In this document: positions 1 to 64,000 of the stretch, piece after piece
Numbering within the stretch: position 1 is the first letter of the stretch
Layout of the letters: each line of letters starts with the position of its first letter
Source: an uncultured Candidatus Rokubacteria bacterium
Lineage (GTDB): Bacteria > Methylomirabilota > Methylomirabilia > Rokubacteriales > DASRDR01
Reading direction: 5' to 3'
DNA length: 64,000 nt
NCBI GenBank assembly: GCA_963708025.1
Contig: CAVPSB010000018.1
Span: 160,001 to 224,000, forward strand
Translations under genes and position numbers: made by a program
The notes under the pieces: generated by a model
Databases searched by the model: none
Told to the model about the DNA's origin: nothing
Seen by the model: only the letters and a program-made list of their open reading frames with translations

Positions 1-680
1 CGCTCCACGTCCTGAAGGGGGTGTCGTACGAGATCTACGAGGGGGAGATCGTCTCCCTCCTCGGCGGGAACGCGTCCGGCAAGTCGACGACGATGAAGAC
101 GGTGCTCGGCCTGGTGCGGCCGGCCGAGGGGACGGTGACCTTCCGGGGCCAGCCGATCCACACCCTGCGCACGGCCGAGATCGTCAGGCGCGGGATCGCC
201 CCGGTGCCCGAGGCCCGGCGGGTCTTCCCGAGGATGACGGTGCTGGAAAATCTCGAGATGGGCCGCTACACTCGCCGGAACCAGCCCGGATGGGAGGCCG
301 AGCTGGACCGCGTGTACGGCCTCTTCCCGGTGCTGAAGGACCGACGGACCCAGCTCGCCGGCACCATGTCGGGGGGCGAGCAGCAGATGCTCGCGATCGG
401 GCGCGCGCTGATGGCCAACCCGACCCTGCTCTGCATGGACGAGCCGTCGATGGGGCTCTCCCCGGGGTACGTCGAGCAGGTCTTCGACATCATCCGGGCC
501 ATCAACGAGCAGGGGACCACCATCTTCGTCGTCGAGCAGAACGTGAACATGGCGCTCTCGATCGCCCACCGGGGCTACGTGCTCCAGATGGGCGAGGTGG
601 TGCTGGCCGGCACCGCCCGGGAGCTGCTGGAGAGCCCGCTGATCAGGAAGGCGTATCTAGGCGCCGCCGCCGAGGCATGA
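1..680 (+). CDS. livF: Branched-chain amino acid ABC transporter ATP-binding protein (5' truncated by window edge)
   Basis: Walker A GGNASGKS, VPEARRVF, MSGGEQQMLAIGRAL, DEPSMGL and C-terminal AYLG, all typical of LivF. Confidence 0.9.
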   Translation, partial: LHVLKGVSYEIYEGEIVSLLGGNASGKSTTMKTVLGLVRPAEGTVTFRGQPIHTLRTAEIVRRGIAPVPEARRVFPRMTVLENLEMGRYTRRNQPGWEAELDRVYGLFPVLKDRRTQLAGTMSGGEQQMLAIGRALMANPTLLCMDEPSMGLSPGYVEQVFDIIRAINEQGTTIFVVEQNVNMALSIAHRGYVLQMGEVVLAGTARELLESPLIRKAYLGAAAEA

Positions 681-710
681 GCGGCGCCGGGCCGATACCC
701 TTCGCATCGC

Positions 711-832
711 GTCGTCGTTTGGACGGCCTTCGGCCTTTGGGGTCGTCGCCGATCCTCGGCGTACTCGGAGTACGCCTGCGGTCGGGGACTCCCTGCGTCC
801 TAGCGCTGCTCGGGTCTCGGCCCGGCGCCCCG
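711..832. repeat. Palindromic intergenic repeat, scaffold A, copy 1
   Basis: 711-800 matches the reverse complement of 61224-61313 at 86/90 nt by manual alignment; central hairpin GGCGTACT-CGG-AGTACGCC; carries the 20-nt module at 721-740. Confidence 0.9.
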
Positions 833-851
833 TAGTCGACGCGGACGTGCC

Positions 852-1911
852 GTGACCGCGCTGCCGCCTCGCGAGGTGCTCGGGTTTTATCCGACGCCGC
901 TTCACGCGCTGACACGGCTGAGCGAGCATCTCGGCGGCCCGCGGCTCTACATCAAGCGCGATGACCTCACCGGGTTCGCCCTGGGCGGCAACAAGGTGCG
1001 GAAGCTCGAGTTCTTCCTGGGCGAGGCGCGGGCGACCGGCGCCGACGTCCTGGTGACCGCCGGGGGGCACCAGTCGAACCACGCCCGCATCACGGCGGCG
1101 GCCGCCGCCCGGGTGGGCCTCGGCTGCGTGCTGGTCCTCTCCGGGGGTCGCCCGGCGGCCTACGCGGGCAACCTCGCGCTGGACCGCCTCTTCGGCGCCG
1201 AGCTTCGCTTCGTCGGGACCGGGCCCGAGCGGATGCCGGCGGTCCACGCCCTCGCCGCCGAGCTGTCCGCCGCCGGGCGCCGGCCGCTCGTGATCCCGAT
1301 CGGCGGCTCGACCCCGCTCGGCGCCCTCGGCTACGTCGAGGCGGTCCGCGAGGCGGCGGCCCAGCTTCGCGACCTTCGGGGTCACGCCGGCGGCGATCGT
1401 CCACGGCTCCTCGTCGGGCGGAACCCAGGCCGGCCTCGTCGTCGGCTGCCGTGTCTCCAACCTGGACACGCGCGTCATCGGGATCAGCGCCGACGAGACC
1501 CGGGCGGACCTCGGCCGGATGGTCGCGGAAATCGTCGGACCGCTGGCCGAGCGGATCGGGCTGCCGGCACCCTTGCCGGGCGCCATCGAGGTGCTGGACG
1601 AGTACGTCGGCGTGGGGTACGGGATCCCGACCGCCTCCTCCGAGGAGGCCACCGAGCTCTTCGCCCGGCTGGAGGGCATTCCGCTCGACCCGAGCTACGG
1701 CGCGAAGGCCGGAGCCGGGCTGATCGACCTCGTCCGCCGGCGGGTCTTCGGCCCGCGAGACACCGTGTGCTTCTGGCACACCGGCGGCGCCACCTGGCAC
1801 CGGCCGCCGGGGCCCGACCGGCGCGTGAGGCTTCCTTCCACCGCGGGCTGGCGCAGATGGACCGTCAGCGAGTCGGACTCTGCTGGGACTGCCGCTGGGC
1901 GCGGCGCGTGA
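852..1911 (+). CDS. D-cysteine desulfhydrase / ACC deaminase family PLP enzyme (frameshift near 1378)
   Basis: IKRDDLTGFALGGNKVRKLEF and QSNHAR in the 852 frame; SSGGTQAG, LDPSYGAKA and FWHTGG in the 1519 frame. Confidence 0.85.
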
Positions 1912-2030
1912 CGAGCGGGCGAGGATCGGTCTTCTTCCTGTGCCGCCGGGCGGAGACCGAGCCCGCCTATCCGAGGTACCCGCCACTGCCGCGGCTTTCC
2001 TGCGCGGGGTACGAGCCGTCCGATTCCTCC
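1857..2030 (+). CDS. Small Cys-rich hypothetical protein (3' end uncertain)
   Basis: MDRQRVGLCWDCRWARRVTSGRGSVFFLC...YPRYPPLPRLSCAGY has four Cys and normal composition; no nearby stop, so it runs into the convergent gene. Confidence 0.55.
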
Positions 2031-3385
2031 GATCCCGGGGGAGGGAGACGCGGAGGATCAGCGGCGGGGAAGACCACCTTGAGGCAGTCGGCGAGCACGC
2101 TCAGCACGGTGTCGATCTCGGCCTCCTCGATGACGAGCGGCGGCTTGAGCTTGAGGACGTTCGGGAGCGCGGAGGCGGTCGCCAGGATCACGCCCCGCCG
2201 CATGGCCTCCTCCACGATCCGCTTCGCCTCGGCCGGCGCCGGCTCCTTGGTGACGGGATCCCGCACCATCTCGACCCCGATGAAGAGGCCCGGGCCCCGC
2301 ACGTCGCCGATCTGCGGGTACTCCTGCTGCAGGGCGCGCAGGCCGCGGGTGAGGAGCGCGCCCATGCGGGCCGCGCGCTCGGGGATGCGGTCCCGCTCGA
2401 GGATCTCGATGACCTTCAGCGCGACCGCCTGGGCCACCGGGTTCGAGCCGAAGGTGTAGACGTCCTCGCCGGTCGGCTCGAAGCGCTTGAGCCGGTCGTC
2501 GGCGACGACGGCGGCGATGGGGAAGCCGCCCCCCAGCGCCTTGGACAGCACCATCATGTCCGGCGTCACGCCGAGCCCCTCCGCGGCGAACATCCACCCC
2601 GTCCGGCCGAGGCCGGTCTGGATCTCGTCGAAGATCAGCAAGACCCCGAGCTCGTCGCAGATCCGGCGGACCTCCCGGACGAACGTGGCCGGGAACGGGA
2701 TCTGGCCCCCGCTCCCCTGGACCGGCTCCAGCAGCACCGCGGCCACCGGCCCGTCCACGCCGCGCTGGATCGTGTCACGGAGGGGCGCCGCGCACTCGGC
2801 GCCGGCGCACTCGCCCGAGGCCAGGCGGCGCGGGCAGCGGTAGCAGTAGGCGTTGGGGACGCGGACGAAGTTGTGGAGGAACGGCAGGAATTTCACCCCG
2901 GGTCCGAACGCGCCCGAGGTCTGGGTCCCGCTCCAGGAGGCGGCCATCGTCGCCAGCGTGTTGCCGTGGTAGGCGTGGTAGAAGGTCACGAAGCGGGCGG
3001 CCCCGGGCCGGTTGATCAGGGCGAGCTTGAGCGCCGTCTCGATCCCGAGCGAGCCGGTCGGCGCGAAGGTGACGGTGCCCAGCCGGCCCGGGCACAGGTC
3101 GGCCAGCCGCTTGGCCAGGAGCAGCCGGGGCAGGGTCGGGAACCCCGCCCGCGCGTGGGCGAGGATCCGGATCTGCGCCACCGCCGCCTCGATCACCTCG
3201 GGGTGGTTGTAGCCGAGCGCGAGGGTCCAGGCCTGGGCCGTGCAGTCGATGTACGACTTGCCGTCGATGTCGGTGACGCGGCTCCCCTGGCCGGAGACGA
3301 GCACCGGCCCCAGCCAGGCCGAGCCGTACCCGACGTGCTGCTGGAGCGCGGCGATCTCCCCGGGCGTCAGTCGTGGCGTGTCCAT
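1967..3385 (-). CDS. Class III PLP-dependent aminotransferase
   Basis: LGYNHP, EPVQGSGG, IFDEIQTGLGRTG, SKALGGG, GDVRGPGL; RBS GAGGAGG upstream. Confidence 0.92.
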   Translation of the reverse strand: MDTPRLTPGEIAALQQHVGYGSAWLGPVLVSGQGSRVTDIDGKSYIDCTAQAWTLALGYNHPEVIEAAVAQIRILAHARAGFPTLPRLLLAKRLADLCPGRLGTVTFAPTGSLGIETALKLALINRPGAARFVTFYHAYHGNTLATMAASWSGTQTSGAFGPGVKFLPFLHNFVRVPNAYCYRCPRRLASGECAGAECAAPLRDTIQRGVDGPVAAVLLEPVQGSGGQIPFPATFVREVRRICDELGVLLIFDEIQTGLGRTGWMFAAEGLGVTPDMMVLSKALGGGFPIAAVVADDRLKRFEPTGEDVYTFGSNPVAQAVALKVIEILERDRIPERAARMGALLTRGLRALQQEYPQIGDVRGPGLFIGVEMVRDPVTKEPAPAEAKRIVEEAMRRGVILATASALPNVLKLKPPLVIEEAEIDTVLSVLADCLKVVFPAADPPRLPPPGSEESDGSYPAQESRGSGGYLG

Positions 3386-3398
3386 CGAGGCCTCCTCA

Positions 3399-3533
3399 TT
3401 TCGGGACCTCCCGCCCTCCCGATCCTTCGACGGCCTTCGGCCTTTGGCCCCCCTCCCCCACCGCCCGACGGCCTTCGGCCTTTGGCTGGGGGGAGGGGGG
3501 AGTCGGAGGCCCTGATTCCTTCACACCCTCTCA
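3399..3533. repeat. Stop-codon-anchored intergenic element, scaffold B, with two 20-nt modules
   Basis: Ends TTCGGGACCTCCCGCCC and GGGGAGTCGGAGG..GATTCCTTCACAC.CTCTCA are shared with 29696-29787; modules at 3429-3447 and 3467-3485. Confidence 0.9.
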
Positions 3534-4355
3534 GCCCTTCAGGCCGGTGAGCGCGATGCCGCGGATCATGAACTTCTGGGAGACGGCGTAGGCCAGCAGC
3601 ATCGGCCCGGTGGCGATGACGGTGGCGGCCATCAACGGCCCGTAGTTGATGCTGCCGTACGGGTCCTTGAAGAGTGCGATGCCGACCGGCAGCGTCCGGA
3701 GCTCCTGCGAGTTGATGACGATGACCGGCCACAGGAAGTCGTTCCAGGAGCCCAGGAAGAGGATCATCGCCACGGTGGCCAGCGTCGTCTTGATGAGCGG
3801 GGTGATGATGGTGAGCACGATGCGGACCTCGCCGGCCCCGTCGATCCGGGCGGCCTCGATCAGGTCCACCGGGATGGCCTTGATCCCCTGGCGGATCATG
3901 AAGACGCCGAAGGCGCTGGCGAAGTTCGGGGCCAGGATGCCGAGATAGGTGTCCACCCACTCGATCCGGGCCAGGAGCACGTAGAGGGCGACCGAGGTCA
4001 CCTGGACCGGGACCATGAGCGTGCTCAGGATCAGCAGGAAGAGGACGGTCTGGAGCGGGAACCGGTAGACGGCGAAGGCGTAGCCGGCGAAGAGCCCGAA
4101 GGCGAGCGAGCAGCCGACCGAGACCACGGCGACGACCAGGCTGTTCCGGTAGTAGCTGAGCCAGGGCGCCTTGGCGAAGGCCGTCGCGAAGTGCTCGGCG
4201 GTCAGCCGGCTCGGGATCCACTTCGGCGGGAACGCGAGGATGTCCGAGGCCGGGCTGACCGCCGTCACCACCATCCAGTAGAAGGGCAGGATCATCAGGA
4301 CGGCGACCGCCGTCACCACGGTGAACAGCGCGATCCGGCCCGCGGCCCGGGTCAT
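3531..4355 (-). CDS. Carbohydrate ABC transporter permease (MalG/UgpE-like)
   Basis: EAA motif DLIEAARIDGAG, WNDFLWP, QKFMIRGIALTGLKG; ATG at 4355. Confidence 0.92.
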   Translation of the reverse strand: MTRAAGRIALFTVVTAVAVLMILPFYWMVVTAVSPASDILAFPPKWIPSRLTAEHFATAFAKAPWLSYYRNSLVVAVVSVGCSLAFGLFAGYAFAVYRFPLQTVLFLLILSTLMVPVQVTSVALYVLLARIEWVDTYLGILAPNFASAFGVFMIRQGIKAIPVDLIEAARIDGAGEVRIVLTIITPLIKTTLATVAMILFLGSWNDFLWPVIVINSQELRTLPVGIALFKDPYGSINYGPLMAATVIATGPMLLAYAVSQKFMIRGIALTGLKG

Positions 4356-4360
4356 CGAGC

Positions 4361-4445
4361 CCCCCCCCACCCATGGACGGCCTCGGCCTTTGCGACCCCT
4401 CCCCACCACTCGACGGCCTTCGGCCTTTGGCCGGGGGGAGGGGAG
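4361..4445. repeat. Scaffold B core with two modules, between the permease genes
   Basis: CCCCTCCCCACC..GGGGGGAGGGG hairpin with modules at about 4375-4392 (one T missing) and 4412-4430. Confidence 0.8.
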
Positions 4446-4489
4446 ATGCGCGTTGCACGGGCCCTGGGCGATCCGCTTCAGACGCCCCA

Positions 4490-5435
4490 TCAGTAGGCGA
4501 CCTCGAAGCGCTTGCTGTAGACGTACTGCACCACGGTGATGCCCAGGATCAGGGCGAAGAGCACGGTGGCCTCGGCCGCCGCGTAGCCCATGTTGTAGCG
4601 CTCGAAGGCCTGGCGGTAGAGGTCGAGCACGACGACGTTGGTGGCGTTGGCCGGGCCGCCTCCGGTCAGGACGAAGACCTGGTCGAAGACCTGGAAGGCC
4701 AGGATGCCGTTGTAGATGAGGAGGAAGGTGGTCGTGGGCGCCAGGAGGGGCACCGAGATCCGCCAGAACTGGCGGACGGCGCCGGCGCCGTCGATGGTCG
4801 CGGCCTCGTAGAGCTGCTGGGGGATGGACTGGAGGCCGGCCAGGTAGATGATCATGTTGTAGCCGAGGCTCTTCCAGACGCTGAAGATGATGATCGCGGT
4901 GAGGGCCGTCCGGCTCGACATGAGCCAGGGCTGATCGGGCAGCCCGACCAGCCGCAGCAGCACGTTGAAGAGCCCGAACTGCGGGTTGTAGAGCCACCAC
5001 CACACCATGGCGGCGGCCGCCGTGCTGGTGACCATGGGCGCGAAGTAGACGGCCTTGTACAGCTCGCGGAGCCGGAAGCGGGTGTTGAACAGCACCGCCA
5101 GCCCGAGCCCCAGCGCCGGCCGAGATCGGGACGATGGTCGCCACGTAGAGGAGCGTGTTCGTCATGGCCTTGTGGAACGTCGGATCGACGGCCATGTCGC
5201 GGAAGTTGTCGAGCCCGATGAAGGTGAAGCGGCCCCGCACCAGCTCGACCTTGTAGACCGAGTAGAGCAGGGTCTGGACGGCGGGGACGACGCGGAAGAT
5301 GGCGAAGAGGAGGATGACCGGGGCAATGAACGCGTAGGCGTGGAGGACGTGGCGGCTCCGGAGGCGCGCGAGGCGCCGCCGCCAGGAATGGGACTGCCCC
5401 GCGGGAGGGACCCCCCGCGGGGCAGCGCCGGTCAG
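4490..5435 (-). CDS. Carbohydrate ABC transporter permease (MalF/UgpA-like; frameshift near 5120, start uncertain)
   Basis: HAYAFIAPVILLF...FIGLDNF in one frame; LYEAATIDGAG and FQVFDQV in another. Confidence 0.85.
5394..5425. other. GC-rich stem-loop downstream of the substrate-binding protein gene
   Basis: CTGCCCCGCGGG-8nt-CCCGCGGGGCAG, perfect 12-bp stem, at the position where ABC operons often carry mRNA-stabilising hairpins. Confidence 0.55.
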
Positions 5436-5448
5436 CTCCGGAGCGACG

Positions 5449-6741
5449 CTACTTGGCGGCGTCGGCGATCGCCTTGTTGGCCTGCCGGTCGGCTTCCGCG
5501 AGCGCCGCCTCGAGCGGCGCCTCGTGGTGCCAGACCTTCTGGATGGCCCCGCCCATCGCGTCCATCACGCCGTTGAAGCCGAGGTTGATGGGGAGCTTCT
5601 TGCCGTAGGGGTACATGACCTTGAGGGCCTGGTCGTAGGGATCGGACTTGAACGGCTCCTTGTCCCAGTTGACCTTGTAGCGCGGGGACGCGTCGTACTT
5701 CTTGCACAGCTCGTAGTCCTTCTCCGCGCTGTTGAGCCACTCGATCAGCTCCCACGCCAGCGCCTTGTTCTTGGCCGGCTTGGGCACCGCGTAGACCCAG
5801 GCGCCGAGCAGCGAGACGGGGGGGTCGCCGGCCTTCGGCGCGGGCGGGAGCGCCATGCCCCACTTGAGGTCGGGGGCCTCCTTCGGCTGGCGCGCCTTGA
5901 TGCTCACGGTCTCGCTGATCTGCATCGAGGCGATGCCCTTCAGGAACGCCGCCCGCGGGTCCGGGAAGTTCAGGCTGGTGGACTTGTCGACGTCCAGCAT
6001 GTCGAGGACCAGCTTCAGCGCCGCCTTCCCGCCGTCGTTGTTGATGATGGCCTTTCCGCCCCGCAGGAGGAGCGGGTCGTCGACCAGGCGGACGCCGCCG
6101 CTGTAGAGGGCCCAGAAATGCTTGTGCACGATGCCGTGGGGATGGCCGACGTGCCGGATCGCGTAGCCGACCCGCGTGATGTTCCCCTGGGCGTCCCGCT
6201 TGGTGAGCTTCTTGGCGTACTCCCGGAACTCGGCCCACGTCTTGGGCGGCTTCTCGGGATCGAGCCCCACCTCCTTGAAGTGCTCCTTGTTCCAGGTCAG
6301 CCCGTAGACGTCGATGCCGTACTGGGGGTAGCCCCACATCCGGCCGTTGCCGTAGTCCGACAGCTCCTTGATCTCGGGGGAGACCGCATTGAGCCACGCC
6401 CTGGCCTTGGCATCGGCGACCGGCTCCAGCATCTCCTCCTTGAGGAAGCCGGGGATCCAGCCGTTGTCGACGAACAGGATGTCGCCGATGTTCCGGCCGG
6501 CGGCGGCCGCGAAGATCTTCTGCTGCATGGTGTCGTAATCGAGGCCGACCGCCTCGACCTTGACGTTGTGCTTGGCCTCGAACTCGGCGAACAGGCCCTT
6601 GTCCGCGAAGTGGGCGGCGCCAGACGTGATGTCGCCGGCCGGGTACCAGAGGGTGACGGTGGCCTTCGCCTGGGCCGCGGCGAGCGCCGGAGCCAGGACG
6701 AGGACCGCGAGGGTGGTGGCGAGCCAGGTGAGGCGTCTCAT
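5449..6741 (-). CDS. Sugar ABC transporter extracellular solute-binding protein
   Basis: Signal peptide ending AAAQA; WNKEHFKEVGLDPEKPPKTWAEF, family 1 SBP. Confidence 0.9.
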   Translation of the reverse strand: MRRLTWLATTLAVLVLAPALAAAQAKATVTLWYPAGDITSGAAHFADKGLFAEFEAKHNVKVEAVGLDYDTMQQKIFAAAAGRNIGDILFVDNGWIPGFLKEEMLEPVADAKARAWLNAVSPEIKELSDYGNGRMWGYPQYGIDVYGLTWNKEHFKEVGLDPEKPPKTWAEFREYAKKLTKRDAQGNITRVGYAIRHVGHPHGIVHKHFWALYSGGVRLVDDPLLLRGGKAIINNDGGKAALKLVLDMLDVDKSTSLNFPDPRAAFLKGIASMQISETVSIKARQPKEAPDLKWGMALPPAPKAGDPPVSLLGAWVYAVPKPAKNKALAWELIEWLNSAEKDYELCKKYDASPRYKVNWDKEPFKSDPYDQALKVMYPYGKKLPINLGFNGVMDAMGGAIQKVWHHEAPLEAALAEADRQANKAIADAAK

Positions 6742-6844
6742 GGAAGGTTCCCCCTTTCGCGCTCTCGCGCGCTGGGACGGACTCTATGCCCGCGCTTCCG
6801 GCGGTGTCAAGGCCGGGGGCCCTGCGCCGGGGGTCCTCTGCGCG

Positions 6845-7736
6845 CTAGGCGAGGGGCAAAGTGGTGTCGGCGCGGGTCTCCTGGTCGTGGTAGCGGATCA
6901 GGGCCTCGAAGTCGGGACCGATGCGCGTGTCGCCGAAGGCCGCCAGGTAGCGGCACGTCGCGTAGCGGGCCGCGGTCGCGGCGTACTCCGACTCCCAGGC
7001 GCGGAACTGCGCCTCGGCCTGGGGCGTGTCGTAGGGAAAGCTGACCGGGGGCGGGCGGAGGCCGCAGCGCCACGGCTTGGGCGTCAGCCGGGCGCGGAAC
7101 GACTGCTGCATTCGACACAGCCGGACGTAGAGCGGGTCGGCGCCGAACTGCTGGAGCAGGGTCTCGCTCGCTCCGCTGCTGGCGTCGAGGCGAGAGCCGG
7201 TCACGATCGCCCGGTGTCCGGCGGCGGTGCGGTAGACGCGAGCGCCGAGCCCGTTGGCCTCGGCGACGCGCCGGACGTCGGCCAGCACCGGGCTCTCCCC
7301 CGTGGGCGGCGCCGGCGCGGCCTTGCCGAAGAGCGACAGGACGCTGGACACCAGGCCCATCGCGGCGGCCGCCCCGTCCGGCGTGTCGCCCCGGTCGATG
7401 TCGACGAACATCAGCTGGCGGGCGTTCAGGACGAGGGCACCGTACGCGTTCCGCGTGACCACCGCGCCGGCCTCGCCGCCGCCCCCGCCCGGGAACTCGC
7501 GCAGGATCGGCTCCGGCAGTGGCCGGTCGCCGTACGGGTATCGGCCGGTCCCGCCCGGACCCGAGAGCAGCCGCTGGGCCAGCCTGGCGCGCGGTGACGC
7601 GGGCCAGGTCGCGCGCGGCCGCGAGGCTGTCGTTCGACCAGCCCCGGGCGACGACGCGGATCCGCTGGCCGCCCGGTCCGATGGCCTCGCCCGGCTCCCG
7701 CGCCCAGAACCGCGCCAGCTTCACGGCCAGCAGCAT
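6845..7736 (-). CDS. Hypothetical protein (frameshift near 7580), possible AEP/Prim-Pol-like fold
   Basis: VKLARFWARE..RGWSNDS N-terminus joins the frame carrying RYPYGDRPLPEP, MFVDID, YRTAAGHR, ADPLY, FRARLTPKP. Confidence 0.7.
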
Positions 7737-7788
7737 ACGACGAACGCCGCGCTCGCGCACCCGGGCCCGCGGCGGGCGGCAGGCCCGC

Positions 7789-8470
7789 TCAGCCGGCGCG
7801 GACCACGCGGAAGCCGTAGTCGGAGTAGCGGAGGTGGGGCGGGAGGCTCGAGCGGTGGGCGACGGCGCTCCACGGCACCTGGTGGCGCCAGGCGCCGCCG
7901 CGGGAGACGCGACGGGTCCCGTGGGGCGGGCCGGCGGGCTCCGCTCGGGGGCGACCGCGTAGTAGTCGTCGGCGTGCCAGTCGAGGCACCACTCGTGGAC
8001 GCAGCCGGAGAGGTCGGTGAGGCGGAAGCCGTTGGCGGGACCGCCTCCGACCGGCGGCGGCCCGGGGAGCGGGAAGCCGCGCGTCGGGGAAGACCGCGGC
8101 GGGCGGCGCGTCGCCCCACGGATAGCGCGCGCCGTCGAGCCCGCCGCGCGCCGCCTTCTCCCACTCCGCCTCGGTGGGCAGGCGGTGGCGGCGCCGGTGC
8201 GCTCGCTCGAGCCAGCGGCAGAAGGCGACGGCCTCGTCCCAGCCCACGCCGACGACGGGCTGGGCGGGATCGCCGAAGCGCGCGTCGGCCTGGAACGGCG
8301 GTGGCGCGGCCCCGGTCGCCGCCAGGTACTCGGCGTAGGCCGCGTTCGTCACCGGCGCTCGTCGCGATCGCGAAGGCGTCGAGCCACACGCGATGGCGGG
8401 GCCGCTCGCCCGGGACGCCGTCCTCCCGGCCCATCCAGAACCAGCCGGCGGGGATCTCGACCAGCTCCAC
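7789..8470 (-). CDS. Formylglycine-generating enzyme (SUMF1/EgtB/PvdO) family protein, several frameshifts
   Basis: [48 protein letters not shown] spread across frames. Confidence 0.85.
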
Positions 8471-8473
8471 GAC

Positions 8474-8916
8474 TCAGTCGGCAGGCGTCTTCTTCTCCAG
8501 CTCGGCCAGTCGCCGCCGGAGCGCTCTGCTCCTCCTCCCAGCGATGGGTCTCGTCGCGCACGATGGCGGCGATGCCGGTGACCCGCCCGTCGGCCGACTT
8601 CAGGAGCGCGACGGTGAAGGCGATCGAGATGCGCTGGCCGTCCTTCCGCAGGGCGGGCACGCGGAGGACGTCGGTGCCGTACCGCGTCACGCCGGTCTGC
8701 ATCACCTCGCGGTAGCCGTCCCAGTGGCGCGCCCGGTAGCGCTCCGGGATGATGAGGTCGAGCGACTGCCCGAGGACGTCGGCGGCCGGGTACCCGAAGA
8801 TTCGCTCGGACGCCGGGTTCCAGAGGCGGATGCGCCCGTCCGGGTCGGCGGCGACGATCGCGTCCCCGGCGGCCTCGACGAGCGCGGCGAAGTCGAGCGG
8901 TGCCGGCCTGGCTCAT
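8474..8916 (-). CDS. Stand-alone PAS domain protein (frameshifts near 8900 and 8520)
   Basis: [46 protein letters not shown]; ends [14 protein letters not shown]. Confidence 0.8.
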
Positions 8917-9013
8917 GCCCTCATTCTACGTGGCTGCCGGCGGTCCTTGTCGGCGCCGGGCTACCGTCCGGCGCTTCCTTGACGTCGGAGGTAGAGCGTC
9001 CTACGCTTGACGC

Positions 9014-9292
9014 ATGCAGAGCATCGTGTCCTCGAAGGGTCAGATCACCCTGCCGGTCGCCATCCGAGCCCGGCTCGGTCTGGTCACCGGTACGCCCGTC
9101 GATTTCGAGGTCCGCGACGGTGAGGTGATCCTGCGGAAAGGCGTCCGCGGCGCCCACCCGGTCGATCGGATCTTCGGACGGCTGCAGCTCGGCAGGCCGG
9201 TGGACGCGCTCCTCGACGAGATGCGCGGGCGCGACCGTCCCGGTCCTCGACCGTTGCCGCCGTCGGCCGTCGCCGCGCCGCAGTTCTTCTTG
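9014..9292 (+). CDS. AbrB/MazE/SpoVT-type antitoxin (read in frame with the toxin)
   Basis: [18 protein letters not shown] swapped-hairpin signature. Confidence 0.85.
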
Positions 9293-9703
9293 AAGACGGC
9301 GGTCGATTCCTCGGTGCTGCTCGACGTCCTGGGTGCCGACTCTCGCTTCGGCAAGTCGTCGCGAGAGGCCCTGCGGGCAGCCTACGATGGGGGCGCCCTC
9401 GTGGCCTGCGATGTGGTCTGGGCGGAGGTCCGGGCGCAGTTCGCCACCGATGCCGAGTTCGACCAGGCGCTCTCGCTTCTCGGAATCCGCTTCGAGGCGA
9501 TCACTTCCGAAGCGGCGGCGCTCGCGGGGCGGTTGTGGCGCCAGAGTCGGCGCGCGGGTCAGGCGAGGCGAGTGCGGGTCGTCGCCGATTTTCTCGTCGG
9601 CGCCCACGCTTCGATCCAGGCAGACGGGCTGCTGACCCGCGACCGGGGCTTCTATCGGCGGTACTTCCGGGTGAGGGTCATCGACCCAACTGCGAGCGGC
9701 TGA
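9290..9703 (+). CDS. vapC: PIN-domain (VapC) toxin
   Basis: TTG start; [29 protein letters not shown]. Confidence 0.85.
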
Positions 9704-9749
9704 GCCGCGGCGGCGCCGCCCGTACCGCGGGAGGCCCGCAGGTCCCGCT

Positions 9750-10626
9750 CTACCGTTTGCGCGCGCCGCGCCGGCCCCGTGCCGCCGGCCGGGCGGCGGC
9801 CGGCTTGGCGGCCGCGTCCCGCTGCCGCTCGTGCCAGCGGGCGATCTCCTCGCAGGTGGTGAACCACACGCGGCGGGACTTCCGGATGTAGGCGACCAGG
9901 TCCTCGATCAGCGCGATCCGGGACGCCCGCCCGCTGATGAACGGGTGGCAGGTGAGGACGAAGCAGCCGTTCTCCCGGTGCATCCCGGCGAACTCGCGGC
10001 TCCAGAGGTCGAACACGCGGGCCGGGTCCGCGATGGCGTTGCTGGCGCCGTAGACGTGGCGGAACAGGGGCGCGTCGTCGAGGATCCACTGGACGGGGAC
10101 CTCGGTGAGCGGCCCGTGCTCGGTCTCCACCTCGTACGGCACGTCGTTCCCCATGAGCGAGCTGTCGTAGAGGAAGCCGTGGGCCTTGAGGAGCCCGGGG
10201 GTCCACACGTTCACGTCCCACGACGGCGAGCGGTAGCCGGCCGGCCGGACGCCCAGGTGGTCCCGGAGGATGGCGAGCTGCTGGCGCATCACGGTCTCTT
10301 CCTGCTCGCGATCCAGGAAGTGCACGGCCTCGTGGACGTTGCCGTGGGCGCCGATCTCGTGGCCGGCGTCGCGGATCCGCTTGGACTCCGGCAGGTGGTT
10401 CTCGACGCGACCAGGCCGGGATGAAGAAGCTCGCGCGGAGCTTCAGGCGGTCCATCATGCGGAGGATGCGGTCCACGCCGACCCGCGGGCCGAACCGGCG
10501 CTCCTCCAGGCCGGCCAGGCTCTTCTTGGCCTTCTCCGGCTCCCGGAACAGGAAGCCCGACTCGGCGTCGAAGTCGAACGTCAGGGACACGGCGGACTGC
10601 TGGCCATCCGGCCATCGATAGCGCAT
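9750..10626 (-). CDS. Polysaccharide deacetylase (PuuE/HpPgdA-like; frameshift near 10410)
   Basis: SLTFDFDAE, HEIGAHGNVHE, GYRSPSW, YDSSLM, LTCHPFISG. Confidence 0.88.
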
Positions 10627-10673
10627 GGGATCGCTCCTTTGCTGGTCGTGGTAGCGGGCCGGCCCGCCGGAGG

Positions 10674-13163
10674 TCATTCTCCGGCGGCCACGGTGATCGA
10701 CGCGAGGGGGACCCCCAGCCGCCGCGCGTCGCCGTTCGCCCGGGCCGCGCGCAGCGCGGGCGCGATCCAGTAGAGCCAGCTCGGCGCCGCGCCGCCCGGG
10801 TCGAGCGCCACCAACAGGCGGGTCCGGTCGTCCCGCTCGTCCACCTGGACGGCGTCGACGACCCGCCCCCGGTACATCAGGCAGATGCGCCGGGCGAAGG
10901 CGCGCCGCCGGAAGGGGAAGACCTCGAGCGTCACCCGGAGGGGGCCCGGGCCGGGGTCGAGCCGGAGCGCCGCCAGCGGCTGGGACCACCGGAACCGGGC
11001 GCCCGCGGCCACCTCCCAGCCGTAGACGTTCACCAGCCGGCCCGACCCGGCGCCGTCCTCCAGCAGGTTCCGCCCGCCGGCGGCCGGCCCGGGCGGCTGC
11101 GCCTCCCCGTGCGCCACGGCGAAGCGCACGCGAGCGAGCTCCGTCGTCCGGTCCCAGTAGGCGCGGAAGCGCCGGTAGCGCGCGTCCGCGCGCGCCAGCG
11201 GGGTGGCCGCGGCCGCCCTGGCCGCCAGGGCCGCCACGCGCGCGCGGAGGACGAGCCAGCGCTTGCCGAGGAGGGCCCGGGGCAGCAGGCGCCCCGCCGC
11301 CCCCAGCGCGGCCGGGCGGACGCCGGCGGCGAGGCGCGCGCGGGCGGCGCACGCCTGCAGGGCGGTCCGGAAGGCGGCCCGGTCGGATCGGGCGTCCAGG
11401 CTCGAGGCCTCGTCCCATTCCGGCGGCGCGCCGAAGAACTCGGCGCCGGCGCCCCCGGAGCCGACCTCGCGGCGGTACCGGCACTCGCCCTCGGTGAAGC
11501 TCTGGATGAACCGGTCCAGCACGGACAGCCGCCCGGGATAGAGGTGCGTGACCCCGACCCCCGGGGCGTACTCGAGCCAGAAGCCGCGCCGCTTCAGCTC
11601 GGCCGCGAGCAGCCACTCCGCGAAGCGGTCGTACCGGGGCTGGAGCCCGCCGGCCGCGAAGTAGGCCTCCCGCCTGAGCGCCACCGCCCGCATGATGACC
11701 TTTTCCCAGCGCCCGGGCTGGGACCACTCCCGGAAGCCGTCGTCGTACATGCGGGACTCCAGGGCGCCGATGGCGGACCGCCACTCGGGGATCGTCCGGC
11801 CGCAGAGGCCGTCGGCCCGGGAGTGCTCGAAGAAGCGGATGATCTCGGCCGCCGCCTCGGGCTCGGCCCGGCAGTGCGCCTCCGTGAAGAAGAGGATGTC
11901 CCCCCGCGCCAGGGTCGCGCCGTGGTGGTACGCCTCGATCTCGTTCGCGGCGTCAACCCGGACGAGGCGGTCGTGCGGCCGCAGCAGGCCCGCCAGCTCC
12001 GCTTCCAGGTCGCGGGTCCGGGCGTCGAGCAGGACGATCAGCTCGAACGCCTCCGGCTCGCAGCGCTGGCCGGAAGTCCAGCTCTCGACCGTGCGCCGCG
12101 CCATGCCGTAGTGCTCGTCCATGGTCAGGATCACGCTGACCACCGGCGCGCGGCGGCGGCAGGCCGCCGGGCGAGCCGGCGCCGCCGCGTCCTGGATCGC
12201 GGTCAGCACCCGCAGCGTCGCCAGGTCCCGGTCCGCCGCGCCCGGCGCCCCGGCCGGACCCCCGCTGTCGCGGTCGAGCGCGGACCGATAGAACCCGAGC
12301 AGCGCCCGCTCGTAGTGGGCCACGCTCGAGGTCACCCGCCGCGGCGCGGGGTCGCCGGCGATCCAGCCGGCGGCGTGCGAGGCCACGTGCGCCTCGGCCC
12401 GGCCGCTCGCCCCGGTGACGGCGATCCGCTTCTGGAGCCACGGGCCCAGCCCGGCGACGGGACGCGGGGCCAGCAGCCCGCAGCCCAGCCGGACCGTGAC
12501 GCCGGCGCCGGTGACGAGCTCGGCCCGGAGCCAGGCGCGGCCGCGATGGGCGGCGTCAACGTGGTACCGCGCGGGGACCGGGGCGTCCTTCGCCAGCGCC
12601 ACCAGGTCGTCGCTCGCCTCGCAGGCCGCGACCGACAGCGCCGCGCCGCCCAGGAGGCCGCCGACCAGGTCCAGCAGGTGAGAGCCCTGATCGAAGAGGC
12701 TGCCGGCGCAGCTCGCCTCGATCTCGCGCAGCTCCCCGAGGGCCCCCGCCTGGACCCAGTCGAGCAGCGCGGCGAACTCGGGCGTGAACGGGAGCTGGTG
12801 CGCCACCCTGAGGCATGCCCCGGCGGCGCGGCAGCGGGCGGCGAGGTCGGCGCCCTCGGCCCACTCGAGCGCCAGCGGCTTCTCGACGATCACCAGCCGG
12901 GGCTCGGCCGCGTCGAGGATGTCGGCGACCACGCGGCCGCGGACCGCCGGCGGCGTCGCCACCACGACCACGTCGGGGGCGACCTCGGCCAGCCCGGCCT
13001 GCAGGTCCCGGTAGACGCGGAGGCCGGTCGCCGACCACTGCTCCCGGGCGGGCGGCGCCGGATCGAAGCCGCCCCCGACCGCCACCCCCGGCAGCTGGGC
13101 CAGGGCCTCCCGGTGCGCGACCATCCGCCGGCCGAGCCCGACGAGGAAAACCCGCGCCGTCAC
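10674..13163 (-). CDS. Gfo/Idh/MocA oxidoreductase fused to a GT2 glycosyltransferase
   Basis: N-terminal LVGLG, VATPP, VEKPLA, DQGSHLLD; C-terminal VVSVIL, ILFFTEAH, YFAAGG. Confidence 0.75.
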   Translation of the reverse strand: MTARVFLVGLGRRMVAHREALAQLPGVAVGGGFDPAPPAREQWSATGLRVYRDLQAGLAEVAPDVVVVATPPAVRGRVVADILDAAEPRLVIVEKPLALEWAEGADLAARCRAAGACLRVAHQLPFTPEFAALLDWVQAGALGELREIEASCAGSLFDQGSHLLDLVGGLLGGAALSVAACEASDDLVALAKDAPVPARYHVDAAHRGRAWLRAELVTGAGVTVRLGCGLLAPRPVAGLGPWLQKRIAVTGASGRAEAHVASHAAGWIAGDPAPRRVTSSVAHYERALLGFYRSALDRDSGGPAGAPGAADRDLATLRVLTAIQDAAAPARPAACRRRAPVVSVILTMDEHYGMARRTVESWTSGQRCEPEAFELIVLLDARTRDLEAELAGLLRPHDRLVRVDAANEIEAYHHGATLARGDILFFTEAHCRAEPEAAAEIIRFFEHSRADGLCGRTIPEWRSAIGALESRMYDDGFREWSQPGRWEKVIMRAVALRREAYFAAGGLQPRYDRFAEWLLAAELKRRGFWLEYAPGVGVTHLYPGRLSVLDRFIQSFTEGECRYRREVGSGGAGAEFFGAPPEWDEASSLDARSDRAAFRTALQACAARARLAAGVRPAALGAAGRLLPRALLGKRWLVLRARVAALAARAAAATPLARADARYRRFRAYWDRTTELARVRFAVAHGEAQPPGPAAGGRNLLEDGAGSGRLVNVYGWEVAAGARFRWSQPLAALRLDPGPGPLRVTLEVFPFRRRAFARRICLMYRGRVVDAVQVDERDDRTRLLVALDPGGAAPSWLYWIAPALRAARANGDARRLGVPLASITVAAGE

Positions 13164-13249
13164 GCCGGGATTCGCCCGAGGAGCGCCGCGGGGGCCACGG
13201 CCGGCAGTCTACCCGATCCGCCGCACGCCCGCGAGCCTCATTCGGTTTC

Positions 13250-14335
13250 ATGGTGCCGGAGGCGAACGGGCGTACCCTACCTGGACCGATGGGCGCCTGG
13301 GGCACCGGGATTCTCCAGCGCTGGATTCGCGGCCGCCCGGCGAAGCCGCGCCCGCGAGCCCCCGGGCGGCCGGCGGCGCCACCGGGTCCGCCGCTCGCGA
13401 TGCGGCGGGGCACCCGGCTGCCGATCGTGGACTGGGAGGCGATGGATGCCCATGCCCCGTCCACCGATGACCGCGAGGCCCTCGACACGTTCTGGTCCTC
13501 GGTCGCGCGCGGCTGGCTGGACGCGTTGCGGAGGAGGCTCGGCGCGCGCTAACGGGTCCGGGAGTCGGACCGCTTCCTGCTGCTGAGCCCGCTCGCAGCA
13601 TCCCGGGCGGAGGCCGCGCTCGACTACGTCGAGACCACCCGCAAACGCATCCTCGCCCTGCTCGACGGCATCGCGGCGGAGAGCGAGCTCGGCAAGGTGT
13701 GCGTGCTGATCTTCGCCGGCGTCAACCGCTACTACGAGTACGTGTCGCACTACTACCCGCGCGAGGGCGAGTTCGCGCAGTCCGGCGGCATGTTCATCCA
13801 CGAGGGGTACGGGCACTTCGTCTTCGTGGCCGACGACATGAGCACCATGGAGCCGACCATCGCGCACGAGCTGACGCACTGCCTGGTGCAGCACCTGCCC
13901 TTGCCCGCCTGGCTGAACGAGGGCATCGCGGTCAACGTCGAGGAGCGGCTCTTCCCGCCGTCGGCGAGCCGGCTGCGCGCCGCGGCCGAGCTGCGGCCGA
14001 AGCACGGCGAGTTCTGGGACCGGACGACCATCCAGGAGTTCTGGTCGGGGAAGTCCTGGCTGCGCCCCGGCGACGCGAACACGCTGAGCTACGACCTCGC
14101 CCGGCAGCTCGTCCGCCTGGCGGCCACCGACCCCGACGCGTTCCGCGCCTTCACCAACGCCGCGGATGCGGCCGACGGCGGCGCCGCCGCCGCCCGCGCG
14201 CACCTCGGCCACCCGGTGGCCAGCCTGGTGAAGACCGTGCTCGGCCGAGGCCCCTGGCGCCCCCGGCCGGACACGTGGACCGACGGCATCGAGCGAGGCG
14301 CGCACCATCCCGGTGCGCCGGCATCCTTCCGGTGA
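13250..14335 (+). CDS. HExxH zinc-metallopeptidase-like hypothetical protein with an in-frame TAA at 13550-13552
   Basis: IAHELTH..PAWLNEGIA; the reading frame is continuous across a single TAA, probably a miscalled TAC. Confidence 0.65.
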
Positions 14336-14343
14336 GCCGCTCG

Positions 14344-14991
14344 ATGGCCCGCGCGGCGATGCTGGTCGCCGCCATCGTCGTGGTGGGAGCGAGCGGATGC
14401 GCGCGGGGTGTCCGCCGGGACGACGGGGCCGCCTTCGAGGCCCGGGTGCTGCGGGAGATCGCCGCGGTCTTTCCCGGCGATCCGGGGCTGTTCCGGGTCG
14501 CCCATCCTCCCGAGACCGCCGTCGGCTTCTACGGCGACACGCTCGAGGAGGCCGCGGTCCAGTGCCGCCTCGCCGTCACGCTCGACATCGTCCAGGGCGG
14601 ACGGCAGCGGGGCAGCATGGTGGTCGCCCGGTGCCCCGAGCACCTCGCGGGACTGCGCGAGCGCCTGCGGCGCGTGCCGGACGGCATCCGGGCCGCGCTG
14701 GAGGACGAGGACGTCAAGGACTTCATCGAGGAAGCGAAGGTACTCGAAGCCGACTTGACCTACCAGCAGACGACCCTGCGCGATGGGGCGAGCCTGCACT
14801 ACTTCCCGCTGATCATGCCCGTCCATGGCATCCACATCGTGCCCACCGTCGTCCTGCTGGACGGAGACCGGGCCGTCGTTGTGCAGGCGCTGATGACCGG
14901 CGTCTGCGATGCCGAGCGAAGCCCTCTCCCTCTCTGCACGCAGACGAGAGACAGGCTGAGCGACCTCGCCCGCCGGCTTCTCCGGGAGTGA
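14344..14991 (+). CDS. Hypothetical lipoprotein
   Basis: MARAAMLVAAIVVVGASGC lipobox-like signal. Confidence 0.65.
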   Translation: MARAAMLVAAIVVVGASGCARGVRRDDGAAFEARVLREIAAVFPGDPGLFRVAHPPETAVGFYGDTLEEAAVQCRLAVTLDIVQGGRQRGSMVVARCPEHLAGLRERLRRVPDGIRAALEDEDVKDFIEEAKVLEADLTYQQTTLRDGASLHYFPLIMPVHGIHIVPTVVLLDGDRAVVVQALMTGVCDAERSPLPLCTQTRDRLSDLARRLLRE

Positions 14992-15158
14992 GGCACTTGT
15001 CATTGGAGAGGCGAAACACGCTCGTCGTGTGGCTGCTCGTGCTGGCCGTGGCGGCGACGGCGGCCGCCCTGGGACGTTTCGTGTTCGGCGCGCCGTGGTG
15101 GCTGGCGATCATCATCGCCCTCGTCGCACTGCTCGTCAACGGATGGATCGCGGAGTAG
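14988..15158 (+). CDS. Small two-TM membrane protein
   Basis: GTGA overlap with the upstream stop; two hydrophobic stretches. Confidence 0.55.
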   Translation: MRHLSLERRNTLVVWLLVLAVAATAAALGRFVFGAPWWLAIIIALVALLVNGWIAE

Positions 15159-15194
15159 GGATCGATTCGCCCTAAGACGGCGGGAGCGAGGCCG

Positions 15195-15967
15195 GTGACT
15201 GCGAAGCTGGATATACGGGTGTCCTCGGATGTCTGGCAAGATCCAGCGTGGCCATTGTTTTCCCGCTCGGCGAGTCGGCCGCGGACCCCCGATGCCGCTG
15301 CCGTCGCCGCAATGACGCTGAAGTGGACGGCGCCGTGGACCGAATCCCCCCTCACCCTGGATCTGGCTGCTGTCCAAATGCAGCGGATACTGCAAGGGGC
15401 CCTCGGCGAGCTGGTGATGACGGGCTGGCTGTTCCTCGGCCACGCGCCGTGGCAGCCTCGGTCGCGCCTCGTCGAATACAAGCGCATCTGGAAGAGTCTC
15501 GCAGGCCGCTTTGATCTGACGCAGCTCCAGACTGGCGAGGAGATCCGGATCGAGAGCGCTGACGGGATCCGGTTCGCGGCGCTCGCGCGGGTCGCCTCCG
15601 ACGGTGTGGCACCGGCGATCGCGATCTGCCGAGCGTTCCAGGACGGATGTCTGATTCTGGCCCCGGCCAGCCCTGGCTGGTCGCTCGCTTCGGAGCAGCT
15701 CTTTGCCGCGGCGTTCCCGAGTCCCCCGGGCGGCCGCCCGGAACGGATTTCGACTGGCCGTCGTTCGCGCTATCGGTCTGCCGAACTCGCGCGATCGTGG
15801 CGCGAGACAGGGGCCTGGAGGAGCCTCCCGGCGCGGTAGGCGTCAACTTCTTTCTGGAGGCCCGGGATCTCCGGGCGTTCCAGCGGGTCGTCAAGGGGGT
15901 CGTCAGCTCCGAAGGTGTCTGCCCCCTGCCGCCGCCCAGCGGGCGCGCGCATCGCCGGGGCGACTGA
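15195..15967 (+). CDS. Hypothetical protein (likely frameshift near 15715)
   Basis: Globular composition in 15195-15720 that continues in the 15647 frame (DFDWPSFALSVC). Confidence 0.5.
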
Positions 15968-16003
15968 CCTGGAAGAGCCGAATGGCCTTTCACTGAGGGG
16001 ATC

Positions 16004-16444
16004 GTGCCTATGGACCGGCTCGCGTCGAAGGTCGGTGCCGACAGTCTGAGCCTTGCTCTCGTCGAGTACGAGACGAACCCTCCGGACAAGGGTGACTACC
16101 TGTGTTTCGATGCGCAGGTGTCGTCAGCTGGGTTCAGTGGTGCGAGCCGTTTCTGGGTGGCCAGGTCCGACCTCGACGTGTTCCTCGCCGAAGTGGAGGC
16201 GTTCGACCGGTCGCTCCGCGGAAGCGCAGACATTCGCTGTGGATGGGGGCAGGAGGAGCTGTTCTCGGTCGAGTTCTTTCCGCACGATCGCCTGGGCCAC
16301 GTTGGCGTGAAGGTGCGGATCGGGGCGGCAAAGCCGGCTCGACGAACCAGTCAGCACTCCGTCTCCGTGGAGTTCGAAGTCGAGCCCATGGCACTCTCGG
16401 CATTCGCAGCGGCCCTCCGGGTCACGATCGAGAGGAGAGCCTGA
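16004..16444 (+). CDS. Hypothetical protein resembling WapI-type immunity proteins
   Basis: 146 aa; FLAEVEAFDRSLRGSA..DRLGHVGV..FEVEPMAL pattern; RBS GAGGG. Confidence 0.55.
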   Translation: MPMDRLASKVGADSLSLALVEYETNPPDKGDYLCFDAQVSSAGFSGASRFWVARSDLDVFLAEVEAFDRSLRGSADIRCGWGQEELFSVEFFPHDRLGHVGVKVRIGAAKPARRTSQHSVSVEFEVEPMALSAFAAALRVTIERRA

Positions 16445-16789
16445 TGAGGCCGGCAACGTCGATCGTCGTCCTGCTCGTCATCCTGCCGCTTGCCTCAGCG
16501 GCGCAGGGGTCATCGAGCGTTCGCACCTACGCGCTGCCCGGGCACGGCACGGTCGAGATGAGGGACGCACCGGATACCTATCGTGAGGAAGTCGCCAACA
16601 GCTTTTATCGTCGGCGAGACGAGTGACGAGATGCTCGTGATCCGCCGGGGTCCACATCGTAGGACGTGCCAGCCGAGCCCGTTGAGGAGGTCGTAGCCGC
16701 GCAAGCGGAAGCGAGAGTGGGAGGGGTCGGGCAGGCCCGGCCGGCTCGCGTTTGTCCGGGGGGCCTGTTACGATGAACGGGAGCAGCTG

Positions 16790-18313
16790 ATGGTCGCCAC
16801 CGGGCAGGCTCCCCAGGCTTCTCCGACCGCGCCCCTGATCGTCACGCTGGACGTCGGCTCCTCCTCGGTGCGGGCGCTCTGCTTCGACGCCGCCGGGCGC
16901 GCGCTGCCGGTCGAGCGGCAGCTCCGCTACGAGCTGGACACGACGCCGGACGGCGGGGTGGAGATCGATGCCGAGCGGCTCCTCGCGCTGACCGCCGAGG
17001 CGCTCGACGGCCTCCTGGCCGACCTCGGCGACCGGGCCGCGCGGCGTCGCCGCCGTGGCGATGAGCACCTTCTGGCACACGGTGCTCGGCGTGGGCGCCG
17101 ACGGCCGGGCCCGCACGCCCGTCTACTCGTGGGCCGACACGCGGAGCGCGGCGCGCCGTGGAGGTGCTGCGCGGGCGCCTCGACGAGAAGGCCTACCACG
17201 CGCGGACCGGCTGCGTGCTCCACACCTCGTACCTGCCGGCGCGGCTCCTCTGGCTCGCCGGCGCCGATCCGGCCGCGTTCGCCGCGAGCCGCAGCTTCAT
17301 GTCGTTCGGCGAGTACCTCCACCTCCGGCTCTTCGGCGAGACGCGCTGCAGCGTCTCGATGGCCTCGGGCGACCGGCCTCCTCGATCAGCACCGGCTGCG
17401 GTGGGACACCACGACCCTGGAGGCGCTCGGGCTGACGGCGGAGCGCCTCGTGCCCGCTGGCCGGGCTCGACGCGCCGCTCTCCGGGCTCCGCCCCGAGTG
17501 GGCCGGCCGCTGGCCGACGCTGGCTCGGGTGCCGTGGCTGCCGGCGCTCGGCGACGGCGCCTGCTCCAACGTCGGCGCCGGCTGCGTCGGCCCCGACCGG
17601 ATCGCGCTCATGGTCGGCACCTCGGGCGCGATGCGGGTCTGCTGGCCGACCGACGCCGTGACCGTCCCCCCCGGGCTCTGGTGCTACCGCGTGGACGGCC
17701 GCCGCGTCCTGCTGGGGGGCGCGCTCTCGAACGGCGGGAGCGTCTACGCCTGGCTCCGCGACACCCTCCGCGTCGGCGAGCCCGCGGCGCTCGAGCGCGA
17801 GATCGCCGCCATGGAGCCCGACACCCACGGCCTGACGATCCTCCCGTTTTTCGCGGGGGAGCGGAGCACCGGCTGGGTCGCCAGCGCCCGGGCGGCCATC
17901 GTGGGCGCCTCCCTGGACACCGGCCCGGTCGACATCGTCCGGGCCGCGCTGGAGACGGTGGCCTACCGCTTCGCCCTGATCCACGCGCTCCTCGCCGAGG
18001 CGTGCCCGCGGGCCGACGAGGTCGTGGCCACCGGCGGCGCCCTCGTGGCCTCCCCGGCCTGGACCCGGATCATGGCCGACGTGCTGGGCGTCCCGGTGCG
18101 GGCCTCGACGGAGCCCGAGGCCTCGAGCCGGGGGGCCGCGCTGCTCGCCCTCGAGGCGCTCGGCGTCCTGCCGTCGCTCGCCGCCGCCCCGGCCGGCTTC
18201 GGCGCCACCGTCGAGCCGGATCCCGCGCGTCACGCCCGCTACCGGGAGGGCCTGGCCCGCCACCGCCAGCTCTACGAGCTGCTGATCCCGTTCTACACAC
18301 GGAGGTCGCCCGC

Positions 18314-18317
<4 letters not shown>
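16790..18317 (+). CDS. gntK: Gluconokinase, FGGY family (about 4 frameshifts)
   Basis: [56 protein letters not shown]. Confidence 0.8.
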
Positions 18318-20325
<2,008 letters not shown>

Positions 20326-20329
<4 letters not shown>

Positions 20330-21888
20330 GCGGCCCGGCGGCGACCAGCCCGGCGGCCCCCGAGGCGATGGAGGCGAACCCGCTCCGGGCCGGGCTCGGG
20401 GGCGAGCGGGCGCTGGATCCCTGCGTCGTGGTCATCTTCGGAGCGACCGGCGACCTGGCGCGCCGGAAGCTCCTGCCCGCCCTCTACGCCCTCGCCCTCG
20501 AGCATCGCCTCCCGGTCGGCCTGACCGTCCTCGGCGTGGCGCGCAAGCCCGTGGGCGACGCGGAGTTCCGGAAGCAGATGCGGGAAGCGGTGGCCGCCCA
20601 CGGCCGGTCCGGCGCGCCGGCCGACGTGGAGTGGGAGCCGTTCGCCGAGGGGCTCTTCTACCAGGACCTGGACTACAGCGACCCGCGGGCGTACGGCGCG
20701 CTCGCCGAGCGCCTGACCCGGCTCGACGCCGAGCGCGGCACCCGCGGCAACTACCTCTTCTACCTGGCGACCCCGCCGTCGGTCTTCCCGGTGGCGGTCA
20801 CCCAGCTCGGCGCGGCCGGGCTGGCGCGCTCGGGGACCGGCTGGCGCCGCGTCGTCATCGAGAAGCCGATCGGCCACGACCTGGCCTCGGCCCGCGCGCT
20901 GAACACGGTGATCGCGGAGTCGTTCGACGAGTCGCAGGTCTACCGGATCGACCACTACCTGGGCAAGGAGACCGTCCAGAACCTCCTGGTCTTCCGCTTC
21001 GCCAACGGGATCTTCGAGCCGCTCTGGAACCGGGCCCACGTGGACAACGTCCAGATCACGGTGGCCGAGTCGCTGGGCGTGGAGGGGCGCGGCGCCTACT
21101 ACGAGGAGGCCGGCGTCCTCCGCGACATGGTGCAGAACCATCTCCTCCAGCTCCTCTGCCTGGTCGCGATGGAGCCGCCGGCCACCTTCGCCGCCGACCA
21201 CGTGCGGGACGAGAAGACGAAGGTGCTCCGTGCCATCCGGCCGATCCGACCCGACGACGTCGAGCGCGTCGCCGTGCGCGCCCAGTACGAACGGGGCGCG
21301 ATCCTCGGGGAGCCGGTGCCCGGCTACCGGGAGGAGCCGGGCGTGGCGCCGGCCTCGACGACCGACACCTACACGGCGGTGCGGCTCGACGTGGACAACT
21401 GGCGCTGGTCCGGGGTGCCCTTCTACCTCCGCTCGGGCAAGCGGCTGACCCGGCGGCTGAGCGAGATCGCGCTCCAGTTCCGGCGGCCGCCCCAGCTCCT
21501 GTTCGGTCCCCACGTCGAGGAGCTCCAGCCGAATAGCCTGGTGGTGCGGATCCAGCCGGACGAGGGGATCGCCCTCCGGTTCGCGGCCAAGCTGCCCGTC
21601 CAGGAGTTCCAGCTCCGCCCGGTGACGATGGACTTCCGCTACGGCACCTCGTTCGGGATCGCGGCGCCGGAGGCCTACGAGCGCCTCTTGCTCGACGCGA
21701 TGCGCGGCGATCCGACGCTCTTCGCCCGGGCCGACTGGGTGGATGCGGCGTGGCAGGTGCTGGCGCCCATCCAGGCCGCCTGGGCCGCCGGGCCGCCGAA
21801 GCTTCCCACCTACGAGGCGGGGAGCGCGGGGCCTCGCGAGGCGGACGAGCTGCTGGAGCGGGAGGGGCGCCGGTGGCGCCGCCTGTGA
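20326..21888 (+). CDS. zwf: Glucose-6-phosphate 1-dehydrogenase
   Basis: [38 protein letters not shown] overlap with tkt. Confidence 0.97.
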
Positions 21889-21905
21889 GCGGCCCGGTAT
21901 CTCCT

Positions 21906-21993
21906 CCGCTCCCTCTCCCTTCCAGGGAGAGGGTGGGGGTGAGGGTGTGCCGGTGCGCGTGGTCCTGGCCCTCTCCCCCGATGGGGGAGAGGG
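21906..21993. repeat. CCCTCTCCC/GGGAGAGGG REP-like palindromes (two hairpins)
   Basis: CCGCTCCCTCTCCCT-tcc-AGGGAGAGGG..GGGGTGAGGG plus CCCTCTCCCCC-gat-GGGGGAGAGGG; the first unit recurs at 32891. Confidence 0.85.
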
Positions 21994-22008
21994 AAACGAG
22001 GTAGGTCT

Positions 22009-23124
22009 GTGAGCAGTCCGGGTGTCCCGGTCGTCCTGCACGACCTCGGCGCGGTCGAGGGCGAGCTGGAGCGGCTCTGGCAGGCCAACGCGGCGCCGGC
22101 GGACGGGCAGGCGGCGCGGGCCGTCATGCGGGCCGCGACGTTCAACCTGATCGCCATCGTGCCGAGTGAGCGCGACGCCGACCGGGCCTGTGCCGTCCTC
22201 GGGGGTGTCACCGCCCAGTACCCCGGGCGGGTGCTGATCGTGGACGTCGAGCCGGACGCCACCCCGCCGGGCCTGGTGGCATGGGTCGCGATGCACTGCC
22301 GCGGCATCGACGGCGCCGCCCAGATCTGCGGCGAGCAGATCGTCATCCGGGCGGCCGGCGACGCGGTGGATCGCCTCGGCGGCGCGCTGGCCGCGCTGCT
22401 CCTGCCCGATTGCCCGGTCGTCCTCTGGTGGCAGGGCGGACCGGGCCCGGCCGGCGTCCTGCTCGACCGGCTGGCGCCCATGGTGGATGCGGTGCTGCTC
22501 GACGGCGCCCGCTTCACGCCGGAGACCCTGCCCCGCTGGGTAGAACGCGCCCGGGGCCACGACGCGACTGCGGTGGGTGACTCTGCCTGGGAGCGGGGCG
22601 CGCCGTGGCGGGGCTGGACGGCGGACGGCTTCGAGCCGCGCGCGCTGCGCGCGAGCCTCGGCCGGATCCGCGCCGTGAGCGTCGAGTGCGGGGAGCGGGG
22701 CGAGATGACCGGGCTTCTCTACGTCGCCTGGCTGGCGAGCCGCCTGGGCTGGCGTCCGGACCCGGGCCTCGCCCGCTCCGACGGGACCGGGTGGGCGGGC
22801 ACGCTCGCCGGGCCCGAGGGGCCGGTCGCCGTCGCCCTGCGCGCGGAGGGGCCGGGGGCGGACCTGTGCGGCGCGACGCTCGAGGCCGACGGCCTGCGCT
22901 GCGCCCTGACGCGCGAGAGCCCGGAGTGCGGCGCGGTGACCGTCACCCGCGGGGCGGGCGTGGCGCTCCGCGGCGCCGCCCGCGTCCCGGCGACGGACGA
23001 GGTCCGGCTGGTCGGCCGGTGGCTCGAGGCGCCACGCTGGGACCCGCTCTACGGTGACGCGCTCGTGGCGCTGGCGGCGATCTGCCGCGCCGGCGCCGGC
23101 CCGGCGGTCACGCCCGGAACGTGA
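22009..23124 (+). CDS. opcA: G6PD assembly protein OpcA
   Basis: Follows zwf; RAATFNL, YPGRVL, CGEQI, LLLPDCPVVLWW, WLASRLGW. Confidence 0.88.
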   Translation: MSSPGVPVVLHDLGAVEGELERLWQANAAPADGQAARAVMRAATFNLIAIVPSERDADRACAVLGGVTAQYPGRVLIVDVEPDATPPGLVAWVAMHCRGIDGAAQICGEQIVIRAAGDAVDRLGGALAALLLPDCPVVLWWQGGPGPAGVLLDRLAPMVDAVLLDGARFTPETLPRWVERARGHDATAVGDSAWERGAPWRGWTADGFEPRALRASLGRIRAVSVECGERGEMTGLLYVAWLASRLGWRPDPGLARSDGTGWAGTLAGPEGPVAVALRAEGPGADLCGATLEADGLRCALTRESPECGAVTVTRGAGVALRGAARVPATDEVRLVGRWLEAPRWDPLYGDALVALAAICRAGAGPAVTPGT

Positions 23125-24340
23125 ACGCCGGGTCGAGCGGGGGGAGCGGGGCGCCGAAGAAGAGTCGCCGCTGGAGGCGGGGCGCCAGCGGCGAGCGGAG
23201 CGCGAGCGGCAGCACCCACGGCAGGAGCGCGCGCACGAGCCGGCTCCCCCGGGCCTGGGCGAGGAGCAGCGCCTGGGCCCGGAGCTGGAGCTGGTGGAGC
23301 GTCCGCACGTCCCCCTCCCGCTGCGCCTGGACTCGGGCCAGGTCCGTCGCCCGGATCGGCCCGCGGCCGAGCCGCTGGTAGATCTCCTGGGCGGCCACCG
23401 CCGCCGTCGCCAGCGCCACGTTGACGCCGATCGCCCCGGCCGGGCTCATCGTGTGGGCGGCGTCCCCGATCAGCAGCAGACCGTCCCGAGCCCACTCCTT
23501 CACCAGCCGGATCAGCCCCTCCAGCGGGAAGAACGGGGTGAAGTCGCGCAGGCCGTCGGCGAAGCCGCCGAACACCGGGTCGAGGCGGCGGATGCGCGCG
23601 GCCACCGTGGCGACGCCCGTCTCGCGCCACCGCCGCCACTCGCCCTTCGGGAGGAAGATCCCCGCCTGGATGTGGCGCGGGTACTTCGGCAGCATCAGGC
23701 CCTGGACGTCCCGGCCCAGCGAGATGTAGATGGTGCTCGGCCAGTCGGCCGGCTGGTCGACGACGAACCAGATGATCTCGAAGTCGAGGTGCTCGTACTC
23801 GACGGCGAAGGCCCCCAGCCGGCGGAGCTGCGAGTACCGACCGTCGGCACCCACCACCAGGTCGGCCCGGACCTCGAACGGCTCCTTGCCGTGGCGCACG
23901 CCGCGTACGCCGACCACCACGCCGCCCTCCTCGACCAGCCCGGTGACCTTCGCGCCCATCCAGCACTGGAAGCTCGGGAACGGCTCGGCCTTGCGGAGGA
24001 GCGCCTCGAGGAAGATCGGCTGGGGCATCCAGATCGCGTAGGGGTATTCCGGGGCGATCCGGCTGAACCGGAACTCCCCCGCCGGCCGGCCGTTGACCCG
24101 GACGAGCCCGGAGGTCAGCGTGGAGTGCGGCTGAGCGCGCACGTACTCGAGGAGGCCCAGCTCGTCCAGGAGATGGGCCGTGCTCGGCTGGAGGACCTCG
24201 CCCCGGAACTCGCGGTCGAAGTTCTCGTGCCCCTCGAGCACGACGACCGGGGCACCGCGCTTGGCCAGCAAGAGCCCGAGCAGCAGGCCGGCCGGCCCCC
24301 CGCCGACGATGCAGACACCGGTCTTGATCGGGGCCATCAT
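23108..24340 (-). CDS. FAD-dependent oxidoreductase/monooxygenase
   Basis: VGGGPAG, GADGRYS, IGDAAHTMSPAGAIGVN. Confidence 0.9.
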   Translation of the reverse strand: MMAPIKTGVCIVGGGPAGLLLGLLLAKRGAPVVVLEGHENFDREFRGEVLQPSTAHLLDELGLLEYVRAQPHSTLTSGLVRVNGRPAGEFRFSRIAPEYPYAIWMPQPIFLEALLRKAEPFPSFQCWMGAKVTGLVEEGGVVVGVRGVRHGKEPFEVRADLVVGADGRYSQLRRLGAFAVEYEHLDFEIIWFVVDQPADWPSTIYISLGRDVQGLMLPKYPRHIQAGIFLPKGEWRRWRETGVATVAARIRRLDPVFGGFADGLRDFTPFFPLEGLIRLVKEWARDGLLLIGDAAHTMSPAGAIGVNVALATAAVAAQEIYQRLGRGPIRATDLARVQAQREGDVRTLHQLQLRAQALLLAQARGSRLVRALLPWVLPLALRSPLAPRLQRRLFFGAPLPPLDPAFTFRA

Positions 24341-24490
24341 TTCGGGATCTCCCGCCTACCCCCCAACCCCCCTCCCGTCCGACGGGATCGTCGGGACGGC
24401 TTGGGCCTGCGGCCCTCGCGACGTCGACGGCCTTCGGTCGGCACGGGGGGGAGGGGGGGCCGGACGATTCCGTTCCTTCTCATGCCATCA
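24340..24490. repeat. Scaffold B, diverged copy
   Basis: TTCGGGATCTCCCGCC left end, GGGGGGGAGGGGGG, TTCCTTCTCATGCCATCA right end; degenerate modules at 24403-24415 and 24426-24440. Confidence 0.75.
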
Positions 24491-25438
24491 GGGCTCGGGC
24501 AGCGTGCCGATCCAGCGGGCGTGGGCGCGGAGGCCGGCCGAGGCGGCGCGGGCGGTGTCGCTCCGGAAGGCGGCCAGCTTCTCCCGCTTCGCCGCGGTCG
24601 CCTCGGGGATCGCCTCCTGGACCGCCCCGAGGTGCGTCTCGTAGTCGGCGCCCACCGGGCAGACGTCGTAGCAGCGCGTGCAGCCGGTGTAGACCCCGAC
24701 CCCGCGCAGCATGCTCTGCCAGATCATGAAGGTGTCCATGCTCTTGATCGGCTCCATCCGCTGGGCCGGCGGTGTTGCCAGGATGCGCTCGACGTGGCGC
24801 TCGACGAAGTGATAGCCGTACGGCGCGGAGTGCGGCGCGCAGCGCTCGAGCGAGAGCGTGAAGTGGCCGATGGCGTCCCCGGGGCAGGCGAGCAGACAGC
24901 GCCCGCACGCCTCGCCGAGACACAGCGCCGCCTCGCGTGGCCGGCCGGGCGCCAGCTCCGCCTGGGTGACCACCGCGCCCAGGATGACGCGCGGCCCGTA
25001 CTCGGGCGTCAGGAGCTGGAGGTCGAGCCCGAGGGTGCCGAGACCCGCCTCGACGGCCAGGTGGGGCAGCGAGAGCGTCTTGCCCGCGACCTCGACCTGG
25101 TGCGAGCGCGAGTAGGCCGACGGCGTGATGAGGGACGGGAAGCCGTGGTCCTCGAGGAAGCGGCCGACCTCGTAGGTGAGGTCCTCGACCTTGGTGAGCG
25201 CCAGCTCGCCGGCGTAGTGGACGTTCCGGTTGGCCGAGTCGGGCTCGCGCGACATCCCCCAGAGGAGCCGCCGGGCGACGACGACGACGCTGCGCGCCCC
25301 GCGCAGGATGTCCTCCGGGCCCTGGGGACAGCCGGGGACCGGGTACTCGGCCAGGACCCGCGCCGAGGCGATCCCGACGAGATCGGCGCCCAGCTCCCGC
25401 GCGCGGCGCTCGACGTCAGCCGCCTGGAGCGTTGACAA
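24488..25438 (-). CDS. QueG/reductive-dehalogenase-like Fe-S protein, paralogue 2
   Basis: GADLVGIA, HLAVEAGLGTLG..TPEYGPRV, CLGEACGRCLLACP, CTRCYDVCPVG. Confidence 0.8.
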   Translation of the reverse strand: MSTLQAADVERRARELGADLVGIASARVLAEYPVPGCPQGPEDILRGARSVVVVARRLLWGMSREPDSANRNVHYAGELALTKVEDLTYEVGRFLEDHGFPSLITPSAYSRSHQVEVAGKTLSLPHLAVEAGLGTLGLDLQLLTPEYGPRVILGAVVTQAELAPGRPREAALCLGEACGRCLLACPGDAIGHFTLSLERCAPHSAPYGYHFVERHVERILATPPAQRMEPIKSMDTFMIWQSMLRGVGVYTGCTRCYDVCPVGADYETHLGAVQEAIPEATAAKREKLAAFRSDTARAASAGLRAHARWIGTLPEP

Positions 25439-26441
25439 CCGGCAGCCTCTTCAGTCCCTTGTAGCCGTCCTCGCCGAGCCAGCGCCGGGCGATGGGCGTG
25501 GCGTAGTGGGCCCGCCCGCCGGCCTTGACCGCCTCCCGCATGTCCTGGAGCTTCTCCGTCCGCTCGGCGTCCTTCTCCGGGATCGCCCGGTGCTCGCGGG
25601 CCAGGTACGGCTGGTAGTCGCCGCCGACCGGGCAGACCTCGAGGCAGCGCGGGCAGGCCGCGTAGGAGTTCGACAGCCGGACCAGCGCCGCCCACTTCTT
25701 CCGCATGGCGGGTCCCTGGACGACGCGCCGGACGTCGGCGTCGCTCCCGGCCCGCGCCAGCTCCCGGAGGGGCCCGTAGATGATGCTGGAGACCCCGTCC
25801 GGCTGGGCGGCCAGCGCGCACTTCCGCTTGTCCAGCCCCCAGTGGAGCACGGCGTTCGGCGGGCACGCCAGCAGACAGCGGCCGCACGGCTCGCCGATGC
25901 AGAGCTGGTCGGTGAGGCGGGCGTCGGGCGCCAGCTCCGCGTCGGTCAGCACCGCCCCCTGGTAAACGCGGGGACCGAACTCGGGGGTGAGGAGATTGAC
26001 CTCTAGCCCGAGCGTGCCCATGCCGGCCTCGACCCCGACGTGGCGGAGCGAGAGCCAGCCGTAGCTCCCGCGCTTGAGCGCGGGGTCGGTCTCCTCGGTG
26101 GCGACCTGGAAGGCGTGAGCGCCCTGTTCTTCCAGCCAGTACGACAGCTCGAGCGAGACCCTTTCAGTCTTCCGGAGGAGGAGCTGCGCCGCCAGCGAGA
26201 GGCAGGTCGCGTTCTCGGTGAGGAACATCCCCCACGGCATCCGGATCGCGGTGATGATGCAGCTCGTCATCCGCGCCGAGATGCGGGACGGGATCTGGGG
26301 CCAGGCCGGGTCCGGCGGCTGGGTCTCCAGCGTGGCGCAGGCGACCACGTTGACGAGGTCCGCCCCCAGCGCCCGGGCCTTCGCCTTGACGGCGGCGGTG
26401 GTGAGCGGCGTCGCCGCCGTCCCGCGGGATGACTGGCTCAC
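25416..26441 (-). CDS. QueG/reductive-dehalogenase-like Fe-S protein, paralogue 1
   Basis: SLRHVGVEAGMGTLG..TPEFGPRV, CIGEPCGRCLLACP, CPRCLEVCPVG. Confidence 0.8.
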   Translation of the reverse strand: MSQSSRGTAATPLTTAAVKAKARALGADLVNVVACATLETQPPDPAWPQIPSRISARMTSCIITAIRMPWGMFLTENATCLSLAAQLLLRKTERVSLELSYWLEEQGAHAFQVATEETDPALKRGSYGWLSLRHVGVEAGMGTLGLEVNLLTPEFGPRVYQGAVLTDAELAPDARLTDQLCIGEPCGRCLLACPPNAVLHWGLDKRKCALAAQPDGVSSIIYGPLRELARAGSDADVRRVVQGPAMRKKWAALVRLSNSYAACPRCLEVCPVGGDYQPYLAREHRAIPEKDAERTEKLQDMREAVKAGGRAHYATPIARRWLGEDGYKGLKRLPVVNAPGG

Positions 26442-26481
26442 CCGGCCGCCGCCGCCTTCGGCCGCGGGCCGACGGCCCGGC

Positions 26482-27456
26482 TCACTGGATCACCTCGTCC
26501 GCCCGCTGGAGCACGGACTGGGGGATTGTGAGGCCGAGGGCTTTCGCAGCCCGGAGGTTGAGGACCAGCTCGAACTTGGTGGGCTGCTCGACGGGCAGGT
26601 CGGCCGGCTTCGTGCCCTTGAGGATCCTGTCCACGAAGACGGCGGCTCGTCGCCAGATTTCCGGGAAGTTCACGGCGTAGGCCATCAGACCACCTGCCTC
26701 GGCGTATTCCTTGAAGCCGATCGTCGGTAGTCGGTTCTTGGCGGCGAGATCCGCGACCCGTCGCGCATTCGCGATCAGCATCGCGTCGTCGAGCACCACG
26801 ACCCCGTCGACCCCCCTCTTGACCATCGCCGAGAAGGCCCCGGGAAAGTCCTCGGGTCCGCGGACCTCCACCACCTGAAGGTCCATCTTCAGGGACTGAG
26901 CGATCAGCTCCATTGCTCTGATCGCGCCCGGAATCGCGGGGTTGTCTGGATTCCCGAAGGCTGCCATCCGGCGGGCCCGTGGCACGACTTCCTTGAGGAG
27001 CTCCACCCGCTTCGCGTTGAGCTCGGGGAAGAAGAAGTTGGATCCCGTGAGGTTCCCGCCCGGGCGCGCGATGCTCGCGATCAGCCCGGTCGCCACGGCG
27101 TCTCCGCTGATCGCCATGACGATGGGGATCGTCGTGGTCGCTTGCTTGGCCGCCCGGCTCCCGGCCGTCCCGTGCGTGACGATCAGGTCGACCTTCAGCC
27201 GGACCAGCTCCGCCGCGAGGGCGGGAAGCCGGTCGTAATGGTCATCGGCCCAGCGGTACTCGATGGCGACGTTTCTGCCCTCCACGTAGCCGAGGTCGCG
27301 GAGCCCCTCCCGGAACGCCTCGACGAGGTGGGCGTAGTAGCCGGAAGGGGAGGCGGCGCCAAGGAAGCCGATGCGGTACATCTTCCCCGTCGGCTGGGCC
27401 TCGGCCGCGAGCGGTGTGGCGAGGAGCGCCAGAGCGAGCAGGGCAAACCGCTTCAT
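26482..27456 (-). CDS. ABC transporter substrate-binding protein (ABC_sub_bind type), orphan
   Basis: LGYVEGRN, ARPGGNLTG, KPADLPVEQPTKFELVLN, ADEVIQ. Confidence 0.92.
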   Translation of the reverse strand: MKRFALLALALLATPLAAEAQPTGKMYRIGFLGAASPSGYYAHLVEAFREGLRDLGYVEGRNVAIEYRWADDHYDRLPALAAELVRLKVDLIVTHGTAGSRAAKQATTTIPIVMAISGDAVATGLIASIARPGGNLTGSNFFFPELNAKRVELLKEVVPRARRMAAFGNPDNPAIPGAIRAMELIAQSLKMDLQVVEVRGPEDFPGAFSAMVKRGVDGVVVLDDAMLIANARRVADLAAKNRLPTIGFKEYAEAGGLMAYAVNFPEIWRRAAVFVDRILKGTKPADLPVEQPTKFELVLNLRAAKALGLTIPQSVLQRADEVIQ

Positions 27457-27528
27457 GGCGGGAACCTCCGATGGCCGGGATGCTACGCCGAGTCCGGGGA
27501 GCAGGTCAACATCGCAGCGCGCGATGGT

Positions 27529-28767
27529 CTAGCCGGACGGGTGGGCGACCGGCCCGAAGCGCTCGCGGAACGCGGCTTCGCTCAGCCGGGCTTCCTGGGC
27601 GAGCGCGCGGAGCTGGACAGGGTCGGCCAGATCCTCGGGCTTGAGCCGGATCATGTAGGCGGAGAGCGTCTGGTACATCTCCGAGCTGACGTCGACCATG
27701 CGGACCCGGATGCGGCCCGTCGCCGGATCGAGCATGTCGGCGAAGGCCACCGGGATGAGCTTGCCGCCCTGGATCGTGACCATCGCGCCCCGTCCCCCCT
27801 CCAGCAGGTGGCGGGTCGCCCAGTAGCCGAGACTCCGGCAGTACTGGATGTCGTAGCCGCCGGGGGGAGCGCAGCGCAGCTCGTAGCCCAGGTCCTTGGC
27901 CACGATGGTCGTCCCGAGCCCGCGCGCCGCCAGGGAGGCCGTGACCCGCTCCTTGAGCAGCCGCCCGAGGTCCAGCTCCGACAGCCGGATGTTGCCGTAG
28001 CCGTCGCGCTCCACGGCGCCCAGCGTGGCGGGATCGAGCCCGTCGGCGATCCCCTCGGAGAGCAGCGCGACCCCGTGGTCGCGGCCCTGGGTCCGGCGCT
28101 TGACGATGGCGCCCTCCAGGATGTCGGCGACCCGGTCGAGCGAGACCGGGGTCTCGGCGAACTCCTCCCGGATCACGGTGACGGTGGCGCCGGCGGAGCC
28201 GCCGATGCCGAGGGCCAGGTGGCCGGCCCGGCGGCCCATCACGGTGACGAAGAACCACCGCTCGGTCGTGGCCGCGTCCTCCATCAGGTTGCGGACGAGG
28301 TCCTTGCCGAGGTTGCAGGCGGTCGCGAACCCGAAGGTGATGACCTCCGGCGGCAGCGGCAGGTCGTTGTCGATCGTCTTCGGGACGTGGGCGACGCCGA
28401 CCTCGGCGCCGAGCGCGGCGGAGAGCCGGGAGGCGGCGAACGCAGTGTCGTCACCTCCGATGGTGAGGAGATAGGCGACGCCGAGCTGGCGGAGCGCGGT
28501 GACGACGTTGACCAGCGTCTGGTCCGACTTGGCGGGGTTCTCGCGCGAGGTGCGGAGGATCGAGCCGCCCTCGAAGTGAATGCGGGAGACGTCGGCGATC
28601 TCCAGCTCGCGGACGTGGGTCGTCTCGCCGCGGCTCAGCCACTTGAAGCCGTCGTAGATCCCGAGCACCCGGAGGCCGTGGTTGCGGGCCTCGATGGTGG
28701 CGGCGGCGATCACGCCGTTGATGCCGGGGGCGGGACCCCCACCGACCAGGATGGCCAGCGTCTTCAT
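27529..28767 (-). CDS. pfp: Diphosphate--fructose-6-phosphate 1-phosphotransferase (PPi-PFK)
   Basis: GGGPAPGIN, GGDDT (the second Asp is typical of PPi-dependent enzymes), PKTIDND, MGR, GYELRC. Confidence 0.88.
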   Translation of the reverse strand: MKTLAILVGGGPAPGINGVIAAATIEARNHGLRVLGIYDGFKWLSRGETTHVRELEIADVSRIHFEGGSILRTSRENPAKSDQTLVNVVTALRQLGVAYLLTIGGDDTAFAASRLSAALGAEVGVAHVPKTIDNDLPLPPEVITFGFATACNLGKDLVRNLMEDAATTERWFFVTVMGRRAGHLALGIGGSAGATVTVIREEFAETPVSLDRVADILEGAIVKRRTQGRDHGVALLSEGIADGLDPATLGAVERDGYGNIRLSELDLGRLLKERVTASLAARGLGTTIVAKDLGYELRCAPPGGYDIQYCRSLGYWATRHLLEGGRGAMVTIQGGKLIPVAFADMLDPATGRIRVRMVDVSSEMYQTLSAYMIRLKPEDLADPVQLRALAQEARLSEAAFRERFGPVAHPSG

Positions 28768-28918
28768 CCGGACCTCCCACACCATGGTACCGGTAGCGGG
28801 ACGAGAAGGCGAACGGAACGCGAGCCCCGGCCGGGAGGCCGAGGGGGCGAGGCTCCGTCCGGGGCCGCCTCATGACGAGTTGTAAATTCCCGGGACCCAT
28901 ACTAGGGTCCTATGGCGG

Positions 28919-29698
28919 ATGATGTTCGCATCGCCCGGGCCGATCGCCCTTTCCCTTGGGCCGTTCCACATCCGCTGGTATGGCCTGTTGCTGGGAACGG
29001 CCGCGCTCCTCGGATTCGCCCTCGCCCAGCGCGAAGCCGTGCGACGGGGCGAGCCGCTCGAGCCGTTCCTCACGGCCTGCTCGGTCACGCTGGCCGGGGC
29101 GATCGTCGGGGCGCGCCTCTATCACGTCGCCTTCCACCTCGACTACTTCAGTCGCTTTCCGCTGAAGGTGCTCGCCCTATGGGAAGGCGGCGCGGGGATC
29201 TTCGGCGGGGTCCTGGGCGGCCCCCTGGCGGCGGCGGTCTACACCTGGCGGCACCGCCTCCCCCTGGGACGGTATCTCGACATCATGGTGCCGTACCTCG
29301 CGCTGGGCCAGGCCATCGGCCGGTGGGGGAACTTCTTCAACGAGGAGGCGTTCGGGCCCCCGACGGACCTTCCCTGGGGGCTGTACATCTCGCCTGGCCG
29401 TCGCCCGGACGGCTTCACCAGCGTCGAGTCTTTTCATCCGACCTTCCTCTACGAGTCCCTGTGGAACCTGGCGGTGTTCGCGATCCTGTTCTTCGTCCTG
29501 CGCAAGCGGCTGGCCGCCCGACCCGGCACGCTCTTCTGCGCGTACCTCGCCCTCTACGCCGTCGGGCGGTTCGCGCTGGAGACGCTCCGGCTCGACAGCG
29601 AGCCGCTGGGGCCGTTCCGATCGGCCCAGGTCGTCGCCGCCGGCTGCCTGCTCGTCGCCGCGGTGGCGATCCCGTGGCTCTGGTCCCGGCGGCGATGA
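28919..29698 (+). CDS. lgt: Prolipoprotein diacylglyceryl transferase
   Basis: IRWYG, GARLYHV, GQAIGRWGNFFNEEAFG, HPTFLYE. Confidence 0.95.
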   Translation: MMFASPGPIALSLGPFHIRWYGLLLGTAALLGFALAQREAVRRGEPLEPFLTACSVTLAGAIVGARLYHVAFHLDYFSRFPLKVLALWEGGAGIFGGVLGGPLAAAVYTWRHRLPLGRYLDIMVPYLALGQAIGRWGNFFNEEAFGPPTDLPWGLYISPGRRPDGFTSVESFHPTFLYESLWNLAVFAILFFVLRKRLAARPGTLFCAYLALYAVGRFALETLRLDSEPLGPFRSAQVVAAGCLLVAAVAIPWLWSRRR

Positions 29699-31344
29699 GA
29701 GCGTGTGAAGGAATCGGGTCCTCCGACTCCCCCCTCCCCCCGGTGGGTGGGGGAGGGGGGCTGGGGGGGTGGGCGGGAGGTCCCGAACAGATACGCCGAA
29801 CGCTCCGCCAGCTCGCGCTGGCGTCGGGCGCCGGCGTCCTCTGCTTCCTCGGGTACGTCGGCTTCGGCATCGTTCCCCTGATCTTCGTCTGCCTGGTCCC
29901 GCTCTTCTTCGCGGTCGCCGACGCGACGCCGGGCCGGGCCTTCGGGCTCGGAGCCGTCTTCGGGCTGGTCGGGAACCTGGGCGCCCTGTACTGGATCGTC
30001 CATCTCCTCACGGTGTTCGCGGACCTGAGCCTCCCGCTGGCCCTGCTCGCCTGCGGGCTCCTCTGCCTCTACTGCGGGCTCGTCTTCGGCATCGCGATGT
30101 GGATCGTGCGGCGGCTCGCGCTCGACGGGGGCGTCGCCCCGGCCTTCGGGCTCGCGCTGGCGTTGCCGGCCATCGAGCTCGCGTATCCGCTCATCTTCCC
30201 CTACTTCCTCGGGAACGCCCTGTACTCGATCCCCGTGCTCACCCAGGTCGTGGAGGTGACGGGTGTCCCCGGGCTCACGGCGCTCGTCGCCGTCGTGAAC
30301 GGCGCCTGCTACGAGCTGGCCGAGGCCGGCCTCTGGCGCCGTCGGGTCGCCCGGGGCCCGGTGGCGGTGGCCCTGGCGGCGGTCGTCGCCTGCGCGGGCT
30401 TCGGGCTCGCGCGCATCCCGGCCGTCGACCGTGTCGCGGAGGGGGCGAGGAAGATCCGGGTGGCCGTCGTGCAGACGAACATCGGCGCCCGCGAGAAGGC
30501 CGACCGGGCCGTCGAGTTCGTCCGGCGGCATCAGCTCATGTCGAGGGAGGCCGAGGCCGAGCACGGGCCCTTCGACCTCATCGTCTGGCCGGAGTCGGCG
30601 TTCAACGCCCTCGTGCCGCGCGCCGTCCGGAACGTCCGGGCCCTCACCGAGGGGATCCAGGCCCCCGTCGTCCTCGGCACCCTGGTGACCGATCGCGGGC
30701 CCGGCGGCGAGCAGCGCGTGTACAACAGCGTCCTGCTCACGTCGGCCACCGGCGGCGTGCTCGGGATCTTCGACAAGGTCGAGCTGCTCGTGTTCGGCGA
30801 GACGCTGCCCTTCGTCGACACCTTCCCGTCGATCAAGGACTGGTTCCCGCGCAGCTCGACGTTCGACCGCGGGACCACATTCCGGCACCTGCGCATGGAG
30901 GACGGCACCGCCCTGCTGCCGATGATCTGCTACGAGGACATCATCCCCGCCTTCGTCCGCCGCATGTGGAGGGCGGACGGCCCCGCCGACGTGCTGGTCA
31001 ACGTGACCAACGACTCGTGGTACGGCGACACGCGGGAGCCGCGGATCCACCTCGCGCTCGCGTCGTTCCGGAGCATCGAGACCCGCCGGGCGATGATCCG
31101 CTCGACCAACACCGGGATCAGCGCCATCGTCGATCCGGTGGGGCGCATCGTGAAGCGGACCGGGCAGTGGACGCGGGAGACCCTGGTCGCGGAGGTGCCG
31201 GTCATCCGGGACGGCTCCAGCAGCCCGTACATGACCCTCGGGGACGCGTACGGCTGGCTGTCGGGTCTCGCCGCGCTCGGGCTCCTGGCCCGGGGCCGCG
31301 CGCGCCGCCGGGCCCTACCGTCTCCCCACCGGCCGAGCGAGTAG
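29695..31344 (+). CDS. lnt: Apolipoprotein N-acyltransferase
   Basis: QTNI, VWPES, FDKVELLVFGE, ICYE, NDSWYG, RSTNTGISA. Confidence 0.93.
   Translation: MRACEGIGSSDSPLPPVGGGGGLGGWAGGPEQIRRTLRQLALASGAGVLCFLGYVGFGIVPLIFVCLVPLFFAVADATPGRAFGLGAVFGLVGNLGALYWIVHLLTVFADLSLPLALLACGLLCLYCGLVFGIAMWIVRRLALDGGVAPAFGLALALPAIELAYPLIFPYFLGNALYSIPVLTQVVEVTGVPGLTALVAVVNGACYELAEAGLWRRRVARGPVAVALAAVVACAGFGLARIPAVDRVAEGARKIRVAVVQTNIGAREKADRAVEFVRRHQLMSREAEAEHGPFDLIVWPESAFNALVPRAVRNVRALTEGIQAPVVLGTLVTDRGPGGEQRVYNSVLLTSATGGVLGIFDKVELLVFGETLPFVDTFPSIKDWFPRSSTFDRGTTFRHLRMEDGTALLPMICYEDIIPAFVRRMWRADGPADVLVNVTNDSWYGDTREPRIHLALASFRSIETRRAMIRSTNTGISAIVDPVGRIVKRTGQWTRETLVAEVPVIRDGSSSPYMTLGDAYGWLSGLAALGLLARGRARRRALPSPHRPSE
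29696..29787. repeat. Scaffold B, module-free copy at the lgt/lnt junction
   Basis: Reverse complement aligns to 3400-3533 apart from the two module-containing insertions. Confidence 0.9.
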
Positions 31345-32844
31345 AGGGAGGGCGGGGGAGCCGACGACCTCGAGACCCATCCGGCCGTCCGGGCGGAGCC
31401 CGTAGTGGAGGGGCCCCTGGGGAACACGCTGCTCCACCTCCAGGGCTCCCGCATCCATGTGCTCCCAGATGACCTGGAAGGGCGCTTTCCCGGCCACCCA
31501 CTTCTCGACGAGGATGATGCCGTGGCCGGGGAGGACCGTGAACACCACCTGGCGGGGATCGTCCGGGCTCTGGAGCGCTTCGGAGCCCGCCAGCGCCCGG
31601 GTCACGCCGCGGGCCTGGGCCTCGGTGGCGCAGGAGACGGGGTAGTGCTGGTAGGCGGCGGGGAGCGGCGCGTACTCGACGCGCCGCGGGTCGTAGGCCG
31701 CGACGCCGCGATGGCCGTGGAGCTTCGACCGGGCGACGGGAACCCGGCCGCTGGTGCCCCCGGGCGGATCCAGCGCGATGGTGGGCAGGGCCTGGTCCAT
31801 CATCATCATCTCGACCGCCTCCGAGGATGGCGGGACATCGGCCCGGCCCTCCACGGAGCGCACCAGGGCGCCCTGCCCATCGGGCCGGACGCCGACGATG
31901 ACGGCCACCTCGTCCTCGCGAACGTTCCCCTTGTTGACGGGCCGCGCGCTCCCCGTCGCGGTCGCGACCAGCGCGCCCAGATCGGGATCCCAGGTGGCGA
32001 AGCATCCCTCGCTGTACTGGCGGGCGACCGCGTCGCTCACCGCCGGGATGCGCGTCAGGTCCGCGATGCGCACCATCTCCGTGAAGAAGCCGCGCTTCCC
32101 GAACTGCTGGCCGGCGGCGCACATGGCGTGCGGGCTGGCGAGCGCCTCCCACGTGGATCGCGCGATCGGCCGGCCTACGGTCTCGTGCTGGGTCACTTCG
32201 CGGGTGCTGAGCGCGGTGACGACCCGGAGCACGGCATCCCGGTAGAAGGCCTCTGCGTCGTCCGCCGCGGTGCAGGGGTGGGCCCCGACCAGATCGAAGT
32301 GGTACGCCGCCAGGGGACGATCGTCCCCAACGACGAGGATGATCCGGAGGCTCTTGAGCTGGGCTTGCAGGAGGCGCACCAGGGCCAGGATCGGCCCGCC
32401 CCGCCGCCCCTGCTCGCGGAGCACGCGATGGGCCCCGGACGCCAGCCCCGGGAAGGCGTAGTCCCGCGGGTCCGGGCGCGCCTTGGCCACCGCGCCCTCG
32501 AGCTGCGCCAGGACCGAGTCGAGGCGGGCCGGGCGGACGTGCACGAGCGTGAACACGGGGGGGATGCGGCTCAGGCGGAAGCGCCGCCGCCCGGAGAAGA
32601 GCAGGGCGCGGCGCCAGCTCAGGACCTCGCCGAACGGGGCCGTGGTCAGCAGGCCGTCGGTCCCCGCGTCGGGGGCCTCCTGGACGCGATGGCCCAGCCG
32701 CCGGAAGTGTCGCAGCAGGTTGTGCACGAAGCCGTCCAGGAGCGGCGTCGTCGGACCGGGCACGAACGCCAGGGTGGCGCTTCGCCACCAGGGGTGCGCG
32801 GACTCGACCGCCCCCATCTCGCCCGCTGACGATGTCATCGCCAA
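31315..32844 (-). CDS. Hypothetical protein with a C-terminal class II aldolase/adducin-like domain
   Basis: SEG..TATGS, PPSSEAVEM, KLHGHRG, LPGHGIILV (HxH plus distal His). Confidence 0.6.
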   Translation of the reverse strand: MAMTSSAGEMGAVESAHPWWRSATLAFVPGPTTPLLDGFVHNLLRHFRRLGHRVQEAPDAGTDGLLTTAPFGEVLSWRRALLFSGRRRFRLSRIPPVFTLVHVRPARLDSVLAQLEGAVAKARPDPRDYAFPGLASGAHRVLREQGRRGGPILALVRLLQAQLKSLRIILVVGDDRPLAAYHFDLVGAHPCTAADDAEAFYRDAVLRVVTALSTREVTQHETVGRPIARSTWEALASPHAMCAAGQQFGKRGFFTEMVRIADLTRIPAVSDAVARQYSEGCFATWDPDLGALVATATGSARPVNKGNVREDEVAVIVGVRPDGQGALVRSVEGRADVPPSSEAVEMMMMDQALPTIALDPPGGTSGRVPVARSKLHGHRGVAAYDPRRVEYAPLPAAYQHYPVSCATEAQARGVTRALAGSEALQSPDDPRQVVFTVLPGHGIILVEKWVAGKAPFQVIWEHMDAGALEVEQRVPQGPLHYGLRPDGRMGLEVVGSPALPLLARPVGRR

Positions 32845-32890
32845 CCGAGATCCCTGATGCCGAGCCGGCGCTGCGACCGTGGCTTCCTAT

Positions 32891-32938
32891 CCGCTCCCTC
32901 TCCCTCCCTCGGGAGGGAGAGGGCTGGGGTGAGGGTGG
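32891..32938. repeat. CCCTCTCCC/GGGAGAGGG REP-like palindrome
   Basis: CCGCTCCCTCTCCCTCCC-tc-GGGAGGGAGAGGG-CT-GGGGTGAGGGTG, same family as 21906. Confidence 0.85.
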
Positions 32939-32956
32939 GGCCGATGGACCTGGACT

Positions 32957-34168
32957 TCATTCGTCGCAGGCGAGCACGACCCGGATCGCCCCGCCTCGCC
33001 TGTCCCGGGCGGTGGTGATCGCCTGGCGCCAGCGGCTCAGCGGGAAGCGGTGAGTGAGGAGACCCTCGATCCTCAGCCGGCCCTGTCGCAGCAGGTCGAT
33101 GACCACGTCGTACGTGTGCCGCGAGGCGCCGTCCCACGTATCGGTGCCGTGACCGCAGACCCCGGTCAGGTGGACCTCCTGGTGCCAGAGGGGGCTGAGG
33201 TCCAGCCGGAGCGGGGCCAGCTTGATTCCCACCATCACGACCGTCCCGCCCGCCCGGGTCCAGCGCAGGCTGTCGTGCAGGGTGCGGGCGGAGCCGACGC
33301 AGTCGTAGACCACGTCGAAGCCACCCAGGAGCGTGCGGTTGCCCAGCGCCCCGCGGTACAGCCGGGCGCCGGTGATCCGGGCGGTCGCCTGGTAGCCATC
33401 CTCGGCCTCGATCACGTCGTCGGCGCCGAGGTGACGGGCCATCCGGGCCTGGCTCGGATGACGGGCGGCCGCGGTGATGCGGCAGCCCGGCGACACGGCC
33501 CGTACGGCCTGCACGGTGTTGAGGCCGACCGTGCCGCTCCCCAGGACCAGCGCGCACTCACCGGGCCCGGGAGGACGCCGCAGCGCCGCCCGCAGCCCGA
33601 TGCTCAGCGGCTCCACCATCATCGCCTGGTCGTCGCTCAGGTCGTCGGGGACGGGGTACACCTCGGTCTCGTGGGCGGTGAAGCCGTCCCCCCAGCCCCC
33701 GCCGACACCGCGGGGGCCGACGCCCGCCGACGCGTTCTCGCAGCGCGCGCGGTTCCCCTCGGCGCAGTGCCGGCACGGGGGCACGATCTCCTGGCTGAGG
33801 CAGGTGGCCCCCTGGAAGCGGCTGTCCATGATCACCCGGTCGCCCACCCGGTGGCGCGTCACGCCGGACCCGACCTCGGTCACGTGGGCGACCACCTCGT
33901 GTCCCAGGTAAAGGCGCCGGTTGCCCGGCAGCGCGGCCGGCGCGATCGAGGGATCGACGTTGACCAGGAGGAGCGACACGTCGGTGGCGCAGATGCCGCA
34001 CTGCCGGTTCCTCAGCCGAACCCATCGCGGGCCGGGTAGCTCCGGCTCCGGCACCTCCGCGTACCGGGCCGGGGACACGGCCGAGAACACGACGCCGGGC
34101 CAGACCGGCCTGAGCGCCTTGACGGCGAGCATCCGGGGGATGTCTTTGTCGACGTAGATGGTGCGCAC
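32957..34168 (-). CDS. Zinc-binding (MDR) dehydrogenase
   Basis: CGICATD, LGHEVV, CRHC..RC, LGSGTVG, YDCVGS; likely GTG start at 34168. Confidence 0.9.
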   Translation of the reverse strand: MRTIYVDKDIPRMLAVKALRPVWPGVVFSAVSPARYAEVPEPELPGPRWVRLRNRQCGICATDVSLLLVNVDPSIAPAALPGNRRLYLGHEVVAHVTEVGSGVTRHRVGDRVIMDSRFQGATCLSQEIVPPCRHCAEGNRARCENASAGVGPRGVGGGWGDGFTAHETEVYPVPDDLSDDQAMMVEPLSIGLRAALRRPPGPGECALVLGSGTVGLNTVQAVRAVSPGCRITAAARHPSQARMARHLGADDVIEAEDGYQATARITGARLYRGALGNRTLLGGFDVVYDCVGSARTLHDSLRWTRAGGTVVMVGIKLAPLRLDLSPLWHQEVHLTGVCGHGTDTWDGASRHTYDVVIDLLRQGRLRIEGLLTHRFPLSRWRQAITTARDRRGGAIRVVLACDE

Positions 34169-34387
34169 CGGTGTGCGGGATCGCAGGCAGTGTGAACCCG
34201 TCTCCCGGCGGCCGTCAAGGGACGATCGGGCCGGGTGGGCGGATTCACCCGATCGATGGCCCGCCGTGTTTTTGGACGGGCGCATCATCGACGTGCGTTA
34301 TCCTCGTCTCACGTGAGCATCGAGGGGACCGAGCCGGGAGCGTCGCGCCCGCCGCTGGAGGCCGGTCGGACCGCTGGGTCCGACGCG

Positions 34388-35116
34388 ATGACCGCGCCCG
34401 GAAGCCCCGAGCTCTCGGTCGTCGTCCCGGTCTTCAACGAGGCGCGGACGATCGCCAACGTGGTGCTCGGCTGGGCCTCGGAGCTCGACGGGCTGGGGAT
34501 CGACTACGAGCTCCTCGTCTACGACGATGGCTCGACCGACGACACCCGGCTGATCCTGGGCCGCCTCGGCGCCCGCGTGCCCCGCCTCACGGTCCGCACG
34601 CAGCAAAACCGGGGCCACGGCGCCACCGTGCTGCGCGGCTACCGGGAAGCGCGCGGCGAGTGGGTGTTCCAGACCGACAGCGACGGCGAGGTGGCGCCCG
34701 GCAGCTTCGATGGTCTGTGGCGGGAGCGCCACGCCCACGACCTCGTGCTCGGGGTCCGGCAGCGCCGCCGGGTGTCGTGGGACCGGCGCCTCGTGAGCTG
34801 GCTCTCTCGGCTCAGCGTGCGGGTGCTCTTCGGCGCCCGGATCGCCGACGCCAACGTCCCCTTCCGCCTGGTGCGGCGCGCCCACCTGCAAGGTATGGTG
34901 GCGGATCTGCCGGAGGACCTCTTCGCCCCGAACGTCGCCCTCGCCGGGGTCGCGGCGCGGGCGCGGCTGCGCATCCGGGAGGTCCCGGTGGCGCACGTCG
35001 GGCGGCTCGAGGGCCGCGGGTCGCTGGTCGGCGCACGGGTCTGGCGCGCGGCCGCCACCGCGTTCCGGCAGACCGTGGAGGTGGCCCTGCGGGCCCGTCG
35101 CCGTCCTCGCTCGTGA
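34388..35116 (+). CDS. GT2 glycosyltransferase (DPM-synthase-like)
   Basis: SVVVPVFNE, YDDGSTD, NRGHG, QTDSDG. Confidence 0.9.
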   Translation: MTAPGSPELSVVVPVFNEARTIANVVLGWASELDGLGIDYELLVYDDGSTDDTRLILGRLGARVPRLTVRTQQNRGHGATVLRGYREARGEWVFQTDSDGEVAPGSFDGLWRERHAHDLVLGVRQRRRVSWDRRLVSWLSRLSVRVLFGARIADANVPFRLVRRAHLQGMVADLPEDLFAPNVALAGVAARARLRIREVPVAHVGRLEGRGSLVGARVWRAAATAFRQTVEVALRARRRPRS

Positions 35117-36522
35117 ACGACCCCGGGCGAGTCCTGATCCTGGGGGCGGGGCCGACCGGCCTCGGCGCGGCGTACCGGCTCGCCGAGCTGGGGGTTGAGA
35201 CGTTCCTCGTCCTGGAGGCGCGCTCCGGCCCGGGTGGGCTGGCGTCCAGCTACGTGGACGAGTGGGGATTCACGTGGGACGTGGGGGGCCACGTCCAGTT
35301 CAGTCACTACGCGTACTACGACGACGTCCTCGACCGGGCACTGGGAGACGCCTGGATCGAGCACGAGCGGGAGTCGTGGGTCTGGCTCCGGGGGTGCTGG
35401 GTGCCGTACCCCTTTCAGTACAACCTGCACCGGCTGCCCCCGGCCGACCGCGACCGCGCGCTCCTGGGCCTCGAGCGGACCGCCCGGCGGCCCCGGGCTG
35501 CGCCCGCCGGGAACTTCCACGACTGGATCGAGACCACGTTCGGCGACGGGATCGCCGAGCTGTTCCTGATCCCCTACAACGGGAAGGTGTGGGGCTTCCC
35601 GCTGGAAACGCTGGGCGTCGGCTGGGTCGGCGACCGGGTGGCCACGCCCGATCTGGAGCGGGTCCGGAAGAACGTGAAGGAGCATCGGGACGACGTCGGC
35701 TGGGGGCCCAACCACCGCTTCCGCTTCCCCCGCTCCGGAGGGACCGGCGCCATCTGGACGGCGGTCGCCCGGCTCGTTCCCCCCGAGCGGCTTCGGTTCG
35801 AGGCGCGGGTGACGGCCCTGGATCTCCGGCACCGCCGCGCGCGGCTCGCCGATGGTCGGACCTTTCCGTACGATCACCTGGTCACGTCGCTGCCGCTCGA
35901 GGCGCTCTGTGGGCTCGCGGAGGGCCTGGATCCCGCGGTGAGCCGCGCGGCCGCAGCGCTCCGGCACAGCGCCGTGCACGTGCTCGGCGTCGGGCTCCGG
36001 GGCGATCGGCCGGCGAGCCTCCAGGGGAAGTGCTGGATCTACTTCCCGGAGCCTCACAGCCCGTACTACCGGGTCACCGTGTTCTCCCACTACTCGCCGC
36101 ACAACGTGCCGGCCGGGGAAGGCTACTGGTCGCTGATGGCCGAGGTCTGCGAGACGCCGCTGAAGCCGGTCGAGGTCTCGCGGCTGCGGGCCTCGGCGCT
36201 GGAGGCGATGCGGCGGGACGGCCTCGTCGGACCCCGATCCGAGGTCGTGAGCTTCTGGCACCACCGGGAGGAGCACGGCTACCCCACCCCGTCTCTCGGA
36301 CGCGACGAGGCGCTGGCCGTCCTCCTGCCCGCGTTCGAGGGCTTCGGCGTCTACTCGCGCGGCCGCTTCGGCGCCTGGAGGTACGAGGTCTCGAACCAGG
36401 ACCACTCGTTCATGCAGGGGGTGGAGGTCGTGAACCGCGTCCTCGGCCTCGGCGACGAACCCACCCTGCGCGATCCGGGGCTGGTGAACGGCGGCGCCTT
36501 CCTCCGGGCCGGCCGGCCCTGA
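35113..36522 (+). CDS. Flavoprotein resembling eukaryote-type UDP-galactopyranose mutase
   Basis: GAGPTG, DVGGHVQFSHY, WGPNHRFRFP..GGTGAIW, YRVTVFSHYSP, RGRFGAWRYEVSNQDHSFMQG. Confidence 0.8.
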   Translation: MNDPGRVLILGAGPTGLGAAYRLAELGVETFLVLEARSGPGGLASSYVDEWGFTWDVGGHVQFSHYAYYDDVLDRALGDAWIEHERESWVWLRGCWVPYPFQYNLHRLPPADRDRALLGLERTARRPRAAPAGNFHDWIETTFGDGIAELFLIPYNGKVWGFPLETLGVGWVGDRVATPDLERVRKNVKEHRDDVGWGPNHRFRFPRSGGTGAIWTAVARLVPPERLRFEARVTALDLRHRRARLADGRTFPYDHLVTSLPLEALCGLAEGLDPAVSRAAAALRHSAVHVLGVGLRGDRPASLQGKCWIYFPEPHSPYYRVTVFSHYSPHNVPAGEGYWSLMAEVCETPLKPVEVSRLRASALEAMRRDGLVGPRSEVVSFWHHREEHGYPTPSLGRDEALAVLLPAFEGFGVYSRGRFGAWRYEVSNQDHSFMQGVEVVNRVLGLGDEPTLRDPGLVNGGAFLRAGRP

Positions 36523-36569
36523 CCATGAAAGAACGCCGGCCGGCCCGGGGTTCGATACCAGAGAACGAA

Positions 36570-38567
36570 ATGGCGAAGCCCAGGCTCGAGTCCAGCGCCG
36601 CGCCGGCCAAGGCCCCTCCCTCCCAGCCAAAGGCCGCCTTGTCGGCCGTCGAGATGGGCGCCCGTCAGCGGGAGATCTCGGTTTCCGAGTTCTTCACCAA
36701 GAATCGCCACTTGCTCGGCTTCGACAATCCGAGAAAGGCGCTCCTCACCTGCGTCAAGGAAGCCGTCGACAACGCGCTCGACGCGTCCGAGGAAGCGGGC
36801 ATCCTGCCCGAAGTCGTCGTCAAGCTGGATGTCGCGACGAGCAACGGGGCGGCTCCGCCGGCGCCCAGCCAAGCGACCCGCTTCCGCGTCACGGTCATCG
36901 ACTACGGCCCCGGCATCGTCCGCCAGCAGATCCCGCCGATCTTCGCCAAGCTCCTCTACGGCTCCAAATTCCATCGGCTGCGCATGAGCCGCGGCCAGCA
37001 GGGAATTGGAATATCGGCGGCCGGCATGTACGCGCAGCTGACGACCGGCAAGCCGGTGCAGATCATCTCTCGCACCAGCGCGCGGTCGCCGGCCCACTAC
37101 TTCGAAGTCCAGATCGACACCAAGAAGAACGAGCCACGGATCTTCGAGAACAAGAAGATCGACTGGGAGAGCCATCGCGGCACCCAGGTGACGCTCGAGA
37201 TCGAGGGGCGCTATCAGAAGGGCCGCGCCTCCGTGGACGAGTATCTCGAGCAGACCGCCATCGCCAATCCGCACGTGAAGCTCGTCTACCACACGCCGGA
37301 TGGCGAGATCAGAGAGTATCCGCGGACGATTCAAGAGCTGCCGCCCCAGCCCCGCGAGATCAAGCCGCACCCCTACGGCATCGAGTTCGGCATTCTCCTG
37401 AGAATGCTCCACGACACCAAGAGCCACTCGCTGGCCGGGTTCCTCGCCAGCGATTTCAGCCGGGTCTCATCATCCGTCGCCCAGGAGATCTGCCAGACGG
37501 CCCGGCTGTCGCCGGACGCGCGGCCGCGCAACATCCACGGCGCCGCCGCCGAGGCGCTCTACAAGGCGATCCAGTCGACCAAGATCATGGCGCCGCCGTC
37601 GAACTGCATCTCGCCCATCGGCGAAAAGGCGATCCTCCACGGCCTGTACAAGCAGATCAAGGGAGAGTTCTACACGGCGGTGACCCGACCGCCGGCGGTA
37701 TACCGCGGCAATCCGTTCGTCATCGAGGCGGGATTGGCGTACGGCAAGGGACCGGATCAGGCGGCGGATCCGCCGGAAGCACCCGCGGTCGCGTTGGCCG
37801 AAGGCGAGCAGCGGGAGGACGACAGCGAGCTGGCCCGCGTCATTCGCTACGCCAACCGCGTACCGCTGCTCTACCAGCAGTCGGGCTGCGTGACGTTCAA
37901 GGCCGTGCTCGAGACGATCTGGCGGAACTACGGCGTGTCCCAATCCCGGGGCGCGCTCCCGGCCGGCCCCATGGTGGTGTTCGTCCACATGGCCTCGGTC
38001 TGGGTGCCTTTCACGAGCGAGTCCAAGGAAGCGATCGCCGACTACGACGAGATCCGGAAGGAGATCAAGCTCGCGCTGCAAGAGTGCGGGCGCCGGCTGG
38101 GCGTCTTCTTGCGGCGGCGTGAGCGGGCCAAGAGCGAGTTCCGCCGGCGCAACATCTTCGAGCTGTACATCGAAGAGGTCGTCGAGGCCTGCGCCCGCCT
38201 GAAGGGCGGCAAGCTGCGCAAAGAGAAACTCAAGAGCCAGTTGCAGAAGATCGCCAGGAAACGGACGGGCGGCGAGAAGACTGACGAGATACTGGGCGAC
38301 GACAGCGGTCCGGAAGGTCTCCCTCACTCGATCATCGTCACCGCCGGGGGTGCGGAAGGGGAGGCGCCGATGTCGCCCGGCGCCGAGCGGAGCGATATTT
38401 CGCCGCCGGAAGAGCTCCGACCGGAAACGGATCGGCCCGCGCCGGCGAGGCGGAAGGGCCAGGCCAAGCCGGCCCGGTCGACCAGGATGGCCCCGCCTGA
38501 CCACCGGAAGCGAGCGGCGCCGGGCTCCAGGAAGACGAAGACGAGCCCGAAACGCAGGAAGAGATGA
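36570..38567 (+). CDS. top6B: DNA topoisomerase VI subunit B
   Basis: EISVSEFF, KEAVDNALDA, GSKFH..SRGQQGIGIS, RYANRVPL, VPFTSESKEAI; alternative ATG at 36525. Confidence 0.95.
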   Translation: MAKPRLESSAAPAKAPPSQPKAALSAVEMGARQREISVSEFFTKNRHLLGFDNPRKALLTCVKEAVDNALDASEEAGILPEVVVKLDVATSNGAAPPAPSQATRFRVTVIDYGPGIVRQQIPPIFAKLLYGSKFHRLRMSRGQQGIGISAAGMYAQLTTGKPVQIISRTSARSPAHYFEVQIDTKKNEPRIFENKKIDWESHRGTQVTLEIEGRYQKGRASVDEYLEQTAIANPHVKLVYHTPDGEIREYPRTIQELPPQPREIKPHPYGIEFGILLRMLHDTKSHSLAGFLASDFSRVSSSVAQEICQTARLSPDARPRNIHGAAAEALYKAIQSTKIMAPPSNCISPIGEKAILHGLYKQIKGEFYTAVTRPPAVYRGNPFVIEAGLAYGKGPDQAADPPEAPAVALAEGEQREDDSELARVIRYANRVPLLYQQSGCVTFKAVLETIWRNYGVSQSRGALPAGPMVVFVHMASVWVPFTSESKEAIADYDEIRKEIKLALQECGRRLGVFLRRRERAKSEFRRRNIFELYIEEVVEACARLKGGKLRKEKLKSQLQKIARKRTGGEKTDEILGDDSGPEGLPHSIIVTAGGAEGEAPMSPGAERSDISPPEELRPETDRPAPARRKGQAKPARSTRMAPPDHRKRAAPGSRKTKTSPKRRKR

Positions 38568-38576
38568 GAAGGGTAC

Positions 38577-39683
38577 ATGGCGCGAAAGAGGCCGGAGAAG
38601 AACGGAGCGGTCGAGAAGAAGCTGGTCGGCGTGGCCGACGTCGTGATCACGGCCGCCGAGCGGAGCCGGGACCCCGCGCTGGCGATCCCCGTCCGCAGCC
38701 TCGCCAACGTCAAGTTCAACGAGAAGCGGGGCATCATCGAGATGGGCAGGAGAAAGCAGGCCCGCACGTTCTTCAACGTGGGGATGGCGAAGAAGTTCAT
38801 GCAGACCGTGCTGGTGGCCGATGCCCTGGCCGAGCTGCAGCGGGCGGACCTCACGACCTCGCTCCGGGAGATCTACTACCGCACGAAGCACACGATCAGC
38901 GACTCGCACGAGAACACGTTCGACGGCCAGAACGAATCCGACCCGCTGATCGAGGACCTCGAGGTCACGCTGGCGGCGCTCCGCGAAGAGCTCCACGTGC
39001 GCGCCGAGAACGCCGGCAGCATTGTGGGGCCGGTCGTGCTCGTTGACGACGGCGATCGGGTGGACTGCGCCCGTTTGGGCAAAGGCGGCTACTCGGTCCC
39101 CTCCATCGTCGAGCCCGAATACATCCAGATCCGGAGTTGCACGGCGGACTTCATCCTCCTCGTCGAGAAAGGCACGCAGTGGAACCGCCTGTCGGAAGAC
39201 AAATTCTGGCGCCGGTACAACTGCGTGCTCCTGACCGGCAACGGCCAGCCCCCCCGCGGCGTCCGGCGCCTGGCGCGCCGGCTGCACGAGGAGTACAAGA
39301 TTCCCGTGTATGTCCTCGTCGACAACGACCCGTGGGGTTACTACATCTACTCGGTCGTGAAGCAGGGATCGATCAATCTCGCGTTCGAGAGCCAGCGGAT
39401 GGCCATTCCCAAGGCCAAGTTCATCGGCCTGTCCAGCGCCGATCCCGAGAGCTACGGCCTCCCGCGCAACGTCGGCATCAAGCTCAACGACAAGGACGTC
39501 AGCCGGGCCAAGGAGCTGCTCAGGTATCGCTGGTTTCAGAAGAAGGACTGGCAGGCGGAGATCAAGCGGATGCTCGCGACCGGTCTCAAGTACGAGCTCG
39601 ACGCGCTGGCCAACAAAGATTTCCGCTACCTGACCAAGACCTACCTGCCCCGGAAGCTCAAAGAAAGAGACTGGCTGGACTAG
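38577..39683 (+). CDS. top6A: DNA topoisomerase VI subunit A
   Basis: SLREIYY (catalytic Tyr region), FDGQNESD, TOPRIM LVEK and DNDPWG. Confidence 0.95.
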   Translation: MARKRPEKNGAVEKKLVGVADVVITAAERSRDPALAIPVRSLANVKFNEKRGIIEMGRRKQARTFFNVGMAKKFMQTVLVADALAELQRADLTTSLREIYYRTKHTISDSHENTFDGQNESDPLIEDLEVTLAALREELHVRAENAGSIVGPVVLVDDGDRVDCARLGKGGYSVPSIVEPEYIQIRSCTADFILLVEKGTQWNRLSEDKFWRRYNCVLLTGNGQPPRGVRRLARRLHEEYKIPVYVLVDNDPWGYYIYSVVKQGSINLAFESQRMAIPKAKFIGLSSADPESYGLPRNVGIKLNDKDVSRAKELLRYRWFQKKDWQAEIKRMLATGLKYELDALANKDFRYLTKTYLPRKLKERDWLD

Positions 39684-39787
39684 TGCCGTTCCAACTGCAT
39701 GAGCCAAGATGGGCAGCCGATTCTTGAAGCACGGACTTGCCCGCAATTCCTCGAAGGGCTGGCTGGAACGAGTTGGAACGGCACTAG
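39680..39787. mobile_element. MITE with perfect terminal inverted repeats, inserted at the top6A stop codon
   Basis: CTAGTGCCGTTCCAACT (39680-39696) and AGTTGGAACGGCACTAG (39771-39787); TA on both sides. Confidence 0.8.
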
Positions 39788-39850
39788 CGCGAATGAGCCG
39801 CAACGGACGGTCAGACCCCGGTGACTCCGAGCGTCGTCGCGGGTAGGCGT

Positions 39851-41299
39851 GTGTCCCGTCTGCGGGTCCTGATTGCGGTCTTCGACGGGCTCCAGCCATC
39901 CCAGGTCCGTCCCGGCATCACGCCGACCATTGACCGGCTGGCGAGAGACGGCGTCACGTTCGCGCGCCATCATGCCGTCTTCCCGACCGTCACCCGCGTG
40001 AACGCGGCCAGCATGGTAACCGGGCGCCACCCGGGCGGGCACGGGCTGCTCGGGAACACGCTGGTGGTGCCCGAGTGGGCCCCGTACCGGGCGATCCCGG
40101 CCCTGGTGCCCGAACTGGAGGCGATCGCCGGGGCGACGGGCCGGGTGCTGCTGGCGCCGACTCTCGGTGAGATGCTTCGTCCCCACGGGCTCACGTTCGG
40201 CACCGTGGTGGGCGGCACCAGCGGCAACGCGTACGTTCAGCACCCGCATGCCGCCCGGGTGGGCGGCGCCGTCCTCCATCCTGAATTCGCCCTCCCCGCG
40301 GATCACCATGCGCCGATGATCGCGCGCTTCGGCCCCTGGCCGCCGAAGCGCGCGCCCGCGATCGGGCGCATTCGCCAGGCCGCCGACGTCTTGCTCGGCT
40401 ACTTGCTGCCGGAGGTCGATCCCGAGGTCGCGCTGGTGTGGTTCCCGGAGCCGGACACCTCGCAGCACGCAGCCGGGGTCGGCTCGCCGCCAGCCGTCGA
40501 CGCGTTGACCGCCGCCGACGCCGAGCTCGGTCGGATCGTGGCGGAGCTCGGACGACGCGGCGTCGAGCCCGACGTGCTGGTGCTGTCCGACCACGGGTAC
40601 TCGACCGTCGCCCGTCTGATCCCGATCGAGGCCCTCGTCCGGGAGGCCGGGTTTCCGCCGGCGGACACGGCCGGCGGCGTGGTGGTGGCCGCGAATGGCG
40701 GGGCGGTGCTGTTCTACGTCCGCGATTCGGACCCCGGCGTCCTCGAACGATTGACCGGGTGGCTCGTCGCGCAGCCGTGGGCCGGTGCCCTCGTCGCCGG
40801 ACGGGCGGAGGGCGCGGCGCTCGGGCTTCTCCCCGGTGACCTGCTCGGGCTGGCCGGGCCCCGCGCAGCCGATGTCGTGCTCTCGTTCCGGTGGGATTCG
40901 GCCGGTACGGTGAACGGCTTCGCCGGATGCATCGACAGCGCCGAGGGGGCTCCGGGCCTTGGCACCCACGGGTCGGGCAGTCCCCACGAGCTCCGCTGCG
41001 TGTTGATCGCCAGCGGCCCGAGCTTCCGGCAGCGGCTCGTCTCCGAGCTGCCCTCCGGCAACGTCGACATCGCGCCGACCGTGCTGCGTCTGCTCGGGGT
41101 GACGACGGACGCGGCGCTCGACGGCCGACCTCTGATCGAGGGCTTGCGCAGCGCAGCCGATCGGCCTCTCGAGGCGTCCGCGCCGCATCGATACGAGGCG
41201 ACTTGCCGGATGGGTGGCGTGAGCCTCGTGCACTGCGCGGTCGTCGAGGGTGTCGGACACGCCCGGTACGTCGCCTCGCTGGGCGTCGAACGGCCGTAG
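39851..41299 (+). CDS. Alkaline phosphatase superfamily (NPP/phosphodiesterase-like) protein
   Basis: VFDG, FPTVTRVN (Thr nucleophile), EPDTSQH, SDHG, THG. Confidence 0.85.
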   Translation: MSRLRVLIAVFDGLQPSQVRPGITPTIDRLARDGVTFARHHAVFPTVTRVNAASMVTGRHPGGHGLLGNTLVVPEWAPYRAIPALVPELEAIAGATGRVLLAPTLGEMLRPHGLTFGTVVGGTSGNAYVQHPHAARVGGAVLHPEFALPADHHAPMIARFGPWPPKRAPAIGRIRQAADVLLGYLLPEVDPEVALVWFPEPDTSQHAAGVGSPPAVDALTAADAELGRIVAELGRRGVEPDVLVLSDHGYSTVARLIPIEALVREAGFPPADTAGGVVVAANGGAVLFYVRDSDPGVLERLTGWLVAQPWAGALVAGRAEGAALGLLPGDLLGLAGPRAADVVLSFRWDSAGTVNGFAGCIDSAEGAPGLGTHGSGSPHELRCVLIASGPSFRQRLVSELPSGNVDIAPTVLRLLGVTTDAALDGRPLIEGLRSAADRPLEASAPHRYEATCRMGGVSLVHCAVVEGVGHARYVASLGVERP

Positions 41300-41305
41300 G
41301 CCCAG

Positions 41306-42298
41306 ATGGCGCGCATGGGCGTCGCCTTCAGCGGGGGGCTGTCCCCCGCCGACATCGTCGAGTGCGTGACGCTGGCCGAAGGGCTCGGCTACGAATCGGC
41401 GTGGGTGGCGGAAGGGCATGGCGGCGACCAGTTCGCGATCCTCGGCGCCTGCGCCGTCGCCACGCGGCGGATCCGGCTGGGCACGAGCATCTCCAGCGTG
41501 TTCGTGCGCAGCGCCACGACCATCGGCATGGCGGCGGCGACCGTCGATCAGCTCTCGAGCGGCCGGTTCATCCTGGGCCTGGGCTCGAGCCATCGGGTGC
41601 AGGTCGAGCCCGAGCACGGCATCCCGTTCGTCCAGCCGACGGCGCGGCTGCGCGACACGATCGCGATCGTGCGCGCGCTGGTGCGAGACGGCGTCGTCGC
41701 GCATCGCGGCGAGGTGGTGACGATCGAGCGGTTCGACCTCTGGTTTCCACCGCGTCGGCCGCACATCCCGATCTACGTGGCGGCGCTGTTCCCGCGCATG
41801 CTCGAGATCGCGGGTGAGCTGGCCGAGGGGGCGCTCCTCACGTGGCCGACGCCCGGCGCGATCACGCGCGCCGTCGAGCACGTCGCGATCGGCGCGCGGC
41901 GCGCCGGGCGCGAGGCGACGGCGGTGGACGTGGCCTCGCTGATTCCGTGCGTCGTGGCGGACACCGCCGCGGCCGCGCGCGACGCCATGCGGCCGGCGGT
42001 CGGTCTCTACGCTGGCTTCTTTCCCCGCTACAACCGGCTGCTGGCGGAGGCGGGCTTCCCCGACGCCGTGCGCGCGATCAAGGACGCCTTCGATCGCGGC
42101 GGCCGCGACGCCGCGGCCACGGTCGTGCCCGACGAGCTGATCGACGCGGTGGCGCTCGCCGGCACTCCGGACACGTGCCGCGAGCGTCTGGTCGCCTATC
42201 GCCGCGCCGGTCTCGGTCTCCCCATCGTGAGCCCGCGGGTGTCCGGCGCGGACGGCAAGAAGACGGCGATGACGGCGATCCGGGCGTGCGCGCCATGA
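41306..42298 (+). CDS. LLM-class flavin/F420-dependent oxidoreductase
   Basis: AWVAEGH, TRRIRLGT, SSGRFILGLG, IPIYVAA. Confidence 0.9.
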   Translation: MARMGVAFSGGLSPADIVECVTLAEGLGYESAWVAEGHGGDQFAILGACAVATRRIRLGTSISSVFVRSATTIGMAAATVDQLSSGRFILGLGSSHRVQVEPEHGIPFVQPTARLRDTIAIVRALVRDGVVAHRGEVVTIERFDLWFPPRRPHIPIYVAALFPRMLEIAGELAEGALLTWPTPGAITRAVEHVAIGARRAGREATAVDVASLIPCVVADTAAAARDAMRPAVGLYAGFFPRYNRLLAEAGFPDAVRAIKDAFDRGGRDAAATVVPDELIDAVALAGTPDTCRERLVAYRRAGLGLPIVSPRVSGADGKKTAMTAIRACAP

Positions 42299-42368
42299 CG
42301 GCGTCGCGCCTCGTCCCGACCAAAGGAGGCCTCATCGAGTGCGGCATCTTCGCTGCATGGCGCGGGAC

Positions 42369-45300
42369 TCACCGGTACGCGACGCGGTAGATGCGGACGC
42401 CGGGATTCTCGTACACGCGCTCGAAGTGGGCGGGGGTCGCCTCGAACTTGTCGAGCCCCGGCCCGCCGTGGTACAGGCGCTCGAGCGGGCCGACGTAGAC
42501 GTAGCGCACCTGGTAGCGCCTCAGGAGCCGGAGGGCGGCCTCGACGTCGGGGGTGGTGTAGATCGTGCGGACCGTCTCCAGGCGCCGGCCGACCGGATCC
42601 CCCGGGAACGCGGCCCGCTGCTGGCGCTCGTGCGAGGCCCAGCCGAGGACGGTGGGCAGCCCCGTGTAGACGCTGACCCGCGATCCCCAGCGATACGGGG
42701 GAACGCTGGCTTCCAGGACGACGGGGCTGCCGGCGACGTGCTCGCGGAGCCACCGGATGGCGTCGGCGTCCCAGGCGAGTGCGATCTCCTGGCCCTGGTC
42801 GCGGACGACCGCGCGGCTCAGGTAGCCCTCGCCGTCGAGGCCGGGGCCCAGCCCGGGATCGAAGCGGTGCCGCAGTCGCGGCGGCGTGGCCAGCAGGGGA
42901 TAGAGCAGCACGCCCGCCAGCAGGACCAGCCAGGTGGCGGCCCACGCGCGGGCCGGCCAGCCCGTCCAGCGCGACGGACCCCAGGCGCGGCACGCGGCGG
43001 CGACCCCCGCGACCGCCACCACCCCGAACAGCATCCACACCTGAAGGTAGAGCTTGAAGACCGTGTTCATCCGGCCGATGTCGCCCCGCAGCACCACGAG
43101 TTCGACGGCGGCGCTCAGGCCAGCCCCCAGGAGGATCAGGCCCGCGATCAGCCGCTCGGTCGGGGTTCGCGCCGACCCGACCGCGTGGGGAAGGGCCAGC
43201 GCGCCCAGAGCGGCCAGCGCCGCCGGGAGGCCGAGACCGAGAGCCGCCAGGAGGCCGGCCCCGGCCAGGCCGGCCGCCCGCAGCCACCACGCGAAGCCGG
43301 ACTGATCCTCGCGCCAGCGCCCCGCGAGCACGAGATACGTCGTCACCCCGAACAGGAAGAAGCCGTAGAAGCCGAGGTACGCGTCGAGAGGGGTGCGGGA
43401 TCCGAGCCACGGCTCGACCGCTCCGTACGCGGTCGCCAGGTGCGCCGTGAAGGGGTGAACGAGCAGGCGGCCGGCCACGAGAACCACGACGAGGCGTCCG
43501 GCGGCGGCGAGGACAGCCGTCCGGTCGAGCCGGCCCCGCCGGCCGAGCTCCCGCAGGACGAGGCCGAGTCCGACCAGCACGAGCGCGGTGGGATGGTCCC
43601 AGGCGTTGATCGCCCACAGGGCGCCGGTCACCAGGCTCAGGAGGCCGAGCACCGCCGTCTCCCGGAGTCGGGCATCCTGGTCGCCCGGTCGATCCGGCCG
43701 CTCACCGTCGGCCGCGAGGTGGATGGCGCCCGCGATCACGAGCAGGACGTACGGCATGGCCAGCATGTGGGCGTGGAGATCCGCGAACAGGAAGGTGAAG
43801 AAGGGGAACTCGGTGATCGGCGGCGGCTCCGTGCTCGGGTGGGGAATGGCCCGCGTGGCGGGCCAGAACCAGTACTCGGTGGGAACGGGGAGTGACCGCC
43901 GCTCCACGAGCCAGAGATAGAGCCCGTGGAGCGTCCGCAGGGCCGGGCCGGCGCCGGGGATCCAGCTCGTCCACCCGGGGGTGCTCAGGCGACTGACCGC
44001 GTCGGCCAGCAACCGACCCTCGACGAGGTTGCCGGCGATGGTCACGTAGAGTGCCCCCAGACTGCCCCAGCCCATGGTCCCGGCCCACCGGCGGCCGCCG
44101 GGGCCGGGCGCCCCTGACCGCCCATCGATGTTGCGGACCAGGGCCGCCGCCGCCGTGAACGCGCCCGCCCCGGTCAGGGCGAAGAACGTGGGAATCGCGA
44201 GCGTGTAGGCGACCGACGGCACGATGCCGGTGAGCTTGACCAGCGTGGCGACCAGCACGAACCCGAAATAGTAGTAGTTGAGGTAGCCGCCCGCGAACCA
44301 CGGGTCGTACGGGGGAAACAGTCCGCTCTTCAGCACCGCGTTGAGAAACGCGAAGTCCATCGGCTTCTCGCCGCCTCGCTCCGGATGCCACAGGTCGGGA
44401 TTCTGCCAGCGGATCCAGAGCATCACGCCGAAGAGGAGCCAGAAGAGCGCCTCCTCCGCGAGGAGGAGCGCCCGCCGCTCCCGCCAGAGCCGCCGGAGGT
44501 CGTGGCGCTGCCACCAGGCGGCGGCGCCCGAGGGGATGGCGAGGGCGACGACCACCAGCGCGACGCTCGCGGCGCTGAAGCGGGCGATGCCGAGGCTGGC
44601 GAGCCACCAGGCGCCGAAGGCCACGAGGAGCAGCCCCACGGCCTTGGCGAGCAGGAAGCCGCGGTCCTCGAGCGTCCCGAGGGCGAGCGCGGTGAGCGGG
44701 AACGCGAGGAGGCCCAGCAGCGCGAGCGCGAGCGCCCAGGCGAGGACCGGCCAGCGGTTCGCCAGGTCGCCGGGGTCGTAGAGGCCGTGCCGCGGATCGA
44801 GCCGCCGCGACCACGTCCCGCCGGTTCGCTGGGCCTCGCGCGTCCCCGGATCGGGCCCCAGGGCGTTCCCGAGCCGCTCCACCTCCCGCGGCCGGAGCCG
44901 TGGGATCTCGTCCCACTCCACCTGGTCGAGGAGGGCCCGGGCGCGCGCCACGCTCCAGGCCTCCGTCTTCTGGAAGATCCGCACGCGCGGATGGTCGTAG
45001 ACCGAGAAGGCCTCCTCGGCGCCCTGGTCGGGGAAGTCGATCCCGAGGAGCCGGGGATAGGCGGTGAACTCCGCCGCCTGCCGGAACCCCAGCTCGCCGG
45101 AGAGCAGGAGACGATAGTAGCGCGTGGTCATCGGGTAGCGCATCGGGAGCCGCGGGATGCTGTCCGAGAGCCGGTTGCTGGAGAGGATGACGTACCCGGC
45201 CTGGTCGAGGACCGCGAGCAGCTGGTCGAGCTTCTGCGGCGTGTCCTCGGCGTAGTTGGCCAGCTCGAGGCGGCGATAGACGGTGAAGGGAGACGCGCCG

Positions 45301-46727
45301 GACAGGCGGAGCGGCAGCGCGTCGTCCCAGTGCTCGACGGCGAGCGCCGTCCCGGGCGGGACGTTGGCGTAGATCCACCGGGACGCCTCGATGCGAGAGT
45401 GGGGTCGCCGGTAGATGCTCGTGAAGGCCCAGGCCCAGGCGAGCGTTCCGCCCACGACCAGCACGGCGAGGGCAGCGGCCGCGGCGGGGCGCCACCGTCC
45501 CGCCCACCCGGCCGGCCGGTCGCCCGCGCCGCCGGCCGCCTGGCGCGCCCGACCCCACGCCCGGGCGAGCAGGGAGGCGGCGAAGAGGGCGAGCGCCGGG
45601 TAGATCGGCAGGAAGTAGCGGAGCGACGTGACCCACCGGGTGCCCTGGTACCCGAAAAGCACCAGGACCCAGATCCAGAGCAGCACCCGCTCGGGCGAGC
45701 GATCCCGGCGGCGCCAGAGGTCCCAGCCGGCCAGGAGCCAGCCACCCCACGCGGCGAGGCCGAGGGCCGGCCCCATCCCCACCGTCACCATGTTCGCCCA
45801 CGGGAACCAGAGGGGTGCCCGGTCCGTCCACTGGTGACCAGGCGGGAAGTCGCGGAGGCCGCTCAGCAGCTCGGCCACCAGGCGCATGCTGCCGACCCAG
45901 GCCGGATCGAGGGCGAGGCCGAAGAACCCGGGTCCCCGGAAGGTGTACGGCTGCAGCACGCGAAAGACGAGCAGGGTCACCGCCAGCGCGAGCCCCAGGC
46001 CCGCGGCCGCCCGGCGGATCCATCGGAGAACCCCTGGCTGGGACCCGTCGGGCCGCTCCCGCCCGCGTTCGCGGACGAGGATCGCGGCCGCGGCCACGAC
46101 GCCGAGGACGGCCACGCTGGCCTTGCAGGCCAGCCCGGCGCCCAGGGCAGCGCCGAGCAGGACGTGGTCCCGCCCGCGGCCCCAGTCGAGGACCCGGACG
46201 CTCGCGACCAGCGCGAGCATCACGAAGGCGGTGGCGAAGGTGTCCACGGTGTAGAAGTGGGCGAGCTGGATCGGCAGCACCGTGACCGCCAGGAGCAAGG
46301 CGCCCAGTAGCCCGACCCCCGGGCCGTACAGGCGCCGCCCGAGCAGGAACGTCAGCAGCACGGTGAGGAGGTCGAAGCCCGCCGACAGCAGCCGCCCGAC
46401 GATGTGGATGCGGTCGTAGCCCGGCTGCCCCGCCGCGTCGCCGACCGTCTTGGTCAGGAAGATCGGGAGGGTGCCGTAGGCGTAGAACGGGAAGCCCCGG
46501 TTCTGGGGATTGAGCGGCGAGGTCGCGGTGTCGAAGTAGCCCCGCACGCCCTCCGGCCAGCGGAGCGCCTCCGTGACCATCGTGAGGAACCGCTCGTCGG
46601 GGTGGAGGTGCTGCTCCTCGAGCACGACCGGACGCCCGGGCGCCTCCCAGCGATGGGCGTCCCAGTGGAGCCCGTCCAGTCGCAGGACGGCGGCGAGGAG
46701 GAGCACGGCGCCGAGGCCCCAGCGCAT
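42369..46727 (-). CDS. Large GT-C membrane protein: PMT_2/GT39 domain fused to DUF2298 (YYY)
   Basis: HPDERFL, YGTLP; GGEKPMDFAF..PPYDPWFAG..NYYYFG, ITEFPFFTFLFADLHAH, RMNTVFKLY, PTVLGW..HE; ATG at 46727. Confidence 0.88.
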   Translation of the reverse strand: MRWGLGAVLLLAAVLRLDGLHWDAHRWEAPGRPVVLEEQHLHPDERFLTMVTEALRWPEGVRGYFDTATSPLNPQNRGFPFYAYGTLPIFLTKTVGDAAGQPGYDRIHIVGRLLSAGFDLLTVLLTFLLGRRLYGPGVGLLGALLLAVTVLPIQLAHFYTVDTFATAFVMLALVASVRVLDWGRGRDHVLLGAALGAGLACKASVAVLGVVAAAAILVRERGRERPDGSQPGVLRWIRRAAAGLGLALAVTLLVFRVLQPYTFRGPGFFGLALDPAWVGSMRLVAELLSGLRDFPPGHQWTDRAPLWFPWANMVTVGMGPALGLAAWGGWLLAGWDLWRRRDRSPERVLLWIWVLVLFGYQGTRWVTSLRYFLPIYPALALFAASLLARAWGRARQAAGGAGDRPAGWAGRWRPAAAAALAVLVVGGTLAWAWAFTSIYRRPHSRIEASRWIYANVPPGTALAVEHWDDALPLRLSGASPFTVYRRLELANYAEDTPQKLDQLLAVLDQAGYVILSSNRLSDSIPRLPMRYPMTTRYYRLLLSGELGFRQAAEFTAYPRLLGIDFPDQGAEEAFSVYDHPRVRIFQKTEAWSVARARALLDQVEWDEIPRLRPREVERLGNALGPDPGTREAQRTGGTWSRRLDPRHGLYDPGDLANRWPVLAWALALALLGLLAFPLTALALGTLEDRGFLLAKAVGLLLVAFGAWWLASLGIARFSAASVALVVVALAIPSGAAAWWQRHDLRRLWRERRALLLAEEALFWLLFGVMLWIRWQNPDLWHPERGGEKPMDFAFLNAVLKSGLFPPYDPWFAGGYLNYYYFGFVLVATLVKLTGIVPSVAYTLAIPTFFALTGAGAFTAAAALVRNIDGRSGAPGPGGRRWAGTMGWGSLGALYVTIAGNLVEGRLLADAVSRLSTPGWTSWIPGAGPALRTLHGLYLWLVERRSLPVPTEYWFWPATRAIPHPSTEPPPITEFPFFTFLFADLHAHMLAMPYVLLVIAGAIHLAADGERPDRPGDQDARLRETAVLGLLSLVTGALWAINAWDHPTALVLVGLGLVLRELGRRGRLDRTAVLAAAGRLVVVLVAGRLLVHPFTAHLATAYGAVEPWLGSRTPLDAYLGFYGFFLFGVTTYLVLAGRWREDQSGFAWWLRAAGLAGAGLLAALGLGLPAALAALGALALPHAVGSARTPTERLIAGLILLGAGLSAAVELVVLRGDIGRMNTVFKLYLQVWMLFGVVAVAGVAAACRAWGPSRWTGWPARAWAATWLVLLAGVLLYPLLATPPRLRHRFDPGLGPGLDGEGYLSRAVVRDQGQEIALAWDADAIRWLREHVAGSPVVLEASVPPYRWGSRVSVYTGLPTVLGWASHERQQRAAFPGDPVGRRLETVRTIYTTPDVEAALRLLRRYQVRYVYVGPLERLYHGGPGLDKFEATPAHFERVYENPGVRIYRVAYR

Positions 46728-46747
46728 CGGGTTCTCCGTCCGCGCGG

Positions 46748-48913
46748 CTACTCGCCGCCGAGGCGGTCCCCGCGCTCCGGCCGGGGCTCCGGGGCCGGGG
46801 GACGGGGGCCGAGCACCCACACGCTGGCGGCGACGTCCCGGCTGACGTACATCAGGAACTCGCGGCGCAGCGGCCAGTCGGCCAGGTCGACGCCGGGGTA
46901 GCGGCGGTGGGCGACGACCTGCCAGAGCCAGGCGCGGGCCGCGGGGTCGCCGAGCGTCCGGCCCAGGTCGGCCACGCTCAGCTTCCGGTACCCCTGGAGT
47001 GGCCACCAGATCAGCCGGTAGCGTCGCTTGGCGTAGCCGCGCTCGACGAACGGCGCGACCTTGGCGGCGTTCTTCGGTCCCACGATGACGACCGGGGCGG
47101 CCATCGCCTCGGGAGTCGGGACCGTTCCGTAGCCGAAGGCGAGCGGATAGTCGCGCAGGTACCACGCCAGCGGCCAGGTGCTCTCATCGTCGTAGGCGAC
47201 CACGAGGGCCCGGTCGCGGCCGGTCCGCTGCCCGATCAGCTCGATCTCGGACATGGCCCGCTTGATGTCCGGGGTCCCGTGGGCGTAGACGAGCAGCTCG
47301 GTCGCGAGATCGTAGTTGACGTAGGTCAGTCGCACGGTCGTTCGCACGGTCAGCAGGGTGACGGCGGCGACCAGGCCGACGGCGACGAGGCGCCAGCCCG
47401 CGGCCCGTCCCACAGCGCGGAGCGACCGGACCCCGAGGATGGCGAGCGCCGCGGTGAGGAGCACGCTGGTCATCCACCGCGGCATGTCCTCGAGCGCGGC
47501 GAGCTCCCGCCCCGCGACCTCCGGGAACCTCGCCGCGCCAGCCCCGACGACGAGCAGGATCGGCGCGCCCAAGGCCAGGCCGATGGCCCGCCCGGCGCCG
47601 ATCGCCCGCCAGTCGATCGACGCGAGCAGCCGCGCCAGCCCGGAGCCGCCCAGCAGGCACAGCGGCAGCACGATGTGGGCGAGGAGCCACGGCATCTTCT
47701 CGCCGGCCACGGTGTAGGCGACCCAGCTCGCGGCGGCCCACCAGAGACAGAAGGCGAGGGCGGCGTCCCGGCTTGGCGCGGGACTCGAGGACCCGACCGC
47801 CGGCTCCGTCCCCGTCCGGCGCCGGAGCACGGCCACGGCCGCGCCCGCGGCCAGGAGCAGGGGCAGGAACTCGTAGAGCCCCGCGAGGAGCGGGTAGTAG
47901 AACCACGGCTGGCCGCCGCGCTGGACCGGCTGCTGGGTGAGCCAGTACCCGAGGCTCCCGACGACGCCGGTGGCGAGGCCGACGGGGACGTTCGTGAAGA
48001 AGGTCGTGAAGAAGAGGACCTGCAATCCCCAGAACCCGCCCATGAGCCCGGCCCAGCGCCGGAATCCACGTCCGGGCCCGAACCAGAGCCGGGCCGTCGA
48101 GAGGCTCAGCCCGAACAGGAGGACTACCGCCACCCCGTAACGAGCCTGGCCGGCCCGGGTGGTGTAGTCGTGGGGGTTCCAGCCGAGCAGCACGACGCCG
48201 GCGCACCCGGTGAAGGGCAGGACCAGGGTCAGCATCAACGCCGCGAGGTCGCCCGGCGCGCTCTCCCGCCACCGGTCGCGGCCGTCCCGCCAGCGCTGGA
48301 GGAACAGCCCGACGCAGAAGGATCCGGCGATCGCGCCGAAGATGAACGCGACCTCCTTCGAGAGGAAGCTCGCGGCCATGGCGAGCGTGACGAGGACCAG
48401 CCAGCGCCGGTGCCGATCCTCGAGGTAGCGGATCATGCCGTAGACCCACAGGAGCGAGAAGAGGCAAACGGAGAGGTCGTTGCGGACGTAGCGGCTGTAG
48501 AAGGTCAGCGTCGGGCTCACCAGCACCAGGACGGCGGCCAGCAGCGCGCCCGTCCGGCCCAGGTACCGCCGGAACCACCACAGCGCCGCCACCAGGCCGA
48601 TCCCCGCTGCCGCCGGGACCAGGCGCGCGGTGGTATCGCTGGCCCCGAACAGCCAGAACACGGCCGCGTTCAGGTGTTGGAGGAGCGGCCCGTGCGTGGA
48701 GGGGTCGTGGCGGTAGAAGCCCGCCTGGTAGAGCTTGAAGCCCAGGAAGGCGTGGATGCTCTCGTCGTGGCTCATCGCGCGACTGCCGAGCTCCGCGAAC
48801 CGCGAGAGCGCGGCGAGCAGCAGGACTCCGCCCCACGCCGCCTGCTCCCGGGAGACTCCGCGCGAGACGGCGACCAGCGGCTCGTCCCACCAGGACATCG
48901 GCCGATCGCTCAC
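46748..48913 (-). CDS. TIGR03663 / Agl23-like GT-C membrane protein
   Basis: RAMSHDESIH, YRHDPSTHGP, YSRYVRND, SKE, GSLGYWL, GEKMPWL, ELLVYAH. Confidence 0.85.
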   Translation of the reverse strand: MSDRPMSWWDEPLVAVSRGVSREQAAWGGVLLLAALSRFAELGSRAMSHDESIHAFLGFKLYQAGFYRHDPSTHGPLLQHLNAAVFWLFGASDTTARLVPAAAGIGLVAALWWFRRYLGRTGALLAAVLVLVSPTLTFYSRYVRNDLSVCLFSLLWVYGMIRYLEDRHRRWLVLVTLAMAASFLSKEVAFIFGAIAGSFCVGLFLQRWRDGRDRWRESAPGDLAALMLTLVLPFTGCAGVVLLGWNPHDYTTRAGQARYGVAVVLLFGLSLSTARLWFGPGRGFRRWAGLMGGFWGLQVLFFTTFFTNVPVGLATGVVGSLGYWLTQQPVQRGGQPWFYYPLLAGLYEFLPLLLAAGAAVAVLRRRTGTEPAVGSSSPAPSRDAALAFCLWWAAASWVAYTVAGEKMPWLLAHIVLPLCLLGGSGLARLLASIDWRAIGAGRAIGLALGAPILLVVGAGAARFPEVAGRELAALEDMPRWMTSVLLTAALAILGVRSLRAVGRAAGWRLVAVGLVAAVTLLTVRTTVRLTYVNYDLATELLVYAHGTPDIKRAMSEIELIGQRTGRDRALVVAYDDESTWPLAWYLRDYPLAFGYGTVPTPEAMAAPVVIVGPKNAAKVAPFVERGYAKRRYRLIWWPLQGYRKLSVADLGRTLGDPAARAWLWQVVAHRRYPGVDLADWPLRREFLMYVSRDVAASVWVLGPRPPAPEPRPERGDRLGGE

Positions 48914-48983
48914 GTGCCTCTCAGCTTCCGTGGGTTTCTCGCAACCCCCCTGGTCCGGCCGCGCGGCCGTGGCGTTCCACTTC

Positions 48984-49067
48984 GAGCCGCGGCCCAAAGG
49001 CCGAAGGCCGTCCAACAGTCGCGGCCTCCGAGGGGGGGCTTCGGGGGGTCTTCCAAGACCCCCCCGA
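48984..49067. repeat. Palindromic intergenic element, scaffold C, with the module in its loop
   Basis: GCCGCGGC-[CCAAAGGCCGAAGGCCGTCC at 48994-49013]-AACA-GTCGCGGC, then CGGGGGGTCTT-CC-AAGACCCCCCCG. Confidence 0.8.
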
Positions 49068-49072
49068 TGTTC

Positions 49073-50626
49073 TCACGGGTCCGGCTCGGGCTCCGACGCA
49101 GGCGTCTTCGGCATCTCGCCGGAGCCCCCCTCTCCTCCGGGCACCCACAGGATGATGCCGACGGGCCCCGCCGCGCCGATGCGGATCCGATAGCGGCTTC
49201 CCGCGTAGCCCGGGGGCAGCCGCGCGGCGAGGGCGTCCGGCCGCGAGCCGGCGCCGACATCTGGTGTGACGATCAGCGGAGAGAGGGTCTGGTCGCCGAC
49301 GTCGGATGGCGGGCTCGCGACCCAGCGGAGCCGCGGCAGGTCCCGGAGATACCAGGCGAGGAGCGGGTCGGCTCGCGGATCCCCCACGACACGGACCGGG
49401 CACTCGCGCGCGTCGCCGACCTGCCAAGCACAGAGTGACGCCGCGTCGGCCGCCAGCAGCCGGGCGCCCGCCTGCGTGGCCTCCCCTCGGGAGGGGGGCT
49501 GGAAGGCGTGGCGCAGTGTGAGGAGCAGGAGCACCGCGGCGCAGACGCCAGCTAGCCGGGCTCCTCGCGTGTGGAGCGCGACCCTCCGGGGCAGTCTCCC
49601 CACCACCTGAGCCGCGGCGAGGGCAAGCAGGAGGGTCAAGGGGAGCCGGCCCACGATGGTCGCCCGCTCGACCCACGCCATGGCCAGCGCCAGCCCGCAC
49701 GCGGCGAGCAGGATGATCCGGCGGCGCCAGGGCGCCGGGCTTGCCCGCTGCCACTCGATCGCCAGGCCCAGCAATCCCAGGCCCAGCGTGAGGGGCTGCT
49801 CGAGGACGAGCCGCTCCAGCAAGCTCAGCAGGCCAGGCAGCCCGGGGGGATCGAGCGACTGCGCGCTCCAGACGGTCAGGCTCATGCTCACCGCCGGCAG
49901 CCCCTGCCGCTGGATGAGGCCGGCGGTGGCCGCCAGGACCGCGCTGGCGGCCGTCACGCCGAGGAGGCGCCCGACGAGGCCGCGCTCGCGCGCCCGGCGC
50001 GCGCCGGCCGGGCTCGCCGCCGCGTCGAGCCACGCGCCGGCGCCCGCGAGTCCCAGGAGCAGCAGGAAGCTCCACGCCGCCGGCCCGCTGGCGACGAGCA
50101 GGCCGAAGGAGGCGGCCGCCGCCCGCAGCCACCGGCGTCGCTCGGCCTCGCCCGCGGCGTCGCCGGCCGTCGCGGCCCGCACGCGGACGACACACGCGAC
50201 GACCAGGAGAGCGCCGAGCGCGCTGGCGATGGCCCCGTCGGCGAGGCGGCTCGTCCCCACCAGCACGGGATCCACGGCGAGGACTCCGGCGAGGGCGAGA
50301 GTCGTCGCCCGGCCGATCACGGGCCGCACGAGCCAGGGCACGAGCACGACCGCGGTCCCGAGGGCGGCCGGCCACGCCCGGGCGAGCGCGTCCGTCCCGC
50401 TCCCGGCCAGCCAGAACAGCGCCCACTGCCCGACGAAGAGCAGCGCGCTCGCCGGCGGCCCACCGGGCGGGAGCGCGACCCCGCCGGTTTCCGTCGCCGC
50501 GACCCACCCCGGCCACGTGCTGGCCGCCTCCAGCAGCCCCAGGGGCTCGCGGGCGAGGTCGCGGAAGCGCAGCCCGGCGGCCACCGCCACCAGCAGCGCG
50601 CCGAGGAGCCTCTCCGTGGGCATCAC
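49073..50626 (-). CDS. Degenerate GT-C/TIGR03663-like multi-TM protein
   Basis: GLRFRDLAREPL..EA, DALARAWPAALG, LAWYLRD echo the neighbouring gene, but the DE and RND motifs are missing. Confidence 0.65.
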   Translation of the reverse strand: MMPTERLLGALLVAVAAGLRFRDLAREPLGLLEAASTWPGWVAATETGGVALPPGGPPASALLFVGQWALFWLAGSGTDALARAWPAALGTAVVLVPWLVRPVIGRATTLALAGVLAVDPVLVGTSRLADGAIASALGALLVVACVVRVRAATAGDAAGEAERRRWLRAAAASFGLLVASGPAAWSFLLLLGLAGAGAWLDAAASPAGARRARERGLVGRLLGVTAASAVLAATAGLIQRQGLPAVSMSLTVWSAQSLDPPGLPGLLSLLERLVLEQPLTLGLGLLGLAIEWQRASPAPWRRRIILLAACGLALAMAWVERATIVGRLPLTLLLALAAAQVVGRLPRRVALHTRGARLAGVCAAVLLLLTLRHAFQPPSRGEATQAGARLLAADAASLCAWQVGDARECPVRVVGDPRADPLLAWYLRDLPRLRWVASPPSDVGDQTLSPLIVTPDVGAGSRPDALAARLPPGYAGSRYRIRIGAAGPVGIILWVPGGEGGSGEMPKTPASEPEPDP

Positions 50627-50644
50627 GACCCACGGCGCCCGGCG

Positions 50645-53082
50645 TCAGTCACGACGCCGGAAGATGCGCACGTCCCCGTGCCGGAACGCCAGCTCCATGA
50701 CGCGGGCCAGCTCGTCCTCCTCCCGGGGGCCGACGCCGTAGCGGAGGCGCTCGCGCGGTCCCAGGTACACGTAGCCGACCTCCCATCGAACCAGGAGTCG
50801 GCGCAGCGCCTCGGACGTGGTCGGCCGGTAAATCGCCTCCAGCGCGCTCGCCCGGCCCGCGGCCTGGCGGGCGAAGGCGGCCCCGCGCCACTGTACCTCG
50901 TGACCCTGCCATCCCAGGAGCGTCGCGCGCCCGGTGGCCACGCTGACGCGCCCGTCGGCCGGCCGGTAGCTGTCACCCGCCGCCTGGACGACCCGCGCCT
51001 CCGGGAGCGTGTTCGCGCGGATCCAGCGGATGGCGGCCGCCTCATCCGGGGCCTCGCGCTCGAGGTGCGCCAGGCCGTCCAGGGTCAGCCGGTCGGGTCT
51101 TGCGCCCGCGACGTTCCCGGCGACGCCGACGACGGCGTAGGCGAGGGCGCCCACGAGCACGACCACGGCCCCCCGGCCCAGCATCCGGACCATGCCCGCG
51201 TTGCGGAGCGCCGCGACGGCGCCGGCGGCCGCCGCGACCCCGAGCAGCAGCCAGGCCTGATAGTAGGCCTTGAAGATCGTGTTCATCCGGGTGCCGAAGC
51301 CGTCCCGCACGTACACCACCTCCGGGACGAGCACCAGGACGAGCCCCACCACGAGCAAGACGAGCGCGAAGCGGACGTCCGGGTCGCGGGGCGCTCTCCG
51401 TCGCCGGAGCGCGTCCCCCTCCCGCGGTGCGTCGTGCCAGAGCAGTGCCCCGGCGACGGCGAGCCCGGCCGCCAGCAGCGCGGCGCTCGGCCAGCCGCCT
51501 CGCCAGCGATCGAGAGCCGAGAGGAGGGGACTCGCGCCGCCGGCGCGCGGCGCCAGCGAGCCGAGCCACGCGCGACCGGACGGGCTGAAGGCCGCCGCCG
51601 CGGCCCCGGCCGCCAGTCCCAGGCCCGTCACCCCGAGCGTGGCGGCGAGGATCGCGCCGATCCGCCACGAGGCCGGCCGCCGCTCGCGCCAGCTCGCCCA
51701 GACGAGGGCCGCGACGCCGGGGGCGAACACGCCGAACACGGACGCGAGCTGGCCGAGCGGGGTGGGGTGGAACAGGTTCGGGAGCAGGCCTGTCACCTGG
51801 CTCTGGGCGGTGAGGAAGTGGGGCAGGCCGAGCACGGCGGCGCCGGCCGGGACCAGCAGCGAGACGACGAGGATCCGCCGACGGCATCGATACCGGGCGG
51901 CCACGCAGGCCAGGACGAGGAGGAGCCAGGCGGCCGGGAAGTTCCAGGTGTTGACGGCGATCAGGGCGCCGGCCGCGACGCCGACCACGATCGCCCCGAC
52001 CACCCCGAGCGGAAATCCGCCGAACCACCGGCACCCGCGCCCCGGGCGTCCCGCCGTCCGACCGCCCACGGCCCCGCGCGTGAGGAAGAGGGCCAGCGCC
52101 AGGGTGACCACCAGGACGTCGAGCGGCATGGCCAGGACGTGCGGATGATCGTCGCCGAGGAGGTAGCTGAAGAACGGGAACTCGTCGATGACCTCGATCG
52201 GTCGGCCGGTGAGGTCGGCATCGCGCAGCACGCGGCTGCTCGGCCACCACCACGGCGCGCCGACCGGTGCCGCCTCCGGGACCACGCCGCCGCCGAGCCA
52301 CGGCACCAGGCGCGGGAGCCAGCGGGCCGCTTCGCTCAGTCCGGCCGCCACGCCGTGCGGGTTCGCCGCCAGGGCCACCGCGCAGGCCGCGAGCAGGCCG
52401 CCGAGCACGGCCCGCCGCCGATCGCGCCCGGCGTCGCCTCGCCGCCCCAGGGCCGCGAGATTCGAGCCCAGGCTGTAGCAGCCGGCCGCCAGCAGGCCGA
52501 ACCAGCAGGCCTGACCGACGTTGTAGGCGATCTCGGGGGGCGTGTCGGCGAGTCGCGCCAGGGTCGCCAGGAGCCAGTAGCCCAGGTAGTAGTAGCTGAC
52601 CGCGTAGCCGGCGAGCCAGGGGTCGCGGGGGGGAAGGTCGGGCTGGTCCAGACCGCCGACAGGAAGAGCAGATCCATCGGCTGCTCGGTGTGACCGATGG
52701 CCGGGTCGCACGCCCGCACCAGGGCCCAGCCGCCGAAGGCCAGCAGGAAGACCGCCTCGACGGCCAGGAGCCGCGGGGCGTGGGCGCGCATCCACGCCAG
52801 CAGGGGCCGCGTGCCGCGCGCCGTCGGCTCGAGGCCGGGCCACCCCGCGACGACGGCGAGGCCGGTCACCACGAGGACGGCGAGCCCGGCGCCACCGGGG
52901 TCGTTGCGGAGGACGCCGTAGGCCGTGCCCAGCCACAACGTCACGCCGACGAGGAGGACCCCGAGGATCTTGCCGACGCCGTAGCCGCGATCGGGCAGGC
53001 GGCGGAAGAGCCGCCACGCCAGGGGGAAGGTCAGGAGGCCGAGCAGCTCGACGACGAGGTACCAGCGGAAGAGCGCCACCAT
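50645..53082 (-). CDS. DUF2298 (YYY) membrane protein (frameshift at the G-run near 52630)
   Basis: HTEQPMD, DPWLAG..SYYYLG, IDEFPFFSYLLGDDHPH, RMNTIFKAY, TLLGWQGHE. Confidence 0.85.
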
Positions 53083-53145
53083 CGTCTTCGCGGGGTCATC
53101 CGACCGGGGCGAACCCCGCGGTCCGCTCGCCCCGGGCCGAGCCGA

Positions 53146-53652
53146 CTACTTGGTCCCCGTATAACTGTAAGTCACGACCTTCGGCGGGGGGACGCAGCCC
53201 GCGCTGAAGTTCAGACTCTCGGTCCCGTTGATCTGGTTTCCCGTGATCTGACCACTGACGGTGCTCGTCGCGGTGAACCGGCTGCTGAAGGTGTTGGTGC
53301 CCTGCCCGCTGTAGCTGCCATTCGGCTGGATCGTTATCGACATCACGCGGGTTTCGATCTGCATCCTGGAGGGGTTGAGCGTGATGATGATCGGTCCGCT
53401 GAACGTCGCCCTGAAATTGCAGCCGTCGTCCCGTGTCTTCGTGAAGTTGCTGTTGTACGTGCCCGCGAATTGGGCGAGGGGGTCGGCGGGGGGCGCGGGC
53501 GCGGGACCCCCAGGAGGGCCGGGTGTCGCGGTCGCCGGCACGGTCGTTGGCTCGATCGTGGGCGTGGTGGCCGGGCTGCAGTGGGCGATCACTCCCAGGG
53601 CCACGGCGAGCCCCAGGTAGGAGATGGCATTCTTCCTCGGCGTCCCCCTCAC
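53146..53652 (-). CDS. Secreted/lipoprotein hypothetical with a Thr/Pro-rich linker
   Basis: GTG start with GGAGGG RBS; signal peptide ending IAHC; SPATTPTIEPTTVPATATPG; beta-rich domain. Confidence 0.75.
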   Translation of the reverse strand: MRGTPRKNAISYLGLAVALGVIAHCSPATTPTIEPTTVPATATPGPPGGPAPAPPADPLAQFAGTYNSNFTKTRDDGCNFRATFSGPIIITLNPSRMQIETRVMSITIQPNGSYSGQGTNTFSSRFTATSTVSGQITGNQINGTESLNFSAGCVPPPKVVTYSYTGTK

Positions 53653-53965
53653 GGCAGGCCCTCCCAGGTCTGCCGAACGGCTCGAGTGTCGTCCGCCCGG
53701 CGAAGCGGAACCCCTCCCTTGACCAGCGGCACGAGCCGCACTCACGTGCCGGATCGGCGCGACTCTAGCACCACGGCGGAGAGCCCGTCAAGCTTTGCGG
53801 ACCGCCGGCATCGGGTCTCGTCGAGGGCGCCCGCCCGACAGCGGTTGAGCCCACCAGGGTCGCCCGGTATCATACCGGACACCAGATGCGGGTGATCGCG
53901 CGGCGGGAGGCCGGGACGCGGGGTGTCCTCTCGCGAGGCCGGGCGTCCGGACGGCGCCCTCCGAC

Positions 53966-55120
53966 GTGAGACTCCTCAGCATCCTCACGTACTATCATCC
54001 CCACTGGACCGGCCTGACCGCGCACGCCCAGCGCCTGGCCGAGGGTCTGGCGCGCCGGGGCCACGAGGTGACCGTGCTCACCTCGCGCTACTCGCCGGAG
54101 CTCGCGCCGGACGAGGTGTGCCGCGGGGTGCGTGTCCTGCGCCTGCCGGTCCTGGCCCGCGTCAGCCGGGGCGTGATCATGCCGACGTTCCCCGTCGCGG
54201 CCCGGCGGCTCGTCGAGGCCCACGACGTCGTGCAGTTCCACACGCCGATCCTGGAGGCCTGGCTGATCACGACGCTGGCGCGCCGGGCCGGCAAGCGGGC
54301 CCTGATGACCCACCACGGCGACCTCGTCATGCCCGGCCGGCCTTTCGACCGCCTGGTCGAGCGCTCGGTGACCCGGATGATGACGCAGGCGGGAAAGGCC
54401 GCCGCCGCGATCAGCGTGTACAGCCGGGACTACGCCGACCACTCGGCGTTCCTGCGCCCCTTCCGGGCCAAGCTCGTCTACATCCGTCCCCCGATCGACA
54501 TCCCGGTGCCCGACCGGGCGGCGGCGGTGGCCTGGAGGCGCGAGATCGGGCTGGACGGCGCGAGGGTCGTCGGCTTCGCGGGGCGATTCGTCGAGGAGAA
54601 GGGCTTCGACATCCTGCTGAAGGCGGTTCCGCTCGTCCGCGATCGTCTCCCGAACGTCAAGTTCGTCTACGCGGGTGAGACCCGGGTCGTCTACGAGCGC
54701 TTCCACGCCCGGTGGCGTCACCTGGTCGAGCGCTACCGCGCCCACGTCCTCATGCTGGGCCTGATCCGCGATCGCCAGCGGCTGGCCCAGTTCTATGCCA
54801 TGAGCGACGTGTTCGCCTTGCCGAGCCGGTCCGACACCCTGGCCGCCGTGCAGATCGAAGCCATGCTATGCGGCACCCCGGTCGTCGCCTCGGACATCCC
54901 GGGCGCCCGGGAGGCGGTGCGGATCACCGGGATGGGCCGGCTCGTCCGGCCCGAGGATCCCGAGGCCCTGGCCGATGGGCTGGCCGAGGTGGCGCGCGAC
55001 CGCGAGCGGTTCGTCCGGAGCCGCGACACCGTCCGGGCCGTGTTCGACCCCGAGCGGTCGGTGGACGAGTACGAGGCGCTCCTCGGGGTCCTGGCCGGGG
55101 ACGCGGCGGTCAGGGTGTGA
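53966..55120 (+). CDS. GT4 glycosyltransferase
   Basis: LARRGHEVTV, GRFVEEKG, EAMLCGTPVVASD. Confidence 0.92.
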   Translation: MRLLSILTYYHPHWTGLTAHAQRLAEGLARRGHEVTVLTSRYSPELAPDEVCRGVRVLRLPVLARVSRGVIMPTFPVAARRLVEAHDVVQFHTPILEAWLITTLARRAGKRALMTHHGDLVMPGRPFDRLVERSVTRMMTQAGKAAAAISVYSRDYADHSAFLRPFRAKLVYIRPPIDIPVPDRAAAVAWRREIGLDGARVVGFAGRFVEEKGFDILLKAVPLVRDRLPNVKFVYAGETRVVYERFHARWRHLVERYRAHVLMLGLIRDRQRLAQFYAMSDVFALPSRSDTLAAVQIEAMLCGTPVVASDIPGAREAVRITGMGRLVRPEDPEALADGLAEVARDRERFVRSRDTVRAVFDPERSVDEYEALLGVLAGDAAVRV

Positions 55121-56055
55121 CGCCCCTCCCCGGGTCGATGGAATCCGGGCGGGCGAAGCTGGATCGCCTGCTCCGCAACGAAGCCGACATGACGGCGAAG
55201 CATCGGGTCCGGGTGGTGCTGGAGTACCTGGACGTCCAGCCGGGCGATCGAGTGCTCGACTGCGGCTGCGGCTACGGATGGTTCCTGAAGGTGCTCGGCG
55301 AGATGTCCGCGTGCCGGCTCGTGGGGACGGACGTCGATCTGAACCGCCTGGGAAAGGCGCGGCGGGAGCTCGCCGCCGGAGCGGGCCCAGGGAGCGCGGC
55401 GGTGCTCGCTGCCGACGCCGCGCGCCTGCCCTTTCAGGACGACACCTTCGACAAGATCGTGCTGTCGGAGGTGCTCGAGCACCTGCCGGGCGATCGGGCC
55501 GCGCTGCTCGAGGTCCGGCGGGTGCTGAAGCCGGGCGGGGTGGTCGCGATCACGGTGCCCAATCGCGACTATCCGATGCTGTGGGACCCGGTGAACTGGC
55601 TGCGCGAGCGTCTGGGCCTGGCCCCCATCCGTCGTGGACTCTTCGGCGGGATCTGGACGGACCACCTGAGACTCTATCGTCGGGACGAGATCGTGCGTCT
55701 CGTGCGAGAGGCCCGCTTCGCCGTCGAGGACGTGCGGGGACTGGTGCACTACTGCGTCCCGTTCAGTCACAACCTCGTCTACGGGCTGGGCAAGCCGCTG
55801 GTCGAGCGCGGGCTGCTGGCCCGCGCCGATCGATTCCGCTACGCGGAGAACCGCGGGTCCATGTGGGACCCCCTGAACCTGGGGCGGTGGGTGTTCAACG
55901 CGATCGACCGGCTCAACGGCCCGGCGTCGGGCACGGCCGGGACGACGGTGGTCATCGGCCTGAAAGCGCGGAAGCCGGGCGGTCCACCCGGTGTCGAGAG
56001 TGCGGCGGTGACCGACCCGGGCGCGGTGGTCGCACGCACCGGACCGCCCGGCTGA
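55117..56055 (+). CDS. Class I SAM-dependent methyltransferase
   Basis: VLDCGCGYG, LPFQDDTFD, EVLEHL, LKPGG. Confidence 0.9.
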   Translation: MTPLPGSMESGRAKLDRLLRNEADMTAKHRVRVVLEYLDVQPGDRVLDCGCGYGWFLKVLGEMSACRLVGTDVDLNRLGKARRELAAGAGPGSAAVLAADAARLPFQDDTFDKIVLSEVLEHLPGDRAALLEVRRVLKPGGVVAITVPNRDYPMLWDPVNWLRERLGLAPIRRGLFGGIWTDHLRLYRRDEIVRLVREARFAVEDVRGLVHYCVPFSHNLVYGLGKPLVERGLLARADRFRYAENRGSMWDPLNLGRWVFNAIDRLNGPASGTAGTTVVIGLKARKPGGPPGVESAAVTDPGAVVARTGPPG

Positions 56056-56080
56056 TGGATGCCCTCGGTGGGGTCTCGCC

Positions 56081-56887
56081 ATGTCGCCGGCGCGGCTGAG
56101 GTACTACGTCGCCTCGATCCCGACGTTGCTGCGCGGGGTGAAGAACCGGGCGGCGACCGCCGCCGCCCTGCTCCGGGCGCGTCGCGGCGAGCCCTTCGTG
56201 GTCGAGTTGCGCGATGGGTGCCGCTTCAAAGTGGTGACCGCGCTGGATCTGTGGATCCTCAAGGAGGTGTGCCTCGACCGGGAATATGAGCGATACGGCG
56301 CGACGATCCGAAACGGCTGGACCGTCGTTGACGTCGGCGCGGGCCTCGGCGAGTTCTGCATCCAGGTCGCCCGCGAGCACCCCGACTGCCGCGTCTATGC
56401 GTTCGAGCCGGGGTCCGAGTCGTTCGCGCTGTTACGGGAGAACGTCGGCCTCAACGCCGTTCGAAACGTCAGCCTCTTCCCCTGGGCCGTCGGCGGGCGT
56501 GCCGGCGTGTCCGTCCTGCGTCTGGCGGCGGGCACACGGGCCCGGGCCAGCATCGCGACGGCGGCGGGAACCCCCGGACAGCCGTGGGCTGACGTGCCGA
56601 CGACGACGCTGGGCGAGATCTTCCGTGACCTGGACATTCCGCGGTGCGACTTCCTGAAGGTGGACTGCGAGGGCGCCGAGTACGACATCCTCATGGGCGC
56701 GGACGCCGGCACGCTGGACCGGATCGCGCACATGAGCATCGAGTACCACGATGGCGTCACGGCCTTCTCCGGCGTCGATCTGGCCCGATTCCTGGAGAGC
56801 CGGGGATTCCGGGTCCGTCAGGTCCGGAATCCCGCGTATCCCGCGAAGCTCGGGTGGCTGTCCGCAGCCCACCCCCGCCACGCCTGA
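56081..56887 (+). CDS. FkbM family methyltransferase
   Basis: VDVGAGLG, YAFEP, LKVDCEGAE, IEYH. Confidence 0.92.
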   Translation: MSPARLRYYVASIPTLLRGVKNRAATAAALLRARRGEPFVVELRDGCRFKVVTALDLWILKEVCLDREYERYGATIRNGWTVVDVGAGLGEFCIQVAREHPDCRVYAFEPGSESFALLRENVGLNAVRNVSLFPWAVGGRAGVSVLRLAAGTRARASIATAAGTPGQPWADVPTTTLGEIFRDLDIPRCDFLKVDCEGAEYDILMGADAGTLDRIAHMSIEYHDGVTAFSGVDLARFLESRGFRVRQVRNPAYPAKLGWLSAAHPRHA

Positions 56888-57030
56888 GCTTCTCAGCCCC
56901 AGAAGCTGCCGGGCAGGGCACCGGGTGCCCCGAAAGAACCACCAGACGACCGGTGTGATGGCCGCCAGGATCGGGAGCGGCACGAGCGCCTCGAGTAGCT
57001 CGGGACCTCCCGCCCACTTCCCCATGGCCC

Positions 57031-59559
57031 TCAGCGCTCGACCGGGCTCTCCTCCCCGAAGACGAGATCCTCCAGCCACTCGATCTGGATCCGATCGGGA
57101 CCCCGCAGGCTCCCGCCGTAGGCGCCGTTAACGGCGCGCCGGGTGGCCCACAGGACCACCTGCTTGCCCTGCTGCTGGAGCGTCCGGATCGCCTCGTGGA
57201 AGTCGCCGTCGCCGGTCCCGATCACGAAGACGGAGATCTCGGGGTGCTCCCGCAAGACCAGGTGGATCTTCTCCAGCAGCACGTGATCGGACGAGTTGGA
57301 CTTCGCCCCGCCGGCGATGTCCGAGAAGTACCCGGCGTTCTTCACGGCCTTCTGGTCACCCTCGAAGGTGGGCCGGTCCCAGTCCGCCACCGCCCAACGC
57401 TGGCGGGGGAGACCGTGGCGCCAAGCCGCGTCGCGGAGCCGGGTGGCCAGTTCGGCACCGGCGAGCCGGGACCGCAACGCCTGGGCCCGCCCGTCGGGCA
57501 TCTCGGCGATCAGGTCGGCCAGGCTGATCTTGATGTTCTCCCAGTCGAGCATGAGGGCGAGCGGCGGCCGCTCCGGACTGGCGCCGGACCGCTCGCGCCG
57601 GCGCTCGAGCGGGGGCGCCACGGCGGCCCGCCCGGCGTCGCGGGCCGGCGGGCTCTCGGGCTCTTCGCTCTCGCCGGGGGCGTCGGGCTCGGCGGGAGCC
57701 CGGCCGCTGGGGCCCAGCCGCTCCTCCCACATCCGGGCATCGGCGTCCGCCATGCCGGTGTCCCGCCAGCTCTGCTTCAGGATGCGGAGGCCGTCCTCCT
57801 GGAAGCCGTGGCGGAGACCCCAGCCGAGCAGGCCCCGCAGCACCTGGGTCTTCTTGCGGGGATCGACGTTCTTCTTGTGCTGCGTTGACCGCCAGCTCTG
57901 CTGGCGGCACCGCCAGGCCGCCGTCAGGTCGCCGGCCGTCTCGTTGAGGACCGCCGCGCATTCCCAGTTCTTGAAGACCCGGCCTTCGCTCCCGTAGGAC
58001 GCGCGCTGGCGGAACCACTCGACGCCGGCGGCGATGAGCGAGTGCTCGATGAAGTCGCGCGTGAGCTGGTCCAGCTCGTCGAACGCGAGCCGCTCCTTCG
58101 GATCCGGGAACACGCGGTCGGGGTCGCGCAGGATCCGGTTGATGCGACGGAAGTGGTCGCGGAAGGCCGCCGGCCCGCCGGGCCCGCCACCCTCCCGGAG
58201 CGCCTCCGCGTCCTGGAGCGCGGCCAGCAGGTGGGCCTCGTAGTAGCGGGCCTTGAGGAACAGCGTCGCCAGGACGTCGCGCCGGTTCTGCTCGAGCGCC
58301 CACAGGAGGCACAGCTCGAACACCTCGGAGGTGTGGGCGTCGTGTTCCAGCGCCGGCACCAGGACGTCGAGGGCTTCGGGAGCCCGGGACGGGAGGCGTC
58401 GCAGGGCGCACGCCAGGTTCCACCGCGCCGTCCAGCCCCGGTCCGGCCGGAAGTTCTCGGAGGCGATGGCCTCCTCCAGGAGCTCGATGATGTCGTGGAT
58501 GTCGGTGGTCCGGCCGAAGAGGGTCAGCGCGTACGCGTACCACTCCTTGGCGATGGTGTTGTGGCTCTTGCGGTAGTGGATGTCGTTGAACAGGTCGAGG
58601 GCGCGCGGATCCTGGCGGAGGATCAGGCCGCGCGCCTCGACGAAGGCCGGATCGGGGGCGCCGCTGACCCGCAGCTCGGACACCGGCTCCCGGTACTCGG
58701 CCTTCGCGTCCAGGCGAAGCCTGAGGTTCATCTCCAGCTCGTCGGCGATCTCCTCCAGGGCCTGACCCAGGGCCTGGGCGTCGCCGCGCTCGACCGCCTG
58801 GCGGATCGCCGACCAGACCGCGGGGGGAATTAGCGCCGAGAGGTCCTCCGGGCGACGGAGGGCGCGCTGCGCCTTGCGGGCGGCGGCCGGCGCCACTTCC
58901 TGGCCGATCTCCTCCCACTGCCGGCGGATCTTCTCGAGCCGGGTCGGGATCTCCATCGCCAGGACCGGCTCGATGTTTTCCCGGACGATCCGCTCGTGGA
59001 AGGCGGCATCGCCCTCGCCGGCCGCCCGGATCCGCTCCAGCTCGGACAGGAGCAGCTCGTTGACGCCGAGGAGGAGCTGGGGAGGGACGATGCCCCAGGC
59101 GGAGCGCACGAAGGTCAGGACGGCCTCCTGGATCGCGCCGGCGTCGGTCTCCCCGGCCTGGCAGCGACCGACCTCGTGGAGCACGAGCACCTTGAGCGCG
59201 TTCGAAAGGGTCTGCCGCATCGGCTGGGTTGCCCGGAGCAGGGGGTTGCCGCCCCGGAACATCTCGTGGGCAGCCTGGAAGAGCCGGAGGCCCTCGGCGA
59301 CCTCGCCGGTCCCGGCCGTCCGCCGGCCGAGCACGTCGAGCGCGAAGCCGAGGGTGACCAGCTCCCGGCTCCGGGAGCCGTCCCTGACCTGGGACGCCGT
59401 CGAGGGCGCCTCCCTCAGGGACAGGACGGCGGCGCGGTTCTTCTCGCGATGCTCCTCGGGAAAGTCGTCGAGGCGCGACTCGATGGTCGCGACCAGGTCA
59501 GGCAGTGCATCGACGATCTGCTCGGCCGACCAAAGATGCCACTCGAGAGGTTGACCCAT
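57031..59559 (-). CDS. 842-aa protein: helical (TPR-like) N-terminus and C-terminal NYN (PIN-like) domain
   Basis: LMLDWENI, KSNSSDH, IGTGDGDF..LQQQGKQV in the C-terminal ~180 aa; Pro/Glu-rich linker. Confidence 0.75.
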   Translation of the reverse strand: MGQPLEWHLWSAEQIVDALPDLVATIESRLDDFPEEHREKNRAAVLSLREAPSTASQVRDGSRSRELVTLGFALDVLGRRTAGTGEVAEGLRLFQAAHEMFRGGNPLLRATQPMRQTLSNALKVLVLHEVGRCQAGETDAGAIQEAVLTFVRSAWGIVPPQLLLGVNELLLSELERIRAAGEGDAAFHERIVRENIEPVLAMEIPTRLEKIRRQWEEIGQEVAPAAARKAQRALRRPEDLSALIPPAVWSAIRQAVERGDAQALGQALEEIADELEMNLRLRLDAKAEYREPVSELRVSGAPDPAFVEARGLILRQDPRALDLFNDIHYRKSHNTIAKEWYAYALTLFGRTTDIHDIIELLEEAIASENFRPDRGWTARWNLACALRRLPSRAPEALDVLVPALEHDAHTSEVFELCLLWALEQNRRDVLATLFLKARYYEAHLLAALQDAEALREGGGPGGPAAFRDHFRRINRILRDPDRVFPDPKERLAFDELDQLTRDFIEHSLIAAGVEWFRQRASYGSEGRVFKNWECAAVLNETAGDLTAAWRCRQQSWRSTQHKKNVDPRKKTQVLRGLLGWGLRHGFQEDGLRILKQSWRDTGMADADARMWEERLGPSGRAPAEPDAPGESEEPESPPARDAGRAAVAPPLERRRERSGASPERPPLALMLDWENIKISLADLIAEMPDGRAQALRSRLAGAELATRLRDAAWRHGLPRQRWAVADWDRPTFEGDQKAVKNAGYFSDIAGGAKSNSSDHVLLEKIHLVLREHPEISVFVIGTGDGDFHEAIRTLQQQGKQVVLWATRRAVNGAYGGSLRGPDRIQIEWLEDLVFGEESPVER

Positions 59560-59748
59560 GGGACCTCGCTCCTACGTGCACGTGGCTCCCCGCCGGGGAG
59601 TGACAGCATTGGTCCGGTGACCGGGTGATCAAGGGGTGACGCCGCTCAAAGAGGCCCGGGTCGTGTCGTCGGGCTGACACCGGCTGCCCGCTGACTTCCC
59701 TGCGCGCTCGGCAGAAGCCCGGGGTCGGAGCGGGACCAACACTCCGAG

Positions 59749-60171
59749 CTACCGGCGACGCCGCGGCGCGGTCTTGCGGCTGGCCTGTCCCGCGTGCGGC
59801 CGCCGGGCGGGCTTCCGGGGGACGTGGCGGCTCGGAGCCGGCTTCCGGGGCGCGGGCTGGGGCTGCCGGACCGGAGCGTGGACAGGGATGGGTGCCGTCC
59901 GCTCCTTCATCGGCGGGGACTTGCGTGCTTTCGGGTCAACGGCCGGCTGGACGATAATGGACGGGGTGGCGTCGAGGAAGTGACGCACCGCGAACCCGCA
60001 GACCCGGCACCGCTTGTAGATGAACCGGCGGCCGTGCTCGTCGACCCGGGTCCGGCCCAGCACCTCCATCCGGACCGCACAGCACTTGTTGGGGGCCGGC
60101 GGCGAGATGATCCTTTTAGGATAAAGATTCTGAGCTTTTACATGACGTGTATAAACGATGATGCTCTTCAT
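59749..60171 (-). CDS. Small Zn-ribbon protein with a basic Pro/Arg tail
   Basis: KCC..M....YKRCRVCGF followed by a low-complexity basic C-terminus. Confidence 0.6.
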   Translation of the reverse strand: MKSIIVYTRHVKAQNLYPKRIISPPAPNKCCAVRMEVLGRTRVDEHGRRFIYKRCRVCGFAVRHFLDATPSIIVQPAVDPKARKSPPMKERTAPIPVHAPVRQPQPAPRKPAPSRHVPRKPARRPHAGQASRKTAPRRRR

Positions 60172-60230
60172 GGTCCCAGCCGTGCTCGGGGGCATTTTCC
60201 CCGAATCGGCCGTAGTTTGCAAGTAGAATC

Positions 60231-61112
60231 TTACGTGGGACGTTCGGAGGCCGGGCGGCCGCGGCTGACGAGGGCGCGGGCGCTCGGGAAGAGGCGGAAG
60301 AGGGTTTCGTGGGGTGTCGTTTCCAGGAACGGCTCGACGAGCCGCTTCGTGTAGGCCGGGCTCCCCGCGAAGCGCACCTCGCCGGACGCGATCAGCGTGC
60401 CGTCGCCGGTCAGGAGGAGACCCTGAGCGCGAAGGTACCGGCCGCGCCGATCATCGTCCGGCCGAACGCCGGCCCGGTCGCCGATGACGAGGAGGGGCGC
60501 GAAGGGGAGCGGTCGCACGACCGTGACGGTGACCTCGGTGGTGACACCGCACTCCTGCTGCGCCAGCGCGCCGAGCCACCAGCCGAGCTCGTCGAGGGCG
60601 ATCGTGACCAGGGCGGGGTGCAGCGAGCCGTCGGCGGCGCGATAGGTGTCGCGGGGCGTGTACTCGCGCCAGAGAAACCGGTCATCGAAGGCGAACCGGA
60701 TCCCGAGGCCCAGGGCGTTGTCGGTGCCACAGGCCAGGCAGGTTGCGGTCGCCGGGACTTCAGCCAGCGGTTGCCTGCCCCGCCAGGCGTCGAGGATCGG
60801 CCGGGGGTCGATGGCAAGGACTGGCCCGCGCGCCAGCTCCGCCGCCGCCAGCCGGCGGTCTCCCTGGGCGAGCGCGAGCTGGGCCACGCTGCCGGCGCTC
60901 CCCGTCGTCAGCTGGAGCGGCGTCTCGGTGGGGACGCCGCGGAGCAGCTCCATGCGGAGCCGGACCGGCGGGCTCGGTGTGGTCACGCGGTAGAAGAGCC
61001 CAGCCACGGCACCCCCGTGGACCGTGCCGGGAAAGCCGTGGAAGTCGCGCGCGAACGTGACCTCGCCGAGCCCGGCGCCGGCGAGGGCCTCACGCAGCGC
61101 CGCTTCGATCAT
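60231..61112 (-). CDS. Double hotdog-fold (PaaI/thioesterase-like) protein
   Basis: FHGFPGTVHGG and a second unit CLACGTDNALGL..LHP..LDE. Confidence 0.75.
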   Translation of the reverse strand: MIEAALREALAGAGLGEVTFARDFHGFPGTVHGGAVAGLFYRVTTPSPPVRLRMELLRGVPTETPLQLTTGSAGSVAQLALAQGDRRLAAAELARGPVLAIDPRPILDAWRGRQPLAEVPATATCLACGTDNALGLGIRFAFDDRFLWREYTPRDTYRAADGSLHPALVTIALDELGWWLGALAQQECGVTTEVTVTVVRPLPFAPLLVIGDRAGVRPDDDRRGRYLRAQGLLLTGDGTLIASGEVRFAGSPAYTKRLVEPFLETTPHETLFRLFPSARALVSRGRPASERPT

Positions 61113-61171
61113 CGGGGGGCCGGCGCCACTAGAGTCTTTGCGCCAGAGCGGCGACAGATGAGTCAAGATCT

Positions 61172-61354
61172 CGGGGGCGGGGCCGAGGAGCGAGCAGCGC
61201 CCACAGGCCGAAGGCCGTCCAATGGACGCAGGGAGTCGCCGACCGGAGGCGTACTCCGAGTACGCCGAGGATCGGCGACGACCCCAACGGCCGAAGGCCG
61301 TCCGAACGACGACCGTAGGTCGGGACGGACGCGAGGCCGTAGGCCGAGCGCGTC
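61172..61354. repeat. Scaffold A, copy 2 (inverted), with two modules and extra GNA mini-hairpins
   Basis: 61224-61313 is the inverse of 711-800; modules at 61201-61220 and 61284-61303; GACC-GTA-GGTC at 61311-61321; GGCC-GTA-GGCC at 61335-61345. Confidence 0.9.
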
Positions 61355-61395
61355 ACGACCGAGATGAACGTTGCGACGCTCATCGGCCCCGCCCG

Positions 61396-61512
61396 CTAGG
61401 GGTCGGAGCAGTCGCGCGTATAGCCGCAGTGCGGGCACACGAGCTTGCACTTGATCTCCCGCATCACGGTCCCGCAGACCCAGCAGATGTGCGCCTCGGC
61501 CGGCGCCGCCAT
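61396..61512 (-). CDS. 38-aa C(P)xCG zinc-finger microprotein
   Basis: CWVCG..M..IKCKLVCPHCGYTRDCSDP; RBS GGAGG upstream. Confidence 0.75.
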   Translation of the reverse strand: MAAPAEAHICWVCGTVMREIKCKLVCPHCGYTRDCSDP

Positions 61513-61548
61513 GGCGATCCTCCCTCCCTCGGGGCTATAGTATGATCG

Positions 61549-62127
61549 ATGCGCGCCCCGGTTCAACTGGTGTGCGCCCTGCTCGGCGCTTGGGCCCTGT
61601 CGGCGGCCGGGTGTGCGCGGGTGACGCTCGATACGGTCCAGACCGACGTCGCCGCGGGGCACGGCCACCTGATTCGGACGGTGCCCTTCATCCCCCAGGA
61701 GGCGTACCAGTGCGGTCCCGCTGCGCTGGCGATGGTTCTCCAGTACTACGGCTCCCTGATCGGGGCGGACGAGATCGCCCGGGAGCTGTACCTGCCGTCG
61801 ATCCGGGGCACGCTGAACCTGGACATCGAGTTCTTCGCCCGCCGGCGCGGCTTTCAGGCCCGGTCGTTCGCCGGGACGCTCGAGCAGGCCAGGGCCGAGC
61901 TGCGCCGCGACCGACCGCTCATCGTCTTCCAGGACCTCGGGCTCCCGGGGTATCCGGTGCCCCACTTCGCGGTGCTCGTCGGCTACGACGACCGCGCCCG
62001 GGCCGTCGTCCTCCACTCGGGGACGACGGCGTATCGAACGCTCTCCTACCCTGACTTCGAGCGGAGCTGGGCCCGCCGCCGCGCCTGGACCCTCCTGATC
62101 ACCCCACCGGACTCTCCAGCCTCGTGA
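61549..62127 (+). CDS. C39-like cysteine peptidase lipoprotein (PA2778-like)
   Basis: AAGC lipobox; VPFIPQ..QCGPAALAM, HFAVLVGYD. Confidence 0.85.
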   Translation: MRAPVQLVCALLGAWALSAAGCARVTLDTVQTDVAAGHGHLIRTVPFIPQEAYQCGPAALAMVLQYYGSLIGADEIARELYLPSIRGTLNLDIEFFARRRGFQARSFAGTLEQARAELRRDRPLIVFQDLGLPGYPVPHFAVLVGYDDRARAVVLHSGTTAYRTLSYPDFERSWARRRAWTLLITPPDSPAS

Positions 62128-62367
62128 CCGATCGCGCCGATATTCCAAGCGTTTTTAGTCATCAAGCTCGCCTCGCACGATCCGCGCGGCAGGCCCCGGC
62201 ACCTCGCTGACGGTCCTCGTTCAGGCAGGGGGTCGGCCCGACCTGTCAGGAGGGTGCGGCCCGGCCGCGCCGCTTGACCGGTGCCGACATCGGGCGTAGC
62301 GTGAGGGGGCCATCCCCCAGGTGGGGTGGCATCATTGTCTTCGCCTCGACGCACGTCGGGAGGGTGG

Positions 62368-64000
62368 ATGGCCAAGGCCCGGCTCGTCAGCGCGGCGCCG
62401 TCCGGTGCTCAACGGTGGTCCGGCGCGCCGGTCCTCCGCGAGGTGGGCTTCGACGTGATCGAGGTGGCATCCGCCGCCGAGGCGCTGCGGCTGGCCGCCG
62501 AGCAGCCCGAACTGATCCTGCTGGACGTCAGCCTCCCCGATCTCGACGGGATCGAGGTCGCGCGGCGCCTCAAGGCCGATTCCCGAACGGCCTCCATCCC
62601 GTTGCTGCTGCTGGCCGGCCCGGAGGCCGCGCACGCCACCCGGGCCCGCGCGCTCGAGGCGGGCGCCGACGGGTACCTCGCGCAGCCGGTCGCCGCCGCC
62701 GAGCTGCGGGCGGCCGTCGAGGGGCTTCTCCGTGTCCACCGGACCGAGGTCGAGCTGCGACGCAGCGAGGCGCGCTTCCAGAGCCTGGTCACCGAGGCCA
62801 GGCGCCAGGAGGCGGAGCGGACGGCCGCGCTCGCCCGCGAGCAGGCCGCACGCGCCGAGGCCGAGGCGGGCCAGGACCGCCTGGCGTTCCTGGCGGCGGC
62901 CAGCGAGATCCTGGCGTCGTCGCTCGAGTACCAGACCACCCTCGCGCGGGTCGCGCGGCTGGCGGTGCCCATTCTCGCCGACTGGTGCATCGTGCACCTC
63001 CTCGAGGAGGACGGCGCGCTGCGGGCCCTGGCGGCGGCCCACGCGGATCCGGCGAAGGCCGACCGGGCGTGGCAGCTCTGGCGGCGTCACCACGCCGAGC
63101 TGGGCGACAGCCACGGGCCGGCCCGGGTCCTCCACACCGGCGAGTCCGAGCTGTTCCCGGAGATCCCCGACGCGCTGCTCGCCGATGTCACCCGCGACGC
63201 CCGGCGCTTCGATGCGCTCAAGCTCCTCGGGCTGACCTCCTACATGTGCGTCCCGCTCCAGGCCCGCGGCCAGACCCTGGGGACCATGACCTTCGTCACC
63301 GCGGAATCCCGGCGCCGCTACCGGACCGTGGATCTCGCGCTGGCCCAGGACCTGGCCCGCCAGGCGGCGGTGGCGATCGACAACGCCCGGCTCTACCGCG
63401 ATGCGCAGGCGGCCACCCAGCTCGAGCGGGAGCGGACCGTCCAGCTCCGGCGCCTGGCCGAGGCCTACGTCGCCATCGGCTCCGCCGGGCGGCTCGACGC
63501 CATCGTGCGGGCGACGACCGAGCAGGCCCGCGCGATCATCGGGGCCCACCAGGCCGTGGGGGTGCTGCTCCCCGAGGGCACGGCGGCGGCGGGGATCACC
63601 GCCGTGTCGGTCTCGGACCGGGACGCGGGCCGGCGCGACGAGCGGGTCGGGGCGGACCCGCGGCTGGTGGCGCTGGTCCGCGAGGAGAATCGCCCGCTGC
63701 GCCTGACGGGGGCCGAGCTGGCCGGGCACCCGGCCTGGGCGAGCGCGCCGCCCGGCCCGGCCGGCGGGCTCGCCCTCGCGGGGTGCCTGGCCGCTCCGCT
63801 CCTCGGACGCGACGGGCGCACCGTCGGCGTGGTGCAGCTCTCCGAGCGCATCGAGGGCGAGTTCACCGAGCACGACGAGGCGATCCTGGTCCAGCTCGTG
63901 CAGGCCGCGTCGGTCGCGATCGACAACCTCCAGCTCTACCGGGAGACGGAGGCGGCGAGCCGCGCCAAGGACGAGTTCATCGCCACCCTCTCGCACGAGC
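62368..64000 (+). CDS. Hybrid sensor histidine kinase (REC-GAF-GAF-HisKA), 3' truncated
   Basis: Manual translation: PELILLDVSLPDLDG, ADWCIV, AIDNARLY, ending AKDEFIATLSHE (H-box); absent from the ORF track because it has no stop. Confidence 0.9.
   Translation, partial: MAKARLVSAAPSGAQRWSGAPVLREVGFDVIEVASAAEALRLAAEQPELILLDVSLPDLDGIEVARRLKADSRTASIPLLLLAGPEAAHATRARALEAGADGYLAQPVAAAELRAAVEGLLRVHRTEVELRRSEARFQSLVTEARRQEAERTAALAREQAARAEAEAGQDRLAFLAAASEILASSLEYQTTLARVARLAVPILADWCIVHLLEEDGALRALAAAHADPAKADRAWQLWRRHHAELGDSHGPARVLHTGESELFPEIPDALLADVTRDARRFDALKLLGLTSYMCVPLQARGQTLGTMTFVTAESRRRYRTVDLALAQDLARQAAVAIDNARLYRDAQAATQLERERTVQLRRLAEAYVAIGSAGRLDAIVRATTEQARAIIGAHQAVGVLLPEGTAAAGITAVSVSDRDAGRRDERVGADPRLVALVREENRPLRLTGAELAGHPAWASAPPGPAGGLALAGCLAAPLLGRDGRTVGVVQLSERIEGEFTEHDEAILVQLVQAASVAIDNLQLYRETEAASRAKDEFIATLSHE

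Follow-up and report, generated by a model that had tools for sequence, protein, structure and literature searches.

The window, i.e. the whole stretch of 64,000 nt (64 kb) analysed here, carries repeated copies of a 20-nt mini-hairpin motif (the module). At ≤1 mismatch, GACGGCCTNCGGCC occurs in it eight times, at 722, 3429, 3467, 4412, 24426 (1 mismatch) and, on the minus strand, at 48999, 61206 and 61289, against a mean of 1.16 in 100 dinucleotide shuffles, none of which reached 8. The modules and the palindromic repeats (scaffolds) that hold them are the following:

681..835, plus strand: scaffold A copy downstream of a plus-strand ABC ATPase gene ending at 680; slot A1 filled, A2 empty
721..740, plus: module in slot A1, exact consensus GGACGGCCTTCGGCCTTTGG
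800..804, plus: slot A2 in its empty state, CTAGC; the filled allele found elsewhere exceeds it by 21 nt
3396..3529, minus: scaffold B copy, a long C-rich/G-rich imperfect palindrome between two minus-strand genes
3428..3447, plus: module in slot B1
3466..3485, plus: module in slot B2, where it caps the long hairpin
4351..4485, minus: scaffold E copy with two modules
4375..4393, plus: degenerate module with a loop shortened by one base (GGACGGCC-TC-GGCC)
4411..4430, plus: module in slot E2, CGAC variant
24341..24487, minus: B-type scaffold with nested cassette G at its apex
24404-24414: GGCC-TGC-GGCC hairpin, belonging to the scaffold 24341..24487 itself
24425-24444: degenerate module within 24341..24487, GACGGCCTTCGGTC
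29699..29790, plus: scaffold B copy between lgt and the next plus-strand gene, both slots empty
48930..49072, minus: scaffold C copy
48994-49013, minus: module in scaffold C, flanked by GGCCGCG and GCCGCGGC arms
61167..61395, minus: D-A composite
61201-61220, minus: module in slot A2 of the D-A composite
61284-61303, minus: module in slot D2 of the D-A composite
61335-61345: GGCC-GTA-GGCC hairpin of the D-A composite's own, kept in its empty slot D1

The copies listed by the first-pass annotation were recovered, eight of them with at most one mismatch, but the one near 4375 is degenerate, and so is that at 24426. The GCA (24404) and GTA (61311, 61335) triplets, which it had taken for loops of module variants, belong instead to the scaffolds' own mini-hairpins, as exemplified by the empty allele of slot D1, which reads CGGCCT-RCG-GCCTC.

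The notion of a discrete unit residing in several different scaffolds was borne out by the search of the 8.2-Mb genome of this soil bacterium, apparently one of the Rokubacteria/Methylomirabilota, where GGACGGCCTTCGGCCTKTGG has 128 exact copies, 419 at ≤1, 577 at ≤2 and 631 at ≤3 mismatches, the corresponding counts in the reversed genome used as a control being 0, 0, 0 and 4. The complete cassette is 21 nt long and consists of one variable base and GGACGGCCTTCGGCCTKTGG, its hairpin having a GGCC stem of 4 bp and TTC/GAA as the triloop. Of the 270 slot-defined modules, 250 have TTC as their loop (the middle base is changed in 12, the first in 5 and the third in 3) and compensatory stem changes are found in 0 of 270; loop conservation is real, though the variation available for testing it is scant. 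Conservation reaches at least 97% at 17 of the 20 module positions, and its extension to the non-stem positions G2, A3, C4, T16, G19 and G20 points to sequence-specific recognition; in the linker the share of the minor allele rises up to 0.3-0.6. The 5' linker is hypervariable and the 3' junction exact, and on the GAA strand a CGTC tag adjoins the stem. That the 15-nt core hardly varies suggests that it is recognised or selected as sequence plus hairpin, in ssDNA or RNA. The hairpin energy computed with the nearest-neighbour model is only -3.0 to -3.4 kcal/mol, and no Rfam family matched in a search of the window. Adjacent copies are directly oriented in 193 of 194 pairs, and 19 direct tandems of the module were found, some with common private variants.

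Nearly all copies (618/630) occupy about a dozen fixed slots in palindromic transcribed intergenic elements of at least five families (A, B, C, D and E), to which the nested cassette G is added, where only three scaffolds had been claimed. Several different scaffolds do exist, but not all of them are unrelated, as had been supposed: A and D have the right half in common, and B, E and G are related to one another. At most 12 of the 630 copies lie outside known slots, and since about half of these are 3-mismatch matches in unique non-repeat sequence, no spread into new DNA is seen. Scaffold A is present genome-wide in 67 copies at ≥60% of its length. Scaffold orientation follows the flanking genes. 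The elements are polar with respect to the transcribed strand and are found where the neighbouring genes run in the same direction or converge; few lie between divergent genes (among A2 slots, for instance, 1 of 72 empty ones and 3 of 75 filled ones) according to strand calls by a crude GC-by-codon-position rule, checked on the window and two Pfam-confirmed genes only. On the transcribed strand the module reads UUC in scaffolds A, C and D and GAA in B and E. The composite elements (90-230 nt) are inserted without target duplication and disrupt neither stop codon nor ribosome-binding site nor start codon; the scaffold E copy 4351..4485 gives the downstream permease gene a new in-frame ATG.

Seven slots are bimodal in length, their two forms differing by exactly 21 nt, as expected from the precise empty and filled sites that had been proposed, and the number of cassettes per slot (0, 1, 2 or 3 copies) steps by exactly this length:

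Slot A2: lengths 5/26/47 nt in 72/75/5 of 166 anchor matches
Slot D1: 8/29/50 nt in 55/39/1 of 108
Slot D2: 2/23 nt in 41/19 of 67
Slot B1: 8/29/50 nt in 140/47/3 of 316
Slot A1: 2/23 nt in 44/35 of 240
Slot C: 5/26 nt in 62/43 of 1051, with a background of about 9 per length
Slot B2: 6-7/27-28 nt in 267/151 of 1191

Both pairs pointed out earlier in the window hold: in scaffold A, TGCGTCC-TA-GCGCTGCTCG (794-813) corresponds to TGCGTCC-ATT+motif+GCGCTGCTCG (minus strand, ~61190-61235), and in scaffold B the empty copy 29699-29790 corresponds to 3396-3529 with two motifs, of which one caps the long C-rich/G-rich stem. Genome-wide, 59 of the 72 empty A2 slots read CTAGC. In silico deletion of 21 nt produced, for three slots, perfect empty sites that are present elsewhere in the genome (e.g. 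CCCA^[T+module]^CCGG, with 14 perfect empty matches), and no flanking microhomology able to drive slippage was found in the perfect empty/filled pairs. The motif is housed in more than one scaffold, its loop does not vary freely and empty/filled pairs exist, in agreement with the first-pass annotation.

The two slots of one element are found in all four combinations of states. The state of slot A2 is close to 50:50 within scaffold subfamilies (41 empty vs 49 filled in one, 14 vs 14 in another). Slot state in general is practically unlinked to variable sites in the flanks (median r2 0-0.09), and linkage is just as weak between two variable sites that have a slot between them (median r2 0-0.04). 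Shuffling by gene conversion fits this lack of linkage as well as recurrent insertion does. Module variants are slot-specific, so the cassettes travel mostly with their own scaffold, and module-to-module chimeras (A1-left+A2-right, 7; D1-left+A2-right, 5; B1-left+B2-right, 6) show deletions from module to module.

Between strains about 98% identical, the unit gained or lost is the whole composite element of 134-135 nt, with no common letters at the 135-nt junction, and not the module itself, whose own insertion had been suggested. The scaffold B element 3396..3529 is absent from contigs of related strains, in which 3395 is joined to 3530 (runs X5 and X20; short sides of 29-30 nt), and the scaffold E element 4351..4485 is absent from the ~98%-identical strains in 4 of 4 runs (4350 joined to 4486, sides up to 212 nt). 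Whole elements are likewise missing at 8/8 orthologous loci in the family, with a gap of 17-61 nt vs about 140. Strains were not seen to differ by the module alone, in contigs that rarely span the repeats. Only two sister genera of a single Rokubacteria-type family carry the motif, and its core is identical in both; in the sister genus (g5) the cassette appears as a pure 21-nt insertion in a different scaffold. By cross-genome count of exact copies, this genome has by far the most (390 vs 6-62 elsewhere).

We give roughly even chances to the explanation that the motif is the core of a REP/BIME-like mosaic building block, whose empty and filled alleles are shuffled among amplified scaffolds with no RAYT involved; in our best reading this block is unusual in form, with its 4-bp stem, essentially direct orientation and no RAYT. 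A few founding insertions of the cassette per slot would have come first, after which scaffold amplification, together with ectopic short-patch gene conversion or template switching, would have spread both alleles and shuffled them through the 50-130 copies that each scaffold has; slippage could then add tandem cassette copies, and recombination between two direct cassettes could remove the intervening DNA. Gene conversion among dispersed 100-nt repeats is here inferred from linkage decay only. Against the mosaic building block speaks the net gain of the same 21 nt by at least seven slots without flanking microhomology. Passive hitch-hiking would not obviously leave a core identical in two genera and far better conserved than the scaffold, and the hypervariable 5' linker with the exact 3' junction could be what a polar enzymatic process left behind.

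These same features, with the conserved non-stem positions, the perfect empty sites, the further slot in genus g5 and the independence of slot state from scaffold subfamily, would suit a mobile micro-element, copied or cut precisely into and out of hairpin loops or junctions of other repeats by a putative non-Y1 enzyme recognising the C-GAA-G mini-hairpin and its GAC/TKTGG flanks on ssDNA. CCGAAGG mini-hairpins are indeed protein-recognised ssDNA signals elsewhere; that of the RSF1010 ssiA site, as described in PMC13037366, is recognised by the RepB' primase. We nevertheless regard such an element as rather unlikely: hardly any copy lies outside known slots, the module variants are slot-specific, and the equally rapid decay of linkage between ordinary variable sites in the flanks makes recurrent insertion unnecessary. 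Nor is there a candidate gene: TnpB-type genes, like Y1 genes (see below), are absent from this genome, none of its 7 IS110 copies adjoins a module, the sister genus, which bears the module, lacks DUF222-HNH genes, and 61 intervals between motif pairs contain no recurrent nuclease or transposase gene, the sole recurrent family being ABC ATPase paralogs. It is distinctly improbable, in our view, that the module is an immobile functional RNA or DNA motif under selection (an mRNA-end protector, folding nucleator or protein site), with filled and empty forms as old sub-families amplified separately. The strong conservation of the core, the transcribed-strand polarity of the scaffolds and the slot-specific variants would all agree with it, but slot state is unlinked to subfamily-defining variants, paired slots occur in all four combinations of states, compensatory stem changes and an Rfam match are lacking, and the UUC/GAA split by scaffold argues against one strand-specific RNA role.

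The first-pass annotation had invoked a HUH/RAYT-like enzyme. Movement of a REP-like unit by a HUH tyrosine transposase of the RAYT/IS200 type, its gene lying elsewhere, or by a RAYT formerly active and since lost, is very improbable and, for this genome, already largely refuted. The unit is REP-like in being high-copy, extragenic and hairpin-forming, its CGTC tag adjoins the stem, and g5, which bears the motif, is the only genus of the family with Y1_Tnp genes (9 of 15 genomes). However, a PF01797 (Y1 transposase) profile search of this 99.67%-complete genome gave 0 matches, and the best tblastn match to the Y1 protein of a relative had an E-value of 0.096; 0 copies of the motif lie within 3.3-4.5 kb of eight Y1 loci of the sister genus, of 77 motif-less genomes in the order 16 have Y1 genes, and the copies in this genome, by far the richest in them, show no sign of decay.

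Among known systems, REP/REPIN-RAYT of Pseudomonas, E. coli and Stenotrophomonas likewise comprise short GC-rich hairpins in hundreds of copies, extragenic and located mostly 3' of genes or between genes of the same direction, with conserved unpaired bases beside the stem. The REPs described in PMC3733652 have stems of 5-13 bp, unlike the 4-bp stem and 3-nt loop of the module, and their GTAG repeats are often associated with RAYT genes. The module has no GTAG tag, its pairs are direct rather than the inverted doublets of REPINs, and nearly all its copies are embedded at fixed slots of larger repeats. In neisserial dRS3, one strand bears the CGTC tag at its 5' end and the CCA tail at its 3' end; the module also has CGTC beside the stem and CCA at the far end, but in reversed order (CCA...CGTC). 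Intergenic mosaic elements with dRS3, as well as CGTC-tagged REPs (Di Nocera 2013, PMC3733652), similarly show a ~20-nt unit interleaved with several unrelated repeat families and have no dedicated transposase known, yet they usually form head-to-head dimers instead of direct repeats, and the CGTC REPs described there have 8-9 bp stems starting with AT and loops of 4-5 nt. The same survey provides a precedent for REPs inside palindromic targets that are also found empty: T. roseum GTAG-23 lies inside CCGSSCC(n3,4)GGSSCGG, with hundreds of empty targets, and A. variabilis and H. neapolitanus have REP dimers inside long palindromes (PMC3733652). The module resembles these as a small hairpin centred in a palindromic repeat that also occurs unoccupied; unlike these GTAG- or CGTC-tagged repeats, it occupies about a dozen slots, distributed over five or more scaffolds, in loops and also stem flanks, all differing by 21 nt, and has no RAYT.

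Enterobacterial BIMEs, as described in PMC3184786, are intercistronic, transcribed mosaics of a small palindromic unit and other conserved motifs. The module is likewise a small palindromic unit in such elements, but BIME REPs alternate in orientation, as the module does not, and long palindromes hold the latter as an optional cassette of precisely 21 nt. With the d(GCGNAGC) and ssiA mini-hairpins it shares the C-GAA-G triloop closed by GC pairs, its GAA strand containing CCGAAGG; each of those is one functional site at an origin of replication or transcription, whereas the module is a dispersed cassette of ~630 copies. The scaffolds, rather than the module, recall in their oriented intercistronic setting the mycobacterial MIRUs, which PMC3184786 describes as oriented, intercistronic in operons and variable in tandem number, with ends overlapping the neighbouring stop and start codons; the sequences are unrelated, and the scaffolds are long palindromes with an optional mini-hairpin cassette.

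In the window, which has a G+C content of 72%, the 14-mer GACGGCCTNCGGCC occurs 8 times with at most one mismatch, against a mean of 1.16 in dinucleotide shuffles (none of 100 reached 8), and GGCCGNAGGCC is found 10 times against 1.32 expected. Inspection of each place bore out the coordinates of the first-pass annotation and both of its pairs of empty and filled scaffolds; the module near 4375 has a loop short by one base and the one at 24426 is degenerate. In the source genome (GCA_963708025.1; 8.17 Mb in 49 contigs, G+C 71%), there are 634 sites with GGCC-TTC-GGCC or its complement, several-fold more than with the same stem around any other A/T-containing triplet. A Hamming scan with the 20-mer GGACGGCCTTCGGCCTTTGG found 128 exact copies, 419 with up to one mismatch, 577 with up to two and 631 with up to three, while the reversed genome gave 0, 0, 0 and 4, respectively, and the two strands are used about equally (348 vs 334 among 682 matches with up to four mismatches). 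The observation of the first-pass annotation as a whole, a mini-hairpin module nested in palindromic repeats, is confirmed by the window shuffles, by the genome-wide count of 631 copies vs 4 in the control and by the slot pairs described below. The assembly is rated 99.67% complete with 8.18% contamination, and some minority of its contigs may come from another organism. At slots B1 and B2 (e.g. window 3436–3449) the 3' end of the module and the next CC form an overlapping palindrome, GGCC-TTT-GGCC, which accounts for the 135 sites of this kind in the genome.

Clustering of the flanks of 630 modules (one more copy, at a contig edge, was left out) placed 618 of them in recurrent contexts, all of them intergenic repeats; in the other 12 both flanks are rare, about half of this group being matches with 3 mismatches in unique, non-repeat sequence. 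The contexts amount to about a dozen slots in the composite repeats A, B, C, D and E and in cassette G, which is itself nested in the apex of scaffold B, so that the module is found in more than one scaffold family, as had been claimed from the window. The scaffold representatives of the window have 42–126 genomic copies each (BLAST, at least 60% of length). Adjacent modules less than 150 nt apart have the same orientation in 193/194 pairs, with preferred spacings of 38–39, 83 and 20–21 nt. Anchors were placed on scaffold sequence on both sides of seven slots and the lengths between them were tabulated.

Inter-anchor lengths at seven scaffold slots of the source genome (empty, then filled once, then, where found, the next longer class)
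Slot A1: 2 / 23 nt; 44 / 35 copies; 240 anchor hits (weak anchors, broad background)
Slot A2: 5 / 26 / 47 nt; 72 / 75 / 5 copies; 166 anchor hits
Slot B1: 8 / 29 / 50 nt; 140 / 47 / 3 copies; 316 anchor hits
Slot B2: 6–7 / 27–28 nt; 267 / 151 copies; 1191 anchor hits
Slot C: 5 / 26 nt; 62 / 43 copies; 1051 anchor hits (background about 9 per length)
Slot D1: 8 / 29 / 50 nt; 55 / 39 / 1 copies; 108 anchor hits
Slot D2: 2 / 23 nt; 41 / 19 copies; 67 anchor hits

The length step is exactly 21 nt at all seven slots. The empty alleles are homogeneous (CTAGC in A2, TC in A1 and D2, CCCACC in B2), that of slot C being GCGAA, a C-GAA-G loop in its own right, and the filled alleles consist of the 20-mer and a short 5' linker. 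When 21 nt were excised in silico from each of the 631 modules, 159 of the resulting sites matched another place in the genome with at most two mismatches over 44 nt, and 28 matched perfectly. The perfect pairs include B2, CCCA^[T+module]^CCGG (two copies, with 14 and 8 perfect empty sites), A2, CCTA^[21 nt]^GCGC (4 perfect empty sites), and one copy of A1, the remaining perfect matches being tandem duplicates; no flanking microhomology was found at these perfect junctions. The 21-nt steps at seven slots and the perfect empty matches support the claim that the unit is discrete and that its empty and filled sites correspond precisely.

For an estimate of conservation free of module-sequence bias, modules were defined by their slots: of 302 inserts of filled length, 32 differ from the consensus at more than 8 positions and hence are not modules, and 270 were kept. 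Identity is at least 97% at positions 2–16, 19 and 20, and variation is confined to positions 1, 17 and 18; the flanks outside the stem read GAC and TKTGG. The GGCC/GGCC stem is intact in 255 modules, has one mispairing in 14 and a G-T wobble that keeps pairing in 1, with no compensatory double changes among the 270, and the loop is TTC in 250, with 12 variants at the middle base, 5 at the first and 3 at the third. At slots A2 and B2 the four linker bases on the 5' side are hypervariable (minor-allele share 0.3–0.6), and the 3' junction is fixed. On the GAA strand, GGCC-GAA-GGCC has a G-C-closed C-GNA-G triloop like that of mini-hairpin DNA of the GCGNAGC type. A nearest-neighbour DNA model gives –3.0 kcal/mol (z –0.97) for the TTC strand and –3.4 kcal/mol (z –1.56) for the GAA strand. 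According to the sections of PMC13037366 on such hairpins, GCGNAGC melts at 76.5 C by virtue of a sheared G-A pair, a stability that conventional models miss, and the CCGAAGG mini-hairpin is present in the ssiA priming signal of RSF1010. As the computed fold is modest and such models miss the effect, the unusual stability that the module hairpin would have by analogy is based on the literature and not on our computation.

The states of paired slots on the same scaffold occur in all four combinations: for A1/A2, 24 elements have both empty, 8 and 8 have one filled and 19 have both filled once, and in 3 further elements A1 is filled and A2 contains a tandem pair; for B1/B2 the numbers are 42, 9, 11 and 25, a further 2 elements having a doubly filled B1 next to a filled B2, and for D1/D2 they are 25, 6, 13 and 6. 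Compensatory variants in the central hairpin divide the scaffold into subfamilies, and in each of them about half of the copies have a filled A2 (41 empty vs 49 filled and 14 vs 14). Slot state is nearly unlinked to flanking variable sites (r2 medians 0–0.09, maxima 0.01–0.31), while variable sites on the same side of a slot reach r2 of 0.7–0.9; however, where a slot separates two variable sites, these are as unlinked as the slot state (medians 0–0.04). Loss of linkage is therefore a general feature here, as compatible with short-patch ectopic conversion as with recurrent insertion. The base adjoining the slot covaries with slot state (r2 0.72 in A1 and 0.85 in D2), therefore in most copies the alleles differ by more than a pure insertion. 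Module variants are also slot-specific (TTTGG in A1, B1 and C; TGTGG or TGGGG in A2 and D1; CGAC in B1), which indicates that most modules travelled with their own scaffold. Chimeric elements whose left and right flanks come from different slots (7, 5 and 6 cases) show deletions between two direct modules, and direct tandem modules (n = 19), some with common private variants, show local duplication. We favor, at about even chances, a module that serves as a mosaic building block and would spread mainly with its host elements, with the help of conversion, slippage and recombination. The main rival, movement of the cassette by an enzyme that acts on the mini-hairpin, we consider doubtful. In its furthest-reaching form, this rival would make the 21-nt cassette the smallest self-contained mobile DNA unit so far known from bacteria: a host- or element-encoded enzyme devoid of a Y1/RAYT domain would recognize one C-GAA-G mini-hairpin and its short flanks on single-stranded DNA, and would insert and remove the cassette precisely at the loops and junctions that other palindromic repeats offer, leaving no target duplication; taken jointly, these claims seem to us improbable. 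Were the cassette moved in this way, hundreds of intercistronic hairpins would be re-tuned in one genome.

The search for such an enzyme bears on the first-pass proposal of a HUH/RAYT-like protein encoded elsewhere. The Y1 transposase family of RAYT and IS200 (PF01797) has no match in the 99.67%-complete source genome, in which the controls were positive, and tblastn with a 313-aa Y1 protein from the sister genus gave a best E-value of only 0.096. Within the family, Y1 genes occur in 9/15 genomes of the sister genus and in no other genus, and no module was found at 8 Y1 loci of relatives; across the order they occur in 21/91 genomes, including 16/77 of those that lack the motif. These results speak against the proposed mechanism, and the motif-flanked RAYT/IS200-type gene that was to be looked for was found neither at the 8 Y1 loci nor, there being no Y1 gene, in the source genome. 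One sister-genus locus (L073:1961–2902) encodes a single-copy 313-aa IS200-like Y1_Tnp protein with a long C-terminal extension and no flanking module. Other candidate movers were rejected: TnpB-type proteins (PF07282) have no match in the source genome, the 7 copies of IS110 (PF01548) have no common ends and lie more than 2.9 kb from the nearest module, and DUF222-HNH has 16 matches there but is found in 0/15 genomes of the module-bearing sister genus. No scaffold termini are shared with IS110 or DUF222-HNH loci, and the 61 intervals between modules contain no recurrent gene except ABC ATPase paralogs. DUF222-HNH is the commonest protein-coding repeat of the source genome, with DUF222 + HNH endonuclease elements of 1.56–1.64 kb at G000:C19:85300–87150 (L191) and about 15 more places; four motif-less genera have 2–9 matches.

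The composite element is a unit of gain or loss between strains, since both strain contigs and family orthologues lack it as a whole. In four soil-metagenome runs with contigs ~98% identical to window 1–6000, 4/4 join 4350 to 4486 and omit precisely the 135 nt of scaffold E, both modules included (sides up to 209–212 nt, 0 letters common at the junction); two runs also join 3395 to 3530 and omit the 134-nt scaffold B, with sides of only 29–30 nt. At the empty scaffold E site the upstream stop overlaps the downstream start (TGATG), and the scaffold E end, ...GATGAC, read from the sequence, gives a new ATG in the same frame. The corresponding intergenic gap measures 17–61 nt, vs ~140 nt, in 8/8 family genomes with both flanking genes on one contig. 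On the four-run contigs for window 1–6000, which are short and rarely span repeats, no 21-nt indels at slots are listed. The joints 736->805, 742->805 and 3448->3488 were rejected as slot changes; they have short sides and most likely are copies from other loci. At orthologous loci in metagenome contigs the module was present in 2/80, with the best relatives at 85–91% protein identity and therefore too distant for slot comparison.

Coding strands were assigned by the rule of GC content by codon position, checked by eye on the window and on two Pfam-confirmed genes (LGT, + strand; permease, – strand). A co-oriented upstream gene accompanies 66/72 empty and 67/75 filled copies of A2, and two opposite-strand genes flank 101/140 empty and 38/47 filled copies of B1, divergent settings being rare (e.g. 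1/72 empty and 3/75 filled copies of A2). From this polarity it follows that the transcribed sense of the module is GGCC-UUC-GGCC in scaffolds A, C and D but GGCC-GAA-GGCC in scaffolds B and E; thus both orientations relative to transcription do occur, as reported from the window, but not freely, the orientation being fixed within each scaffold. In the transcribed sense scaffold B begins directly after a stop codon and extends to within a few bases of a start codon, and the base of its long predicted stem pairs a CCUCC stretch with a GGGAGG stretch, which may mask or couple the downstream start. No Rfam family matched the window at gathering score. Both window copies of scaffold B (3396–3529; 29699–29790) lie between stop codon and ribosome-binding site, and the gene after lgt has no in-frame ATG, GTG or TTG near the scaffold B end (window 29790–29830). 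Scaffold E (4351–4485) falls within codon 2 of the downstream permease gene and supplies its own in-frame ATG; operons stay unbroken by insertion of the composite element. Host elements thus insert within operons and rebuild stop codon, ribosome-binding site and start codon, and such rebuilt junctions may explain how more than 500 insertions are tolerated in an 8-Mb genome of an uncultured phylum. At its 3' end scaffold A often continues as ...GAGAACTTGAC(T/C)CATCTG (window 61113–61166, minus strand, and right ends genome-wide), in which a TTGAC box would resemble a promoter –35 element facing the downstream gene.

The module works like REP-type units, which rank with the most plentiful of all non-coding features that bacterial genomes contain, but it falls outside the family definitions on four points: its 4-bp stem, its direct orientation only, the lack of GTAG and the reversed order of tag and tail; RAYT is also absent. 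CGTC-tagged REPs carry the CGTC tag 5' and the CCA tail 3'; the module region has CGTC and CCA as well, but in the opposite order and with a 4-bp all-GC stem and a 3-nt loop. GTAG- and CGTC-tagged REPs are described by Di Nocera et al. 2013 (PMC3733652), whose sections on these classes give REPs stems of 5–13 bp, with a terminal GTAG in the former, and the latter, including neisserial dRS3, stems of 8–9 bp starting with AT, loops of 4–5 nt and no dedicated transposase. The module shares with REP/REPIN-RAYT systems the character of a short extragenic palindromic repeat of high copy number; however, REPINs are inverted doublets, whereas modules are direct in 193/194 pairs, and no cognate single-copy RAYT gene flanked by the module was found in the source genome or at the 8 Y1 loci of relatives. 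A mosaic of a REP-like unit with other conserved motifs, here in about a dozen slot types in A–E and G, recalls the BIMEs, but BIME REPs alternate in orientation and modules are direct. The scaffolds resemble MITEs in their terminal inverted repeats, length of 70–300 bp, non-coding nature and presence or absence among strains (the 134–135-nt elements), scaffold B folding as a long imperfect palindrome, but they have no target-site duplication (0 letters at 4350->4486) and no cognate transposase with matching ends. REP and BIME functions and intercistronic MIRUs are summarized in Delihas 2011 (PMC3184786). Literature searches on repeats in Rokubacteria and Methylomirabilota yielded no description of the present ones. 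Some REPs within palindromic targets that also occur empty, such as GTAG-23 of T. roseum, are mentioned in PMC3733652, and according to Di Nocera et al. the multiplication of REPs is settled only where a RAYT exists, the "orphan" classes having no settled mechanism. The genome studied here is an unusually clean case, with a fixed 21-nt unit, hundreds of matched empty and filled sites, several scaffolds and no RAYT; close strains are present in public soil metagenomes, and with long reads the choice between enzyme and recombination for orphan REPs would be directly testable.

The exact 19-mer pattern occurs 390 times in the source genome, 6–62 times in 14/15 genomes of the sister genus and once in one other genome, with none elsewhere among 251 genomes of the phylum and 0 in the backward control throughout; among the matches listed (at least 60), almost all named records with the motif are assembled genomes of Candidatus Rokubacteria or Methylomirabilota. 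In the sister genus the modules are hosted by a different, simpler intercistronic scaffold, and a second slot, ACCCT^GGCTCC, is sometimes filled with exactly T+GGACGGCCTTCGGCCTGTGG. The 10-nt right half of the module also runs in tandem there, and nested half-module arrays of this kind number 0 in the source genome. At five loci in sister-genus and other Rokubacteria genomes (L009, L036, L046, L054 and L168), such arrays surround one intact module, to the left of which lie several left halves (..TGATCGGACGG..) and to the right several right halves (CGGCCTGTGG, period 10), in roughly but not exactly equal numbers; the arrays could have arisen by nested insertion into the loop or by slippage that occurred independently.
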